Shown one piece after another: positions 1 to 64,000 of a stretch of DNA of 64,000 nt. The translations under genes and the position numbers were made by a program. The DNA is from Amphiscolops sp. MND2022 (taxonomy: Eukaryota): contig OZ076409.1 of NCBI GenBank assembly GCA_964187785.1, positions 61,010,001-61,074,000 on the forward strand. The letters are read 5' to 3'. Positions within the stretch are counted from its first letter, which is position 1. Each line of letters starts with the position of its first letter. Below the pieces are notes generated by a model. It saw nothing but the letters and a program-made list of their open reading frames with translations, ran no database searches and was not told where the DNA came from.

Positions 1-404
1 CAAAGTTGGTACGTTAAGAATATTTTTTAAATTAAAACTCTGATTGCTTTACATCAAAATTGTCATTTTGTTATGACGCACACGCTATTTTTGCCCATTC
101 CTGTCTTATAGAACCTTATTTTAGATCTGTAAACCTATGCTAGTTAACCCTAAGTAAACCCTCAGCTATGTTCAGCACTTCAAACACATTTTTGTGCAGC
201 ACTTTTCTAGAACCCGAAAATCAGTGTTTCTTTCTGCTGAAAAATGTCTCCGAGAAGTGTCTGACGTTTCAGGTGAACCGGGTTTTGCTTTATATTCAAT
301 CCTTGAAAAAATTTTTGAAAAACCTTCGAGGTAACTCTTGGTGTCAACGGTAACTTCGAGCGCTCTCAGTGTAAACGCTGGAAGTTTCAGCGCTCGAAGT
401 TATC

Positions 405-831
405 GGAGACGGAAACCGTATGCGGTATTTCATGCGTAACCGAAATATTTATGTAAGATTCCCGAAGGAATTGGTCAATTCAATGTGGTTCACTGCATTG
501 AAAATGTTACTCCAGCTAGAAATCACAAGAGGTCTGATACGCAACTATAACTGCATACTTTTCACAAAATTATGCAAACTTTCTCGTGTAACAGTATGTT
601 ATAACCCATATGTCGAAAAGCATATGCATAGCAGTTTTTACTAGCGTTTGTATACATGCGTATGCTAGCGCATGCATATGCTTTTCGATATATGGGTTAT
701 AACATACTGTTACACGAGAAAATTTGAATAATTTTGTGAAAAGTATGCAGTTATAGTTTGACCAATTCCTTCGGGAATCTTACATAAATGTTGCGTTTGC
801 GTATGAAATACCGCATACGGTTTCCGTCTCC
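405..831. mobile_element. Foldback/MITE-like inverted-repeat element
   Basis: GGAGACGGAAACCGTATGCGGTATTTCAT...GGAATTGGTCAA (405-478) is the reverse complement of ~759-831. An inner arm pair spans ~543-630 and ~670-759. No credible ORF. Confidence 0.75.
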
Positions 832-865
832 AATTACAGATAGAAAATGAAGTTACTATATTGAA

Positions 866-1489
866 GAACAAGTCGGGAACGGCATAAGTTGGCCATATCT
901 GAGGCTCAAAAATAGCAAAAGGACATGAAAGTGTCAAAACTCAAAGTATCAAACTCACAAAAGGAGTATCAAACTCACAAAAAACCCAAACGACGGAACT
1001 GGCGCGCTAAAAGGGGATCCTTTCGCATTTTTAACTTCCACTGTTGCAAAACATCAAAAAATTGAAGGGCGAAAAAATATTGGTGCCAAAAAATATTTCC
1101 GATAAAAAGTCTCACAATGCCAAAAAAAAACAGAAAGGGATTTTTCAACGTCCATTTTGTTGCAAAACATCAAAAATTGAAGAGCACGCATTGGAGAAAA
1201 ATTTGTTTCTCAACAAAAAGTCTCACAATGCCGAAAAAAACTGAAAGAGGGGAACCTTTAGTCTCTACCGGTATGATATTTCACGCAGAAGAAGGGGAAA
1301 AACCTTTTGGTTCAGTTCATTAGACCAAATGATTCGATTTCGGACCATAAAATTTTTGTAGAACTTTTATGAACTATTTTGGTCAGTTCGTTTGGATTGA
1401 AAAAAAAATCACTATAACAGTCGCGTTTCACTTCATGAAGCGCCGACTAAAAAATGGGCATTGTAAACTAGCGAAAAAAGTTCACGTGC
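866..1489. repeat. Unclassified A-rich repeat with internal direct repeats, truncated by the gap
   Basis: TGTTGCAAAACATCAAAAAATTGAAG-like sequence at ~1042 and ~1158; AAAAAGTCTCACAATGCC at ~1104 and ~1215; GTATCAAACTCACAAAA tandem at ~946-985. Confidence 0.4.
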
Positions 1490-1689
1490 NNNNNNNNNNN
1501 NNNNNNNNNNNNNNNNNNNNNNNNNNNNNNNNNNNNNNNNNNNNNNNNNNNNNNNNNNNNNNNNNNNNNNNNNNNNNNNNNNNNNNNNNNNNNNNNNNNN
1601 NNNNNNNNNNNNNNNNNNNNNNNNNNNNNNNNNNNNNNNNNNNNNNNNNNNNNNNNNNNNNNNNNNNNNNNNNNNNNNNNNNNNNNNNN
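1490..1689. other. Assembly gap (200 N)
   Basis: Run of exactly 200 N. Confidence 0.99.
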
Positions 1690-1816
1690 TAATTTCAGTT
1701 TATGTTATTTGACACTAATTTTGTTTTTATGTTATTTGCATTTGTTATTTGGTACGTAATCAGCCTTTAAACATCTCCCCTGATTTTAAAGATGCATTCA
1801 AAATTAGGCAAAACTT

Positions 1817-2350
1817 CCATGACACTAATACGGTATATCAAAATTTACATATTGACGTACTACCCCCTTTGGTAGTTGTTTTCGTACAGTTTAAGATATG
1901 TATATGGTTTCCACGACACATGTATAATGATATGGTCCTACTTTCCACAGTCGCTTTCGTGGCCATCGAACAGTGAATGCTATTTTGGTGGAATCCAAGA
2001 CAATATGCTCAAAATGGTGGAAACCAGGACAATACAGTCAGATTTAAATATTGACGTACTACCCCCTTTGGTAGTTGTTTTCTTACAGTTTAAGATTAGT
2101 ATGCGGTTTCCACGACACATGTATAAAGTTAGGGTCTTACTTTCCACAGTCGTTTTAGCTCATTCGTTGAATGTGATACTACGAAAATGGCAGTTTATCA
2201 AAATCTGCCAGATTTTGATGACAAGCTAGATAATATTAAACGCCATGTTATTCGAAAACGCCATTCAAACATTGAGAAATTTTTCCTTGACCATAGGACG
2301 GCATAATGGATTTTAAATTTTGACGTACTACAATACAGTCAGAATTAAAC
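1817..2350 (+). repeat. Family A repeat block (199-bp unit, ~1.5 units plus flanking module)
   Basis: Unit ATATTGACGTACTACCCCCTTTGGTAGTTGTTTTC...CAATACAGTCAGATTTAA starts at ~1849 and again at ~2048. Confidence 0.95.
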
Positions 2351-2544
2351 CTTGTGTCTTATTTTCCCCTGCGGTCGCTTGGGGAGGGGGCATTTTGCGC
2401 AATTAATGACGAAATACAATTACCTTTGAAAAAGACGGCATGGTAAAAGCCATTTACAATTAAATAATTAGAACCAAACACTTTAATCTAACTTTATTCT
2501 GACATCAAAGCAGTATTTCAACCAATAAGGGTTAACCAAAAAGT

Positions 2545-2985
2545 TTGGCTTTCAATTACATTTCTTTCATTCTTGCCAAACAAACTCAAACGATCCAGTC
2601 TCTATTCTTTTTTGTCATCATTCAGTCTCTTGTTCTGCCATCAATCAGCCTCTCTTACCAGGTCATCTGTACTCGGTTTCTCCGCAAACCCTCTTCTGCA
2701 CCCAGTCTCTCTCCACAATTCATACATCTGTACTCATTTTCGCTTCTTGCTTCAATGGATAAAGTCATCTCACAAAATGGCGAAAACGGAGTTAACAAAT
2801 TACCTGGAAAGTCGCATGCCCCACGCAAAGTTGGGTTTTGCTACTACTGCCAAGTGTTCTACCCCAACGGGAAAACAAAGTACGAAGTTACCCAAAAAAA
2901 CACGTACGATGAAGAGATCATTTTTGATGACATCTGGAGACCGAACAATAATCTTCACGTCAAGCCTTTTAGGGCTCAGCTCTAA
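2545..2985 (+). CDS. Hypothetical small protein in a repeat-bracketed cassette (first ATG 2754, ~76 aa, CxxC)
   Basis: ORF is conserved in the duplicate at 9274-9714. No recognisable domain, and an overlapping frame (2573-3004) is equally open. Confidence 0.25.
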   Translation: MAFNYISFILAKQTQTIQSLFFFVIIQSLVLPSISLSYQVICTRFLRKPSSAPSLSPQFIHLYSFSLLASMDKVISQNGENGVNKLPGKSHAPRKVGFCYYCQVFYPNGKTKYEVTQKNTYDEEIIFDDIWRPNNNLHVKPFRAQL

Positions 2986-3319
2986 ACACAACCAGTACCC
3001 CTGAAATCAAATCCAGTACAGCAGAAATCCAGAGAAGAAATTAAAAGCCCTCTCGAGCCACTCTTTCACTACTGCTTCAACAGAAGAAACTTGTTGATTT
3101 GTTCTTTTCATTTATATTTTTGTATTTAGATGATCAATTAATTTTATTCATATACAGTCATTTTCGATGCAAAGCTCTAAATTGTTTGAGTTACCGTAGA
3201 CCGAGAAACGCGCAGAGAGAGGAAGATGAATTATATATTGCACAAATATTCGTGGACAAAAAAGTAAAGCTAGAGCCAGTAAATTTGGCTAACGAAGTCC
3301 TAGTCTAATTAAAACAAAA

Positions 3320-3770
3320 CATTGAAAACAAGTTGGCAAGGCATTTTGATGTAAAATGGCATTTGTTCATAATTGTCTTTTTGTCAAAATATGGCAGATT
3401 TTTATCAACTGCCATTTTTCGAAAGCATTTCACGAATGAGCTAGTTCTTGAATGGTCCTAAAATGATTGTGGAAAGTAAGACCATATCGTTATACATGTG
3501 TCGTGGAAACCGCATACTAATCTTAAACTGTAAGAAAACAACTACCAAAGGGGGTAGTACGTCAATATTTAAATCTGACTGTATTTTCCTGGTTTCCACC
3601 ATTTTGAGCATATTGTCTTGGATTCCACCAAAATAGCATTCACTGTTCGATGGCCACGAAAGCGACTGTGGAAAGTAGGACCATATCATTATACATGTGT
3701 CGTGGAAACCATATACATATCTTAAACTGTACGAAAACAACTACCAAAGGGGGTAGTACGTCAATATGTA
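3320..3770 (-). repeat. Family A repeat block, inverted
   Basis: Reverse complement of the 1849-2160 units, followed by the shared TGGCAG-rich flank. Confidence 0.95.
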
Positions 3771-3794
3771 AAAGTATGTAACAGTATGTATTTT

Positions 3795-3910
3795 AAAAAC
3801 CAAGGAAGGAGCCAAAATCTCCAGATTACCTGCGCCTTGGCGTGAGAAATTTAACTCGTTTAGTGTCGATACTAGAAATTACCTTTACATGGATGAACGG
3901 TTGGTTATCC
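3795..3910 (+). pseudogene. Short gypsy pol fragment
   Basis: Translates KTKEGAKISRLPAPWREKFNSFSVDTRNYLYMDERLVI, homologous to KINRLPTPWREKYKCLSLDANDFVYMDERLVI in ORF 17418-17930. Confidence 0.8.
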
Positions 3911-4106
3911 TGTTAACTCGGAGAAGATATGGTAAGAAAGATGAATTAAAAGTAATACAAACACAATCGTTAATGTATGAACTATTCACTATCTGTATCA
4001 TAGAGTTCGACTTCAACTAATGTTCATACTGTAAAGTTCTTCATCGTAGACATTGGCAGGTACTATGAACTAATTAGTTCATCTTTTTAGTGACGTCTAC
4101 TTCTCA
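3911..4106 (-). repeat. Putative 3' LTR of the minus-strand gypsy element
   Basis: Bounded by TG (3911) and CA (4105-4106). A polypurine tract (GGGGGGAA on minus, 4107-4114) abuts it, and it lies downstream of the integrase ORF. Confidence 0.65.
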
Positions 4107-4261
4107 TTCCCCCCTTTGTAAATCAGGGAAACCATTGTTGAGCTTCTGTGGGTTCCCACTTGACTTTGGCATCGGCTGTTGGGTTTTCCTTTTTGATTTT
4201 CGGAAAGGGTTGTCGCAGGAATCGTTGTAGTGGGCTGGAGAACTCTAAACGACTTAACCAA

Positions 4262-6412
4262 TTAGAAATACTCTACCCCTCCTAACTTTACAGTTCGTTT
4301 AGCGCCTTTTATTCTACTTGATCTACGAAGGTCAGGTGACTCTGTTTGCGTTTTATGGTTTTCTAATTCCTTTTTGTCTACTATTTTTAAGTTACCTCTT
4401 TTAGGGTTTGTTTTCCCTTTCTTCGGAGTGGCGTCGGTATTCGCAGTGGCCCGTATTGGCGTCTGCTGTTCGCCTTCCGGTTGTTTCGGTTGTGCGCCGT
4501 AACTGGTGCTACATTGTACCGGCGTAGACGGTGGCGGTGTGCGTATCTCGGGTGTGGTTTCTTCTTCGGGCCGTAGTGTTTCCGCTGTGACGGTAGTGTT
4601 ACTTGCTTGCGGTCCCTGTTCTTCCGTTGATTTGTCTTGTCCGTTGCTTGTTACTATGACATCGCCGTAGGTCGATCTTTTCTCTGGCATTGTTGGAAGG
4701 GTGTAGCTGCATCCCGGTTCATCGGTGGTACCGTATACTCGTTTGTGGGTATCGCAGTACTTTCCTTGGCTAAATTTTCCGCATCTGGCACAGCGGTTTG
4801 TGGGTTTCCTCTTTTCCTCTGACTTTTTCGGCAGCTGAAATTTTATCGGTTTCGAAGCTAATTTTTTATGAATTATTTTTCCGTCTGATGTTGTTATAGT
4901 GTGTTTGGTTTCATTCACGGCTGTCAGTATCTTGTTGGTTTTAAATTTGCATTTCATTGCGTTTGGTTTGTTTTCTTTTTCAAAAAATTGGTACTGTTTA
5001 AATTCCTTGCTTACCGATCTGTTTCTTTTCTTCGAGTCGTTAAGAATCAGATAGTCTGCCATTTCTCCCTCTGAGTCGTTGATTGTAAACATCTGTAGCT
5101 CAGTGGGTTGTGCTGAAACGTAATTGGTCAGTGTCTTTTTCCAATTGGATAGAAGACATTCTGATCGGCCGATTAGACTGGTTATTGCCGTGCGTGGCTT
5201 ACGTCCGTAGTGCATTTGGAATGGCGTCATATTCAACTTACTATGCGGAGTTTGTCTAATTGTTTTGATTGCCAATTTAACACCTTCTTCAAATGTTAGG
5301 CCGTCTGCCATATTAGCTCTAGTTAATGACTTAATTGTCCGTATCGTTCTTTCTACATGTAGATTCGGTGTACATCTAATGCGTTTTATATTTTCTTGGT
5401 TACAAAATTCTTTGAATTCGTTACTTTTAAAACAACTACCGTTGTCGGTGCGTACGCTCCGTGGTGTCCCGTTATCTGAACAGTATTCCGTTAAAAATTT
5501 TAAAACTGTCCGTGTGTCGGTGTTTTTACAAATTTTGGCGGTGGGCCATTTGCTAAAACGGTCGACTGCGACTAAAATATATACATCGCCGCGAGTCTTT
5601 GATTTTATTGGACCGGCAAAGTCCAATTGTATTTCTTGATTCGGTTCGGACAAATTTTCTAAATAGTTTTTCTCCGTTGACGGTAATTGCGTTGTTAAAT
5701 TCTTACCTGACGACCTGCAGCTGGGACAGTTTTCCGCTTTTTCCTTTATCTCCCGATAGAGGCCTGGCCACCAGAAGGCTGTGGATAATTGCTCCATCTT
5801 TGTGGCCGATGGGTGTCCTTGATGGAGCATGGCGATGATTGTGCTTCTCATTGCTTCGGGTATAACGATCTTGTCGTTATAGAAGAGTAGGCCGAATCGG
5901 GTTGTCAGGTGATGTCTGTGTGGCCGATAGGGATAAAAGATCCCCTCAATCTGGTTCTTTTCGACGGCAGTGATAGCATTCAAGATTTTTGTGTCTCTCG
6001 CCGTTTCTTCTACTAACATCGGCAAGTCAAGTGCAAAATCTTTTTCGACTTTCTTGATGGTTTCCTCTGTCCGCTCATTGTGTTCGTCGTCTAGGTTGTT
6101 CGTCTTTACAGTTTGTTTCAGTCGGATTAGGTTTATTGTTTCGTGTTTCCGAAACTTTTTGATGGCGTTTGTGGGACATTTTTCTTGTGTGACATTGCTC
6201 GTTTGGCTTTCAGTGTCGGATGATTGTGCTATCCACGATTCATAATTGTTCTGTTGGAACTCTTTCAGTGGCGTCGTACCCAGCGTATCGCAAAAACTGA
6301 AGAATCTGTTGTATATTTGTACATTTAATTCAACAATTCTTTTTCGTACTTGCTGTGAGGGTCGGTATTCTTGAAGTCTTTCGTTGTCTGTCCCTTTTCC
6401 CACGATTCTCAA
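4262..6412 (-). CDS. pol: Gypsy integrase region (HHCC zinc finger + rve core), frameshifted from upstream pol
   Basis: HQGH...CPSC, QLDFAGP, VDRFSKW, TDNG and VERTIRTIK motifs. Confidence 0.9.
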   Translation of the reverse strand: MRIVGKGTDNERLQEYRPSQQVRKRIVELNVQIYNRFFSFCDTLGTTPLKEFQQNNYESWIAQSSDTESQTSNVTQEKCPTNAIKKFRKHETINLIRLKQTVKTNNLDDEHNERTEETIKKVEKDFALDLPMLVEETARDTKILNAITAVEKNQIEGIFYPYRPHRHHLTTRFGLLFYNDKIVIPEAMRSTIIAMLHQGHPSATKMEQLSTAFWWPGLYREIKEKAENCPSCRSSGKNLTTQLPSTEKNYLENLSEPNQEIQLDFAGPIKSKTRGDVYILVAVDRFSKWPTAKICKNTDTRTVLKFLTEYCSDNGTPRSVRTDNGSCFKSNEFKEFCNQENIKRIRCTPNLHVERTIRTIKSLTRANMADGLTFEEGVKLAIKTIRQTPHSKLNMTPFQMHYGRKPRTAITSLIGRSECLLSNWKKTLTNYVSAQPTELQMFTINDSEGEMADYLILNDSKKRNRSVSKEFKQYQFFEKENKPNAMKCKFKTNKILTAVNETKHTITTSDGKIIHKKLASKPIKFQLPKKSEEKRKPTNRCARCGKFSQGKYCDTHKRVYGTTDEPGCSYTLPTMPEKRSTYGDVIVTSNGQDKSTEEQGPQASNTTVTAETLRPEEETTPEIRTPPPSTPVQCSTSYGAQPKQPEGEQQTPIRATANTDATPKKGKTNPKRGNLKIVDKKELENHKTQTESPDLRRSSRIKGAKRTVKLGGVEYF

Positions 6413-7429
6413 TTTTTCGGGTTTCAGTAGTCTCTTTCTCTCTGTCCAGAGTCTGAAGGTGTCTGGTGAATGCCCTCTTTTCTTGAATATGAAGTCATGT
6501 CAATTCCGTTTATTTTGTCCATATTGGATGGCTTTACTGATCTATTTGAAGAATTCACGGATGCGATTTGATTAACACCGTTCAGTGGTATCGAAGTTTC
6601 GAGCAATTGAGTTTGTCTATTTTGTTCACGCTTACATGTGCCGTGTTGTGATTGGTCGATTTTTTGTCTCGGCTTTGTTCGTTCTGTGAATCGTTTTATG
6701 CTTACGTTCGTTTGAATGAAATCGAATAAGCCGTGTATTTGGTTTATTACGAACTCTTCTTCGGATTCCGTTTCGTTTTGACCGTTAAAGTTATTCTCCG
6801 CTGCGCTTTCATCGGTGTTTACGATCGGGTGTCGGCTTAAGTAGTCCGTCAATGGGATGTTTTTACCGGCGGTATATTGAACATTTACATCGAAGTGGCT
6901 TAATCTGTCTAACCACCGTGTTAACCTGGCGCTGTACTGTTTGTGCACCCTGTTCCGTTTTAGCAACGGTTGTAGGACAGGTTATTCTTGGACAGGTTAT
7001 TGATGAACTTCTGTATTTTTTTTGTGGTTTTGTTTAATTCCGCTGTATTAATTATAGGCGGTATTATCGTTACCGGAGAGCCAGTGTCAATAATAAATTC
7101 TATTGGCTGTCCTTGGACCAATAGTATCGCTTTGTAGAAGTCGATCCGATTTATGCCGTTGACGGATTGGATGTGATCAATTTCGGGCCATGATTCGGTG
7201 TCACTGTCCGTTGACGGTTCTTTTTGTATCCGGCTGACGGTCTTGGATTTACACACTTTGGCAAAGTGACCCATCTTCTTGCAGTTATTACACTGTGCTC
7301 TCCGTGCTGGGCAAATATGTTCCATTGACCAATTTGGTTTACCGCAAAAGCGACAATTACGATTTGATATTTTCTTCTTCCACGTTTCGGTGGTTTTTTG
7401 TTTCCGTATTGGTTGTGTGTTTCGACCGT

Positions 7430-7872
7430 TTCGACGCTTTGGGAATCCGCCGAATGAAATGCAAAACAATACGTTTAGTTGCTGTTGCCTTAACTTCGAG
7501 ATACAGTTCATAATACATTGTTATCTCCCCTTCTTTTCTTCTTGAGTACTGCCTCTCAGCTGTCTTTAACAACCTCACTTGACGTCTCTGACCCTTCTAG
7601 TACCTCTTCCTCAATTGGCAATTCGGCCTCATTTAGCATTTCTTGACTATTTGGCAAGTTGGCTTGTTTTGGCTTTTCTTCTTCACTGCTGCTATTTTCA
7701 TCTTCCGATACTCCCTGCCTTTTTGACGGTCCCGGGTTATTCGCCTCTTTTCTCTCGATTGCTATATCTCTTTGGGATAATACCACAGGGCTTCCTCGGC
7801 TTGGCAGAATTGTCACAGTATGGTCCGATTCTCTAATTGGCTGAGCCGTTTTCCTTTTGAATGTTTCCTCCA
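7430..7872 (-). pseudogene. 3' tail fragment of another gypsy integrase ORF
   Basis: EETFKRKTAQPIRESDHTVTILP resembles ERAYKKKKGVLLEQSNHTINFLP in ORF 16225-16959. It abuts family B repeats at 7873. Confidence 0.55.
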
Positions 7873-8260
7873 ATTTTTTTACTCACGATTGGGACCAAAA
7901 TATCACAAAACCTTTTTTTCATTTTAGTATTCTAAAAGGCCTCCTTTTTGACCTCACGAAAGATATTATGGACATATTTCGTCCCTCTGACTTCTTCTAG
8001 CAACGAAATTCGGTTAAAAAAGTATTTCAAAGGTGAAATTATTCGTGAATAATTTTGGTCCCAATCGTGAGTAATTTTTTTACTCACGATTGGGACCAAA
8101 ATATCAAAAAATCTTTTTTTCATTTTAGTATTCTGAAAGGCCTCCTTTTTGTCCTCACGAAAGATATTATGGACATATTTCGTCCCTCTGACTTCTTCTA
8201 GCAACGGAACTCGGCTAAAAGTAATTCAAAGGTGAAATTAATCTTGAATAATTTTGGTCA
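7873..8260 (+). repeat. Family B tandem repeat (~201-bp unit, 2 units) with hairpin junction
   Basis: ACTCACGATTGGGACCAAAA at 7881 and 8082; perfect 22-bp-arm inverted repeat at 8053-8101. Confidence 0.9.
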
Positions 8261-8772
8261 CAAATTGTCACAAAGTTTGATCCTGGTTTCACAAAATTAT
8301 TGACTGATCTTACATTGTTTTTTTAATAACATGGCAGTCATACGAAATGTCACTCAAAATCAAAATTTGGCAGATTATGCTAAACTACTAATTGTTAGAA
8401 TGGTTACAATTTATCATGTTTTGATCCTCCAGTATGTCAGATGACTCTCATCCTTTTATGGTAAGCTATAGTTCGATAATTTGAAGCAAACCCGTGAACA
8501 GTTTCTAACTACATGCACACTTGTCAAAAGAGAACGCTACTCTCTCTCCTGATTCCTTGGTCAACCATAGTCCGTGAAAAGTCACGTTTAGTTCGTAATT
8601 TGCAATTTTGTGCTACCTACATGTAGTTGAGTAACTGCTCGTTTATTTATCATTTCTTGTTGAAACTTTGTTTGATTTTGATTCATTGCCACTTTTGCTA
8701 CTTCATTCCTCTTTGTGCAAGGCTCTCGAGACATACTTATCTATCCGAACTCTCAATACTCAAGGTAAGGGT

Positions 8773-10378
8773 TTAAATATTGACGTACTACCACCTTTGG
8801 TAGTTGTTTTCTCAAAGTTTAGGATATGTATGCGGTTTCCACGACACATGTATAAAGTTAGGGTCTTACTTTCCACAGTCGTTTTAGCTCATTCGTTGAA
8901 TGTGATACTACGAAAATGGCAGTTTATCAAAATCTGCCAGATTTTGATGACAAGCTAGATAATATTAAACGCCATGTTATTCGAAAACGCCATTCAAACA
9001 TTGAGAAATTTTTCCTTGACCATAGGACGGCATAATGGATTTTAAATTTTGACGTACTACAATACAGTCAGAATTAAACCTTGTGTCTTATTTTCCCCTG
9101 CGGTCGCTTGGGGAGGGGGCATTTTGCGCAATTAATGACGAAATACAATTACCTTTGAAAAAGACGGCATGGTAAAAGCCATTTACAATTAAATAATTAG
9201 AACCAAACACTTTAATCTAACTTTATTCTGACATCAAAGCAGTATTTCAACCAATAAGGGTTAACCAAAAAGTTTGGCTTTCAATTACATTTCTTTCATT
9301 CTTGCCAAACAAACTCAAACGATCCAGTCTCTATTCTTTTTTGTCATCATTCAGTCTCTTGTTCTGCCATCAATCAGCCTCTCTTACCAGGTCATCTGTA
9401 CTCGGTTTCTCCGCAAACCCTCTTCTGCACCCAGTCTCTCTCCACAATTCATACATCTGTACTCATTTTCGCTTCTTGCTTCAATGGATAAAGTCATCTC
9501 ACAAAATGGCGAAAACGGAGTTAACAAATTACCTGGAAAGTCGCATGCCCCACGCAAAGTTGGGTTTTGCTACTACTGCCAAGTGTTCTACCCCAACGGG
9601 AAAACAAAGTACGAAGTTACCCAAAAAAACACGTACGATGAAGAGATCATTTTCGATGACATCTGGAGACCGAACAATAATCTTCACGTCAAGCCTTTTA
9701 GGGCTCAGCTCTAAACAGAACCAGTACCCCTGAAATCAAATCCAGTACAGCAGAAATCCAAAGAAGAAATTATAAGCCCTCTCGAGCCACTCTTTCACTA
9801 CTGCTTCAACAGAAGAAACTTGTTGATTTGTTCTTTTCATATATATTTTTGTATTTAGATGATCAATTAATTTTATTCATATACAGTCATTTTCGATGCA
9901 AAGCTCTAAATTGTTTGAGTTACCGTAGACCGAGAAACGCGCAGAGAGAGGAAGATGAATTATATATTGCACAAATACTCGTGGACAAAAAAGTAGAGCT
10001 AGAGCCAGTAAATTTGGCTAACGATGTCCTAGTCTAATTAAAACAAAACATTGAAAACAAGTTGGCAAGGCATTTTGATGTAAAATGGCATTTGTTCATA
10101 ATTGTCTTTTTGTCAAAATATGGCAGATTTTTATCAACTGCCAATTTTCGAAAGCATTTCACGAATGAGCTAGTTCTTGAATGGTCCTAAAACGATTGTG
10201 GAAAGTAAGACCATATCGTTATACATGTGTCGTGGAAACCGCATACTAATCTTAAACTGTAAGAAAACAACTACCAAAGGGGGTAGTACGTCAATATTTA
10301 AATCTGACTGTAATGTCCTGGTTTCCACCATTTTGAGCATATTGTCTTGGATTCCACCAAAATAGCATTCACTGTTCA
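8773..10378 (+). repeat. Near-identical duplicate of cassette ~2044-3648 (A(+) / small ORF / A(-))
   Basis: Constant offset of 6729. ORF 9274-9714 translates identically to 2545-2985, and there are only scattered SNPs. Confidence 0.95.
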
Positions 10379-10826
10379 ATGTCTAACAATTCTGAGTCTT
10401 TAACAAAGTAATACAATGTAAAATTTGGTTTCGAAGTTATGCAAGTTTTTGCTAGGCAGTATTCCATTGCTAGCTAACAATTAATTAGAATCCTAATTAC
10501 GGACAAGTGAGATCAACAATTTCTCTTTGTTCAGCTATTGCTATTGAACCGTGAATCAGAACAATTTGAAGCTGAATATGAACATTGTAAACGCGACCAG
10601 GCCGCCCATATTTTGTCCCCGGTGTCCCAACCATCATGACATGTAATAGCAACGAATACTTTTCTCCTTGACTTGTAATAAACACAAAATTTGTCTCAAA
10701 AGTCCTAGTCTCACGAAAACACCTATCAATTTTGCATGGCATTTTTTGAAAACATGGCATTTATTCATAACTGTCTTGTCATTAAATGTGGCAGATTTTG
10801 ATCAATTGCCATTTTTTCATTAGCAC
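10379..10826. repeat. Inter-repeat spacer module C, copy 1 (others at 14211-14659 and inverted at ~31485-32060)
   Basis: Near-identical 87-codon frames at 10497-10760(-), 14329-14592(-) and 31552-31815(+). Confidence 0.9.
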
Positions 10827-11397
10827 TCAACGAATGAGCTCGTTTTTGAATGGTCCCAAAACGACTATAGAAAGTAAGACCATATCTTTATACATGTGTC
10901 GTGGAAACCGCATACTAATCTTAAACTGTAAGAAAACAACTACCAAAGGGGGTAGTACGTCAATATTTAAATCTGACTGTAATGTCCTGGTTTCCACCAT
11001 TTTGAGCATATTGTCTTGGATTCCACCAAAATAGCATTCACTGTTCGATGGCCACGAAAGCGACTGTGGAAAGTAGGACCGTATCAGTATACATGTGTCG
11101 TGGAAACCACATACATATCTTAAACTGTAAGAAAACAACTACCAAAGGGGGTAGTACGTCAATATTTAAATCTGACTGTAATGTCCTGGTTTCCACCATT
11201 TTGAGCATATTGTCTTGGATTCCACCAAAATAGCATTCACTGTTCGATGGCCACGAAAGCGACTGTGGAAAGTAGGACCGTATCAGTATACATGTGTCGT
11301 GGAAACCACATACATATCTTAAACTGTAAGAAAACAACTACCAAAGGGGGTAGTACGTCAATATTCAAATCTGACTGTTTTGTCTAGGTTTCCACCA
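10827..11397 (-). repeat. Family A tandem array, ~2.7 units
   Basis: GCCACGAAAGCGACTGTGG at 11051 and 11250 gives a period of 199. Confidence 0.95.
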
Positions 11398-11478
11398 GTG
11401 TGAGTTTATTGTCCATTTTGAGGACTTTAAAAAAATTCAATGCAAATGATGTTTTTCTTTTTTAAACCTATATTCCAG

Positions 11479-14400
11479 ATGTCTGATCAGGCTTGCTCAT
11501 CGCAGTCACAAGCAGTGACGTGTGAGAAATGCGGGCAGTTGTTGCCAAATACTGAAAGGCAGAATGAAGCACCATCATACAAGAAGTACAAAAAAAGCTC
11601 GACCAACCTATTTTCTTGTACCAATGGCACCTGTGATTACGTCACTGATCGGTTGTTCAACCTCCAGCGTCATGAGAAGCAGTGCCCAGGAATGCCCTAT
11701 GAGGACTGGAAGAAAAAAGAACTGACCTGTGAGAATTGTGGACAGTTATTCACTAATAAGAAAAGTCGGATGCGTCATCAAAAGAACGCTAAGTACTGTG
11801 TCAAGCAGAAAGCCAAAATTGATGCCGGCATAGAAGTCTCCATGTACAAATATCGTAAGTTATTTAGCCTTACTGAAATTATTGAGTTTTTCGCTCGAAT
11901 ACTTATGATCTGGAAAGATATAAAGAACGGGCGGGGGGTTTGGGAGGAAGATTAACAAAAAATCCAAATCAAAATGTTTACACATGTTTGTTTTCCAGCA
12001 GCTGCAAAAGGTCGTCAAAAAAGTCCCCATATTTGTCTGAGTTGTGGCAAGTTGTTCGCGTACCAGTACGTACTCCGGAATCACGTCGCAAGATCACTAT
12101 CTTGCCAAGTAGCCCTAGCTCCAATGCCTGTTGATGTCACCTTCTCAGAGTATCCCCCATCTCCTTTTGGTACCACAGGGTACTTTGAATTTTGCGAGAG
12201 AATTCCTCTGGAATGTGGGTTTTCTTTCGACGAGTGGCAGGGCCCTCAGGAGAATCCAAGTGTGCATTTAGGCTCTCTGTTGCAACACGGCATACCTCTG
12301 CTTTGGAAAAGTGGTGCAAACCATTGTCCTGGTATACAGCTTCCCAAAGTTGACAGGAGTGCGCATTTTCCCAGTGAAGTCCAGCAACTCCTGATGGCAT
12401 CAAATTTGACTGATCCGGAGCAGCAACTAGATGTGAAATCGGCAAAGATCGGCACTGTAAGTTTTTCATTATCTTTTCGCAAAAATACTGTCTTTTAAAA
12501 AACCAAAATGTCTCGTATATTGGATTCATGTAGTGTTTTATCTATTTTTTTCACATTTCACCATGGTTATTATTTCACAAAAATTATTCATTACCTCTCT
12601 CCAATAAAACGATATGAATACTTCCTAGTTTCAGACGCAATCTCTATCCATACCGGAGTTCGTAGATGTTTTGAATTCATGTGACCCTGATGACGTGAAG
12701 TATCCACTGAATGTTATTGATATCAGGATGAAGCCAAAAGTGAGTTGGGAAACTTGATGAAAGAATAACCTCATTTTTCAACTATTTTCATTTTTTAAAC
12801 TAAGTTTTTGTGTTTAAGAAGCTGTACACAGTCCCAAAGATGGTGAGAGACAATTCCATTGGTCACCTGGTTGAAAAACTCATTGGGAAGACTAGCCTCG
12901 AGCCTTATTCATGTGCCACTTCATATTATCTGCTGATTACGCAGGACTCAGCGCACACAACTTGGCACCAAGACTTTTCAGCAACTTCTGTTTGCTATAC
13001 TGTTCTTCGTGGCGAGAAAATTTTTTTCTTGGTCAAGCCAACAAAAAAGAATATGGCAATCTTCGAGAAATGGTCAGATGCAGAAAATGACCAAACGTAA
13101 GCGTTTTTAATTGAAACTAACGAAGAGTTTTTGAATTTTATAAGAGTTGATTATAAATTTATAAATTAATTTTTTTCAACGAAACAACGGACACCAATAA
13201 CTACAGAAACAGTGCATAAAAACTAGTTTTGATTTAGTTTGATGTTTCAGGCCCACATTCTTTGGTGCCATCAATGAACTGGAAGAAGGATGCCTCCGAC
13301 TCAATGTTACACCCAGTGACATGCTAGTTATGCCTGCCAACTACCTTCATTTTGTCCTCACGAAAGGTATTATGGTCTTCTTTAGTCTCTTTGAGTTATG
13401 AAAGAAGTGTCAGTTGGTCTTTTTCGTAATTCGCTTTTACGTACACTTGACTAATTCTGAACGAATTTAGCTGACGATCTCTTTCTAGTGTTGGATTCAT
13501 TTTTGTAATTTTGGCGTTTTTTCCGGTATTGGCACGATGCATAATTTTGCCACAACTTAATACTTTCTTTTTCACTCTACAGTGTCAATACTCGTTTGCA
13601 TGTTTTCCGCGTTCGATTTACACTCTCTCGCGATTTGATTGGTCCGTTTCTTCTCGCCAATACCGTCCGTTTTAATTCGTTTGTGAACTTGTCTACTACC
13701 TTTACGGTGAACCAATCTTTGAATAATTCCTCAGATTGAATGATTGATCCTTCACATTAGGAAGGATGCCTTGACAAATAGTCAGCTATTCCCAGAGTTC
13801 TCCCCGGTGTTTGTTCAATATGAAAATCGTACGGCAAAAACCGATCTACCCAGGCTTTAAAAAGTCTTTGTCTCACGAAAACATTGAAAACAATTTTGCA
13901 AGGCATTTTATTAAAAATTGCATTTATTTATTACTGTCTTGTCATCGAAGTATGACAGATTTCTGTCAACTGCCATTTTTCATAAGCATTTAACAAATGA
14001 GTTCGTTCTTGAATGGTCCTAAAACGATTGTGGAAAGTAAGACCATAACGTTATACATGTGTCGTGGAAACCGCATACTAATCTTAAACTGTAAGAAAAC
14101 AACTACCAAAGGGGGTAGTACGTCAATATTTAAATCTGACTGTAATGTCCTGGTTTCCACCATTTTGAGCATATTGTCTTGGATTCCACCAAAATAGCAT
14201 TCACTGTTCAATGTCTAACAATTCTGAGTCTTTAACAAAGTAATACAATGTAAAATTTGGTTTCGAAGTTATGCAAGTTTTTGCTAGGCAGTATTCCATT
14301 GCTAGCTAACAATTAATTAGAATCCTAATTACGGACAAGTGAGATCAACAATTTCTCTTTGTTCAGCTATTGCTATTGAACCGTGAATCAGAACAATTTG

Positions 14401-15757
14401 AAGCTGAATATGAACATTGTAAACGCGACCAGGCCGCCCATATTTTGTCCCCGGTGTCCCAACCATCATGACATGTAATAGCAACGAATACTTTTCTCCT
14501 TGACTTGTAATAAACACAAAATTTGTCTCAAAAGTCCTAGTCTCACGAAAACACCTATCAATTTTGCATGGCATTTTTTGAAAACATGGCATTTATTCAT
14601 AACTGTCTTGTCATCAAAATGTGGCAGATTTTGATCAATTGCCATTTTTTCATTAGCACTCAACGAATGAGCTCGTTCTTGAATGGTCCCAAAACGACTA
14701 TAGAAAGTAAGACCATATCTTTATACATGTGTCGTGGAAACCGCATACTAATCTTAAACTGTAAGAAAACAACTACCAAAGGGGGTAGTACGTCAATATT
14801 TAAATCTGACTGTATTGTCCTGGTTTCCACCATTTTGAGCATATTGTCTTGGATTCCACCAAAATAGCATTCACTGTTCGATGGCCACGAAAGCGACTGT
14901 GGAAAGTAGGACCATATCTTTATACATGTGTCGTGGAAACCATATACATATCTTAAACTGTAAGAAAACAACTACCAAAGGGGGTACGTCAACATTCAAA
15001 TCTGACAGTTTTGTACTGGTTTCCACCAAAAAATTTTTTTACTCACGATTGGAACCAAAAAATAATTCTGTCTTTCCTCAATCAAATCGTTACAGGTGAC
15101 TCAATTGCAGTGGGGACCAATTTTTTGGCCCTTGGACACATTCCTATGATACGGGAGATGATGATCCTTGACCATTCGAGGACTTACGCGGATGACAAAT
15201 TCCCTGATCTTCCCGAGCTGCTGGCATTGCTTCTTCTCACTGCAACAGAAAAAATTCAGAGAGCTTGTCCTTTCAAGTTTCGTTTGTTCGACGCAGTTAA
15301 AACAATTGTTAATGAAAAGGCCGTCCAGGAGGTTTTTACAATTTGACTTGAAAAACTGTTCATTTTAAATTCATAGTGTTTCACTTGTTCAACTTATTTT
15401 CTTTTTAATTTGCAGATTCATCCACAGTTTTGCATGAGCAAGTTGCGATTGCTTCTGGGCAGGAAACAACCAACCGGAACCCTCCAAGATGCCACAATCT
15501 CCAAAAAATATCTGGCGTGCGTCAGCATTAAATGTCCCGGTGACTCCTACGCAACCATCCCCGATTACATTAACAATGTAGATGTTCTGAGTGAGTCGCG
15601 CGAGACCCGTGTCTCGACAGTTGAACTTCTGAGGGAGAATTCGCAAACTCCAAAGTTTTGCGAAAACAAATTTCGACCTCATGCACTACCGATTATGGCT
15701 TCACTAAAAGGCATTAGAACTATCCCTAAAGAGGATGAACTCTTTGATATATGTTGA
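11479..15757 (+). CDS. C2H2 zinc-finger + JmjC histone-demethylase-like protein (KDM2/KDM7-PHF8-like), 7 exons, ~636 aa
   Basis: Exons 11479-11854, 11999-12456, 12635-12739, 12819-13096, 13251-13366, 15096-15331 and 15416-15757 join in frame via GT-AG. Motifs: CTNGTC..LQRHEKQC, CENC..RHQK, CLSC..RNH; TTWHQDFSATSVCYTVLRGEKIFFLVKPT; MPANYLHFVLT; GDSIAVGTNFL. The HxD...H metal triad is intact. Confidence 0.88.
13400..13852 (-). pseudogene. Gypsy pol (RNase H C-terminal) fragment inside JmjC intron 5
   Basis: Minus strand reads WVDRFLPYDFHIEQTPGRTLGIADYLSRHPS*. The left boundary is approximate. Confidence 0.8.
13853..15062 (-). repeat. A(-) / spacer C / A(-) module plus a half family B hairpin, within JmjC intron 5
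   Basis: 13993-14990 duplicates ~10170-11160; TTTTACTCACGATTGGAACCAAAA at ~15037-15060. Confidence 0.92.
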
Positions 15758-15914
15758 CTGTTTTTATTCACCATTATTCTATTTGTTTTCAAGGTTGTCA
15801 TTCAACAGAGTTTCTAGTTTCTTTTCCTTCTTGAAATTTTAAATATAAAAAATTGCAAATTAGAAAACGAAATGTGAAACCATTGGATTCACAAATTACC
15901 ACATTTTTCAATTC

Positions 15915-18000
15915 TGTATGAGACAAAAATAAGAAACAAGCAATCTATCTGTTACTGTTGACGATGACTTCTACTAAGTCCTAAGTCTAGATGCTGTACC
16001 GTGTTTGTCATTTATGTTTGTCAACAACTAGACACTTTTCTTATTTGAATGAGGTCAGTTTCGAGAGTATAGCGTAGCCTCTCTCACATCCCCCGATTTA
16101 ACACAAATTTGTATTTATTGTACAGGCGTGTAATAATATAAATTGTACAATTGCCAATTTACGAAACTGAAAATTTTTCTTCTTCTAAGAGTAGTTTGTA
16201 GATTTTACAGAGTAGTTTGTAGGTTTAGTTTTCATCGTTTTCTTCTTCTCTTCTCGGGCTTTTGGTTATTTGTGAAACCATTATGTTGTTGCCAAAGAAG
16301 TCGGTTTTGGGCCGGTTTCTGTTTCCTCGGCGTGGTGGGTTCGGCAGTTGTTGTACTTCGTTTTGATTGGTAGTGTCTATCATGGTTGCTGGGTTTTGCT
16401 CGCTTCTGTTGTCTTCTTCTTCATTGTCTTGCTTTTTTTCTTTGATATTGGGTTCGGCTTCTTGTTGTGGCCACATCTCTTCTTCTGATTCGCTTCCGAT
16501 TTCTGTGATTTGTTCTGGTTTTTGATTTTGTTTTGCTCTTTTCATCTTCTTCCCCTCCTTTGTTTTCTTTACTTTTTGCTTTAGTTGTTCTAGTGCTGAT
16601 TTCTTTTTTCGTCGCTGTTCTGTTGTTGGAGTTGGCGGGCGTGATGTTTCTGGCAAGTTCATGGTGATTGGCAGGTCATCTCTTGTTGCCACTTCTGAGC
16701 TGCTGTCGTCCTCGCTTGTGAATGGCTGGTTTCCCGCCAATGCCGTGCCTGTATTTTGTGACGCTAGTTGCTTTGTTGCTTCGCGGGAGCAGCATGGTTG
16801 GTTGGTGTTGTTCGCCACGTCGCGTTTGGAGATGATCGTTGGCTGATTTCTGCCTGCTGGCAGGAAGTTTATTGTATGATTCGATTGCTCGAGCAGTACC
16901 CCCTTCTTTTTCTTGTAGGCCCTCTCAAGCTTTGTGCCTCTTGTCCTCTCGCGTACCATGATAGTTGAGTCCTGTCCCGACTCGAAGTCTGTGTCGCTGA
17001 GTTGGATGGCTGGCTGTGGTTGATCTGAAATATTCCGAAACGAATTTAGTCTCTCTATTTTGCCATTTCCGCGGTGGTCCCTTTCTGGACATTCTATGTG
17101 GCGGATTAGTCGTTTTTGGCAAAATTCCTAAATCGCCTACTTCGGAAAATTGTCGCCGGGTCCGTTCTTATGGTCTGTGGAATTCCGTGCCTTGTAATAT
17201 AGTTCTTTAAAACTTCTATTACCTTTTCTGTGGTTGGCTTTCTTAAAAACTTTGCTTCCGGCAATCCCGAAAAGTGATATACTGATACTAAAAGGTACTT
17301 TTTTGCGTTTATGGCGTTTTGGAATGGGCCGGCGAAGTCAATTGCTATCTCTTGATTACATTCTTTACTTTCAGGCAATTTCCCTATTTGTTTTTGGCTA
17401 AGTATTGTTTTTATGTTCTAACCAGATTCTTTGCATTGGGGGCATTCTCTGGCGATTGTGACTACCTCTCGATGCAGTCTTGGCCACCACACATTAGAAA
17501 TTGTTGCCAACATGGCATCTCGCCCCGGGTGCCCGTAGTGCAGTGATCTCATGATGATTGGTCTTAGCGTCTTGGGGATTACTAATCTTTCGTCCATGTA
17601 GACGAAGTCGTTGGCATCTAAGCTGAGGCACTTGTACTTCTCTCTCCATGGTGTGGGGAGGCGGTTGATTTTCGTGCTGTCTGGTCTTTTGAGCAATCCG
17701 ATAATTTTTTGCATGAATTCGTCTGATTCATACTGTGCTGCAAACGTGTGATTTCCCAGTTGCTGTAGTACTTCAATTTGATTTATGGAGTAACAAATAG
17801 GGCTTTTTATTGGTGGCATAATTGCCGCTTGAATTATATCATCGTTCATTTCTGCGTGATTATCAGATTCGACTTGTCGCTCGCTTTTGCTTGTGGAAGA
17901 CTGCGTTTTAATTACTGACCGATTAGCCAATCAGAAGCGAGAACGAGTATTTACCGTATCAGAGCAAAACGGCAGTTCGCTTCAAAATGCCAAAACAGAC
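15915..18000 (-). mobile_element. Degenerate gypsy 3' half (integrase fragments, PPT, possible short LTR ~15915-16088)
   Basis: HYGHPG..CPQC (17418-17930), IDFAGP..TDP (17106-17378), C-terminal tail 16225-16959. GGGGGA-TG junction at ~16088-16094 on minus. Confidence 0.85.
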
Positions 18001-18354
18001 AAAAGCTTCAAGTTTGACGAAAACGCAGACAGCGTGGATTGAATCGAATTGAATAAACAGAAGAAGCCGAAATTAAAAACTGAGTACCCTGTAAAAACCT
18101 AAACAATTGTTACATCATTATTTATGTAGCTAATTGGTAAGCCAACTAGCATTTTAGTTTGTGTTACGATTTTCGTAAATTGTAATGTAAATTGAGTGAC
18201 ATTGACATTGAATAAACCCACAGATTGTAACCCCTGATCTTTGATCATAATAATAAGAAAAAGATAAAATAATCATTCACGCCATAACATGATGATCTGT
18301 CAATTCATTTGCCATATTATTTAGGTTTGCCAGACTTGAAAATAGCGTTGATAA

Positions 18355-21352
18355 CTATAGAAAAATTTTGTTCAGAGTGTTTTCCGTCATGTTAGGCAGA
18401 TCAGCCTCGAATGCGTTCAGTGTAGAAATAAGACGTTCGACGCCTACTGATATGCAACTCACAAAGGCGTAAATATCTATCTGCGAAGGGTCTGAATTAC
18501 CTTTAACACAAACCTGTGAGAAAAACAGTAACATGTTAAACAACCCGCCTAAAGATTCAAAAGAAGTTGAGCAGAAGATTTCAATTGAGGATAGCATTAA
18601 GTACAGTAAACAATACATGCTTTGAGTCACATATTCCTTACTCTATAACACACAATGAAATCGAGTTTGTAGAGGTACAGGACGTTGGGTTTGTCATTAG
18701 ATTCTCCTTCATTGTAAACTGGTTTGATATAAGGATCGATAACTATCTGAACACTTGAAGTGACCACGACATGCTACGAAGCTACATCGAATCATGAAAA
18801 ATCCGAATTCACGATGTTCAGTGAACCTCAATATTTTGATGAAAGCATCTTCACCTTCTTTGTTACTTGCGATCACGTCCCATCGTTTCCCAAGCACACT
18901 GTCCCATGACTGATTAGACCCTTTGAAGTCATTGCTGATATCCCCAGAAAATTTCACTGTTTCTTTCGAGGACGTCGTTTCAAAACCACACATTTTACGG
19001 GTCAATGGCGTCGCTGGAATCAATGATTTTGTCATTGAATGTTTTTTCTGGGCGAATCCAACCATCTTTTTGACTGCTGAAAACACCGCGAATGCTTGGT
19101 TAATAGGATGAACTAGCATGTGGATATTGAATTCTTCTATTTCGTCTTCGATAACTTGAACTTCTAGTGCGGGCATGCGTACTTCAATATCGGGGTTTGT
19201 TTTTCCTATCATTTTAACAAACGCTTTTCGTTTGCTGCAATCAAAGAACAGTTCTTTTACTTCAAACGCCGCGTTTGCATAGTTGGTGAGAGACCCAACT
19301 TTCAGGATGTTGTTATAGCATGGCGCATACTTCAACTCAACATTCTCGTCACTGTGTGGTATCAAAGATACTGCATCCACAAAAGGTATTGTTTTTGGGG
19401 GGCATCGCTTTTTTGGTACGGGAGGCCTGGAATCGATTATGGTCGGAGGTGATTCAGGTTCTTCGTTGGTGTCATCTGGAGCAGTCTCATCAGGCAAGCT
19501 TGCCCGTAATTGTCGATAAGAGACAAAAAATTGTTTTCCTTCGTCATCAACGACCAAGCACTGTCGCAGGAACGGATCGTTGATCATCACTGTCGCAGTA
19601 ACAACTGACCCGCAGCAAGTAACCTCGCAATTTTCGAAGTCGCCGATACAGTCACAATCTTCGTCATTTGATTGCCAAAAGAAAACTTCGTCATTGCGCA
19701 TTAACTTCCTTGGATTGAAAGGCAAGCTTCTACCCCGTTTGTTTCTCAGAGATTCATCCAGTTTTTGGGCTTTTCTAATATTCCAACGTCGCTGAAAAAA
19801 TTTGAAAATTACTTCTCGATTTTCAAATTTCTATCAACTTCAATCATGGGTTTCTTTGAAAAAAAATTATGTGGAGGATATCAACACGTGGATTGTCATT
19901 GAAATCTGGCAGATTTTGCTAAACTGCCATTTTTCCATAAACATTCAACGAATGAGTTCGTTCTTGAATGGTCCTAAAACGATTGTGGAAAGTAAGACCA
20001 TATCGTTATACATGTGTCGTGGAAACCGCATACTAATCTAAAACTGTAAGAAAACAACTACCAAAGGGGGTAGTACGTCAATATTTAAATCTGACTGTAA
20101 TGTCCTGGTTTCCACCATTTTGAGCATATTGTTTTGGATTCCACCAAAATAGCATTCACTGTTCGATGGCCACGAAAGCGACTGTGGAAAGTAGGACCAT
20201 ATCATTATACATGTGTCGTGGAAACCATATACATATCTTAAACTGTACGAAAACAACTACCAAAGGGGGTAGTACGTCAATATATAATTCTGACTGTATT
20301 ATTGTACGTCAATAATGAAATTTTGATATACCGTATTAGTGTCATGGAAAATTTGCTCAAAATTCAATGACGTTTTAGAATATTCTGACGTTTGTTTATC
20401 TCTGGCTAAAAATTGAAAACTGGCAGATTTTGATGAAGTGGTACATTTTTGATTGGTTAGCATTTTTAGAGGCCGGCTTTTAATCGCTCGAAAGATATTA
20501 TGGACATGATTTGTCTCTCTGACTTCTAGTAGCAACCAATTTTGCCTGAAAAAGCAATTCAAAGGTGAAACTAATCACGAATAATTTTGGTCCCAATCGT
20601 GAGTAATTTTTTTACTCACGATTGGGACCAAAATATCACAAAATCTTTTTTCAATTTAGTATACTAAAAGGCCTCCTTTTTGTCCTCACGAAAGATATTG
20701 AGGACATGTTTTGTCTCTCTAACTTCTAATAGCAACGAATTTCGGCTAAAAAAGTAGTTCAAAGGGGAAATTAGTCATGATTAATTTTGGTCCCAATCGT
20801 GAGTAAGTTTCTTACTCACGATTGGGACACAAATATCACGAAATCTTTTAAATTGGAACCATGATTTAACTTTCATTTTTTGAATTTCCATGCTGGAAGT
20901 AGGACTTCTCAATTTTTGATTTTAAATGCTAGCCCTATTTATAAGTAGTATGTCAAGGTTTAAATCTCAATTTTCGGTTTTGCCCTCGGGAAATTTATGA
21001 TTTTCTTGTTTGGCATTTTCTACTGATTTGGCATTTTCGAATATCTGGCTTGTCGTCCAAGTTTGGCAAACTTTGTTAAACTTCCGGTTCTAGTTTGTTC
21101 ACTCCGACGTATGAGCTTAGCAAGGTATTCAATTTTAAAGTTCGATTTGTGTATTTTTTGTCCTCAAAACCTGTTTAGTATTTCATCGGAACTATGGCCT
21201 AAGAAATGAGAGAATTGTGGAAAATATTTCGAAAAAAAGTATTGAAATGTTATAGCAACCTCATCTTCCCTGTCGACTTCTGGCACTGTTATGTCAACTG
21301 CTTTTCTCGTAGACCACTCCATCCATTTGATTCTGACACTCCAGTCACTCAT
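18355..21352 (-). CDS. Unknown protein gene (core ORF 18709-19725), probably spliced, with one apparent frameshift
   Basis: Acceptor TTTTTTCAG precedes 19791 in frame with the 338-aa ORF. Candidate first exon is 21352-21260 (weak GTTGCT donor). A shifted frame from ~18755 runs to a GTAAGG donor (18641), and the last exon 18513-18355 is in phase. Confidence 0.55.
19890..20835 (-). repeat. Composite A + B repeat block
   Basis: A units at 19950-20300; B units with hairpins at 20585-20633 and ~20785-20829 (period 200). The block is the reverse complement of ~33445-34320. Confidence 0.92.
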
Positions 21353-22004
21353 GATTGCAGTGATTTTTGCAAGCTCCCAAATAAATGTTAGAGGGTCCAG
21401 GATATGGACAACTTCGTTCGTTTCGAACTTTTGAAGAAGTATTACTGCGTTTAAAGGTTGAATAGTTTGAGACTGACTGGAATAGTCACCTTATCAATAG
21501 TTCAATTAACGTCCACTGGGGAAATAAAGAGAAATTCCATTTCCTGCGTCAATTTCAAAGCTGGGGCAAAATGACGCCGCTTATAATTGAAGCAGAGGTG
21601 ATGCTTAATTACTGTTGCTGCTCAGATCCAATGAACACCCACTGGCAAAGTAAAGTAGTGCCTGGCAATTGATGGCATATTCAATTGGGGCGTCAAGTCG
21701 ACACCGCTTATGATGAGGCGGCAAGTTGAAACCGCTTAGGATTGAAGTAGGGACGATGCTTACTGTTTATCCTAAGGTTCAATTAATACTCACCTTTGAA
21801 ATTAATTAGGAGATCTTTGGGGCATTTCATCGCCGCCTATAATTAAAAAAGATGACGCTCGATTTTGGTTGATAGCGATTGTTTGATAAAGATTTGCTCA
21901 GTTTCTTTCAAACCATTTTCACAATCAGTAGCTTCCAGTCTTCTCGAATATACATCACAGTTCCTTCCAAGTTTTTGAATCGCTTGGTTGCAACTGAATA
22001 ACTA

Positions 22005-25000
22005 ATGGATAATTCAAATCCCCAAAATCAAACTCCTGCTCAAGATCTACCATTGTCCTACTCATCTGTTTTAAGCCAGTTCTCGACTCCATTGACAAAC
22101 TTGACCCCATGGTTGCTCGAATCCTCAACTCCTTTGCTCAGCGGAAGTTCTGAAGCTTCTTTGACAAATTCGACACCCTCATTCGATGCAACAGTCTACC
22201 CGCAGAGCTCGCAGACATTTTTCACGCAGATCTCGCAGAGCTCGCAGAGCTCGATTGCTTACAATGCAGATGGGATTATGCAAGAAGAGCATCACGAGCC
22301 AAATCAGCCGGTCGAAGATCACGCGGTAACTCCTTCTCCTAATCTTGACATTTCCAATGCCGTGGGTTTAACCAGCGCCACAGTTCCGACCTCGAGTCAG
22401 AAACAACCTGTTGACTCGTTTGAAGAAAGAGTCTACAATGTAGTCAAAACAACTCCCCCTGCAAAAAAAAGCAAACCCGACTTGAAGACGGATGAAGCCA
22501 AAGAATGGCTGAAATCCTTTATAGTTGCCACAACGAGCCGTTACAAAAAGAATGTTAGCGCCCCGAAGAAGACCCAGATAAACTTTTTCAGAAGTCTGGT
22601 GGCCTACCTGTTTTTGTTTGTTGGCGTTGCTGGCCTGTTGGACAAAGAAATCAGCAATATCACTGTCCACGAGTTGGCTCAAGCCGTGGTGCATATGAGA
22701 GACTACCCGGATGATGAAGACATACCACTTTCCATCGAGCCAAATGAAAGTAAGTATTTATGCATAACCTAAACCCTTAACCTCTTAAACTTTTATTGAC
22801 TTTTTCAAACATATGATGAAAATCAAAGTAGCTATCAATTTTGAATGATCCAAACAACAATTGGATATATTGTCCTGGTTTCCACCACCGTTTTGAGCAT
22901 AATGTCCTGGATTCCACCAAAATAGCATTCACTGTTCGATGGCGCATTGGTAAAAAAATAGCATGCTCCGAATGTTTTTCCAAGTTGGATTTCGGCACCT
23001 TCACTCTAAATTCATTGGGTTTCGGCGTTTTTGGCAATTCTCGGCTGTGCCGAAAATTAACATTCCTAGTTGATAATAATTACTTTGCCCTTTCATTTAC
23101 AAAGAAGGGAATATGGCAGAGCGTGAGGAAGTTGTAAGTGGCGATATCTAGATTGTTGGTAAACAACCAATAATTGCCATTCTGAAGGAAAATGGCAAAA
23201 TAGATGAAAGGGTCAATTGACCTTACTTTGCCATAATACACAGTTCGCACTATTCTTTTCTCTACAACAGAAATATTAGAAACATTGCTCAATGTTCGAA
23301 TTGCGTTTTAAAATATCTTAAACTGTAAGAAAACAACAATTTTGAGCATATTGTCTTGGATTCCACCAAAATAGCATTCACTGTTCGATGGCCACGAAAG
23401 CGACTGTGGAAAGTAAGACCATATCATTATACATGTGTCGTGGAAACCATATACATATCTTAAACTGTAAGAAAACAACTACCAAAGGGGGTAGTACGTC
23501 AAAATTTAAAACCTTATAAACCGTCCTATTGTCATGGAAATATTGTTCAGTGTTGAATGGCGTTGTGAAATAACTTTGTTTGTTTTTTCAATAAATTTTG
23601 TTTAGGTGTCAGATTTCCGATTGATTAGAGTTCTTAAAGGCGAAAATATTTTGGGCCTATTTTGTCTTTCTGACAAATGAAATTTTAAAAAAAACTGAAA
23701 ACTCGAAACTAATTTACATGTTCAATAACTGTCTTTTTTGCAGATTCTGTTTCTCGAATACATTACAAGACACCACGCTGGTTAATCGAAGGTTTGGTTG
23801 AGTATGCCAGCCACACGAGACCTGATTTTCTCAACAAAACCCAAGGTGTGAAATTCCAACGATGTGTCTCCAAAAGTGATGACCGACCAGTCGTGACAGA
23901 GCTCCTGTTCGTCAATTCTGTTGGGAAGTCTTGTTTTAGACCAAGCCATGTTGTCGACCAGTATTTGATCCCTGTACGTTTGTTTTTTTTTGACATTTAA
24001 ATTTTTATATATTTCGGAGTTTTCAAAACAACTTCGATTGAAAAACCTACATCTACTAAACCATTGTAGTTCTAGTGTAACAGATCATATATTTAATCGA
24101 AAGCATGTATTTCAGATACTTCAACAATGTGAAAAACCAGCCAATCAGCTGAAGTTCAAATTGGAACTCATCTATCCAATTGTTGACGACCCTGAAGCAC
24201 GATTGCCAAAATTGAAAAATCAAATCAGGGAAGTGCAAGGAAAATTTGGCAATGAATTTGACCAGGATACCATCAAAACATGCGTGAGAAAACATCAAGA
24301 TGCTCAACGATACGCACGACAGTCAGCTCGAGCCACAACGTTCTTCAAATACATGAACGGGAAATGTGACTTGAACATCTTGGAGAAAAGAATCGAAGGA
24401 TTTTTCCAGAGGCAGAAATGTACAACCCCAGAAGACGTCAAACAGGATATTAGAAAAGTGTTTCTGTTGGTTTTACCTATGCTACAAAATCCAGATTCGA
24501 GACGAATGGGCAGTGATGGTTCTGTCAAAATAATGTATAAAGGGATGGCACATAACATGGATTTCGAGTGTCAGACCTTACTATTCGAACGATGTGACAC
24601 GCAGAGCTGGCCAGGCGTTTGTCCAGCCAATTTCAAATCTTATGGACGCGGAGTGGTCAGCACACAGAAGTTTTTTAAAAACGAGATTGTGCTTGACTAC
24701 CACGGTCAAATACTTGAGAAAATGACATTGATACAAGCTCTGGCGATGGAAGGCGTACAGTCTGAATATCTGATGGAGGTACGTAATCTAAAGTTTATTT
24801 GTTAGATACATACCAAGTGAGTGAAGACACATAAAAAATCTAAAAAGTCTAAAAAGTATGAGTATTTGTTCTTTTATCAATTTTGGACCTAGAGAGCTAA
24901 AAGTGAAGAAGAAAAAAATTATTAGTTCACTAGGACCTAGCTAAATGAAAGTACACGAAACTTTTTTGCTTTTCAAAACAGGATTTTTTAGTATGCTGTT

Positions 25001-25732
25001 GTGTTGTAGGTCTTACTGCGATGAAAGGAAGCGAAGTTGAGTAATTGTAAATTCAGGCAATGTACGTGCGAATGTCACTATTCAGTAGAATGGCAAATCA
25101 GTTAAAAATGGCATTACTATTGGTTAGGGACTAACCAAAAGTACTGCCATTTTTATCTGATTTGCTATTTTAGTGAATAGTGACATTTACACAAACATTG
25201 CCTGAATTTACAATTACTCAACTTCGCTTCCTTTCATCGCAGTAAGACCTACAACACAAAAGTCATCGTTGCAACAAGATCTATCTAGATCATCTAGCAC
25301 ACCATCAAGAACATCTGGAACTTGTAAAGCCTTGTGATCAGATACGACTCCAAATTGTGTACCACATACATAATTTTCAATATGCTCACACGACAGCTAG
25401 TAACTAATTCATTTTTGGATCATTTCATTCCAAAATCTGTTGAAAATTGTGGGCTTTTGTAAGGTATTCTTGAAACTTCTTTGTTCCAGGTGAAAGGTCC
25501 CGGACGGAGACTGATCAACGCTTCCTCCGAGATATGTGAAAGTCACCCAAATATTCTATGTTTGGGACGCCTCATTAACCACTGTTCCAAAGATGCAAAC
25601 ATAAAGCAAACTGACATTTTGCTTTATGACCAGTCCCGAGTTTGCTGCTTCAGGGCTATCAGAGATATAAGCCCTTTCGAAGAATTGAAATTCGATTACG
25701 AGGACCCAACAGCGCGGTCCCTTTTTTCGTGA
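22005..25732 (+). CDS. SET-domain lysine methyltransferase-like protein (PR-Set7/SETD8-like), 4 exons, ~626 aa
   Basis: Exons 22005-22749, 23744-23973, 24116-24778 and 25490-25732 join in frame via GT-AG. SET motifs: GRGVVSTQKF..VLDYHG, LGRLINHCS, FRAIRDISPFEELKFDY. Confidence 0.87.
22866..23565 (-). repeat. Family A fragments inside SET gene intron 1
   Basis: Partial unit at 22866-22942; internally deleted unit plus flank at 23313-23565. Confidence 0.85.
25000..25258. mobile_element. ~260-bp palindromic MITE-like element in SET intron 3
   Basis: TGTGTTGTAGGTCTTACTGCGATGAAAGGAAGCGAAGTTGAG... is mirrored by ...CTCAACTTCGCTTCCTTTCATCGCAGTAAGACCTACAACACA. Centre is TTGGTTAGGGACTAACCAA. Confidence 0.85.
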
Positions 25733-25914
25733 AAAGCGACTTGCTGACAAATATCTTCATGTGCTTTTTCAAGAGTCTGTTTATTCTGAACACTTTTTTT
25801 TTGGTTTTTTAAAAATACTCGTTTTGTTCACTTTTCGAATAATTATCCGATATATATGAACCAGATTTTCAACCAGATGGTCAGATTAAGATCAGTCAAT
25901 TATCCATACCACCT

Positions 25915-26385
25915 TTGTCCTGGATTCCACCAAAATAGCATTCACTGTTCGATGGCCACGAAAGCGACTGTGGAAAGTAGGACCATATCTTTATAAATGT
26001 GTCGTGGAAACCGCTTACATATCTTAAACTGTAAGAAAACAACTACCAAAGGGGGTAGTACGTCAATATTTAAATCTGACTGTATTGTCCTGGTTTCCAC
26101 CAATTTGAGCATATTGTCCTGGATTCCACCAAAATAGCATTCACTGTTCGATGGCCACGAAAGCGACTGTGGAAAGTAGGACCATATCTTTATAAATGTG
26201 TCGTGGAAACCATATACATATCTTAAACTGTGAGAAAACAACTACCAAAGGGGGTAGTACGTCAATATTTAAAATCTAATATACCCTATTATTGTCATGG
26301 AAATATTGCTCAATTTTGAATGACGTTTTAGAAAAATCTGGCATTTAAAAAAATCTGGCTTGCCAGCAAAATCTGGCAAATTTTT
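25915..26385 (-). repeat. Family A block upstream of the transposase-like gene
   Basis: About 1.8 units (25915-26272), then the GTCATGGAAA...AAAATCTGGCA flank. Confidence 0.93.
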
Positions 26386-26727
26386 TTAAACTGCAGTTTT
26401 TTGACTACTTTACTTTAACGAATGAGCTTCGTGTTACGTCCATAATCATATCAGTTTGTATTGGCTTGGTTTTAAAATTTATTAGTCACGAAAATAGGGT
26501 TTCCACGTCACGTAAAGAGAAAGTTGTTCAAGAGCTTCTTTTCATTATGGTATTGAAAGTCCCTGTTTTTGTGAACGTGTCGGTTCATCTTAACTCCGAA
26601 TCTCAACTTCTGAATCAAAGTGTCATTTCGCAAATATATTTCAGATAGTCACTGTGACCTTCATACATCTTCATCACTAGTTGAGTTGAACACAACGTTG
26701 TTGAAATCTCATATCAACGCTCTTTTA

Positions 26728-29700
26728 ATGGACCCCTTAGCACTTTGGAATGCCCATTCTGTACAAATCGATGAAAATTTGCTGTTTATCGACAGCAAAA
26801 TGTTCGAAGTCATGGCCGAGAAACGATTCACGAACAAATACAGAAAATTCGAAAAGATCATTGACGATGCATTCGCCGGGTGTGGGTTAAATAACAAAGA
26901 CTTACTCCGGAGAATTCCCATGAAAGGACAAAGCAAACCGACTGTGTGTATAGCAGTAAGTAACTTTTTTTCTAATTACCATTTTTGCAAGTGTCTATCT
27001 TTTTCGTAAAAGTCGTACTTCGCTGGCGTTTTGGATGCTTTTGGAGATTTGTGAATGTTCATTTAAATTGATATAATTGTGCAAACCGCGCGTTTTCTCT
27101 TTTTTTGTCCACCACCAATTGGCTACACGCCACGTTCTTGCAATTTAGTGGTCGCTCGCATTCGAAATCAATGCATTCATTTTGGAAAAAACTACGAACC
27201 ACGATATGAAAATAAGTTCGGAAATTCATTTTGAAATTTTTTTCTCTTCATCTTTGTTTTTTGCCCTCATCCCCAAAAACTAAAAATACCTTTACTAAAT
27301 ACATAACTGAAACATTTACATATCCACCACAAAAACCGTTTTCGAAAAAATATTCTTTTCAGGGAAAAATTGCGATGTTTTTAATCTTCCGAGGGTTCAA
27401 GGATTTCCAATGGACCGACGCAAGGAAGAGATTTGTGGAATGCTTCGTCCCTCGATATTTGATTCCTTACGAAGATACTTTCAATTTTCCTCTTCTTGTA
27501 ACACCAACCTTGAATCCCCTTGCAATACGTACCTCGGATCTGTTTTCACCACCACCAACAATGGTGCTTGAAACAATGAATTCGCTTGCAACACCAAGAA
27601 TGGACCTTGAAACAATGAATTCGCTTGCAACACCAAGAATGGACCTTGAAACAATGAATTCGCTTGCAACACCAAGAATGAACCTTGAAACCATGGATTC
27701 GCATGCACCACCAACAATGGACCTTGAAACCATGGATTCGCATGCACCACCAACAATGGACCCTGGAACCATGGATTCGCATGCACCACCAACAATGGAC
27801 CCTGGAACCATGGATTCGCGTGCACCACCAACAATGGACCCTGGAACCATGGATTCGCATGCACCACCAACAATGGACCCTGGAACCATGGATTCGCATG
27901 CACCACCAGCATTGGACCCTGGAACCATGGATTCGCATGCACCACCAACAATGGACCCTGGAACCATGGATTCGCATGCACCACCAACAATGGACCCTGG
28001 AACCATGGATTCGCATGCACCACCAACAATGGACCTTGAAACAATGGATTCGCATGCACCACCAACAATGTACCTTGATGCAGCGACAAGCCCATACCCC
28101 CAAAAGAGGAGAACAAAAAAATTGAACAAAGAAGCAGCCACTTGTTTCTGGAAAAAGGTCATCGATGAGGCCAACGATAATAAAGAAATTGGGTTCACTG
28201 AGTTTGTAGAACAAGTGAAAGACAACATTGTTAAACGGAAATACCAGGGATTCACAAAGAAGGAAGACGTGAATGTGGTGAAAATTCTAATCGACCGACT
28301 TTTTGAGAATCGAGGATCGACCAAGGAATTCAGTGACATTTTATCACTTACTGCTCAAACTGGAAATACAGAGGCAGTCATAAAACTTATCAGATCGAAA
28401 CTTTCGGTAGTTGGCTTGGGATACAACGTAGTACCTTGTATACGCTTGATCAAGAAATCAACAGCTCAAATCCAGACCTATTTTGTTTCACTATGCCATC
28501 CCGAAAGAACGTTCTCCGGTTTCCGATGCGATCTGATAAAATGTGTTGAGCTGGCCGCATACTTGCTCGGAATGTATGATTTATGTGGTTTGAGAATTGA
28601 TATCTGGGGCGACGGTTGTGAAATTGGAGGCCTGGAAACAACCCGTTTTGCCTTTCGAGTGTTATCGGAAAAAATTAGTTGCCAGTCATCAAGTTCAGTG
28701 TTCTGTTTTGCATCGTATCGAGGAAAAGACAGCCGATTCGCGATGGAACAGAACCTTGGACCAACTATAGCTGGTGATCAAAGTTCGGGTTGGCTCTACC
28801 AGAAAACGTCGGAGTTGTCAGATCGTGGTGTTAAACTAACCTACAGTGGAGATACACCATTTTTGCTACGCTTGATACTTGGAATTTCCTGTGAAACGAA
28901 TTTCGAATCAAAAATGCCACTTCATGTTCCTGATAATAGCTTTTTGCCAACAAATTGCCATCCTGAAACAGGTCTGAGAACCGATCTTAAGATACCTTTC
29001 CGAGAGGAACTGCCAAAAACATCCCTTGTTTATTTCCAAGACGTGCGATGTATATGCCCTGACCCGACGCACATGATCACCAGATGTGTTGAAAACGACT
29101 TGAGGAGAGTGGCGCAGAAAATAATCACTGACAAGTATCCCGATTATGGCCCCTCACTCAAAGCCTTTGAAGAAAATCTTACACGACGTGATGCAAAAAG
29201 GCCATATTTCCAGTTCAATGTGAACACAAAACTAGGTTCTGGTGTTGGTACTGTGAACAGTGTGTCATTAGCCGGAAGTAATGCCCTATCTATTATAGCA
29301 GAAAAAGAAGAATTGGCTGGCGCAAATGATTGTTCAATAGGGAATCTTTTTGAAGATGTTTGGGATCCCACAAACGATGTTGTTATTGGGAGTGAATCAG
29401 CTGCTAGTGCTCAAATACTAAAACAATTTCTCCCAGAACTTTTCGATAAGCCTCACCCTAGTGACAAGACATCCGCCAATCCATACATCTCGAAGACAGA
29501 TGCATGTGAATTGCTGCGCTCCAGCCTGAACCGCTGTGCAATTCTCTTGAGATCTGAGCAGTTTGACGCCCAATGCTACAAGAAATGGGCTGAAATATAT
29601 TATCAGACAAGCATTTTGTTATTTGGTGAATGCTCATTGACACCATATAAGTTGAAGCTCGCAATGATGCCGCAGATTGTAGAAGGAGGGTTTGTGGAAA

Positions 29701-30743
29701 GACCTTTTGACCACATGTGCGAAGGGCTTGAAAAATCCAATCATCACGCAAATCGCTATTTCCAGACAAAAACCATGCGTGGTGGCGGTAATATTTACCA
29801 TAAAGATCCTCTTTTCCTGGAATTGTCATCTTCATTTGGAAAATTCCTCCGTGCATCGATTGAATTGGAAACAATGAAGCATGATGGCTTGGAAATATCT
29901 GAAATACTTAAGAAACTTGTTGATGATTTGGAAGCAAAATACCCCGGACCAACATACCTCGAAATTTGCAAGACCCCAATTTCCTCGACTTCTCTTGCAA
30001 TCGGGAAATCGCATCCCGATTCCCAACTTTTAAGTGGTATGAGGTTCACTTCAATTGGAAGATTAGGGGTAGTCGATGGGATTTCGTTAACGAAGGATGT
30101 TCTGATTAAACTTATCAACGAAATGGGGGGCATATTCATTGAACACGATCAAGCAGACGCCCTCATGAAGACACATTCACGACTGCCTAATTGCTTCGTT
30201 CTGGTCAAAGACGAAGAAGACCTAGTAATCGCCACAGGATCTGTGCAAGAAATTGAAGAACTGAAAAAGAAGATGCCGCCGGCGAAAAAACTAAGACTTT
30301 CCACGTCCCAGTCTTCAGATTCGGACAGTCAATACCCATCATCGCAACTCACAGCAAAACAGAAAAAAGAAACTGCTCAATACTCACAAATTGCTCAGAA
30401 ATTTGCCCAAGGAGGTCTAACTTTTTTGAAGAAGAATTTTATTATGGATGTCAAAAAAGTAGTTACGTTGTTAGACCCCAAAGATTACACCATCGCCCCC
30501 GGAAGTAATTTTCGTCGAGCCAGAGTAAATGATATGAGACCACTCTTCCTTGATCAAATATCAGGGAAAAAATCAAACGAGAATATATCGGCTGTGGCTT
30601 ATCTCAAACGATACAGAAATGGACAAACGAGATTACCAAAACTCTTTTTCGAGAATGATGATGACACTTTTGCCGGAGAAATTGACAACATTGATGATGA
30701 CGACGACGACTTAGATGAAGAATGTTCTCAGATCACTTTGTAG
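26728..30743 (+). CDS. RAG1/Transib-like DDE transposase/recombinase with 13-aa repeats and C-terminal BRCT-like domain (~1200 aa, 2 exons)
   Basis: Uninterrupted ORF 27231-30743. Likely exon 1 is 26728-26955 (GTAAGT donor), spliced in phase to 27363. Ordered motifs IWGDG (D 28611), YSGDTPFL (D 28851), PDPTHMITR (29061-29072), LTPY and CEGLEKSNH (E 29730) parallel RAG1 D600, D708, DxxH795, TNY and SEGNE962SGN. BRCT-like LSGMRFTSIG..LIKLINEMGG..FIMD at ~30027-30450. Confidence 0.72.
27552..28076 (+). repeat. Coding minisatellite, 39-bp unit x ~13.5 (PPTMDPGTMDSHA)
   Basis: Directly visible tandem repeat in frame within the transposase-like ORF. Confidence 0.97.
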
Positions 30744-31029
30744 ACCCCAGAGTTCAACAAAAAATGGGACACCGTAATTATGTTGTGTTGATATTTGTGT
30801 TCATATCTAGCGATACATTACTATTTCAAAATAATACTATTAGAATTCTGTTCTTGAATTTGCGTATCTCTGTGATAAACATAACTCCAATTTCAAGTTG
30901 TGAAAGATTTTTCATACTCTGCTGAAGATCAGATACAGTGAAGAGAAACCAACACATCGTACCCCGTTACGTCGCGAGAAGTAGAGGTTATGATAAACCA
31001 TGGTAAACCAATCGAAAAGTTGGAGTTAA

Positions 31030-31484
31030 ACAAAATCTGCCAGATTTTATTTAAAAGCAAAACGAGGAAAAATGCCAGAAAATTATGAAACGCCATCCAA
31101 AATTGAACAATAGTTCCATGACACTAATACGGTTCTTTAAAATTTACATATTGAAATACTACTACCTTCGGTAGTTGTTTTCTTACAGTTTAAGATATGT
31201 ATGCGGTTTCCACGACACGTATAAAAATATGGTCTTACTTTCCACATTCGCTTTCGTGGCCATCGAACAGTGAATGCTATTTTGGTGGAATCCAAGACAA
31301 TATGCTCAAAATGGTGGAAACCAGGACAATACAGTCAGATTTAAATATTGACGTACTACCCCCTTTGGTAGTTGTTTTCTTACAGTTTAAGATTAGTATG
31401 CGGTTTCCACGACACATGTATAAAGATATGGTCTTACTTTCTATAGTCGTTTTGGGACCATTCAAAAACGAGCTCATTCGTTGA
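31030..31484 (+). repeat. Family A block downstream of the transposase-like gene (inverted relative to 25915-26385)
   Basis: AAAATCTGCCAGATTTT..CCATGACACTAATACGG flank, then units at ~31149 and ~31346. Confidence 0.93.
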
Positions 31485-32107
31485 GTGCTAATGAAAAAAT
31501 GGCAATTGATCAAAATCTGCCATATTTTGATGACAAGACAGTTATGAATAAATGCCATGTTTTCAAAAAATGCCATGCAAAATTGACAGGTGTTTTCGTG
31601 AGACTAGGACTTTTGAGACAAATTTTGTGTTTATTACAAGTCAAGGAGAAAAGTATTCGTTGCTATTACATGTCATGATGGTTGGGACACCGGGGACAAA
31701 ATATGGGCGGCCTGGTCGCGTTTACAATGTTCATATTCAGCTTCAAAATGTTCTGATTCACGGTTCAATAGCAATAGCTGAACAAAGAGAAATTGTTGAT
31801 CTCACTTGTCCGTAATTAGGATTCTAATTAATTGTTAGCCCAAAAAGGTTATTTATCAGTGTCCGCGTGTTCATTAAAGAAAGCGAGTAATGCATTAAAG
31901 CCACTTTCAGTGTGAAAAAACGCGAAGGTACCGTGAACAAAAGGGACGTTCCCTTTAGTTGAAATCTTTCAATGTTTGCTGAAATTTCGGTTACTGGTTT
32001 AACCAGTCTGGTTATCATTCATTTGGAATACTGCCTAGCAAAAACGTCCATAATTTCGAAAAAAATTTTCTAACCATAATTTTGATACCTTCATATTATA
32101 TCGCAAA

Positions 32108-32347
32108 ATGCCTCAGTGCATGGTCTGCCATGAAGAAACACGAACGAGCCTCCACGACCAACACTTCCTCTGTGAGGGATGCCGCAATCGTTGGATTGAG
32201 GTGAAGGATCGCGACAACGAGCGCAGAGGGTGGGCCCAGGCGAGATTAGAAGTTGCGTGCCCCCTTTGCAGGAAGAACTGTGTCTTAAGGAACGGGCCCA
32301 GTGGAAGTGTAAGAATCGATCCGTTTTTCGGATTTAGGATGCGCTGA
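32108..32347 (+). CDS. Small RING-finger protein (79 aa), putative E3 ligase
   Basis: CMVC...HDQHFLCEGC...W...CPLCR gives a Cx2C-Hx2H-x2-Cx2C-Cx2C RING-like ligand pattern. ATG in AAAATG context, and the segment is more GC-rich than its flanks. Confidence 0.72.
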   Translation: MPQCMVCHEETRTSLHDQHFLCEGCRNRWIEVKDRDNERRGWAQARLEVACPLCRKNCVLRNGPSGSVRIDPFFGFRMR

Positions 32348-32479
32348 TTGTCATTTAGACTTCTAGTACTAACCATTCCTAGTGCTAAACGACCCCACCA
32401 TACATAAACTTTTAGTTCTCCCCAGTATACAGTGCTAAGTGTGTTGTAGAAACACCAGTGGTTTTAGTTTTTATTACAG

Positions 32480-32870
32480 TTATTCGTCGTTCATCGTTCC
32501 GCTGCTGTCTTGATTACAAATTGACGCAATTATGCCTTTAAGTGTTTTTCTTTCTTGTTCGCATAATTCGTTCTCGCGTTCGCTTTCGCCGCCGGCCGTC
32601 CGTTCGCTCTCTCCTGCCACTTTTTCCTCACCTGTCATCTTTTCTCTGATTGGTTGCTTTGTTACTTCTTGCCGTTTCTGCTGATCTAAAACAATTTTCT
32701 CATTATCAATTTTGTTTACTGTAAACCAGTTATTCCATAGTTCTTTTATTTGGTTATTTTGGTGACTTGGCGAGGGATACCTGGAAAAATAGTCAGCCAT
32801 TCCTATCGTTCTGCCTGGTGAGTGCGTTACTGTGAATTGGAACGGTAATAACCTATCTACCCAGCGGGTA
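32480..32870 (-). pseudogene. Gypsy pol (RNase H C-terminal) fragment
   Basis: TRWVDRLLPFQFTVTHSPGRTIGMADYFSRYPS on minus. Confidence 0.82.
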
Positions 32871-33444
32871 GATATCTACCTATCTCTCTACTTGCAAGGG
32901 TGTTAAAAAAATAATTGGTCGAAAAATGATTAGCAATAAAATAAACACAATTTTTTATTATTAGGAGGTAGCAATTACAATTATTTATTTTTGGATGCAA
33001 ATAATTGATTGTACTAAAGAACACAGTATTGAGACGCGTGCTAATGAGAGCGTCGGAGCGTCAAATGCATCAAATCATTATCATAATAACCAATGCCATA
33101 TTAGCCAATGCCAAAATATCCAACGTTACAAAATAGCTTATGCGGAAATAGCCAACGTGACATAATAATGACATATTCTTGAGGGGCAGATATACACATA
33201 GTTTCGAAAATTCTCTATTGCCCAAACTACCGCCAGGAGTTCTAATTCTTTTATTGAATAGTTTTGTTCAAAGGTGGTTAGAAATTCCCGTTCTGTTTTA
33301 GGTGCTGTGTCCGGCGAATTTCAGAAAGCTGGCAATCCTGACACAGCTGACAATCCCCCTGGTGTTGGCACTTCCCCGCCTGCAGACGTGTATCGCAGCG
33401 CCATGTGGAAGGACCCGAAGACATTAGTGTCAACATTCAACTGA

Positions 33445-34487
33445 ACTTTTGAATTGCATTTTAAGCCAAATTTCGTTGTTATTAGAAGTCAAACAGTTAA
33501 AATATATCCCTAATATCTTTCGTGAGGACAAAAAGGAGGCCTTTCAGTATACTAAAATGAAAAAAGATTTTGTGATGTTTTGGTCCCAATCGTGAGTAAA
33601 AAAATTACTCACGATTGGGACCAAAATTAGTCATGATTAATTTCACTTTTGAATTGCATTTTTAGCCAAAATTCGTTGCTATTAGAAGTTAGAGAGACAA
33701 ATCATGTCCATAATACCTTTCGAGCGAACAAAAGCCGGCCTCTAAAATTGGTAACCAATCGAAAATGTAGATTTAATGAAATGGTACATTTAATGTACCA
33801 TTTCATTAAATTCTGCCAGTTTTCAATAGTGAGCCAGATATGAATAAATGTCAGAATATTCTAAAACGTCATTGAATTTTGAGCAATTTTTCCATGACAC
33901 TAATACGGTATATCAAAATTTCATTGTTGACGTACAATAATACAGTCAGAATTAAATATTAACGTACTACCCCCTTCGGTAGTTGTTTTCTTACAGTTTA
34001 AGATATGTATGCGGTTTCCGCGACACATGTATAATGATATGGTCTTACTTTCCACAGTCGCTTTCGTGGCCATCGAACAGTGAATGCTATTTTGATGGAA
34101 ACAAGGACAATACAGTCAGATTTAAATATTGACGTACTACCCCCTTTGGTAGTTGTTTTCTTACAGTTTAAGATATGTATATGGTTTCCACGACACATGT
34201 ATAAAGACATGGTCTTACTTTCCACAATCGTTTTAGGACCATTCAAGAACGAACTCATTCGTTGAATGTTTATGGAAAAATGGCAGTTGATAAAAATCTG
34301 CTATATTTTGATGACAAGACAGTTATAAATAAATGCCATTTTTTAATAAAATGCTTGCAAAATTGTTTTCATGGTTTTCGTGAGACAAAGACTTTTTAAA
34401 GCCAAACTTTGTTGCTATTGGAAGTCAGACATTTAAAATATGTCCAAAAAATCTTTCGTGAGGACGAAAAAGAGGCCTCTTAGTATG
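33445..34487 (+). repeat. Composite B + A repeat block, last in the island
   Basis: Hairpin at 33578-33626; A units at ~33957-34265. 34265-34403 is the reverse complement of 13853-13990, and a B fragment runs to ~34487. Confidence 0.92.
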
Positions 34488-34550
34488 CCTATTTTCTCAA
34501 TTTATAAAAGAGGAAATGTTATATAGCAAATAACAAATCGTCCAATCAGA

Positions 34551-34623
34551 GGCGCTATGGCCGAATGGTTAGAGCGTTGGCTTCCTAATTATAAAGTATC
34601 GAGTTCGAATCTCTCCGACCGCA
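34551..34623 (+). pseudogene. tRNA-Arg(CCT)-derived sequence (pseudogene or SINE head)
   Basis: A box TGGCCGAATGG, anticodon loop TTCCTAA and B box GAGTTCGAATC are present, but the acceptor and anticodon stems pair poorly. Confidence 0.65.
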
Positions 34624-35119
34624 AAATCTTGGAATCCTTCGAAAAAATACATACTAGAAAAATTATATTTTGGTAATCGAACTTTGCTTTCTCGAAATTG
34701 TACATACTATTAATAAAGTATCATCCTTGTACATACTACTATTATCAAAACTCAATTGCGTATCGTTTAATATAGGTAGTACCACGAGTATTAAGTAGCA
34801 ACTGGGAGTGTTTGTATGTTTCGCCTTTTATCAGTATTCGTTTTCGCTTCCTTTGCCTTCGCTTCCTGTGGGTTGTGGCCCGTTACTTTTTGTGATCATC
34901 ACATTTTGCCCGAAGAAGTCCGTTTTTGTGCGGTTTAGCTCTCTCCCCTGCGCAGTTCTCGTTCAGCTGTCTAGACCTGGAAATGAGTCAGAATTTTATC
35001 CAGTTTACAAAAATGTTTGTTTGAAATTTCTGTGACAAAAATTATAAAAGTTGGAAATTGCAAATACTGACAAAACTTAATATACTTGGCACTTTTTTTA
35101 TTTTCATCAATTTAAAAAA

Positions 35120-35760
35120 AAATTACATATCAATGGAACTTGTTTTGATTGACACGAAAAATCCAAGAAGTATGAATAGAGATACTCGTGACTGGTACCA
35201 AAAATGAAGCAAGTCATCAAATAATGGCAGATTGTGATGATCTGGCAGTTTGTTCAAAACTGGTACTAAACTCGAAAATACGAATATTTGTGTAATATAA
35301 TATTCATTTTGCATGATCATTATTCGAAAGGCAGAAGAACTTGAATTAATTCAATTTTATATCAAAGGAAATTGTTTTGATTGACACAAAAAATCCAAGA
35401 AGTACGAATAGAGATACTCGTGACTGGTACCAAAAATGAAGCAAGTCATCAAATAATGGCAGATTGTGATGATCTGGCAGTTTGTTCAAAACTGGTACTA
35501 AACTTGAAAATACGAATATTTGTGTAATATAATATTCATTTTGCATGATCATTATTAGAAAGGCAGAAGAACTTGAATTAATTCAATTTTATATCAAAGG
35601 AAATTGTTTTGATTGACACAAAAAATCCAAGAAGTACGAATAGAGATACTCGTGACTGGTACCAAAAATGAAGCAAGTCATCAAATAATGGTAGATTGTG
35701 ATGATCTTGCAGTTTTTTCAAAACTGGTAATAAACTGAAAAATACAAAAATTTTGTGTGA
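35120..35760. repeat. Tandem repeat, ~232-bp unit x ~2.8
   Basis: GAATAGAGATACTCGTGACTGGTACC at ~35174, ~35406 and ~35638. Confidence 0.92.
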
Positions 35761-36159
35761 TATTGGTGTGATTGTCTGAATCATTTTGAATTAATATACG
35801 AAAAGTAGTGCATAATATCATGTTTGTTCAGTCATCCACTTGAATTTAATTCAAACAAGAAATGCCGCGTATCGCGTCCAGCATAAAGTCGTGGAATCCA
35901 GGAAATTTACGATTTCTGCAATCTGATTGGTTCATTTCGGAAAACTTACGTTTTTGTGGAATCCGGGACACCGCTGCATGCCGACAGTTCGTACAGCTAA
36001 GCATATGTTACTGGAATCCAGGACTAAATCCGTGGAATCCGGGACAAATGACGTAATTTGCCAATTTTGCACTGTTAAAGGTATGGTCTTGGAATCCACG
36101 ATATTGAACGCACTATGCTGCGCTTTCAGCAAATAAGGCTTGCCTGTGCACTGTAATGT

Positions 36160-39100
36160 TCCTCATTTTGAATTTTTGCTTTTAATTGAAGCAGGATTGG
36201 ATCTTTGGATTGCTCTAGCAGTATTTGGTTAGTTCTGCGAAGTTTCTGGGTGACATTAGTTATCTCATCGACAACATTTTCAGATATGGCGTCAATCTGG
36301 ATAACAGTCTCCGTGACCTTGAGTCCTTCTTTTGATTGTCTTTTCCGTTCCCAAATTTGTTCTTCTGTTTCATTATCTTCCTCGGTAAAAAACACTTGTT
36401 CTTCTTCGGACACACCGGCCGATTGGATTGCGTTTCAACGACTTCAACGGGTTGCGTTTCAACGTCTGCACGAATTTTCAGGACTAACTTTTCAGTAGGG
36501 TCCATTTCCATACGGGACAGATAGTCTGCCGCTGTATTGTTCTTGCCTGGAATGTGAGCTAATGTGAAATTGAACTGAATGACAAAATCACAAGCATTCC
36601 ATAATGGTGGCGGGATAATCTTGGTCTGGAAGAACCTTGTGACCGATTTATTATCGGTAAGGGTAATTACCGGTTTAGGCGTCCCCCAGAATATATGTCC
36701 GAATTCTTTGAAGGCAAAATATATGGCGAGGAATTCTTTCGCATAAATCGACATTTTAAGTTGGGAAGGAATAAAAGTTTTCGAGCCATAAGCAATAGGC
36801 GCATAGGATTTCTTGACCGAAGTGAATTTTTGGTTTGGGTCGTCTTCAGTGAGTATAGCATATCCTGCTGCCGTAAAGCTGGCATCTGTCATCAGGACTA
36901 GCTGTCGATTCGGCAATGGCTGTCGCAAAGCTAGCTGGCTACATCGATCCAGATCTCTATTGATTTCATTGAATTGTTCAATTAACTTCGATGTCACCAA
37001 GACCTTCTCGTCCTTCTTGAGTAGTTGAAAGAAGGGAACCAGCTTTTCTGACAGTCTCGGTATGTAGTTTTTGTAATAATTGAGGAATCCAAGGTATCGT
37101 TGCAAGGCTTTTTTGGATTTCGGGAATTTAGTTTTTTCTAGGAAGTTTGTGATACTTTCCTTTTGAGGCTTGACGCCCTCTGGGGTGATTGTTGTTCCCA
37201 AAAAGTCAATTTCTGTTGCACCAAAATGACATTTGTGCATTGTGAGTTTTAATCCAGCCTCTCTTATGCATTCAAATGTGGCTCGGAGGTTTTTGATCAA
37301 ATGTTCAGCATCATTTGCTGCTATGCCAATGTCGTCGACATATTGCGCACATTGGTCTGCCTTGATAACGCGGTCCAAGTATTCCCTCATGAAGCTAGAG
37401 AAGGCCGACAGGGCTCTACTGAGTCCCTGGGCCAATCTTCTGTAAGCGAAGGTTCTGCTGGCAAAATTGAAGGCCAGCATTTCGATAGACCTTTGGTCTG
37501 CCATTTGGAGGCAGTGGTACGCCTGTGAGCAATCGAGTTTGCAAAAGAGCTTCTTCCCGGCCATATGTTGCGCGGCGTCCGTCAGGGTACTAACTGGGTG
37601 ATTATTATTGATATAATCGTCAGAGATCAGATTTTTGATCTTCCTGAGGTCCACTAGTAGTCGTAGTTTCCCATTGGGCTTCTTTTGTGCGAAGATGGGA
37701 CTAGCGTATTTGGAGAACGGCAACGTAGTTATGATGCCGTATTTGTGGAGTAACGCCAACTCAACTAGGATATCCTCTTTTAAATTGATTGGAGTCGGTA
37801 AGCTTTGGCTATAGGCGGGTGAGTCGTCCTTCGGGGTCAATTTGACCGTGAACTCCTCGTTCATCCCAATATCAAATCTATGACGTGCAAATATGTCATG
37901 AAATTCCACTAAGAGAGCTTCTATTTGTTTGATTTCATGCTGTTGTAGCATTGAGTCTTTCCAATCAAAATTACTGAGGAATTTTTGCCGAGATTCTTCA
38001 TTTTCTTGAGGATTGAGGATTTCTGCCTCTTGCAGCTTTCGTAATTCTTTGAGTATTCTTTTTTGTATTGGCGTGTGGGACGCTTCGTCCCCCGGATTCT
38101 CAGGAGTTGGGAACCAATATTGTTCATATTGGTCATTGTTCCTGTTGGCTTTAAGAAGGCTGCTAATAAATTGAACAGCGTCTTCTTCGTTTTCGTTGAG
38201 TAGGTGCCAGGTGGACACTGGGTCTATTGGCCTGACATGTTTCATCTGCTCCGGCGTCATTACTGAGAAGTTGGCTATGTGCATCTCCTTTTTGAGTTTG
38301 TAGGGTTGGTCAGTAAAATTATTAATGTGTATCCTCGTGGTCCCTCTATCCAGTGTAATTATGGCAGCGCAGAATGTTATGTCATTTTCATCATTTAGAG
38401 GTTCACTGGGCTGTAAAATCCCAGTGACAGCATTTTCTGCTTAAATTCTGGATTGAATGGAGATGATTGTACGGTCGTTTGGCGGAATTGTTACATCCTG
38501 GGGGTTGAGGATGGGCTCCATGACGTTCGAGTATTTGTGGTCAGCCGTTTTCAATTGCATCGAGAAAAAGGGGAAGTTGAGTATGCCTTGGCGCATATCT
38601 AGGACTGTGTGATTTCTTTGTAAGAACATAAGTCCAATTATGGGGCTGAATAGTTTTTCCATCACAATGAAGATTTCATGGAACTCAATGTCCCCTACTT
38701 CAAATTTGAATTCCACTGTATTTTTGGGAGTCTCTAGGTCAACATTTGCGACCATGATTTGGAAAGATGGGGCAGGTCCCTCTTTGACTATGGATTGAGG
38801 CGCTAATAGTCGTATTTTCCTGAGGTCTGCTTCTGGTATTGCACTGGAGTGGGTCCCAGTGTCTATGAGTCCATCTAACGTTAGTTCTCCAAAGTCCATT
38901 GGGAAATATAACATCCGCCTTTTAATTTTGGGTCCAAGATTGGTGGAAAGAGGAACGTATGATGGTTCACCTTGTTGTTCCACTAAAATATGCAAGAAGG
39001 CTGTTTCATCCAGAAGGCTATTGAGGTCTTGGTGATCTTCTTGCTCTGGAGTTTCCTCTATTTCTCCTAAGATTACTTCAGAAATTGGCTGCCAAAGTTC

Positions 39101-41205
39101 AATGAGGACCCTAGAGAGTTTGGTGTCCTCTATCTGGGGATCGCCCTCATCGTCCGTTGGGGGATAGTCTTCGTTCCGAAATTGGAGATTCCGTTTGTCG
39201 TATAATTCATCATCCCAATACGGATCTTTGCCATACTCAGCGTCAATGTATTGAGGGTGGTAGTCTTCGACCAATGGTAAGGGACGGAATTGAGTCTCAA
39301 AGTCTTTAGTGTAGTCAGTTTCGTAAAATCGGTCTAGGCGATCGTTGTTTACTTGTTTATAGGTTTTGATGTAGGTTTTCTCCATCTGTTGCAGCCAGAC
39401 GACGGATGGGGTGCCTGTGGTATCTTTTATATAGTGTCGGAAGGTTATAATTGGAGGATCTGAAATGACATACTGTCGAACCGACATATGGTCATGTATT
39501 TGGAGTCGTGGCAAAATTAGTTTTTTGGATCTGTCTTTTTGGTATTGGATTGGCTTGAGCTAGTGGTCGTCGCGTCACCTGGTGTTTTAGGTTTGCTTTT
39601 GGAAGTTGAGGCGTTTGCATCCTTTTGCTCCGCTTGTAACCTCTTGGGACGCAGGTGGGCACCGGCGCCTTGCCAACATCTTTCGGTTGAGTGGTTCTTT
39701 TTCCCGCATGTGTCACATGGTGGGTAAGTAGGACGCTGTGGTTTTTTGCCATCTTTTTCCTCCATTTCTTTCTTTTTCTTGAGTTTAGGACAGCTTTTGT
39801 AATAATGTCCTGTTGCCTTACAATAGGAACATTGAGCATCTTTATTGGTGTTGATGCCGTTAGAGAGCAAATTGCTTTGGTTTGTTGACGCCGAGGCCAT
39901 AGTGGCCATTGGCAAGTCGTCTGACTCTTCTAATGCATTAAGTTCTAGCTCTCTTTCAAGATGAGCAACTATTTCTTCATACGTCCCGTTCTCCAACCGG
40001 GCCATGTTGACAGATCGTTTTAATTTTGGTGGAAGTTTCGCGTATAACAAACTGTCAATCATGCTTTTCACATTTTCACCAAAAGCTTTTTCACCTCCTT
40101 GGTTCAATTCTTCCAAGAAGTCCGGCAATTTCATGGTACTTGGGTCGAACGTCAGTCGATGCCATTTGTGTTTTGCCGTCGCTTGGGATTCCGGTTTAAC
40201 GTACTTTCTCCGGAATATGACCAGTACGTCTTCTAGAGTCTGACGGTTGATGGAGTTTATGTTCCTAAATGTCTGTAATGCCCCTTTTCGTAGCAATGAA
40301 TGGAAATGGTTGATTTTCATCTATTCTGTCATTGCAGGTTGCATTTTTATCATCGTGTGGAACAAGTCCTCAAAAAGCTCGAAGTTTTCGCTTTTTCCGT
40401 CAAACGTCATTGGAGTTGTTTGGACAGGTCTGATGGTCATAGTTTGTGGTTTATTTTGCAAATTGACTAATACATCAGCCAATCTGTTGAACGGGTCCTG
40501 CTGTGGCTCTGGGACCTCGGGGTCTGGGGCTGGCAGAGTCGCGTCTAGAGAGACATTGTGGTTGGAATGTTGCCTCTGGAGGTTTGGGATTGAGTGGATT
40601 CGTCCAGTCAGGAATCCAGGAATTTGCAGTTGGGTATCAATAGCTCCTGTCACCATGTGAGAATCATGACCCATGGTATCTCTTAGATCTCCTACTGATC
40701 GTGAATCTTTCCTTGCAAATTTCATTTTAGGCCCAGATGCGCTTTCCCTGTTTTCCTGACTATTCGGGGACAAACTGGCCTCAGTGTCCCTGTGCCCAGC
40801 AGAGGACATGCAACTAGCAATGTTTTGGATTTCTGGAATGACTCTTTCATTTATAGCTGTCGTAATGGCCCTATTTATTTGATTATGCATCATTGACATC
40901 ATAGAGTCCATTTCCTGAGACAATCTAAGGTTAAATTCATTTGAGAAAGTCTCAAAAGATTGTTTAACTTCATTTTGTCTCAACATATCATTTTCATGAG
41001 AGTAATCTCTATATTCACTCTCTCGGTACATATTAGTATCTGCGTCTCCGTGGGCCGATGATTGATCTATAGCCTCAGCTTGCTCTCTTTCTATGGTGTT
41101 GCCATTCCCATTTTCTAGCATCACGTCTAAGTTTTCAAAATCGGACAGCATGTCCATTTCCCTAGACTTTCTAGCTTTAGCCTTTTGTCTTCTTGTTGAA
41201 GGCAT
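36160..41205 (-). mobile_element. Ty3/gypsy element, gag-pro-RT-RNase H, 3'-truncated before integrase, with stops
   Basis: gag 41205-39517 (in-frame stop at 40321-40323, CCHC knuckle), protease LIDTG (38441-39514), RT YVDD and RNase H TDAS/DYLSR (36260-38284). Confidence 0.95.
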
Positions 41206-42192
41206 AAGAGATCAGTACAAGATAAAGAAGTGAATTAACTTTCTTAGCTTGCAAATTCAGTGTGAGATTACTGGGTATCAAGTAACAAGCATGTAGTAAA
41301 GTCAAAATTATTGTCCCCGGGACTAAATGTCTCCGCTATATATATAACAAACTACATGACACGCGTAATATTGATCATCATATTCTAATAATAGCCTTAA
41401 GGGCATTCTAAAAATAGCAACAGTTCTAAATATAGTAACGGTTAATTAGTGACATCATCATAATTTACATACATCAAAAGGCCTTTCCTGACAATTATTG
41501 TGGCGGGAAGACTGAAGGTCCATGCGGACAAGCAACGACATACATGTATGAACGAAATAAACTACATGTATTTCAACATTTTCTAATTGCATGAAGTATA
41601 TTAAAGGCATTGATGGCGTACTATTTAACGCAGATTACATGTCTTTTAAGGACTAATAATTCACTAAATAAGACAATAAAGCACCGGTTATTATGTAATT
41701 CATAACACGTTCCAGCTAGCGCTTTTAATTTCATAAACGGCCTCAGCGTCCAATCGACATGAGTGGACCGAGATATTATTGACTGGCGGCATATGGCCGT
41801 TCAGTCCCTTTAATCTAGAAGCATAATACATCACCGAATAAAGAAAGTACTGCACTGTGATTGACAAACGAATTAATTGGACTGGTAGACCAAGGCGACA
41901 GGCGAGAAAACATTCGAACGCGTTTCCTTTACCTGTACGCCTTGGTGTCCAATTAGCTTACATATTATCACTGATGTATTAATTTTACATGAAATTGCAT
42001 AATACAAAACATAACAAAATAATAGATTTACATGACTTTCTAGGGCGATTATAAAAGTTTTCTTGTGAGATTAATTTAATGGAAGGGTGTAGGGCTGCAC
42101 TTTCTTGTAATTGTGGCAGATTGAATATAAAGTGCCATCACAGGCGGACGCCTGGGACACGTCACTATGCGAATTTCACTGGAGCGAGGTTA

Positions 42193-44077
42193 CGTCAACA
42201 ATAGTTGTCATGAACATTTAGGTCAGGGAAATCATTGTTTAATTGATTCTCATTTTGTTCATTTCTCAAGTTGTTCTTTGCGTTTAGCTTTCGCTGAACT
42301 TCGGAATTTAGTTCCGGTCTCTCGGACGGAACGTCCCATCCCTTTCTGGTCCTGTGTCCCGATCCGGCCATAATAACATTTTGGATCTGAGGAAGCACTT
42401 GAGTGCTTATTGCATCGCTTATGGCCCTTTGTATCTGATCACTCACAGAATTCATCATCTCATCCATTTCTCGTGAAATGCGGGAATTTAATTCACTTGA
42501 CAACCTGTTTATTTCAGCGCTAGAATTGCCAGTAACTGAATTGCGGTCCTACTCGGTATTTGTCCTAGAGTTAATATTTCTCTGGGTTTCACCTATGTTC
42601 CCCTCCTCATTTTCGGACTCGTTGCTTACAAAACTTCTAGGTCTCCTGGGCAAATTACTATTCAAACTGCCTTCTCTTTCTCTACTGTTAAAATGGTTCT
42701 CACCTAACATGATGTCTAAATTCTCGATATCAGATAACATTTCAAGTCCTCTTGACTTCCTTGCCTTTTTCTGTTTTCTAGCGGTTGGCATTGAAACAAT
42801 TCCGAATTAAATAATAAATTAAACAACTCGGAAAAACAACAGCGGAGCCGTTTTTAATTCAATCTCTACTAGTAGCGTCTTAAATGAATTGTGTCCCACT
42901 CAGGTCAAGTATCAGTATATATACTCATGAGGGGATGACATTCACATCCTTTACATACTTCTAGTTAAGATTAGTATTTTGTGGAATGTAAGGTACAACG
43001 TTTCGAAAGATATTTAAGTTATCAAATACCTCCAGTTACATATTTTACATATCATTGAATAGCATCAGAGCGCATGTTCCAACAAAATCCCTATTGGGTG
43101 ACTTCCTAACATATACATGTATGTCATAACTGTAACATCAAACACTCAACATTTTGGTCGGCAAACATACCGGTACTTCAAACAACATATTCAAGGAAAT
43201 ATTATTATTTCATTGTCAACAAATATCCTCACGTGTTGATGGATTGCAAAACACGCACCATTGGTCTGTCATACTGACACGTGCCGCCATGCGGCTGTTA
43301 ATCCGCACAGGGGGAGGCAAGATCAAATAATACATGTTCAGTCATCACGCTATTGAAACAAAGTGTATTCTAGTAAAGCCGAAATTGACCAAATCCAAGT
43401 TATTAGTATAGCTTCAAAGGAAGAGGGGTAAAAGGTCTTATTCGGTTTTTGATTAATACTTGGTTTATTGAACCCTCAAAGATTAACACTAGTGTTATTT
43501 AGCACTGAGTACACGTCCAGAGAGATTCCTGATTAACTTAATTAACCATAAGTACAAATATTTCAGCGTTGACGTATTTCACCAAGAAGGCCGGAAACGG
43601 CCGTTTGACCAAGGCATAGAATGAAGTACATTTATTCAGTCAATTGGCCTTACTCGACCATTAACATATCAGAGTTGTATTGAGTTTGTAAATTGGAGCG
43701 TTGTGATTGGCCAGGACAGCGAGCTCAAGTGACGCTTTTGGATTAGCACTGTGCATCACTTGAACTCGTTTCCTACACCGCTTTACAGTTGCTTGTATTT
43801 ACGTATCTTTCAATCTGATAATTCACATTCTAACTGCACTTCAATACATAGTAACCCGATCTGGATATTTCCAAATCGTATAATTTTAACAGACTAATAT
43901 GTATACGTGTATAAATGAGAAAACTTAACAACGTCAATAAATGCAACATATCCAAAACAACAAAACAGTGTAAAAGTTTGTTTAATTGTTCTTTTGACTA
44001 ATAAATGGGAAGCGTGCCGGAAGCTGTCTCCTGTCCTTGCGTAGTCGTCGTGATCTTAGTGCCGTCACAGGCGGCAG
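42193..44077 (-). repeat. ~1.9-kb direct repeat of 56596-58477 (accessory-ORF tail, non-coding region, gag N-terminus)
   Basis: Near-identical sequence at an offset of ~14.4 kb; gag start MPTARKQKK at 42791 vs MPTTRKQK at 57177. Confidence 0.95.
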
Positions 44078-44711
44078 CCTGCGACACTGCGGGTGCTAGG
44101 AAAAGGAAGCTGCCGGCGTTAAGACCAGTTGAATAGGCTTCGCTTCGTAGCGCGGTGATATAAGCGGGCTCACTCTTGGGCGTAGATCTTGTCATATACC
44201 AGTTGATCTTCTCTTGTTTTATCTGATCAGTTGACTTACCGCAAACCATGCAACTGTGACATCTCTGTCGGCTTAGGTCCGCGTACGGTAACACATTTTG
44301 TATATGGTAAGAGGCGTGGAAATTGTCACTTACTGTTTGCGGTATTGGAGTGTCCAGTGATGGTCCCTTTTCATGTTCTGGGGGAGACATAGGTGATTCT
44401 AGGACCGGTAGCACGGTACTACACAGTTCGATTCTTGTCTTCTGCTTCTTGGAGGGTGCAAGGCACTTTTCCTTGTCAAAGTATTTGAAGCCCAGTTTGG
44501 GGGTAGAGGGTGGAACCATTTGCGCGTTGCTAGGTCCCGCTTCCATCTCCTCATCTAATCCTTCAGTTGTCATCACTCGTCCCGTGATGAGTATCGAACT
44601 TGATTTGACTTCCCGTTCGATCCTATTGATCAGTGCCTCCGTGTCCGTTGACCAGTCTGAATCCCAATCACTGGATACTTCGTCCTCGCTGTCACTGGAA
44701 ATGTAAATCAC
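43998..44711 (-). CDS. Accessory ORF of unknown function (237 aa, CxxCxxC) in the gypsy unit
   Basis: Open frame on the gag-pol strand; its 3' end recurs at 58388-58477. Confidence 0.55.
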   Translation of the reverse strand: MIYISSDSEDEVSSDWDSDWSTDTEALINRIEREVKSSSILITGRVMTTEGLDEEMEAGPSNAQMVPPSTPKLGFKYFDKEKCLAPSKKQKTRIELCSTVLPVLESPMSPPEHEKGPSLDTPIPQTVSDNFHASYHIQNVLPYADLSRQRCHSCMVCGKSTDQIKQEKINWYMTRSTPKSEPAYITALRSEAYSTGLNAGSFLFLAPAVSQAAACDGTKITTTTQGQETASGTLPIY

Positions 44712-45879
44712 TGAATCCGCTTATTCTTCAGAGCTTTGCTCTTCGAAATCAAAGAGCTTTTTCGATAGGTTGAATCTCTGCATTATTAGTTTTTTCGCAA
44801 TCTTGATGTAAGAGTAACTGGTTTAGTCAGTGCAAGAGGTAACTGGTTTAGTCAAAACTTCGAAGTGGAATGAAACCCCTAATTTCTAGAACTCAGCCGA
44901 ATCAGGCCTTTTCCCGGCATCTCATTTTGGCGGTTGAATCTTCGGTAAAACAACCTAATCCGACATAAACATTCCTGAATGGAATTTCATAATTGGTCGG
45001 CAGTCTTTGATAGTTTGATGTTTACCCCCCATCAATATCATCACTAGAAGGGGTGTGAGTGACGCTCGAATTATTAATATCAACTACACCAGTCTCAAGT
45101 GGGTAATTAACGGGCCGCTTGAAAACAATTAACGGCACGTGTCACTGAGTCTTCTCAAAATGGCTTCAGCCAATCAGGGCCCAGCTTCGATTAACTGATA
45201 AATGAATAACTAAAATGGCGAAAATGATAAACTTGAATAATCCAAAATGGCGGAAATTCTAATTAAGGTAATAGGGATAACGGAACAAAACGGTAAACCA
45301 AGATAAGGCAAACGGCCATAATCGGCCTTTAACTAGTCAAGCTGTTAATAATGAAGAAATTCTTGTACACATCGCTGGCAGACTCCATGTACAATTTTAA
45401 TAAATATGTAGATAACAATATAATATTAGTCTGGTAATCTCTTCAGCCACGAACTCCAAATTTTCGATTCAATTACATCTTTGTAAACCTCTCGTTCTAT
45501 TTATATTCCATTCCAACTCCATTTATATATCAATTGTTTCTTTTACTTGGATCCACCTAGCTGATACTCCTCTCCCTTTTGTCTTCAACTTTGCTGCTGA
45601 GCCTCCTCTTTGCAGTATTCCGAATCATCCTCTCCTGCCGAGTCCGGCTGAAATCCCCTATTTCCAGCAGCTGGTCCAGAACTACATTTTCCGAGTCGAC
45701 GGTCCAGAAAGAACATGTCTTCCAATCCAGGTTGCTTTGATTTTCAATTATCGAACTAGTTTAGCTTGATTAGGGCTATACTTTTTTCATATATTGCTTC
45801 CTCTTTCCACAAATAAACACGTGATAACACGTTTCATTCAAGTTTTCAAACACTTCCGGAAGATTTCTGACGCGGCAAA

Positions 45880-48800
45880 ATGGATTCTTTTCAAGGAAGC
45901 ACAACGCCAACTTTCATTTCTTTCTATTTAGATAATCAAACTCCTGAGGTCGGAAATTCTTCAAATCCCTCTGAACTACCTCTACCAGCATCCAATGAGG
46001 ACACTACTATTACTTCCAGGAATGTCACCAACCCTCGGATTCCCCCCCCCAGAATACAGACAGTGATGAGGATGTAATTGCATACGCGGAGGCTAAAGCT
46101 TTAAGCATTGAGACTGGGGTACTTCAAGTACAGAAACAGTCGGACGTAAGTGCCAAGAATACTGAGTTGTCCCTTGTGGAAGTTCATTCTAGCCAACAGC
46201 TGACACGCCCTATGTTACCAGTACGAGCAAGTACTCCAATTCCTCTTGAAACAGCTGGAACTTCTCAAGCTAGTTTGACTGCCTTGGAATCGGGACTGAG
46301 AGTTGCTGACGCCTCGGAGTCCCAATTGCCTGAGCTTCTCACTACAACACCGACTAAGGTTGTTGCCCCCATCTCCTGTGCGTCGACCACTGATGATGAC
46401 GGTGAATCCTCCGTTTATGAAGTTCCTGCTCTCCCGACGCAAGAGCATAAGGTCCGGTTCTTGTCAGATCTCAGTGAGATTGAGAAAACTGCAGAAGAAT
46501 CCAGTAATGTAACCTGCCCCTCCCTATATGGGGGAATACCAGGTTTGTCTGAATCCGGAGTAGAAGCAAGTGATCAGCCTGACCAGACAATTACTGCCCA
46601 ATCGCAACTAGAGCCTGAGCCGTCAACATCCAGAGGGACCGGGGCTCAGCTTCCTGAACTTTCTGGGAGAGCGAGGGCTATATTGAAAACATATTTTGAC
46701 GAGACTAATGCCTTTAAGTTGCCACCGGGACAAACGACCGTCACAATCTCTGAGCCACAAGTGTATCATCAGCTACGCGTTTTAACCGATGAAACTCTTC
46801 GTATGTCCTACAGCACTATTGAACGTATGAACATAGATGCTGTCCGGGGGAGTCCAACGATTGCTCCATCAAGAACCAGCCATTTCCAATTGGGGGCAAG
46901 AGCACAAACCCCTTACCGTTACGCTGACAGTGATTCCAGTGATGCCGAATCCGGACGATTGCCAGTCGTCGATTCTGAGGGACAGAGCGCGACTGACTAT
47001 GGTGAGTTAGGTGACTCCTCTACATTTGGAGAAAGTGATAGTGCCGGAGAAATGGCTTTGATTTCTGCCACATTTGAGGCTTCCAACAAAAATCCTGCCG
47101 TTAAGGCGGCCTCCTTGCCGGCCCAAACTAGATTGGTCCAAGCTAGCAGTCAGGAAACTGACCTCAGTAGTCAGGACGCGACACTGTCTGAGGCGAGAGA
47201 GCAAACTTTGAAGCACAAGGACAAGCAGCAGAGTAAGAAGGCTGGTAAGCATACGAGAGTGCCACAACGCGGAGTCCCAATGAGGGAAGAATTCTTTGCC
47301 AAGATTGGGTGGACGCGCTCATTCATCTCCGGGCCCGCAGACCCAATTCACAACCCCTATATGGTTTGGTGCCAAATCTGCAAAAAGAAATTCTCCATCC
47401 GCACCAAAGGAACAATGGAAATTCTTAGACACCACCGCACCGAGAGACATCTCAGACGTGATCAGCGATGGCGGTATGAGTACTTGAAGAGCACAGATCC
47501 CGTCACTCTGAAAACTCAGCACCGGGTACGGGGCAAAAACCGTAAAATCTTGACCAAGCTAGAGTTGGCCAAGGAGCTTCCCAAATTTATACACGCTGAA
47601 CTGGTAGATATTGGAGAGCGCTTCCCCTTTTATGAGGATTTCGTCCGAGGCCGGACAACACCTTTGATCACTCCAGAATCTCGTGCGCGGACTCAGCTGT
47701 GTATAGTTGCCGAATTTATCCAGCATCATGGGGACATTTCAATCCTTCGTAGCATGTGGGCCAAGATCAGCTCGTTCACCGATCATCAGGCAGCCCTTTG
47801 CGATTTTGATTTGAGGGAAGAAAGAATGACCGTAAGTATTATTCCTCTTTTCTTATGATCTCCTCTTTCGAATTCGACCGGTTTCTCAATCCATTTTCCT
47901 TTTCAGGTCATGTTCCAACATCTATTCAACTGCAGCATGCACGATATTGCAAACCACATATCCTCCTCACAGTTCTTCGCTCTGGAATTCGAGGATGAAG
48001 GAGCTAGCCGATTCATGTCGCTCAGATACTGGAAGGGCCAACACTTGTACAGAGTCGTCATTTGTCGCAGTGGGTTACCCAGTACAGATCTCATTGGAGA
48101 ATTAGGTTCCCTAGCTCGCTTACTCTCGGTGATCTCAACAAAAGTGGATATCGTGGCCTGTTCCGGATGCCCTTCTGAATTGATCCGGACTCTAGATGAA
48201 CTCCCGACCAGCACCCGAGCTGTCCAAAGTTGCTTTCGATTCAGCCAACTGAACTTACCCAAATTGATGTACAAGAGCAGTTATAGTGTTTTCGGGCATT
48301 TGGACTTCTTCTCAGTGCTACGAGGCTTGGTTATCTCTTTGGGCGGATCTTCCCACAAGGATTGGGTGCAACGCAGCCCTGAATTAGTTAAGGTAAGCAG
48401 TAATTAGTGTTTCAACGTCACGGGCGCTTTAGGCCGGTTTGGGGCGTTAACTTAGGTCATGTAGTAATTCTGAATTTTCTCTTTAGGACATCTCCAAAAG
48501 TGACTTGGAGCTTTCTACCCTGCCGACCTTGTGCCAGGAACTCATAGAAGAGTGGAAGTTCGTAGTCTCCTACCTCACACTGCACGCTCCCAAACAACAA
48601 GGCCAAGGAGTCAGAACAAGGGTAAGTAGCCTCACTTGGGCCCTGTCCTATTCCTTTGAGTAGGAGTGACACAGGTTTACTATTGTTCTTCGTTACGTTC
48701 TAGGTCCAAAGTTTTGAGTGGTCGCTCATCTGTGATGAGTTCTTCCTTGCTAAATTGGAACTCTTCTATCACCTCATCAGTGATTGTTAGTATATCAGGG

Positions 48801-50017
48801 TAGAGTGCTTTATCTTCTTAGGGACCAGTGGGGATTGTTCTTTTGTTTTCAGATAACTCCAGTTTTGTGACCAATCTGCAACGGAGGCGAGACTCCTCTT
48901 TCTACCTTTGCGGAGAGATAGCCCGCTACATTTACCGACTCTGTTTCCGCTGCTATACTCCCGACACTATTCCACTAGAGAATTCGTGGTTCCTTCTTCT
49001 GAATTTCTAGACCAGTCAAGGAACTTTCATGCCAGCGGATGAGTTCCTGACCCGGCTGAAAATGACGAATAAAGTTGCCAAGGCTAGCAAGCAGAAGTCA
49101 GAAGGCGTGCATTCTGGCAAGAAGATCGACAGGGCTGCTGTTCAGAAGACAGCCACTACCATCAAGAATGATTTTGTTCGGGACACTCAATTCTACCTGC
49201 AGCATTTAATCGGAGCAGTCCTCCGAGAAGCCGGCCTTTGTTCTAACCTCGTCAAAGGGCTTGCTGCTTTTGACCCCTACGTTATGGTACATAGACCTAC
49301 CGAAGTGGCTCTCCGTCATTTCGACCTACTGTACCGGACTTTCCATTTCAGATCTTGGGTTAGCGCTGCAAACGAGTCTGCCTGCCGCGACGAGTACGTG
49401 GAACTTCTGGATCAACTTCCCGCGCCTCTTCCCTGCCTTCCCTTGATGTCACCCAAGGTTCTCCGGATTTGATTGACTTCCTCATTAACCTTGATTTCAT
49501 GCAAGAGCACAGTCATCTGCTGTACTTGTTCAAATTGAGCTGTTTGTGTGTTACGTCTAACAGTTCTCATTATCCTGTCGTAACCGTGGGTTCCCTCAGC
49601 ACTTCAAATTAACAGAGCAGGCTTACTGACGTAGTTTTACCTGTCCAGAGTTATCTGTCGGGAGTTTCTGACTCTGTCGTTTTCTGCAGCAATGAGTCCA
49701 ATTTAAGCAAATTCTCCCTTCTTTCCGCCTCATTTGGTCAGTAAGCTTTATCTCCCTCCTATGACCCCTGGACATTCGTTGATGAGTTTGGCAGGGGTAA
49801 AATATACAAGACCCTGTTGACGACGTATCGCTCCACGCTTTCTGGATTGGGTTAAAAAGTTAGAGACCCTGATGGAAATGAAATTTCTACATTTGGAGAG
49901 GCACCTGCTGTAGTACCCCCTAGTGATCGTAAGCGAACACGGATGGAGAAAAGTAATTCGAGGTCACGGGCCTCTTCTGTCGTAGAGGAATCTCCTGCTA
50001 GCACTTCTAAGGACTAA
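45880..50017 (+). pseudogene. Antisense spliced gene with BED/TTF-like zinc finger, hAT-transposase-like, disrupted
   Basis: ORF 46167-47831 contains WCQICKKKF..ILRHHRTERH. In-phase GT-AG joins at 47831/47907, 48392/48487 and 48621/48704. SQFFALEFED..MSLRYW resembles a degenerate hAT first-Asp region. Stops and frameshifts occur downstream and near 46050. Confidence 0.6.
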
Positions 50018-50248
50018 ATGTACATATGTATTTATGTACTTACGAACTGTAAACGTTGTTAATTTTCTGTTTTGTTGTCTTTTTTGTATCCCCATTTTGC
50101 TGTAGTACCCCTGTATTTATTCGCCTGAAAGGGGTTCTTTAGTTGTCCCATTATTTATTCAAAAAAACACTTTCCTGGGACTAGTAAAAGGAAAAAGATG
50201 AAAGAAAAGAGAATTCCAGGATCATTTGCGAGCTGAATTTAGCCTTTT

Positions 50249-53200
50249 CTAGTATCTAAAGTCTTCTGAGTAGTTTGGGTTAGGGTTTGGTCTGAGATTA
50301 TATTTCCCACCTCTAGGAATCAGGCTTTCGTTTCTGGAATCATTTTCCGATATTTCGGGAACGATAATATCATCCCCCCTTTTTGGAGAATTTTGTGTAT
50401 CATTTTCATTCATCGGATTTTTTTCTGAAAAAATTTCATCAGTTTTCAGTCCATCTGCCGTATTCGGCAAAGATTTTTCTTGGTTTTTTGTGGAAACGGC
50501 CGGATTTGGCCAATCAGATTTTTCATTTTCTATCACTGCAGCAGCTTCATTTCTTTTAGTGACGTCATCACTTAAGCGGTCATTCCGGCTGTGCGTCGCA
50601 TTGTCGTTGTTTAATTCTTCTCGCGTGATTATGTAATCCGCTTCTTTCTCGTCTACGTCAAATTGAATCGGTTCTGCCGCATTCGGCTGTTCGCCGTTCG
50701 GCAAGCTAGTCGGGATAGGATCGTTGCTTCGTGTAACTAGCTGCTCTCCAAAGTCGGTTTCCCACGTTATGACGTCTAAATCATCTTGCGGAACAATAAT
50801 TTCCTCGTCTGGCTGTAACCGCTGTTCTCGGAAATTGTCCTCAAGCGGTTGATTGGGGACAAATTTTTTAAGGCGAATCCGATGCAAAATTTGAGTCTTG
50901 TTTGTGGTTATTCTTCTAACAATGTAATTTTCGTTAGGTAAGACCTTTTAGACTATAAATGGTCCAACCCAACGATAATCTCGGAATGGAATTTTTGATC
51001 CTTGGTGATCCGCTTTCGGCTGTAAGACAAAACAGTATTCATTCTCCTTTAATGGAGCGGCTTTTGCCTACGGTCATAATATTCTTTGTATTTGATGTAC
51101 TACTGCATAATATTTTGCTTCGTCTTGTCGATCAAGATTTTCGTCCGGGTTTGGATTTTTTCAGAAAATTCGGTTGTGGGATTGATCTGCTCGTTTGGAT
51201 TGTTTCCAAGCTTGTGATCCAAGATATTGTATGGAATTCTTCCATGGAATACTCTCGTCGGTTCACAACCGATGCTGGCATGATAACTGGTATTATAGTT
51301 TAGTACCGCTAATGGCAAGTATTTGTGCCATTGTCGGCGGTATTCCCCACATGCCATTTTGAGGTTGGTTTTTAACGAGGCATGGGTCCGCTCCAATTTC
51401 CCAATTGTCTGCGGGTGTTTTGTTGTTGCACATTTGAGTGTTTTGCCCAAAATTTGCGTAACCTCCGCAATAAGTGTAGAAGTGAATGCAGTACCTTTAT
51501 CAGTAATAAGAGTCGTTGGCAGATATGCATGCTTGGTCATGATGTCAATGATCGCTTTTGCTACATTGATCGCTGATGCGTCCGTAAGGGGATAGGCGAA
51601 CAGATATCTGGAGAATACATCAATTGCCGTTAGGACATTTTCATATCCTCCACTTGGGGGAAGATTCGGCAATAGGTCGATTTGCATGGCGTCTTCAGGT
51701 CCAAAGTCCCATTCGGGCAAGTTGAGTAATTCCGGCGTAATTGTTGCATTGGGGACTCGTTTGTCCCTTGCACATTCTTCACACCCTTCAACCCAATTTT
51801 TGACGTGTTTAGCCATGCTAGGGTAGTAATACCTCTGTCGAATTTCCAGCAACATTTTTGAGATACCAGGATGTTTGTGCGCTGTCCCATGAAGAGACTG
51901 AAGCAATTCCTGGAGTAAGTGTTGCGGGAGCAGAATTTGGTGGTATTTAACGTTCCCTGTTTCATCAAAGTATTGCCTTGTCAGGATTTCGTCCTTTAAT
52001 ACAATTCGTTCCAGATTATTTGCATAATGTCTATATCGGGAATCCTGCTGCAGTAGGTTTTCTGAATACTCTTCATGAAGGAGTTTTGCCTTCAATTGTT
52101 GCAATACTGCATCTTTGGATTGCTCAATAATTATCTGGTTTGTCCTCCTTAATCGGACTTGTATATAAGATTGTTGTTTGACCAGATTTGTTGACAAAGT
52201 TTGCATTGTAACAGTGGGGTCATCAATTGCTGGATTTTTCCTGATTGCTTCTTTTCTTGCCCAATACTGTTCTTCTGTCTCTTCGTCATCATTGGTGTAG
52301 AAGATTTGTTCTTCTTGCGACACCCCTGCGGATTGGACATTGACTTCGATTGGTAATGTTTGTACATATTCGCGAATTTTCATCACTAATTTGTCCTTCG
52401 GATCTGCTTCCAATCGGGACAAATAGTCAGCATCTGTATTTTGTGCCCCCGGGATGTGCGCTATGACAAATTTGAACTGAATAACATTATCACACGCGTT
52501 CCACAGTGCTGAGGGTATTATTTTCGTTTGGAAAAATCGTGTTACAGCTGTGTTGTCAGTTGAGATAATGACTGGTTTGGGCGCACCCCAGAAGATATGT
52601 CCAAATTCTTTGAATAGAAAATAAATTGCAAGGAGTTCTTTGGCATAAATTGACATTTTGATCTGTGCCGGGGTGAAGGTTTTTGATCCGTATGCTACAG
52701 GGGCATAGGATTTTCTGAGTGACGTAAATTTTTGGCTTGGGTCGTCTTCAATTACGACCGCGTACCCGGCTGCACCAAAACTTGCATCAGTCATTAGTGC
52801 AATTTGCTTGTGCGGAATGCGTTGCTGTAGGGCCAAGTCGCAACATTTGTCTAGTGGTCTATTGATTTCTTCAAATTGCTGGACTAATTCCTTCGATACT
52901 AGGACTTTTTCGTCACTTTTCAGCATCTTGTAGAATGGAGCAAGGCGTTCGGAAAGTCTTGGGACATAATTCCTGTAATAGTTTAGGAATCCCAAGTAGC
53001 GTTGTAAAGCCTTTTTCGACTTCGGGAATTTGGTCTTTACCAGAAAGTTTTGCACATTCTGTTTCTGGGGCTTGACGCCTTGTGGGGTAATAGTCCGTCC
53101 GAGAAAATCAATTTCTTTTGCACCAAAGAGACATTTGTGCATTGTCAACTTAAGGCCTGCTTCCTGAATGCATTTGAATATTGCTCTCAGGTTAGCTATG

Positions 53201-56200
53201 AGGTGGTCAGCATCGTTGGCTGCGATGCCGATATCGTCCACATACTGGGCATATTGATCCGCTTTGATGACTTTGTCGAGGTATTCCCTCATGAAGCTCG
53301 AATACGCGGACAGAGCCCGGCTAAGGCCTTGTGCCAAACGTCTGTATGCAAATGTGCGACTGGCGAAGTTAAAGGCCAACATTTCAATCGATCGTTGGTC
53401 AGCCATCGGTAGGCAATGGTATGCCTGCGAGCAGTCTAATTTACAGAACAGTTTTTTGCCTGCCAAGTGTTGGGCAGCGTCGACTAAAGTACTGACGGGG
53501 TGATTATTATTTATGTAATCATCAGATATGAGGTTGTTGATTTTTCTCAAGTCAACCAAGAGTCTGAGTTTTCCGTTCGGTTTCTTTTGTGCGAATATTG
53601 GACTCGCATATTTCGAGAACGGACGGTAGGGTGGTGATGATGCCATATTTGTGTAACATGGCCAGTTCGACTAAGATGTCTTTCTTCAGGTTTATAGGGG
53701 CTGGGAGGCTTTGGCTATAGGCTGGGGAATCGTCCTTAGGTGTCAATTTCACCTTGAATTCCTCGTTCATACCTATGTCAAATCTGTGTCGTGCGAATAT
53801 ATCAAGGAATTCCACTAGTAATTCCTCAATTTTCTCTATTTCTTCAGGAGTAAGAGTGGAATCTTTCCAATCAAAGTTTTCTAGGAATTTTGCACGAGAT
53901 TCTTCATCTTTAGTGGGGTCGAGTGTCTCCAGGTCCTGTAAGGCCTGTAGTTCGCGTAGAATTTTTTTCTGGATGGGTGTGTGTTCCTCGGGGTTTCCAG
54001 GGTTTTCTGAAGTTGGGAACCAGTAGTTTTCAGAATTTTGAGGATTTCTGTTCGTCTTGATGAGGCTGCTGACATAATGGGCTGCCTACTCTTGGTCATT
54101 TTGCAAAAGGTGCCAGGTTGAAGCCGGGTCTACCGGTTTGACATATTTCATCCGTTCTGGCGTCATGACTGAGCAATTGGCAATATGAAGTCCCTTTTTA
54201 AGTTTATAAGGGTGGTCTGTGAAATTATTCATAGGTATCGATATACTGCCATCATTTAGAGTGACCAAGGCTGGGCAAAATGTGATGTCGCCTTCTTCAT
54301 GTAGAAGGTCGCTCGGTTGCAAAATCCCAGTAACCGCATTCTCAGGATACAGTAAGGAATTGGTCCTAATTAGGACTCTGTCATTTGGCGGAATTGTTAT
54401 TTGAGTGGGGTTGAGAATCGGTTCTAGTACGTTGGAATAATTGTGGTCAGCTGTTTTAAGCTGCATTGAAAAGAACGGGAAGTTTAGGATTCCTTGCCTC
54501 ATGTCCAAAACTGTATGATTTCTCTGAAGGAACATTAGTCCAATGATCGGTCCTGTCAAATGTTCCATTACTATGAAGATTTCATGGAACTCAATGTCAC
54601 CAACTTCGAATTTGAGCTCTATGGTACTCTTAGGAGTTTCCAGTTGCCCATTAGCGACCATGATTTGGAAGTTCGGAGGCGGACCTTCTCGGATAACAGA
54701 TTGTGGAGATAGAAGACGGATTTTCCGGAGGTCCATTTCAGGAATGGCACTGGAGAGAGCCCCAGTGTCTATGAGTCCATCAATGGTCAGTTCCCCAAAG
54801 TTCATTGGGAAATAAAGCATGCGTTTCTTGCATTTGAGGTTAATGTTGGTTGACAGGGGTATACAGTCTGGTTCACCGTCTTTGGTGATGAGTACATTTT
54901 GGAACTGTTTCTCGTCTAACAGTGATTGTGGTATGGATTCGGCAGTGTTTTCAGGAGGGTTCCCGGGTTCAGTTCTCGGTTCCCGGGGGTTTGGGAACAC
55001 TGGGTGGTTTGTACCATCGTTCATTTGCCAATTTTCAATAAGTGCTCGTGTGTTCTTGTTATGGGTAATTGGAGGGTTCTCGTGGACGGTTTTGTTGTAG
55101 TGTTCAATGTCGTCTAGAACATACTGAAATGGTAATAGGTCCTGATTATAAATTTCGGTGTCCCAATAAGGATCTCTGCCATAGTCTGGGTCGACGTATG
55201 TTGGGTTGTAATCATCAATCAGGGGAATGGGCCTGAACCGGGTAGTGAAGGTGGTGGTGTAGTCAGGATCCCAAACAGGAATTGGTTTCTGGAACAAATG
55301 GGTGTTATTGTAGGTGATGATGGTGGCTTTTTCCATCTGCTGCTGCCAGACAACAGAGGGATAGCCCATCAATTGCTGATTGTATTGATGGAAGGTTTGC
55401 GTTTGATTGTCCGATCTGATGTATTGTCGGACAGATATTAGTTCGTTGTATTGGAGTCGTGGCGAAGTTAGTTTTTTGACTCATCATTTGAAGATGAGGA
55501 TTGGGAGCTTGATGATGTCGGTTTGGTCTGAGGTTTCTGAGCCTTCGAATCAGGCTTATTGTCATTTGAGTCCTCGGGCCTAGTGCGTTTGGGTTTAAGA
55601 TGTGCACCGGCACCTTGCCAACATCTTTCCTCCGGGTGGTTCTTTTTGCCACGAGTGCCACACTCCGGATATGTTTTCTTCTGAGTCGACTTGCCCTGTT
55701 GGGCATCTTTCTCTTTTTTCTTTTTCAATTTTTCGCAGTCCTTGGCCATGTGGCCCTTTTCCTTGCAGTAATTGCAAGTGATGTCTGACATTTGCGCAGT
55801 GGACAGAGGAGTTTTAGGCTTGGCAGATGAGGAAGTCATTGTCGCCATTGGTAGGTCATCTGCCTCCTCGAGGGCGTTAGGCTCCAATTCTCTCTCCAAA
55901 TGAGCAACTACCTCATCGTATGAGCCATTTTCTAATCTGGCCATGTTGACGGACCGCTTCAGTTTTAGTTGCAATTTTGCGTAAAGCAAGCTGTCAATCA
56001 TTTTCTGCGCATGGTCTCCAAACGCTTTCTCTGCCCCTTGATTCAATTCTTCAAGGAAATCAAGCAGTTTCATCGTATTGGGATCAAAGACCAGACGGTG
56101 CCATTTATGTTTGGCAGTCGCCTGTGATTCGGGTTTGACGTATTTCCGTCTGAAAATAACTAGTACGTCTTCGAGGGTTTGTCGATTTGTCGAATTGATA

Positions 56201-57177
56201 TTCCTGAACGTCTGGAGAGCATTTTTCCTCAATAGCGAATGAAAATTGTTAATTTTCATTTGCTCGGTCATTTCTGGCTGCATCTTGATCATAGTGGGAA
56301 AGAGATCTTCGAACAGCTCAAATTTCTCACTTTTGCCGTCGAACGTCATAGTATTGGAGTTGACGGGGCGTATGGTGAGTTGTTGGGCTGCCGGTCTATT
56401 CTGCATAGTAGTCAGGACATCCGCCAGTCTGGTGATGGGATCAGGATCGGTAGCTGTAGCGATTCTCTCATGCGCTGAGATCGTCGTGTCAAGGTTGATG
56501 TCTTCATAGGAGTGATTGAGATGACTTCTTGATGGGATACGTCCTGTGAGAAACTCAGGAACTGGATTTGGAGATTCGTTGTCTCCTGTCACCATGTCAT
56601 GAACATTTAGGTTAGGGAAATCATTGTTTAACTGATTCTCATTTTGTTCATTTCTCAAGTTGTTCTTTGCGTTTAGGTTTCGCTGAACTTCGGAATTTAG
56701 TTCCGGTCTCTCGGACGGAACGTCCCATCCCTTTCTGGTCCCGTGTCCCGATCCGGCCATAATAACATTTTGGATCTGAGGAAGCACTTGAGTGCTTATT
56801 GCATCGCTTATGGCCCTTTGTATCTGATCACTCACCGAATTCATCATCTCATCCATTTCTCGTGGAATGCGGGAATTTAATTCACTTGACAACATGTTTA
56901 TTTCAGCGCTAGAATTGCCAGTAACTGAATTGCGGTCACACTCGGTATTTGTCCTAGAGTTAATATATCTCTGGGTTTCACCTATGTTCCCGTCCTCATT
57001 TTCGGACTCGTTGCTTACAAAGCTTCTAGGTCTCCTGGGCAAATTACTATTCAAACTGCCTTCTCTTTCTCTACTGTTAAAATGGTTTTCACCTAACATG
57101 ATATCTAAATTCTCGATATCAAATAACATTTCAAGTCCTCTTGACTTCCTATTTTTTTGTTTTCTAGTGGTTGGCAT
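50249..57177 (-). mobile_element. Ty3/gypsy gag-pol, full domain set but with several stops/frameshifts
   Basis: gag 55468-57177 (CNYC..H..C), protease LIDTGA (54086-55372), RT YVDD, RNase H TDAS, integrase H..HPG..CEEC, IDLL, TDKG, LER (51100-53646), tail 50249-50887. Confidence 0.96.
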
Positions 57178-58808
57178 TGAAACAATTCCGAATTAAATAA
57201 TAAATTAAACAACTCGGAAAAACAACAGCGGAGCCGTTTTTAATTCAATCTTTCCTAGTAGCGTCTTAAATGAATTGTGTCCCACTCAGGTCAAGTATCA
57301 GTATATATACTCATGAGGGGATGACATTCACATACTTTACATACTTCTAGTTAAGATTAGTATTTTGTGGAATGTAAGGTACAACGTTTCGAAAGATATT
57401 TAAGTTATCAAATACCTCCAGTTACATATTTTACATATCATTGAATAGCATCAGAGCGCATGTTCCAACAAAATCCCAAGTGGGTGACTTCCTAACATAT
57501 ACATGTATGTCATAACTGAAACATCAAACACTCAACATTTTGGTCGGCAAACATACCGGTACTTCAAACAACATAATCATGGAAATATTATTATTTCATT
57601 GTCAACAAATATCATCACGTGCTGATGGAATGCAAAACACGCACCATTGGTCTGTCATACTGACACGTGCCGCCATGCGGCTGTTAATCCGCACAGGGGG
57701 AGGCAAGATCAAATATTACATGTTCAGTCATCACGCTATTGAAACAAAGTGTATTCTAGTAAGGCCGAAATTGACCAAATCCAAGTTGATAGTATAGGAT
57801 CAAAGGAAAGGAAGAGGGGTAAAAGGTCTTATTCGGCTTTTGATTAATACTTGGTTTATTGAACCCTCAAAGATTGACACTAGTGTTATTTAGCACTGAG
57901 TACACGTCCAGAGAGATTCCTGATTAACTTAATTAACCATAAGTACAAATAATTCAGCGTTGACGTATTTCACCAAGACGGCCGGAACCGGCCGTTTGAC
58001 CAAGGCATAGAATGAAGTACATTTATTCAGTCAATTGGCCTTACTCGGCCATTAACATATCAGAGTTGTATTGAGTTTGTAAATTGGAGCGTTGTGATTG
58101 GCCAGGACAGCGAGCTCAAGTGACGTTTTTGGATTAGCACTGTGCATCACTTGAACTCGTTTCCTATACCGCTTTACAGTTGCTTGTATTTACGTATCGT
58201 TCAATCTGATAATTCACATTCTAACTGCATTTCAATACATAGTAACCCGATCTGGATATTTCCAAATCGTATAATTTTAACAGACTAATATGTTTACGTG
58301 TATAAATGAGAAAACTTAACAACGTCAATAAATGCAACAAATCCAAAACAACAAAACAGTGTAAAAGTTTGTTTAATTGTTTTTTTGACTAATAAATCGG
58401 AAGCGTGCCGGAAGCTGTCTCTTGTCCTTGCGTAGTCGTCGTGATCCTAGTGCCGTCACAGGCGGCAGCCTGCGACAATATTCACGTAACTACAAAAATA
58501 GTCAGGTAGTGGATGGAGATAGTGAAGATTTGGCATAATTTGGAAAAAAAACGCAACACAGATTATGATTTTCCTCCCCCATTATATGTGGGCGGAAAAA
58601 AATCAAGGTCATTTTCGCTGGAAGTCCCTAGTGGTGCGACTTTTTACCACGACATTCCAATTCCTTAAACTTACATTGAATCCTCAAAAACCTGCATTTA
58701 TAAGATTGCCGGTATGAGACGCTGCCTATTGTCAACGAATGCATACCCGACATTCATCTTGAATTTAACTTATGTGATTCTTGAAAATTTGTTTACGAGT
58801 CTTGGTGT

Positions 58809-61800
58809 CGCAGGGCTATCCGGGCGAGATGTCTGGAGTGCAACGTAATTGAAGCAGTCAACACCAGCATCATGATGAATTTACTCGTAATTGTGCTTGT
58901 AAATTATACTGCATTATGCGGTTTGTATCAAACAGCATATGCGGTATTATCGACAAAACAGCATAATGATTTCATACGTACTTCTGCTTATGCGTTATGC
59001 TGCATTAGGAGGTTTTCATAGAGCAACTTATGCGGTATTTCAATCAAAACAGCATAATGATTCGTCACTCTGGTGCTCACACATTTTATGATTTACTATA
59101 CATTTTATGCGGTAATTTCACAAAAACTGCATGATGTGTGTATTCAAAAACAGCATATTGAACACCAGCAGGACAGTGCTAGCGAATTATACTGCATTAT
59201 GCAGTTTGCATAAAACAGATTATGCGGTTTTACTAGAAAAACAGCATAAAATCTACACGTGTGTTCATGCATACAATTCACGTCAGAGTATGCGGAAATT
59301 CTATTAAAACAGCATGATGATCTAGATCAAAAACAGCATGATGATCTTAATCAGAAAAAGCATAATGATCATTCACACTGGCGCTCACATATTATGATGT
59401 GTCATAAGGGCTTATGCGGAAACTTCAGAAAAACAGCAAGATGATTAATAGTGAAAACAGCATAATGATTATATGTGCGGCGGCGCTAGTGTATTATACT
59501 GCAATATGCGGTTTTCATAAGACAGTGAATGCGGAATTATGACAACAATCAGCATAATCTGCAAAAAACCCGCGGTAATGCGCCGCTACTAGAGTGCTTT
59601 AATCAAACTTTCTAGGGACATGACGTAACGATTTATTTTTAAATTCTGACCTTTGAAACATAACGATATGATCATTTGCCTAAAAATTACGGTCATGCTA
59701 TTAACAATTCCCGCCAATGGAATCATTTGAAGAGAGACCCTTTGAAAAATCATTTCATAGCCGTCATTCCACAAAAATCTCAAATACAGCGCAGTCACTC
59801 AATTTCACAAACAACCCACAATCCCCAAACTCTGCAGTTTTGTTCCTCTGTAAAGATAGCTTCTACAGTTTCATTTCACCCAAATATCTTTGTAATTCAA
59901 AGATTTTCTCACTCAGCACTGTTTTCATCATGAGAAACAAGAAAAATAGACGTTCAAGGAGAGTAGAATCTCAGTCGTCAGACAGAGACGAAAATACATC
60001 AGAAACAAACTTCACTCAAGGTAATGCAACTTTGGTTGATGTTTCTGATAATGTCAATAAAATTTTTGACAGGAACTTAGGTAGCGAACTAACAGACTCT
60101 TCGCAAATCAGTAATGTGATAAACGCAATCACCCAGAGATTGTCTGAGAAAAACAGCCATAAAATGACACAAATTGAACAACATGTGAACAGAAAATTCG
60201 AAGAGATACTCAAAGAAATCAGAACAGAATGAGACAGCAGTTTAGAAATGATGAAGAGGATGCTGAGAACAACAGACCCAGTACTTCATATTCAGAAAAC
60301 AAGTCTCTCAGGAGAAAACACGCATCAAATAATGAAATCGATAAAGACAAAAATCAGGATAATCGCTTTCAGGCTTCAGAAATGTATGAACTGAGGCAGT
60401 CGTAAACTCCTTTTGGAGTTGTAATTGAGACCTTAGATGACACAAAAATAATAAACGAAAACAGACAGGAAGCCGATCATCACATGGTGACAGGAGTGGG
60501 AGGTTTGGCCGATTATCACATGGTGACGGGACCTACCAAGAATATCCTGAGACAAAGTTTTAACAAAACAAACATCACAAATACACTTGAACGAAACGCA
60601 GAACATCTTTGCCTCAAGCATCCTGAACTGCCAGACCCCGTCGATCAGATTCCCCAAGCAATTGGGAAGCTTGCAAGGAAAAATCGAAAACCTTCGACGT
60701 CAAATGATTTAAACTAACAACGACACGCCTTCACACTAAATTACCATACCAAAAAAAAACAAAACTCAGGTTTAAAGTGATAGCATCCGCTGAGCCTGAA
60801 ACCCATAAAAAGTACACTAATAGAAAACGAACCTACGACTACAAAACCACGACCCCTAACACCTGACACTCCTTCTGAGGACCTGTATGCATTATACAAG
60901 GACGCCCTAGACATCTACATACTACGAGAAAAATTTGCAAGCAAAATTGAACAAGAAACACAAAACCAACACCTAAATCAACAATCTACATCAACTCAAA
61001 ACATCTACAACTCAAACTGAAGATTAAACTCACTTTTCAAGTCATGGTAGGAAATGGCCAACTTGAACGCCCCATTGGAACAACCCTCCTCGAATTCCAG
61101 GTAGCTGATTTTCAATTCCAACAAAACTTCATCGTGATGTTCAAAAAGATGACACACTTCTTTCTCAAGATGACTTGTGTACCCACAAGAGGGACACTAA
61201 CTTTGGATCTAGGTCTTATGATTCTGAGCAGGAAAAAACAGTGACCAAGCAGAGGACATTGTTGAAAATGAATCGATTCGTCAACCTGAAATATACCAAA
61301 CACCCACCCACCCTCGATATTTCAAAAAAAGGGACCCCGGCAGAACTGCCTGCCGTGAATAACAATGAATCACAAAAGGTTCAAAAAACTACAGAAATCG
61401 AAAATCATGAGCCCAGATTCTATCAAGAATTCCAGAAAATTCCCAATTTAACCCTACCCAAACTCCTATCAAATCTCCCGAAAACAACCAAGAAACTGAT
61501 ACAAAAGAAACAAAAGAATTTGTAATTACATGAGAAGATGCCAGCGAGTCGGAGATAGGAGAAGACATGGGACCAAATCTTGTACAGGTAGTCAAGCGTT
61601 TTTACAGACTCTTCATGGCTGAATTCGGAGCTGGAGACGGCCTAAAACAAATAGGGAGGTTGAGCCTGGATGAAAACGTGAAGATCGAGAGGAGCTAGAA
61701 CACAAACAAAATTCCAAATACAGGAAGCTGAAACCGATCAGAAACAAAAGTTGTCCGATCAAAATTGTAGGAACCTGCTCAATTCTCACTTTGAATTCTG

Positions 61801-62352
61801 GAGTCGACTCAAAAAAATTTGTTCATCACTTGGAACAAGGAACCCTAAAATGGATCTTTGAAGAGCTGATGAAAAACGAAATGTGTTCAGGACAGGAAAC
61901 CCGAAAATGGACCTGTTGAATGCTGACGAAAATACAAAACTTGTTCATCACTTTGTATAGAAAACCCGGAAGGAAACCTGTTATAAAGCTGATGTGAATT
62001 TAAATACGAATGTTTTCTTCTATTAGAAAATAGGTGAAAATGTTTGAAAATACAGACGTTTTGTTGGTGACTCGATTTCTTCATCATATCCAGATATTTT
62101 CTCCCTTTTCGAAGTGATGATTTGGCTGTTCGAAAAGATATAACGGGTTGTTCGAATTGTGAACCCTGAGAACTAAGTGAACAACACGAGGAGCAATCAC
62201 AAAGGTCAGAAGGTAGAACTGTTGACAGTAAAAACAATGAGGTGTCAAAGCAGATGACGACCAAGAGACTATACGAGATCGACACGTACAATCGTGGGCA
62301 TTCATCGATGGACTCGGAGCGGCGTAGATCTGCTTCAAACAAGCTGGACTAA
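58809..62352 (+). mobile_element. Degenerate non-autonomous gypsy derivative, tandem unit 1
   Basis: Leader rich in CAGCAT(A/G)ATGA and TATGCGG micro-repeats; gag-like N-terminus (MRNKKNRRSRR..); protease remnant MVGNGQLERPIGTTLLEFQVADFQF at 61044, similar to MVANGQLETPK in 54086-55372. Confidence 0.7.
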
Positions 62353-64000
62353 CGCAGGGCTATCCGTGCTAGATGTGTGGAGTGCAACGTAATTGAAGCA
62401 GTCAACGCCAGCATCATGATGAATTTACACGTAATTGTGCTTGTAATTTATACTGCATTATGCGGTTTGTATAATATTTCAATCAAAACAGCATAATGAT
62501 TCGTCACACATATTATGTTGCTCACACATATTATGATGTACTATACTGTTTATGCGGTAATTTCACAAAAACAGTATGATGTGTGTATTCAAAAACAGCA
62601 TACTGAACACCAGCAGGACAGTGCTAGCGAATTACACTGCATGATGCGGTTTGCATAAAACAGAATATGCGGTTTTAATGAAAACAGCATAAAATCTGCA
62701 CGTGTGTTCATGCATACAATTCACGTCACAGTATGCGGAAATTCTATTAAAACAGCATGATGATCTAAATCAAAAACAGCATGATGATCTTAATCAGAAA
62801 AAGCATAATGATCATTCACACTGGCGCTCACATATTATGATGTGTCATAAGGGCTTATGCGGAAACTTCAGAAAAACAGCATGATGAATAAAAGTGAAAA
62901 CAGCATAATGATTAAATGCGCGGCGGCGCTAGTATATTATACTGCAATATGCGGTTTTTATGACAACAATCAGCATAATCTGCAACAAAACCCGCGGTAA
63001 TGCGTCGCTACTACAGTGCTTTATTGAAACTTTCTCGTGACATGATGTAACGATTTATTTTTACCTTCGGACTGTAGAAACATAACGTTATGATGATTTG
63101 CCTAAAAATGACGGTCATGCTGTTAAAATTTCCCGCCAATGGAATCATTTGAAGAGAGACCCTTTAAAAAATCATTTTATAACCATCATTCCACAAAAAT
63201 CTCAAAAACAGCGCAGTCACTCAATTTCACAAACAACCCACAATCCCAAAACTCTGCAGTTTTGTTCCTCTGTAAAGATAACTTCTACAGTTTCCTTTCA
63301 CCCAAATATCTTTGTAATTCGAAGATTTTCCCACTCAACTCTGTTTTCATCATGAGAAACAAGAGAAATAGACGTTCAAAGAGAGCAGAATCTCAGTCAT
63401 CAGACAGAGACGAAAATACATCAGAAACAAGCTTCACTCAAGGTAATGCAACTTTGGTTGATGTTTCTGATAATGTCAATAAAATATTTGACAGGAACTT
63501 AGGTAGCGAACTAACAGACTCTTCGCAAATCAGTAATGTGATAGAAGCAATAACCCAGAGATTGTCTGAGAAAAACAGCCATAAAATGACACAAATTGAA
63601 CAACATCTGAACAGTAAATTCGAAGAGATACTCAAAGAAATCAGAACAGAATGAGACAGCAGTTTAGAAATGATGAAGAGGATGCTGAGAACAACAAACC
63701 CAGTACTTCATATTCAGAAAACAAGTCTCTCAGGAAAAAACACGCATCAAATAATGAAATCGATAAAGACACAAATCAGGATAGTCGCTTTCAGGCTTCA
63801 GAAATGTACGAACTAAGGCAGCCATCAATCCCTTTTGGAGATGTAAATGAGACCTTAGATGACACAAATATAATAAACGAAAACAGACAGGAAGCCGAAT
63901 ATCACACTTGGAAAACTGGTCGAAAAGCAACTTGGCAAAACTACAAAAATACAACGGCGGAAAGCTCTTCAAATACCGAAACAAACTAACATCAGTCAAA
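62353..64000 (+). mobile_element. Tandem unit 2 of the same derivative (runs off window)
   Basis: Restarts with CGCAGGGCTATCCG as at 58809; ORF 63139-63654 is highly similar to 59717-60232. Confidence 0.75.

Follow-up and report, generated by a model that had tools for sequence, protein, structure and literature searches.

What is known of counter-silencing by transposons comes, to our knowledge, mainly from VANC proteins in plants and from TET cargo of putative role in fungi. VANC proteins bind tandem-repeated motifs in the non-coding parts of their own elements (PMC5735166). Transib/RAGL elements are defined by 5-bp target duplications (TSDs) and CAC heptamer termini (PMC1131882). Transib is placed with EnSpm/CACTA, Mirage, Chapaev, Plavaka, ESTA and Lanisha in the CMCT clade, whose members have 5'-CA..TG-3' termini, TSDs of 2-5 bp and subterminal motif arrays; PlavakaB has CATCA..TGATG ends and 2-3-bp TSDs (Kojima 2025, PMC12730594). 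C(2)C and H(3-4)H motifs lying after the second D and before the E are stated to be common to all CMCT members, and fungal members carry the epigenetic-enzyme cargo TET/JBP (PMC12730594). SET genes are carried by HarbingerS and by oomycete MuDR elements (Kojima and Jurka 2014, as cited in PMC12730594), and the enlarged En/Spm of Chondrus crispus is 16-20 kb long with 4-5 ORFs (PMC6431247). The words JmjC and demethylase have no occurrence in the latter review, and JmjC plus SET as a conserved transposon kit was not found in the literature searched. SET cargo by itself is already known (HarbingerS, MuDR).

The locus described here lies in a 64,000-nucleotide window of contig OZ076409.1 of Amphiscolops sp. 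MND2022. Positions 1690-36158 of the window hold the rightmost 34.5 kb of a TIR DNA transposon of ~47 kb, designated family A (Table 1). The left ~12.5 kb and the left TIR are replaced by an N gap at 1490-1689, as the initial annotation of this DNA had recognized for the left end. That annotation ended the unit at 34487 and gave its size as ~33 kb, both of which are corrected here, to an end at 36158 and a size of ~47 kb. Four full copies of 46,931-47,772 bp are present on other chromosomes (C8, C10, C12 and C13) in unrelated flanks, and the window copy is collinear with them at 99.3-99.7% identity. Near-identical copies number in dozens across many chromosomes.

Table 1. Features of the window copy of the family A element (window coordinates).
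Feature	Position	Strand	Details
1.9-kb module	1844..3772	.	lies between inverted arms of repeat A (315 nt, 98%); holds 149-aa ORF
Passenger gypsy fragment	3774..7871	-	gag knuckle/protease and 745-aa integrase frame; RT core absent
Other gypsy pieces	~13625-13850, 16225-17930, 32480-32875		
Repeat A, largest array	10010..11414	.	
Repeat A, other arrays (i)	within 1795-2340, 3281-3773, 8766-9070, 13853-15031, 19893-20447	.	
Repeat A, other arrays (ii)	within 22868-22943, 23336-23574, 25915-26428, 31003-31839, 33792-34486	.	
Repeat B	7872-8278, 20446-20849, 33430-33769	.	~200 bp
JmjC gene	11479..15757	+	7 exons, 636 aa
Gene X	18709..21440	-	~420 aa; exons ~21440-21260, 19791-18709; start uncertain
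SET gene	22005..25732	+	4 exons, 626 aa
Transposase (DDE) gene	26728..30743	+	2 exons, 26728-26955 and 27363-30743; 1202 aa
Minisatellite in transposase	27550..28078	+	39 bp, in-frame; 13-aa repeat insert
RING-like ORF	32108..32347	+	79 aa; accessory
Subterminal tandem repeat	35121..35763	.	232 bp; single further copy near left end of full copies
Right TIR	36139..36158	-	20 bp, perfect; minus strand reads CATTACAGTGCACAGGCAAG

The element ends are 20-bp TIRs that start with CATTACAGTG, a start common to all 6 families described below, and exact TIR 16-mers number 892 against 1 for the reversed control. TT directly after the right TIR is the likely 2-bp target duplication, its left counterpart being hidden in the window copy. 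The TSD is 2 bp at 21 of 24 end pairs. Duplications of 5 bp had been expected; these were rejected when lengths of 1-10 were tried on 14 pairs and only 1-2-bp matches were obtained. The 232-bp subterminal repeat is retained in MITEs of 0.8-1.2 kb. These data show that the family A element moves as a single TIR-bounded unit, and that it burst recently and mobilises MITEs. With its TIRs, TSDs and dispersed copies sharing ends it is a class II DDE TIR transposon: a recently active, autonomous cut-and-paste element of ~47 kb.

That JmjC and SET proteins are encoded by a single large mobile unit, as had been proposed, is strongly supported by the shared boundaries, TIRs, TSDs and differing flanks, and is further backed by the confinement of repeat A to elements, the same cargo in five sister families and purifying selection. 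The genes co-occur at multiple loci with shared boundaries and TIRs. The opposite pattern, single-copy genes with repeats A scattered independently of them, is not what the genome contains: copies number in dozens and repeat A is element-bound.

The transposase has a RAG1-like DDE core with D-D-E within WGD, SGD and EGLE motifs; from these motifs, the triad probably corresponds to RAG1 D600/D708/E962. The protein was not recognised by sequence in PDB or Pfam, and no Pfam transposase match was obtained in 69 homologues. Its fold was predicted with AF2 at a pLDDT of 90 (36 for a single-sequence fold). Structural comparison of the model gives Z scores of 17.0 with RAG1, 16.6 with BbRAG1L and 11.3 with HzTransib, and the best E value in a Foldseek search is 4e-7. 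Predicted structure and motifs together indicate an RNase H-fold transposase with an intact D-D-E. A BRCT-like C-terminal domain is matched in 10 of the 69 homologues, not in the window transposase itself. Neither the C(2)C nor the H(3-4)H zinc motif occurs in 17 aligned homologues or in the six families, in which D-x-x-H is the only part kept. No relative was found in viral contigs.

The element resembles Transib, RAGL (ProtoRAG) and RAG1 in its transposase fold, its D-D-E in equivalent-looking motifs and its TIRs starting with CA. It differs from this group in its terminus, CATTACAG rather than a CAC heptamer, its TSD of 2 bp rather than 5 bp, a sequence identity of 9-14%, the absence of the zinc motifs and the BRCT-like tail; no RAG2-like gene was recognised among its scanned ORFs. 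The element families, at 17-47 kb, are also larger than Transib1_SP (~4 kb). Because the zinc motifs and 5-bp TSDs are missing, the termini are CAT rather than CAC and a BRCT-like tail is present, membership in Transib or RAGL was rejected. The earlier designation "RAG1/Transib-like" therefore holds for the fold and fails for membership. With the CMCT clade the element shares CA..TG termini, a 2-bp TSD, subterminal motif arrays and epigenetic-enzyme cargo, but it has neither the C(2)C nor the H(3-4)H motif, and its cargo is JmjC plus SET. The RAG1/Transib family gains a zinc-free, BRCT-bearing branch with 2-bp TSDs.

The JmjC protein has a KDM2/KDM7-type catalytic domain with H-x-D...H iron ligands and the 2-oxoglutarate Thr/Lys. 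Its nearest matches are PHF8/KDM7/KDM2A (E 4e-12 for the family C exon, 7e-18 for family F). The H-x-D is present in all six families, and the third His is seen in A, B, C, F and G. The N-terminus has C2H2-like zinc-finger matches below cut-off, which tblastn did not detect in family F. Neither the PHD partner domain of KDM7 nor the CXXC/PHD/F-box domains of KDM2 were found in the protein, and a search for long named JmjC homologues gave none. The host has its own KDM7-like gene at one separate locus, with 35% identity across a single exon.

The SET protein combines an N-terminal region without known match and a SETD8/KMT5A-type SET domain. All 14 PDB matches are to SETD8, the best being weak (E 1.4e-4); the Pfam SET match is above cut-off. 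The YHG-type tyrosine and F-D-Y are present in 6/6 families, as is Phe instead of the mono-methylase Tyr at the SETD8 Y334 switch; Phe likewise occupies the switch in two further multi-copy SETs. NYS replaces NHS in family F. No host SETD8 orthologue was recognised among the 17 SET loci examined of 150 matches listed.

Gene X is conserved in six families and adjoins the transposase in a metagenome contig, and has no homologue in Pfam, PDB or Atlas. By eye, its Trp-rich N-terminal domain gives a Tudor-like impression. No kelch (RAG2-like) match was obtained for any cargo ORF scanned, gene X having no family match. A complex prediction for transposase and X, in which alignments were not used, scored 0.00 and speaks neither for nor against an interaction. 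In agreement with the initial annotation, the DDE, JmjC, SET, RING and X genes are intact: in the predicted exon models all are GT-AG spliced, with frames free of internal stops.

Six families (A, B, C, D, F and G) of 17-47 kb are present in the genome, with transposases 38-95% identical. All six share a four-gene kit: transposase, KDM2/7-type JmjC, SETD8-type SET and gene X. Identity to family A declines in the same family order for each of the four genes, and a JmjC match lies 8-21 kb upstream on the same strand for 56 of the 65 best transposase matches. Between A and B, dN/dS is 0.29 for transposase, JmjC and SET and 0.35 for X; between C and D it is 0.10-0.13. Purifying selection acts on JmjC and SET as it does on the transposase, and these comparisons show that JmjC, SET and X are long-held, selected parts of the element. 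None of 12 metagenome contigs with the transposase carries JmjC or SET; these contigs are short (1.1-7.4 kb), and the kit is therefore shown in the Amphiscolops genome only. HarbingerS and MuDR are likewise DDE transposons with a SET histone methyltransferase gene; they belong to other transposase superfamilies, and the passage on them mentions no demethylase partner (PMC12730594). In size and gene number the Chondrus crispus En/Spm resembles families C, D and F, while A and B reach 40-53 kb.

Repeat A (199 bp) spans window 1795 to 34486, and its motif has no match in 36159-64000, which confirms the earlier remark that the repeats stop at ~34.5 kb. On C1, 82 of 83 exact matches lie inside elements, and a free genome-wide repeat was accordingly rejected. 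Repeat A reuses the motif of the element ends. Its inverted motif pair, spaced 81-82 bp apart, is retained in families C and D. The repeat is not lineage-wide, because family F has no repeat-A motifs and in family G the motif occurs but the 82-bp pair does not. Repeat A flanks gene rearrangements between families. It folds no better than shuffles (z -1.4). A comparison with Rfam gave no match.

The long retention of histone demethylase and methyltransferase genes by the whole lineage suggests that the element may rewrite its own chromatin so as to stay mobile. The transposase would bind the TIRs and subterminal GGATTCCAC-type motifs, and the zinc-finger JmjC protein, or X, would bind related motif pairs between and inside the element's genes. 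JmjC would remove repressive mono/di-methyl marks, at H3K9/H3K27/H4K20me1 if it is KDM7/PHF8-like and at H3K36 if KDM2-like. The SETD8-like enzyme with its Phe switch would write a di-methyl mark, most likely at H4K20; both sets of substrates are inferred from similarity alone. Acting together, the two enzymes would give the element a chromatin state of its own making, in which expression and cutting are maintained. Such a scheme would be the enzymatic counterpart of plant VANDAL/VANC anti-silencing; an anti-silencing purpose of the kit is plausible. As in VANDAL, an accessory protein is proposed to act on short tandem-repeat motifs in introns and intergenic regions. That repeat architecture is present in the element; binding and relief of silencing are putative, by analogy. 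VANDAL is a MuDR element, however, and VANC acts on DNA methylation, whereas the present element encodes predicted histone enzymes.

That these are apparently undescribed RAG1-fold transposons with a fixed kit, whose chromatin self-editing keeps the element expressed and cuttable, we hold to be somewhat better than an even bet. A stronger version is tentative and falls short of even chances: a zinc-module-free, new superfamily-level RAG1-fold branch whose obligatory, self-targeted kit consists of a histone writer, a histone eraser and perhaps a reader (X) and docks on the element's own repeats, this self-licensing permitting the ~50-kb size and lasting activity. The internal motif resembles the end motif and may therefore simply be a transposase site. 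In an unlikely alternative, the two enzymes work in trans, or they methylate or demethylate non-histone targets (transposase, X, host silencing proteins) or weaken silencing genome-wide, the repeats being only transposase sites or recombination debris. The long divergence from host enzymes, the end motif in repeat A together with its position at gene rearrangements, and the lack of repeat A in family F would all fit; against this, families with 64-66% identical transposases have conserved the motif spacing, which points to a cis-bound protein. We regard as equally improbable that the kit acts at the DNA-break step rather than on silencing, with SET writing H4K20me2 around target or excision sites and repair factors being recruited or steered by X and the BRCT tail, so that a very large element's cuts can be repaired and tolerated. 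53BP1 reads H4K20me2 and PHF8 acts on H4K20me1, SETD8 is the nearest solved SET with the Phe switch kept, and BRCT is found in transposase homologues; yet the zinc fingers fused to JmjC and the element-specific intergenic repeats fit cis-targeting along the element body better.

Passive capture of JmjC and SET from the host, as Pack-type cargo with no role in mobility, is very improbable. The element does collect passengers, since the gypsy pieces differ between A and B, but six families, with transposase identity as low as 38%, retain both genes, their catalytic residues are intact, JmjC is far from the host orthologue, and selection (dN/dS 0.29 and ~0.1) largely refutes this reading. A segmental duplication or assembly artefact, which the N gaps at the left edge of the window copy and adjoining the right end of the C13 copy might suggest, is refuted by the TIRs, the varied TSDs, the sharp ends that copies share and their unrelated flanks on many chromosomes. 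An active element with intact demethylase and methyltransferase genes under selection across deeply diverged families, plus candidate target repeats, means that four genes and a single 199-bp repeat suffice for a direct test of whether transposons edit histone marks on themselves. If chromatin self-editing is correct, a transposon has built a sequence-directed enzymatic chromatin-editing system. A DDE transposase that moves ~47 kb precisely also bears on cargo limits and tool development.

The remaining contents are less widely shared. The RING-like ORF (Pfam RING E 8e-4, below cut-off; dN/dS 0.11 over 79 codons) is found in families A and B only; it was rejected as a core gene and so drops out of the toolkit to which it had been assigned. 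The 1.9-kb module has a partial second copy at 8772-10381, and there are three copies per full A or B element. The gypsy pieces are internal to the element and recur in all four full copies; independent later insertion at the window locus was thus rejected. All are incomplete, as had been noted, but the description of every relic as broken is too strong, one retaining its open 745-aa integrase frame. The large size, like the RING and the gypsy pieces, was acquired recently.

The window contains the right part of a real, recently active giant transposon (family A) of a RAG1-fold lineage, with a conserved histone eraser (JmjC) and writer (SET), both predicted enzymes. The initial annotation's description of its genes and repeats agrees with our reconstruction. 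The DDE (transposase), JmjC, SET, RING and X genes, X being a gene with no family match, splice into open frames, and window self-comparison finds repeats A (199 bp) and B (~200 bp) in a single span and none beyond it. The proposal of one large mobile unit is also borne out, although its size was underestimated. Four other loci are 99.3-99.7% identical to the window copy, and each extends ~12.5 kb further left. The four full family A copies are 46,931-47,772 bp long, and all are bounded by the perfect 20-bp TIR CATTACAGTGCACAGGCAAG with unrelated flanks, so that the anticipated common boundaries recur at multiple loci. Of the 24 end pairs examined, 21 have a 2-bp TSD, varied in sequence (3/4, 13/14, 3/4 for families C and D, and 2/2 for family F); the exceptions are an end adjoining a gap, two left-type ends paired together and one copy of family C. 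The 5-bp TSDs expected earlier do not occur, and no longer TSD was seen at tested lengths of 1-10.

The whole unit moves by cut-and-paste. A TIR 16-mer occurs 892 times in the source genome (reversed control, 1), and seven MITEs of 139-1245 bp, built from the element's ends, were confirmed. On chromosome C1, TIR pairs with a transposase inside span 40.0, 47.1, 47.3, 48.1, 48.3 and 53.3 kb. The transposase core gives 85 scored matches among 1278 genome candidates, the best 65 of them 91-100% identical. Among the matches listed, 56 of these 65 are preceded on the same strand by a JmjC exon match at a distance of 8-21 kb, and a transposase match lies within 25 kb of 57 of the 78 JmjC matches with 90% identity or more; repeat A lies ~17.5 kb upstream of many transposase matches. 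The window copy and those on C12 and C13 keep all five genes open; frameshifts interrupt SET, X and RING in the C8 copy and X in the C10 copy. C1 also has a second complete family A copy in opposite orientation, which lies ~14 kb to the left of the gap in the window and has a TT duplication.

Families B (39,994 bp), C (17,118 bp), D (about 17,830 bp), F (18,948 bp) and G of the same genome have the terminal CATTACAGTG in common; each contains transposase, X, JmjC and SET, with the gene order rearranged. The families rank alike in identity to A for all four genes (B 90-95%, C/D 50-76%, G 40-55%, F 31-42%). Transposase, X and SET each give the grouping (A,B),(C,D) in unrooted trees; the JmjC tree, on 104 columns, does not resolve. 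Nei-Gojobori dN/dS was calculated from tblastn-paired codons, one copy per family, with low-identity columns dropped. For A versus B it is 0.29 each for transposase (949 codons), JmjC (633) and SET (620), 0.35 for X, 0.11 for RING (79 codons) and 0.54 for the 149-aa ORF; for C versus D, transposase gives 0.11, JmjC 0.13 and X 0.10, and SET is saturated. RING and the 149-aa ORF are found in A and B only. The gypsy pieces of A and those of B belong to different gypsy families, so growth from ~18 kb to 40-50 kb came from added repeats, duplicated modules and passengers. In one family D-like copy the transposase region is duplicated in tandem.

Beyond the source genome, the transposase is present on 12 metagenome contigs of 1.1-7.4 kb, none of which shows JmjC or SET. 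On one (L110), an X homologue (23%, E 8e-20) lies head-to-head with the transposase, an arrangement shared with families C, D and F; the X-transposase pairing thus exists in another organism.

The transposase has no sequence match in Pfam or PDB, and its 376 relatives are unnamed or "hypothetical". A model from a 69-sequence alignment (pLDDT 90) ranks RAG1 first in Foldseek (E 4e-7), and in a wide structural search the Z scores are 17.0 for RAG1 (rmsd 6.9, 437 aligned), 16.6 for BbRAG1L, 11.3 for HzTransib and 10.1 for P element. The acidic residues of the WGD, SGD and EGLE/EGPE motifs are kept in six families. The original RAG1/Transib-like assignment is right for the fold, but the element fails the tests for Transib/RAGL, whose Transib features are described in parts of PMC1131882 and PMC4411706. 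It also differs from the CMCT clade: the C(2)C and H(3-4)H motifs, common to all CMCT lineages and RAG1 according to sections of Kojima 2025 (PMC12730594), are absent from the aligned homologues and the six families. BRCT_2 is matched by 10 of 69 homologues and not by the window sequence scanned alone. A 39-bp in-frame minisatellite in the gene varies in copy number, the C10 copy having one unit fewer.

The closest matches to the element JmjC are PHF8/KDM7 and KDM2A, and its iron and 2-oxoglutarate ligands are conserved. The element protein has C2H2-like fingers in place of the PHD or CXXC domains that host KDM7/KDM2-type enzymes carry. The host has its own KDM7-like gene at a single JHD locus on C4, with 35% identity to the element gene across the one exon aligned; separate host loci are what we take to be KDM4-, KDM5-, KDM6- and JMJD4-like genes. 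The element SET is nearest to SETD8 (14/14 PDB matches, best E 1.4e-4). Every family has Phe at the position of wild-type SETD8 Tyr334, as does the top PDB match. Tyr334 to Phe turns SETD8 into a di-methylase, and PHF8 removes H4K20me1 and H3K9me1/2. The source genome has at least 150 SET-domain matches, most of which belong to multi-copy groups whose scores are identical; some of them (L153, L155, L156) differ from the element's SET, and a further multi-copy family has JmjC and SET ~9.5 kb apart. Other SET-carrying mobile families are likely in this genome.

Repeat A is tied to the elements and is not scattered independently of them: its 22-mer has 859 exact genome matches, and 82 of the 83 on C1 lie inside seven elements. 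Arrays lie between genes and in introns. Each unit holds an inverted pair, GGTTTCCAC...GTGGAAACC, 81-82 bp apart. The spacing is kept in A, B, C and D; the motif is absent in F and present in G without that spacing. As GGATTCCAC it clusters in both subterminal regions. A 1.9-kb module with 315-nt inverted repeat-A arms and the 149-aa ORF is present in three copies, in either orientation, in elements of families A and B alike; it is a candidate mini-element that moves within the larger one.

We lean slightly towards a reading in which JmjC and SET would demethylate and methylate histones on the element's own repeats, so that it would stay expressed and accessible. The repeat layout is that used by VANC proteins in VANDAL elements, as described in part of PMC5735166; it also fits internal transposase sites. 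The kit might instead act at DNA breaks, which we consider rather unlikely, and action of the enzymes in trans or on non-histone targets is about as doubtful. JmjC, SET and X are under long-term selection, and it is very improbable that JmjC and SET are passive cargo, even with gypsy passengers in the same elements. An artefactual unit, set beside whole copies at unrelated sites, is hardly credible.

SET cargo (HarbingerS, oomycete MuDR) and TET/JBP cargo (fungal lineages) are reported in sections of PMC12730594, one supplement of which has no match to JmjC. Enlarged En/Spm elements of 16-20 kb are noted in a portion of PMC6431247 in which JmjC does not occur. The literature covered, which lies outside Repbase Reports and most subscription journals, yielded no JmjC-carrying or JmjC-plus-SET transposon; such an element may already have a database entry.

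Coordinates of features in the window (plain numbers) and at other loci
Feature	Location	Remarks
N gap	1490-1689	only one in window
Family A copy, right part	1690-36158	
Repeats A and B	1795-34486	
1.9-kb module	1844-3772; 8772-10381	
Gypsy pieces inside element	3774-7871, ~13625-13850, 16225-17930, 32480-32875	also left part of full copies
Minisatellite in transposase	27550-28078	
Region outside element	36260-41211, 42206-58477, 58809-63906	gypsy, ORF, hAT-like, 91-bp repeat region
Direct repeats around one gypsy	42206-44086; 56595-58477	1.9 kb
619-aa ORF	45999-47858	
Second complete family A copy	G000:C1:60943752-60997042	53.3 kb
JmjC and SET of further family	G000:C1:27265430 and 27274947	L158, L159
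Family D-like copy	G000:C10:43.70-43.73 Mb	L098-L101
X and transposase, head-to-head	L110:341-5582	metagenome contig

The gypsy pieces inside A and B represent mainly the RNase H tail/integrase half, plus some gag/protease, and the RT core is missing from every one. This could reflect gypsy classes that lack RT, a bias in capture or selection against RT. Outside the transposon, two gypsy elements have stops or frameshifts, one of them lying between direct repeats. The 619-aa ORF is followed by fragments that by eye are hAT-like, and the window also holds a 91-bp repeat region.

Follow-up and report, generated by a model that had tools for sequence, protein, structure and literature searches.

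The question raised by this locus is how a gene that joins zinc fingers to a histone-demethylase-type JmjC domain came to lie among repeats and transposon debris in the window, the whole 64,000-nucleotide stretch of Amphiscolops sp. MND2022 contig OZ076409.1 analysed here. Seven exons on the forward strand join through GT-AG splicing into one open frame for a protein of about 636 amino acids, as a sequence-only reading of this DNA had proposed; 48 of 6912 donor/acceptor combinations give an open frame, the best-looking sites at junctions 1 to 5 among them. Exon 1 (11479..11854) carries a broken finger, F1 (11521), and the CCHC fingers F2 (11617) and F3 (11728); its ATG lies directly behind an AG, so that there may be an upstream exon. 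Exon 2 (from 11999 or 12002 to 12456) holds CCHC finger F4 (12034), behind which the catalytic module begins with its N-terminal lead-in. Compared by pairwise shuffles with the segment that precedes the JmjC in intronless relatives, the part behind the finger aligns at z 4.0 to 8.1 in five of eight cases; HMM and hhalign gave no match between the two. Exon 3 (from 12629 or 12635 to 12739) supplies the strand on which the counterparts of PHF8 N189 (12710) and I191 (12716) lie, exon 4 (from 12819 or 12822 to 13096) the JmjC core (T 12957, H 12966, D 12972, F 12975, Y 12996, K 13017), and exon 5 (13251..13366) the third iron ligand, H 13348. Exon 6 (15096..15331, or ending at 15307 or 15322) completes the barrel, with the N333 equivalent at 15119, and runs into a divergent helical tail; its three candidate donor GTs are each weak and all in the same phase. 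The C-terminal 113 amino acids, in exon 7 (15416..15757), match no known family, and this junction is the least certain.

The JmjC domain is of the KDM7/PHF8 type, and its metal triad is intact, as had been claimed. Against PDB sequences, exon 4 alone matches PHF8 (E 7e-13), KDM7A (4e-12) and KDM2A (1e-7), which makes PHF8 the best solved-structure match, and all 12 sequences behind its 14 PDB matches are of PHF8/KDM7/PHF2/KDM2A type, KDM4 being absent. The iron triad H-Q-D…H is kept (H 12966, D 12972, H 13348), as are all ten PHF8 positions checked: the triad itself (H247, D249, H319) and seven cofactor or substrate positions (N189, T244, Y257, K264; I191, F250, N333), whose roles, including 2-oxoglutarate binding by the N, T, Y and K, are taken from PMC9516565. 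Pfam gave no match to a PHD, CXXC, F-box or Jumonji helical domain (JHD) in exons 1-6 (E<=1) or exon 7 (E<=0.05), which agrees with the earlier statement that PHD and CXXC are missing; with fingers in their place, the architecture is indeed unusual for KDM2/7. In the JHD region, the start of exon 6 aligns collinearly, if weakly, with KDM7-type proteins, and the model of a relative has helices there. A word-indexed search of longer proteins with exon 4 scored none of 61 candidates, and a JmjC-profile locus search yielded one of 22 metagenome matches, an uninformative 12-residue match on a 1-kb contig.

With PHF8 as its best structural match, the gene might be an ordinary host orthologue of KDM7/PHF8 or KDM2, the case that the sequence-only reading had itself named as fatal to its view; we give this almost no credence. 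The JmjC domain is 34-37% identical to five PHD-bearing KDM7/PHF8-type proteins that share 66-87% among themselves. A 45-row tree, which has no outgroup and from which P0044, P0002 and P0020 (the last two being artefacts of repetitive sequence) as well as 13 short rows were excluded, has a 100/97 branch that parts 18 divergent rows, this protein included, from 26 canonical rows plus one; an earlier tree was used for topology only. The divergent clade sits on long branches, and long-branch attraction may have influenced the topology. Grouping with 14 KDM7-like rows was rejected (p-AU 1e-6), the tested group having been picked after the first tree. Together with the absent PHD and CXXC, the lack of a Pfam JHD match and the copy number described below, these results lead us to conclude that the gene, as judged from its sequence, is not the ordinary host KDM7 orthologue.

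The protein falls instead in an unnamed divergent clade outside the PHD-bearing KDM7s. A Cx2Cx12H finger and a JmjC domain share one intronless open reading frame in 13 of 39 clade relatives (13 of the 15 that reach at least 355 amino acids), a recurrence of the fusion that supports the architecture read earlier. The relatives carry a single finger only, which ends in His in 10 of 39, and a PHD pattern was found in none of 124. One full-length relative, when modelled, folds as PHF8/KDM7 (E 1.3e-21), and several others are decayed fragments. Clade relatives are almost absent from NCBI-type gene sets, and none carries a name; the analysis thus brings to light a clade derived from KDM7 that sets of named proteins do not contain. 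Profile matches of the alignment designated A5 were circular, the window exons being inside the alignment, and were set aside.

What the fingers do is a separate matter. They had been described as three or four C2H2 fingers, and three are intact, but all three end in Cys (CCHC): F2 is Cx4Cx12Hx3C, and F3 and F4 are Cx2Cx12Hx6C. The fourth, F1, lacks a His when read in the open frame. The half that bears the His is found in the +1 frame, aligned exactly with finger 3, which indicates a compensated frameshift, the frame being restored about 30 nt downstream. The +1-frame 7-mer is one of four words that score as high among 127,515 in the window, and one of those four is finger 3. The His is also absent in all three other copies that reach F1, among seven other copies examined, so F1 is dead in every copy seen. 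The zf-C2H2 Pfam score is slightly below the cut-off (24.1 vs 25.2 bits).

The repeats around the gene bear on whether these fingers read DNA. Directly 5' of it lie 2.8 tandem 199-bp units (10045..11414), and the same repeat block lies within intron 5 (13853..15031), 10045-11198 and 13878-15028 being 96% identical. All copies of the 199-bp repeat and of a 14-bp motif, in both orientations, fall within 1795..36099, a rough envelope of the putative element or elements. The motif, a pattern derived from the repeats themselves, occurs 49 times against 0.24 expected, all between 1935 and 36099; intron 5 and the stretch directly upstream of the gene are among the places where it occurs. The 199-bp unit folds weakly (z -1.85), and ARAGORN found no tRNA. 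Conceivably, the fingers make direct contact with DNA and guide the demethylase to the 199-bp repeats, as a VANC- or REF6-like sequence-specific anti-silencer. The abundance and placement of the motif are compatible with such a role, as are the beta-beta-alpha spacing and basic helix side of the three intact fingers and the terminal His of some relatives' fingers. We nevertheless consider it improbable, given that the intact fingers are CCHC and sit 14 and about 28 residues apart without tandem linkers, that relatives keep a single finger, and that the repeats would be explained equally well as transposase-binding sites or independent MITE-like inserts. CCHC fingers are known mainly as binders of protein (PMC10465944), and the earlier label "sequence-targeted" therefore finds no support.

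Two further genes lie downstream in the same orientation, both open. The first, a SET-domain gene of four exons (22005-22749, 23744-~23973, ~24116-24778, 25490-25732, forward strand), encodes 626-638 amino acids with a Pfam SET match above the cut-off (E 2.5e-7) and weak matches to KMT5A/SETD8 (E 0.04). A tyrosine-recombinase-like origin of its N-terminal half, suggested by a resemblance, finds no support in Pfam and was set aside. A flavivirus capsid, the top Atlas match for SET exon 3 (0.95, low recognition), was rejected as chance.

The second is a two-exon transposase of the RAG1/Transib fold (26728-26955, 27363-30743, forward strand), open over 1202 amino acids, with candidate catalytic acidic motifs at 28599, 28842, 29055 and 29718. 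Its coding sequence includes a minisatellite of 39-bp units, and the protein ends in a BRCT-like tail. It has no Pfam or PDB sequence match. Its model (pLDDT 84) aligns with RAG1 at Z 19.4 (rmsd 3.5, 383 residues aligned) and with HzTransib at Z 17.3; Atlas matches to RAG1 (0.78-0.81) are leads only. CMCT transposases carry C(2)C and H(3-4)H motifs in the interval from the second D to the E, according to PMC12730594; the consensus of the present family has CxCxDxxH and a later His, a clear H(3-4)H being absent. Its likeness to RAG1, Transib and ProtoRAG, the CMCT clade, lies in the fold (Z 17-19) and the candidate acidic motifs, whereas identity is 10-14%, the consensus shows no evident CxxC or HxxxH zinc motif, a BRCT-like tail is present, and no RAG2-like gene was seen. 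RAG1 arose from this transposase family, of which the protein defines a branch with a BRCT-like tail.

The JmjC gene is repeated in the genome. Exact exon open reading frames cluster into 31 variants for exons 1 and 2 mixed, 29 for exon 6 and 10 for exon 7; SET exon 1 forms a cluster of 30, a copy number similar to that of the JmjC gene, and the transposase, which has more variants than either cargo gene, one of 93 members at 98% identity as well as further clusters. The JmjC copies are near-identical and dispersed over many contigs, some of them frameshifted or truncated. A host gene family (or domesticated cargo) that expanded in this lineage, serves development or the germ line and has transposons as neighbours by chance would account for six introns, open frames and coding constraint among copies (exon 1 copies differ at 43 of 593 residues, the read-through intron at 37 of 175). 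It fits poorly with the dispersal and decay of near-identical copies and with the near absence of relatives, none of them named, from NCBI-type gene sets, and we hold it to be quite unlikely.

Pieces of the JmjC gene also lie on 4 of the 15 SET contigs and 3 of the 20 transposase contigs listed, two of which hold all three genes, and four listed contigs are common to SET and transposase. Contigs were counted as the same when equally long, with 10-15 listed members per cluster and the longest contig of each. Sixty-eight control contigs of similar total size (11.1 vs 10.5 Mb) share 0/15 and 0/20, and the Poisson p for co-occurrence is 0.09 to 4e-6 for an assumed genome of 0.2-1 Gb. Membership of a mobile element, claimed earlier, is on this evidence probable. 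The JmjC gene could, all the same, be mobile on an element other than that of the transposase, perhaps a non-autonomous one, or be part of a segmental duplication in a repeat-dense, transposon-piled region. About 11 kb separate it from the transposase, Gypsy remnants and unexplained open reading frames lie between the JmjC and SET genes, so that a nest of separate insertions is possible, and local duplications of 1.2-1.6 kb are 96-99% identical. A scan of the window for terminal inverted repeats and a target duplication defined neither, the 60 listed of 410 candidate pairs being almost all internal repeat palindromes, which swamped the scan. Moreover, 29 of 32 listed JmjC contigs are without a transposase piece, and none of the listed transposases lies on a contig with a member of the intronless finger-JmjC families. 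Against this stand three co-oriented open genes, the similar JmjC and SET copy numbers, contig sharing beyond that of the size-matched control, and a repeat family confined to the span of the three genes; we think separate carriage improbable too, a shade more so than DNA reading by the fingers.

Viral homologous regions are interspersed repeat blocks, which the repeat blocks here recall. Carriage by a large DNA virus that has become endogenous, or by a Polinton-like element, has a precedent in the intron-bearing KDM4-like genes of the giant-virus insertions of Amoebidium (PMC11244446), but we judge it very unlikely in this case: Pfam found no capsid, polymerase or packaging gene among 30 long open reading frames, none of 21 pattern matches from the JmjC-profile search in IMG/VR was a relative, and a RAG1-fold DDE transposase adjoins.

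We therefore favor, with some confidence, the view that the JmjC gene is cargo, with the SET gene as its probable co-cargo, of a large multiplied CMCT-type DNA transposon, and that it encodes a KDM2/KDM7-derived demethylase with CCHC fingers. The element would be a recently multiplied cut-and-paste transposon of the RAG1/Transib-fold kind, and there is strong reason to infer that the JmjC, SET and transposase genes move together. The protein would be an Fe(II)/2-oxoglutarate lysine demethylase that diverged long ago from KDM2/KDM7 and exchanged PHD/CXXC readers for CCHC fingers. It is predicted, with moderate strength, to act on methyl-lysine, most likely a repressive mono- or dimethyl histone mark such as H3K9me2/1. 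Perhaps the enzyme reaches the element through contacts of its fingers with proteins (the transposase, the SET protein or host chromatin proteins) and not by reading DNA, and perhaps demethylase and SET enzyme together maintain an open chromatin state in which the element can be transcribed or can transpose. Carriage of both genes by one element suggests a putative role in which the element brings its own tools to rewrite silencing chromatin marks. A bolder version, which we think less likely than not, is an undescribed giant RAG1-fold transposon lineage, probably animal, with a complete histone writer-eraser pair (a KMT5A-like SET protein and a KDM7-derived demethylase), the demethylase clade being widespread, found only on mobile elements, targeted to their own repeat arrays and undoing host silencing. 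If true, animals would have their own, enzymatic equivalent of the anti-silencing that VANC performs in plants, and a histone eraser and writer on an active DNA transposon would extend the arms race to histone marks. The idea would be directly testable, since both enzymes are small and soluble, their candidate substrates are defined, and natural copies number in the tens.

Counter-silencing by transposons is established in plants (VANC) and has been suggested for fungal TET, oomycete SET and viral KDM4-like genes. Related precedents exist; the combination of JmjC and SET genes with a RAG1-fold transposon was not found in print, nor was a DNA transposon described as bearing a KDM7-type or finger-JmjC gene anywhere in the literature covered, whose scope excluded Repbase Reports, most subscription papers and supplements such as that of PMC12730594.

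The closest proteins are the KDM7 subfamily (PHF8/KDM7B, KIAA1718/KDM7A, PHF2 and C. elegans KDM7A), followed by KDM2A, which share the JmjC fold and the ten active-site positions. KDM7 substrates include H3K9me2/1, H3K27me2 and H4K20me1. The present protein differs from that subfamily in its CCHC fingers, low identity, unmatched JHD, multiple copies and lack of PHD, CXXC and F-box, and in having W-H-Q-D-F-S-A-T where KDM7 has F-H-I-D-F-G-G-T; the CXXC, PHD, F-box and LRR that follow the JmjC domain in KDM2 (JHDM1/FBXL10-11) were not found here. Yeast Rph1/Gis1 and plant REF6/ELF6, demethylases that bind DNA sequence-specifically, join a KDM4-type JmjC to true, tandem, C-terminal C2H2 fingers, whereas here a KDM7-type JmjC follows N-terminal CCHC fingers, and the fusion is of independent origin. 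Among transposon-borne chromatin modifiers, PMC12730594 describes SET genes in Phytophthora HarbingerS and MuDR, TET/JBP in fungal CMCT/hAT/KDZ, and VANC of VANDAL; they too are epigenetic enzymes or regulators carried by DNA transposons, and here a histone-demethylase-type JmjC is paired with a SET gene. The KDM4-like genes of the Amoebidium giant endogenous viral elements (PMC11244446) are likewise divergent, reader-less, intron-bearing, expanded demethylase paralogues on selfish DNA with a proposed part in silencing evasion, but they are of KDM4 type, consist of JmjC only, are fingerless, and travel on a viral carrier without a DDE transposase.

The gene at 11479-15757 (+) is a KDM7-derived CCHC-finger JmjC gene, real and multi-copy, in eukaryotic DNA that is rich in repeats and contains Gypsy elements and short introns. 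Under predicted splicing, its seven exons give an open frame of about 636 amino acids; 48 of 6912 GT-AG combinations, taken over all donor and acceptor choices, remain open, and at junctions 1-5 the sites that look strongest preserve the phase, in keeping with the in-phase exons of the sequence-only reading. Confidence is lowest for exon 7, because the exon 6 donor is weak and offers several choices. An AATAAA in intron 2 could permit a short transcript; such signals are common in AT-rich introns. Exon 4 by itself matches the solved structures of PHF8 (E 7e-13) and KDM2A (E 1e-7). When the spliced model is aligned with PHF8-type proteins, all ten positions compared are kept: H 12966, D 12972 and H 13348 as Fe ligands, the equivalents of N189, T244, Y257 and K264 (PHF8 numbering) as 2-oxoglutarate contacts, and those of I191, F250 and N333 in the methyl-lysine pocket, residue roles being those described for PHF8 in passages of PMC9516565. 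Pfam found no PHD, CXXC, F-box or JHD in the exons. Both the KDM2/KDM7-type domain with an intact metal triad and the lack of PHD and CXXC, proposed from the sequence, are thus borne out.

An ordinary host orthologue would have the KDM7-type core seen here, but we give that explanation almost no credence: identity, trees and AU test all speak against orthology. Over the JmjC core, identity to five PHD-KDM7/PHF8-type proteins, which share 66-87% among themselves, is 34-37%, and the closest of 826 matches are unnamed fragments of public assemblies. A quick tree of 136 rows places the protein in a divergent set of 61 rows (SH-aLRT 98), a careful tree of 45 rows supports the divergent/canonical split at 100/97, and a constrained tree that groups it with 14 KDM7-like rows fails the AU test (p-AU 1e-6); since the trees are unrooted, the divergent clade is long-branched and the AU test group was picked after the first tree, it is safer to say that the protein falls outside the KDM7 orthologues than that it belongs to one clade.

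Three fingers are intact, at 11617, 11728 and 12034, of the "three or four C2H2/C2HC-like fingers" of the sequence-only reading; they are CCHC, not C2H2, and the fourth, at 11521, has both cysteines but no histidine. Its histidine-bearing half lies one base off frame, in exact register with the finger at 11728 (one of four such words among 127,515), and the frame returns about 30 nt later. The histidine is also missing in all three other copies that span this finger, among seven exon-1 copies in all, and the loss is therefore older than the expansion. Exon 2 holds both the finger at 12034 and the start of the catalytic module. Its post-finger part can be aligned to the segment that precedes the JmjC in intronless relatives (z 4.0-8.1 in five of eight, versus z ≤1.1 for seven canonical and three other divergent proteins), which supports a fusion of finger and JmjC; we regard this evidence as moderate because profile tests of exon 2 against that segment gave no match. 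A Cx2Cx12H finger and a JmjC domain occupy a single uninterrupted ORF in 13 of 39 relatives (13 of the 15 with at least 355 aa) and in 26 of 85 further cluster members, counts that are not independent, since the intronless families possibly come from few genomes. Of these 39 fingers, 29 have Cys as their last ligand and 10 have His, and the PHD pattern occurs in 0 of 124 relatives and cluster members. A structure model of P0161, a full-length relative, best matches PHF8 and KDM7A (E 1.3e-21). These intronless single-finger families (P0161-P0195, P0245-P0327) have 14-31 variants per cluster, scattered across numerous contigs, none of which is shared with the transposases listed.

Exact look-up in the protein collection recovered five of nine window ORFs. 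The exon-1 and exon-2 ORFs fall in a mixed cluster of 31 variants (7 and 8 among 15 listed), the other exact-match clusters hold 29 (exon 6), 10 (exon 7), 30 (SET) and 4 variants, and P0196, a transposase relative 98% identical, represents a cluster of 93. Members are dispersed over numerous separate contigs, some as long as 1 Mb. Between copies, 43 of 593 exon-1 residues (7%) and 37 of 175 read-through intron residues (21%) differ, which is consistent with coding constraint, with the caveat that the copies are related to each other. We consider an expanded host gene family quite improbable. Among the contigs listed, JmjC-gene pieces occur on 4 of the 15 that bear SET and on 3 of the 20 that bear the transposase, with at least two contigs carrying all three genes and at least four carrying SET and transposase, in a listing that favors long contigs and with contigs of equal length counted as one. 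Chance would give 0.1-1.05 overlaps at a genome size of 0.2-1 Gb (p 0.09 to 4e-6). The 68 control contigs with intronless families, of similar total size, had none in common with the listed SET or transposase contigs, and since they have just one contig size in common with the test set they may partly represent another assembly. The JmjC gene probably moves with the SET gene on a RAG1-fold transposon.

The SET gene (22005-25732, +) has four exons in an open frame, a Pfam SET match (E 2.5e-7) and weak KMT5A matches; its N-half has no Pfam match and may resemble a degenerate tyrosine-recombinase fold. A MITE-like 267-bp inverted repeat lies in its last intron (24996-25262). The two-exon transposase (26728-30743, +; 1202 aa open) has a model (pLDDT 84) that matches RAG1 with Z 19.4 (rmsd 3.5, 383 residues), HzTransib with 17.3 and ProtoRAG with 17.1, well over Hermes at 8.8. 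It has no Pfam match; its tail is BRCT-like, and BRCT is matched in 10 of 45 aligned members. None of its 49 relatives (identity 39-100%) has an informative name, and its Atlas neighbors are mainly rotifer and cnidarian; with the Gypsy elements and short introns, this suggests an invertebrate animal as the likely source of the DNA. A 39-bp coding minisatellite (27550-28078) differs between copies. This unnamed CMCT branch is of interest in its own right.

A 199-bp repeat family occurs in both orientations between and within the JmjC, SET and transposase genes, with no member beyond 34.5 kb of the window, and all 49 occurrences of its 14-bp motif lie within 1935-36099. Our window scan for terminal repeats did not find the ends of the putative element, for which an RAGL end structure would be expected (passages of PMC10629977), and Gypsy debris lies inside its span; that the JmjC gene sits in a separate mobile unit or a duplicated nest is an explanation we nonetheless hold to be rather improbable. 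A 232-bp tandem repeat (35127-35763) followed by five copies of the 14-bp motif (35890-36100) may be the right end. Inverted matches of 97-98% over about 700 bp (10473-11171 and 14305-14981 versus 31142-31839) flank the three-gene block, with no target duplication evident by eye beside them. A second, MITE-like 200-bp unit with inverted ends of about 20 bp is arranged head to tail at 7872-8278, 20446-20849 and 33430-33733; one end of it, starting CAC, lies at about 15040, just before the exon-6 acceptor, and the unit could relate to the termini. A 373-aa frame inside the putative element (18709-19830, -), with no Pfam or PDB match, is possible further cargo.

Several decayed Gypsy-type LTR retrotransposons lie on the minus strand (4262-7520, 16225-17930, 32480-32875, 36260-41211 and 50249-57192), with reverse transcriptase, RNase H, integrase, protease and zinc knuckle where scanned with Pfam. 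A 1.6-kb direct repeat (2043-3652 and 8772-10381, 98.8%) surrounds a truncated Gypsy element and holds a small ORF with no family assigned; 42206-44086 and 56595-58477 are 97% identical. A 619-aa ORF with a BED/C2H2-like finger (45999-49472, +; weak in Pfam, broken frames downstream) is perhaps a decayed hAT-like transposase. A tRNA-like stretch seen by eye at about 34550-34625, a possible SINE head, was not called by ARAGORN.

On balance, we favor the view that the JmjC gene is transposon cargo and that its product is an active Fe/2OG lysine demethylase. With its PHF8-type pocket intact, the enzyme would be expected to act on a mono- or dimethyl-lysine, such as H3K9me2. According to passages of PMC9516565, PHF8 positions a substrate of this type through its PHD, which the window protein lacks. 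The sequence-only reading had the fingers read the element's repeats directly, as three intact fingers might, but they do not form a tandem array, relatives carry a single finger, and CCHC fingers are known as protein binders (passages of PMC10465944), so we consider this unlikely; for the same reasons we suspect that contact with another protein would bring the enzyme to the element, the repeats themselves being read by the transposase or some other factor. By precedent, the JmjC and SET enzymes may together keep the chromatin of the element open.

The window protein has its active-site pocket in common with KDM7 but differs in reader domain and phylogeny. Its likeness to REF6 is presumably in outline only. 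That to Rph1/Gis1 is likewise in outline only (passages of PMC4949671). Passages of PMC11244446 describe KDM4-like genes without readers in Amoebidium viral insertions, a precedent for viral cargo, which we think most doubtful here. In the literature, Repbase Reports and supplements aside, we found no DNA transposon described as carrying a KDM7-type or finger-JmjC gene, nor any JmjC-plus-SET pair. Transposons do carry SET, TET/JBP and VANC genes (passages of PMC12730594), and the present element, if our reading is true, would bear a writer-eraser pair that might have an anti-silencing role.
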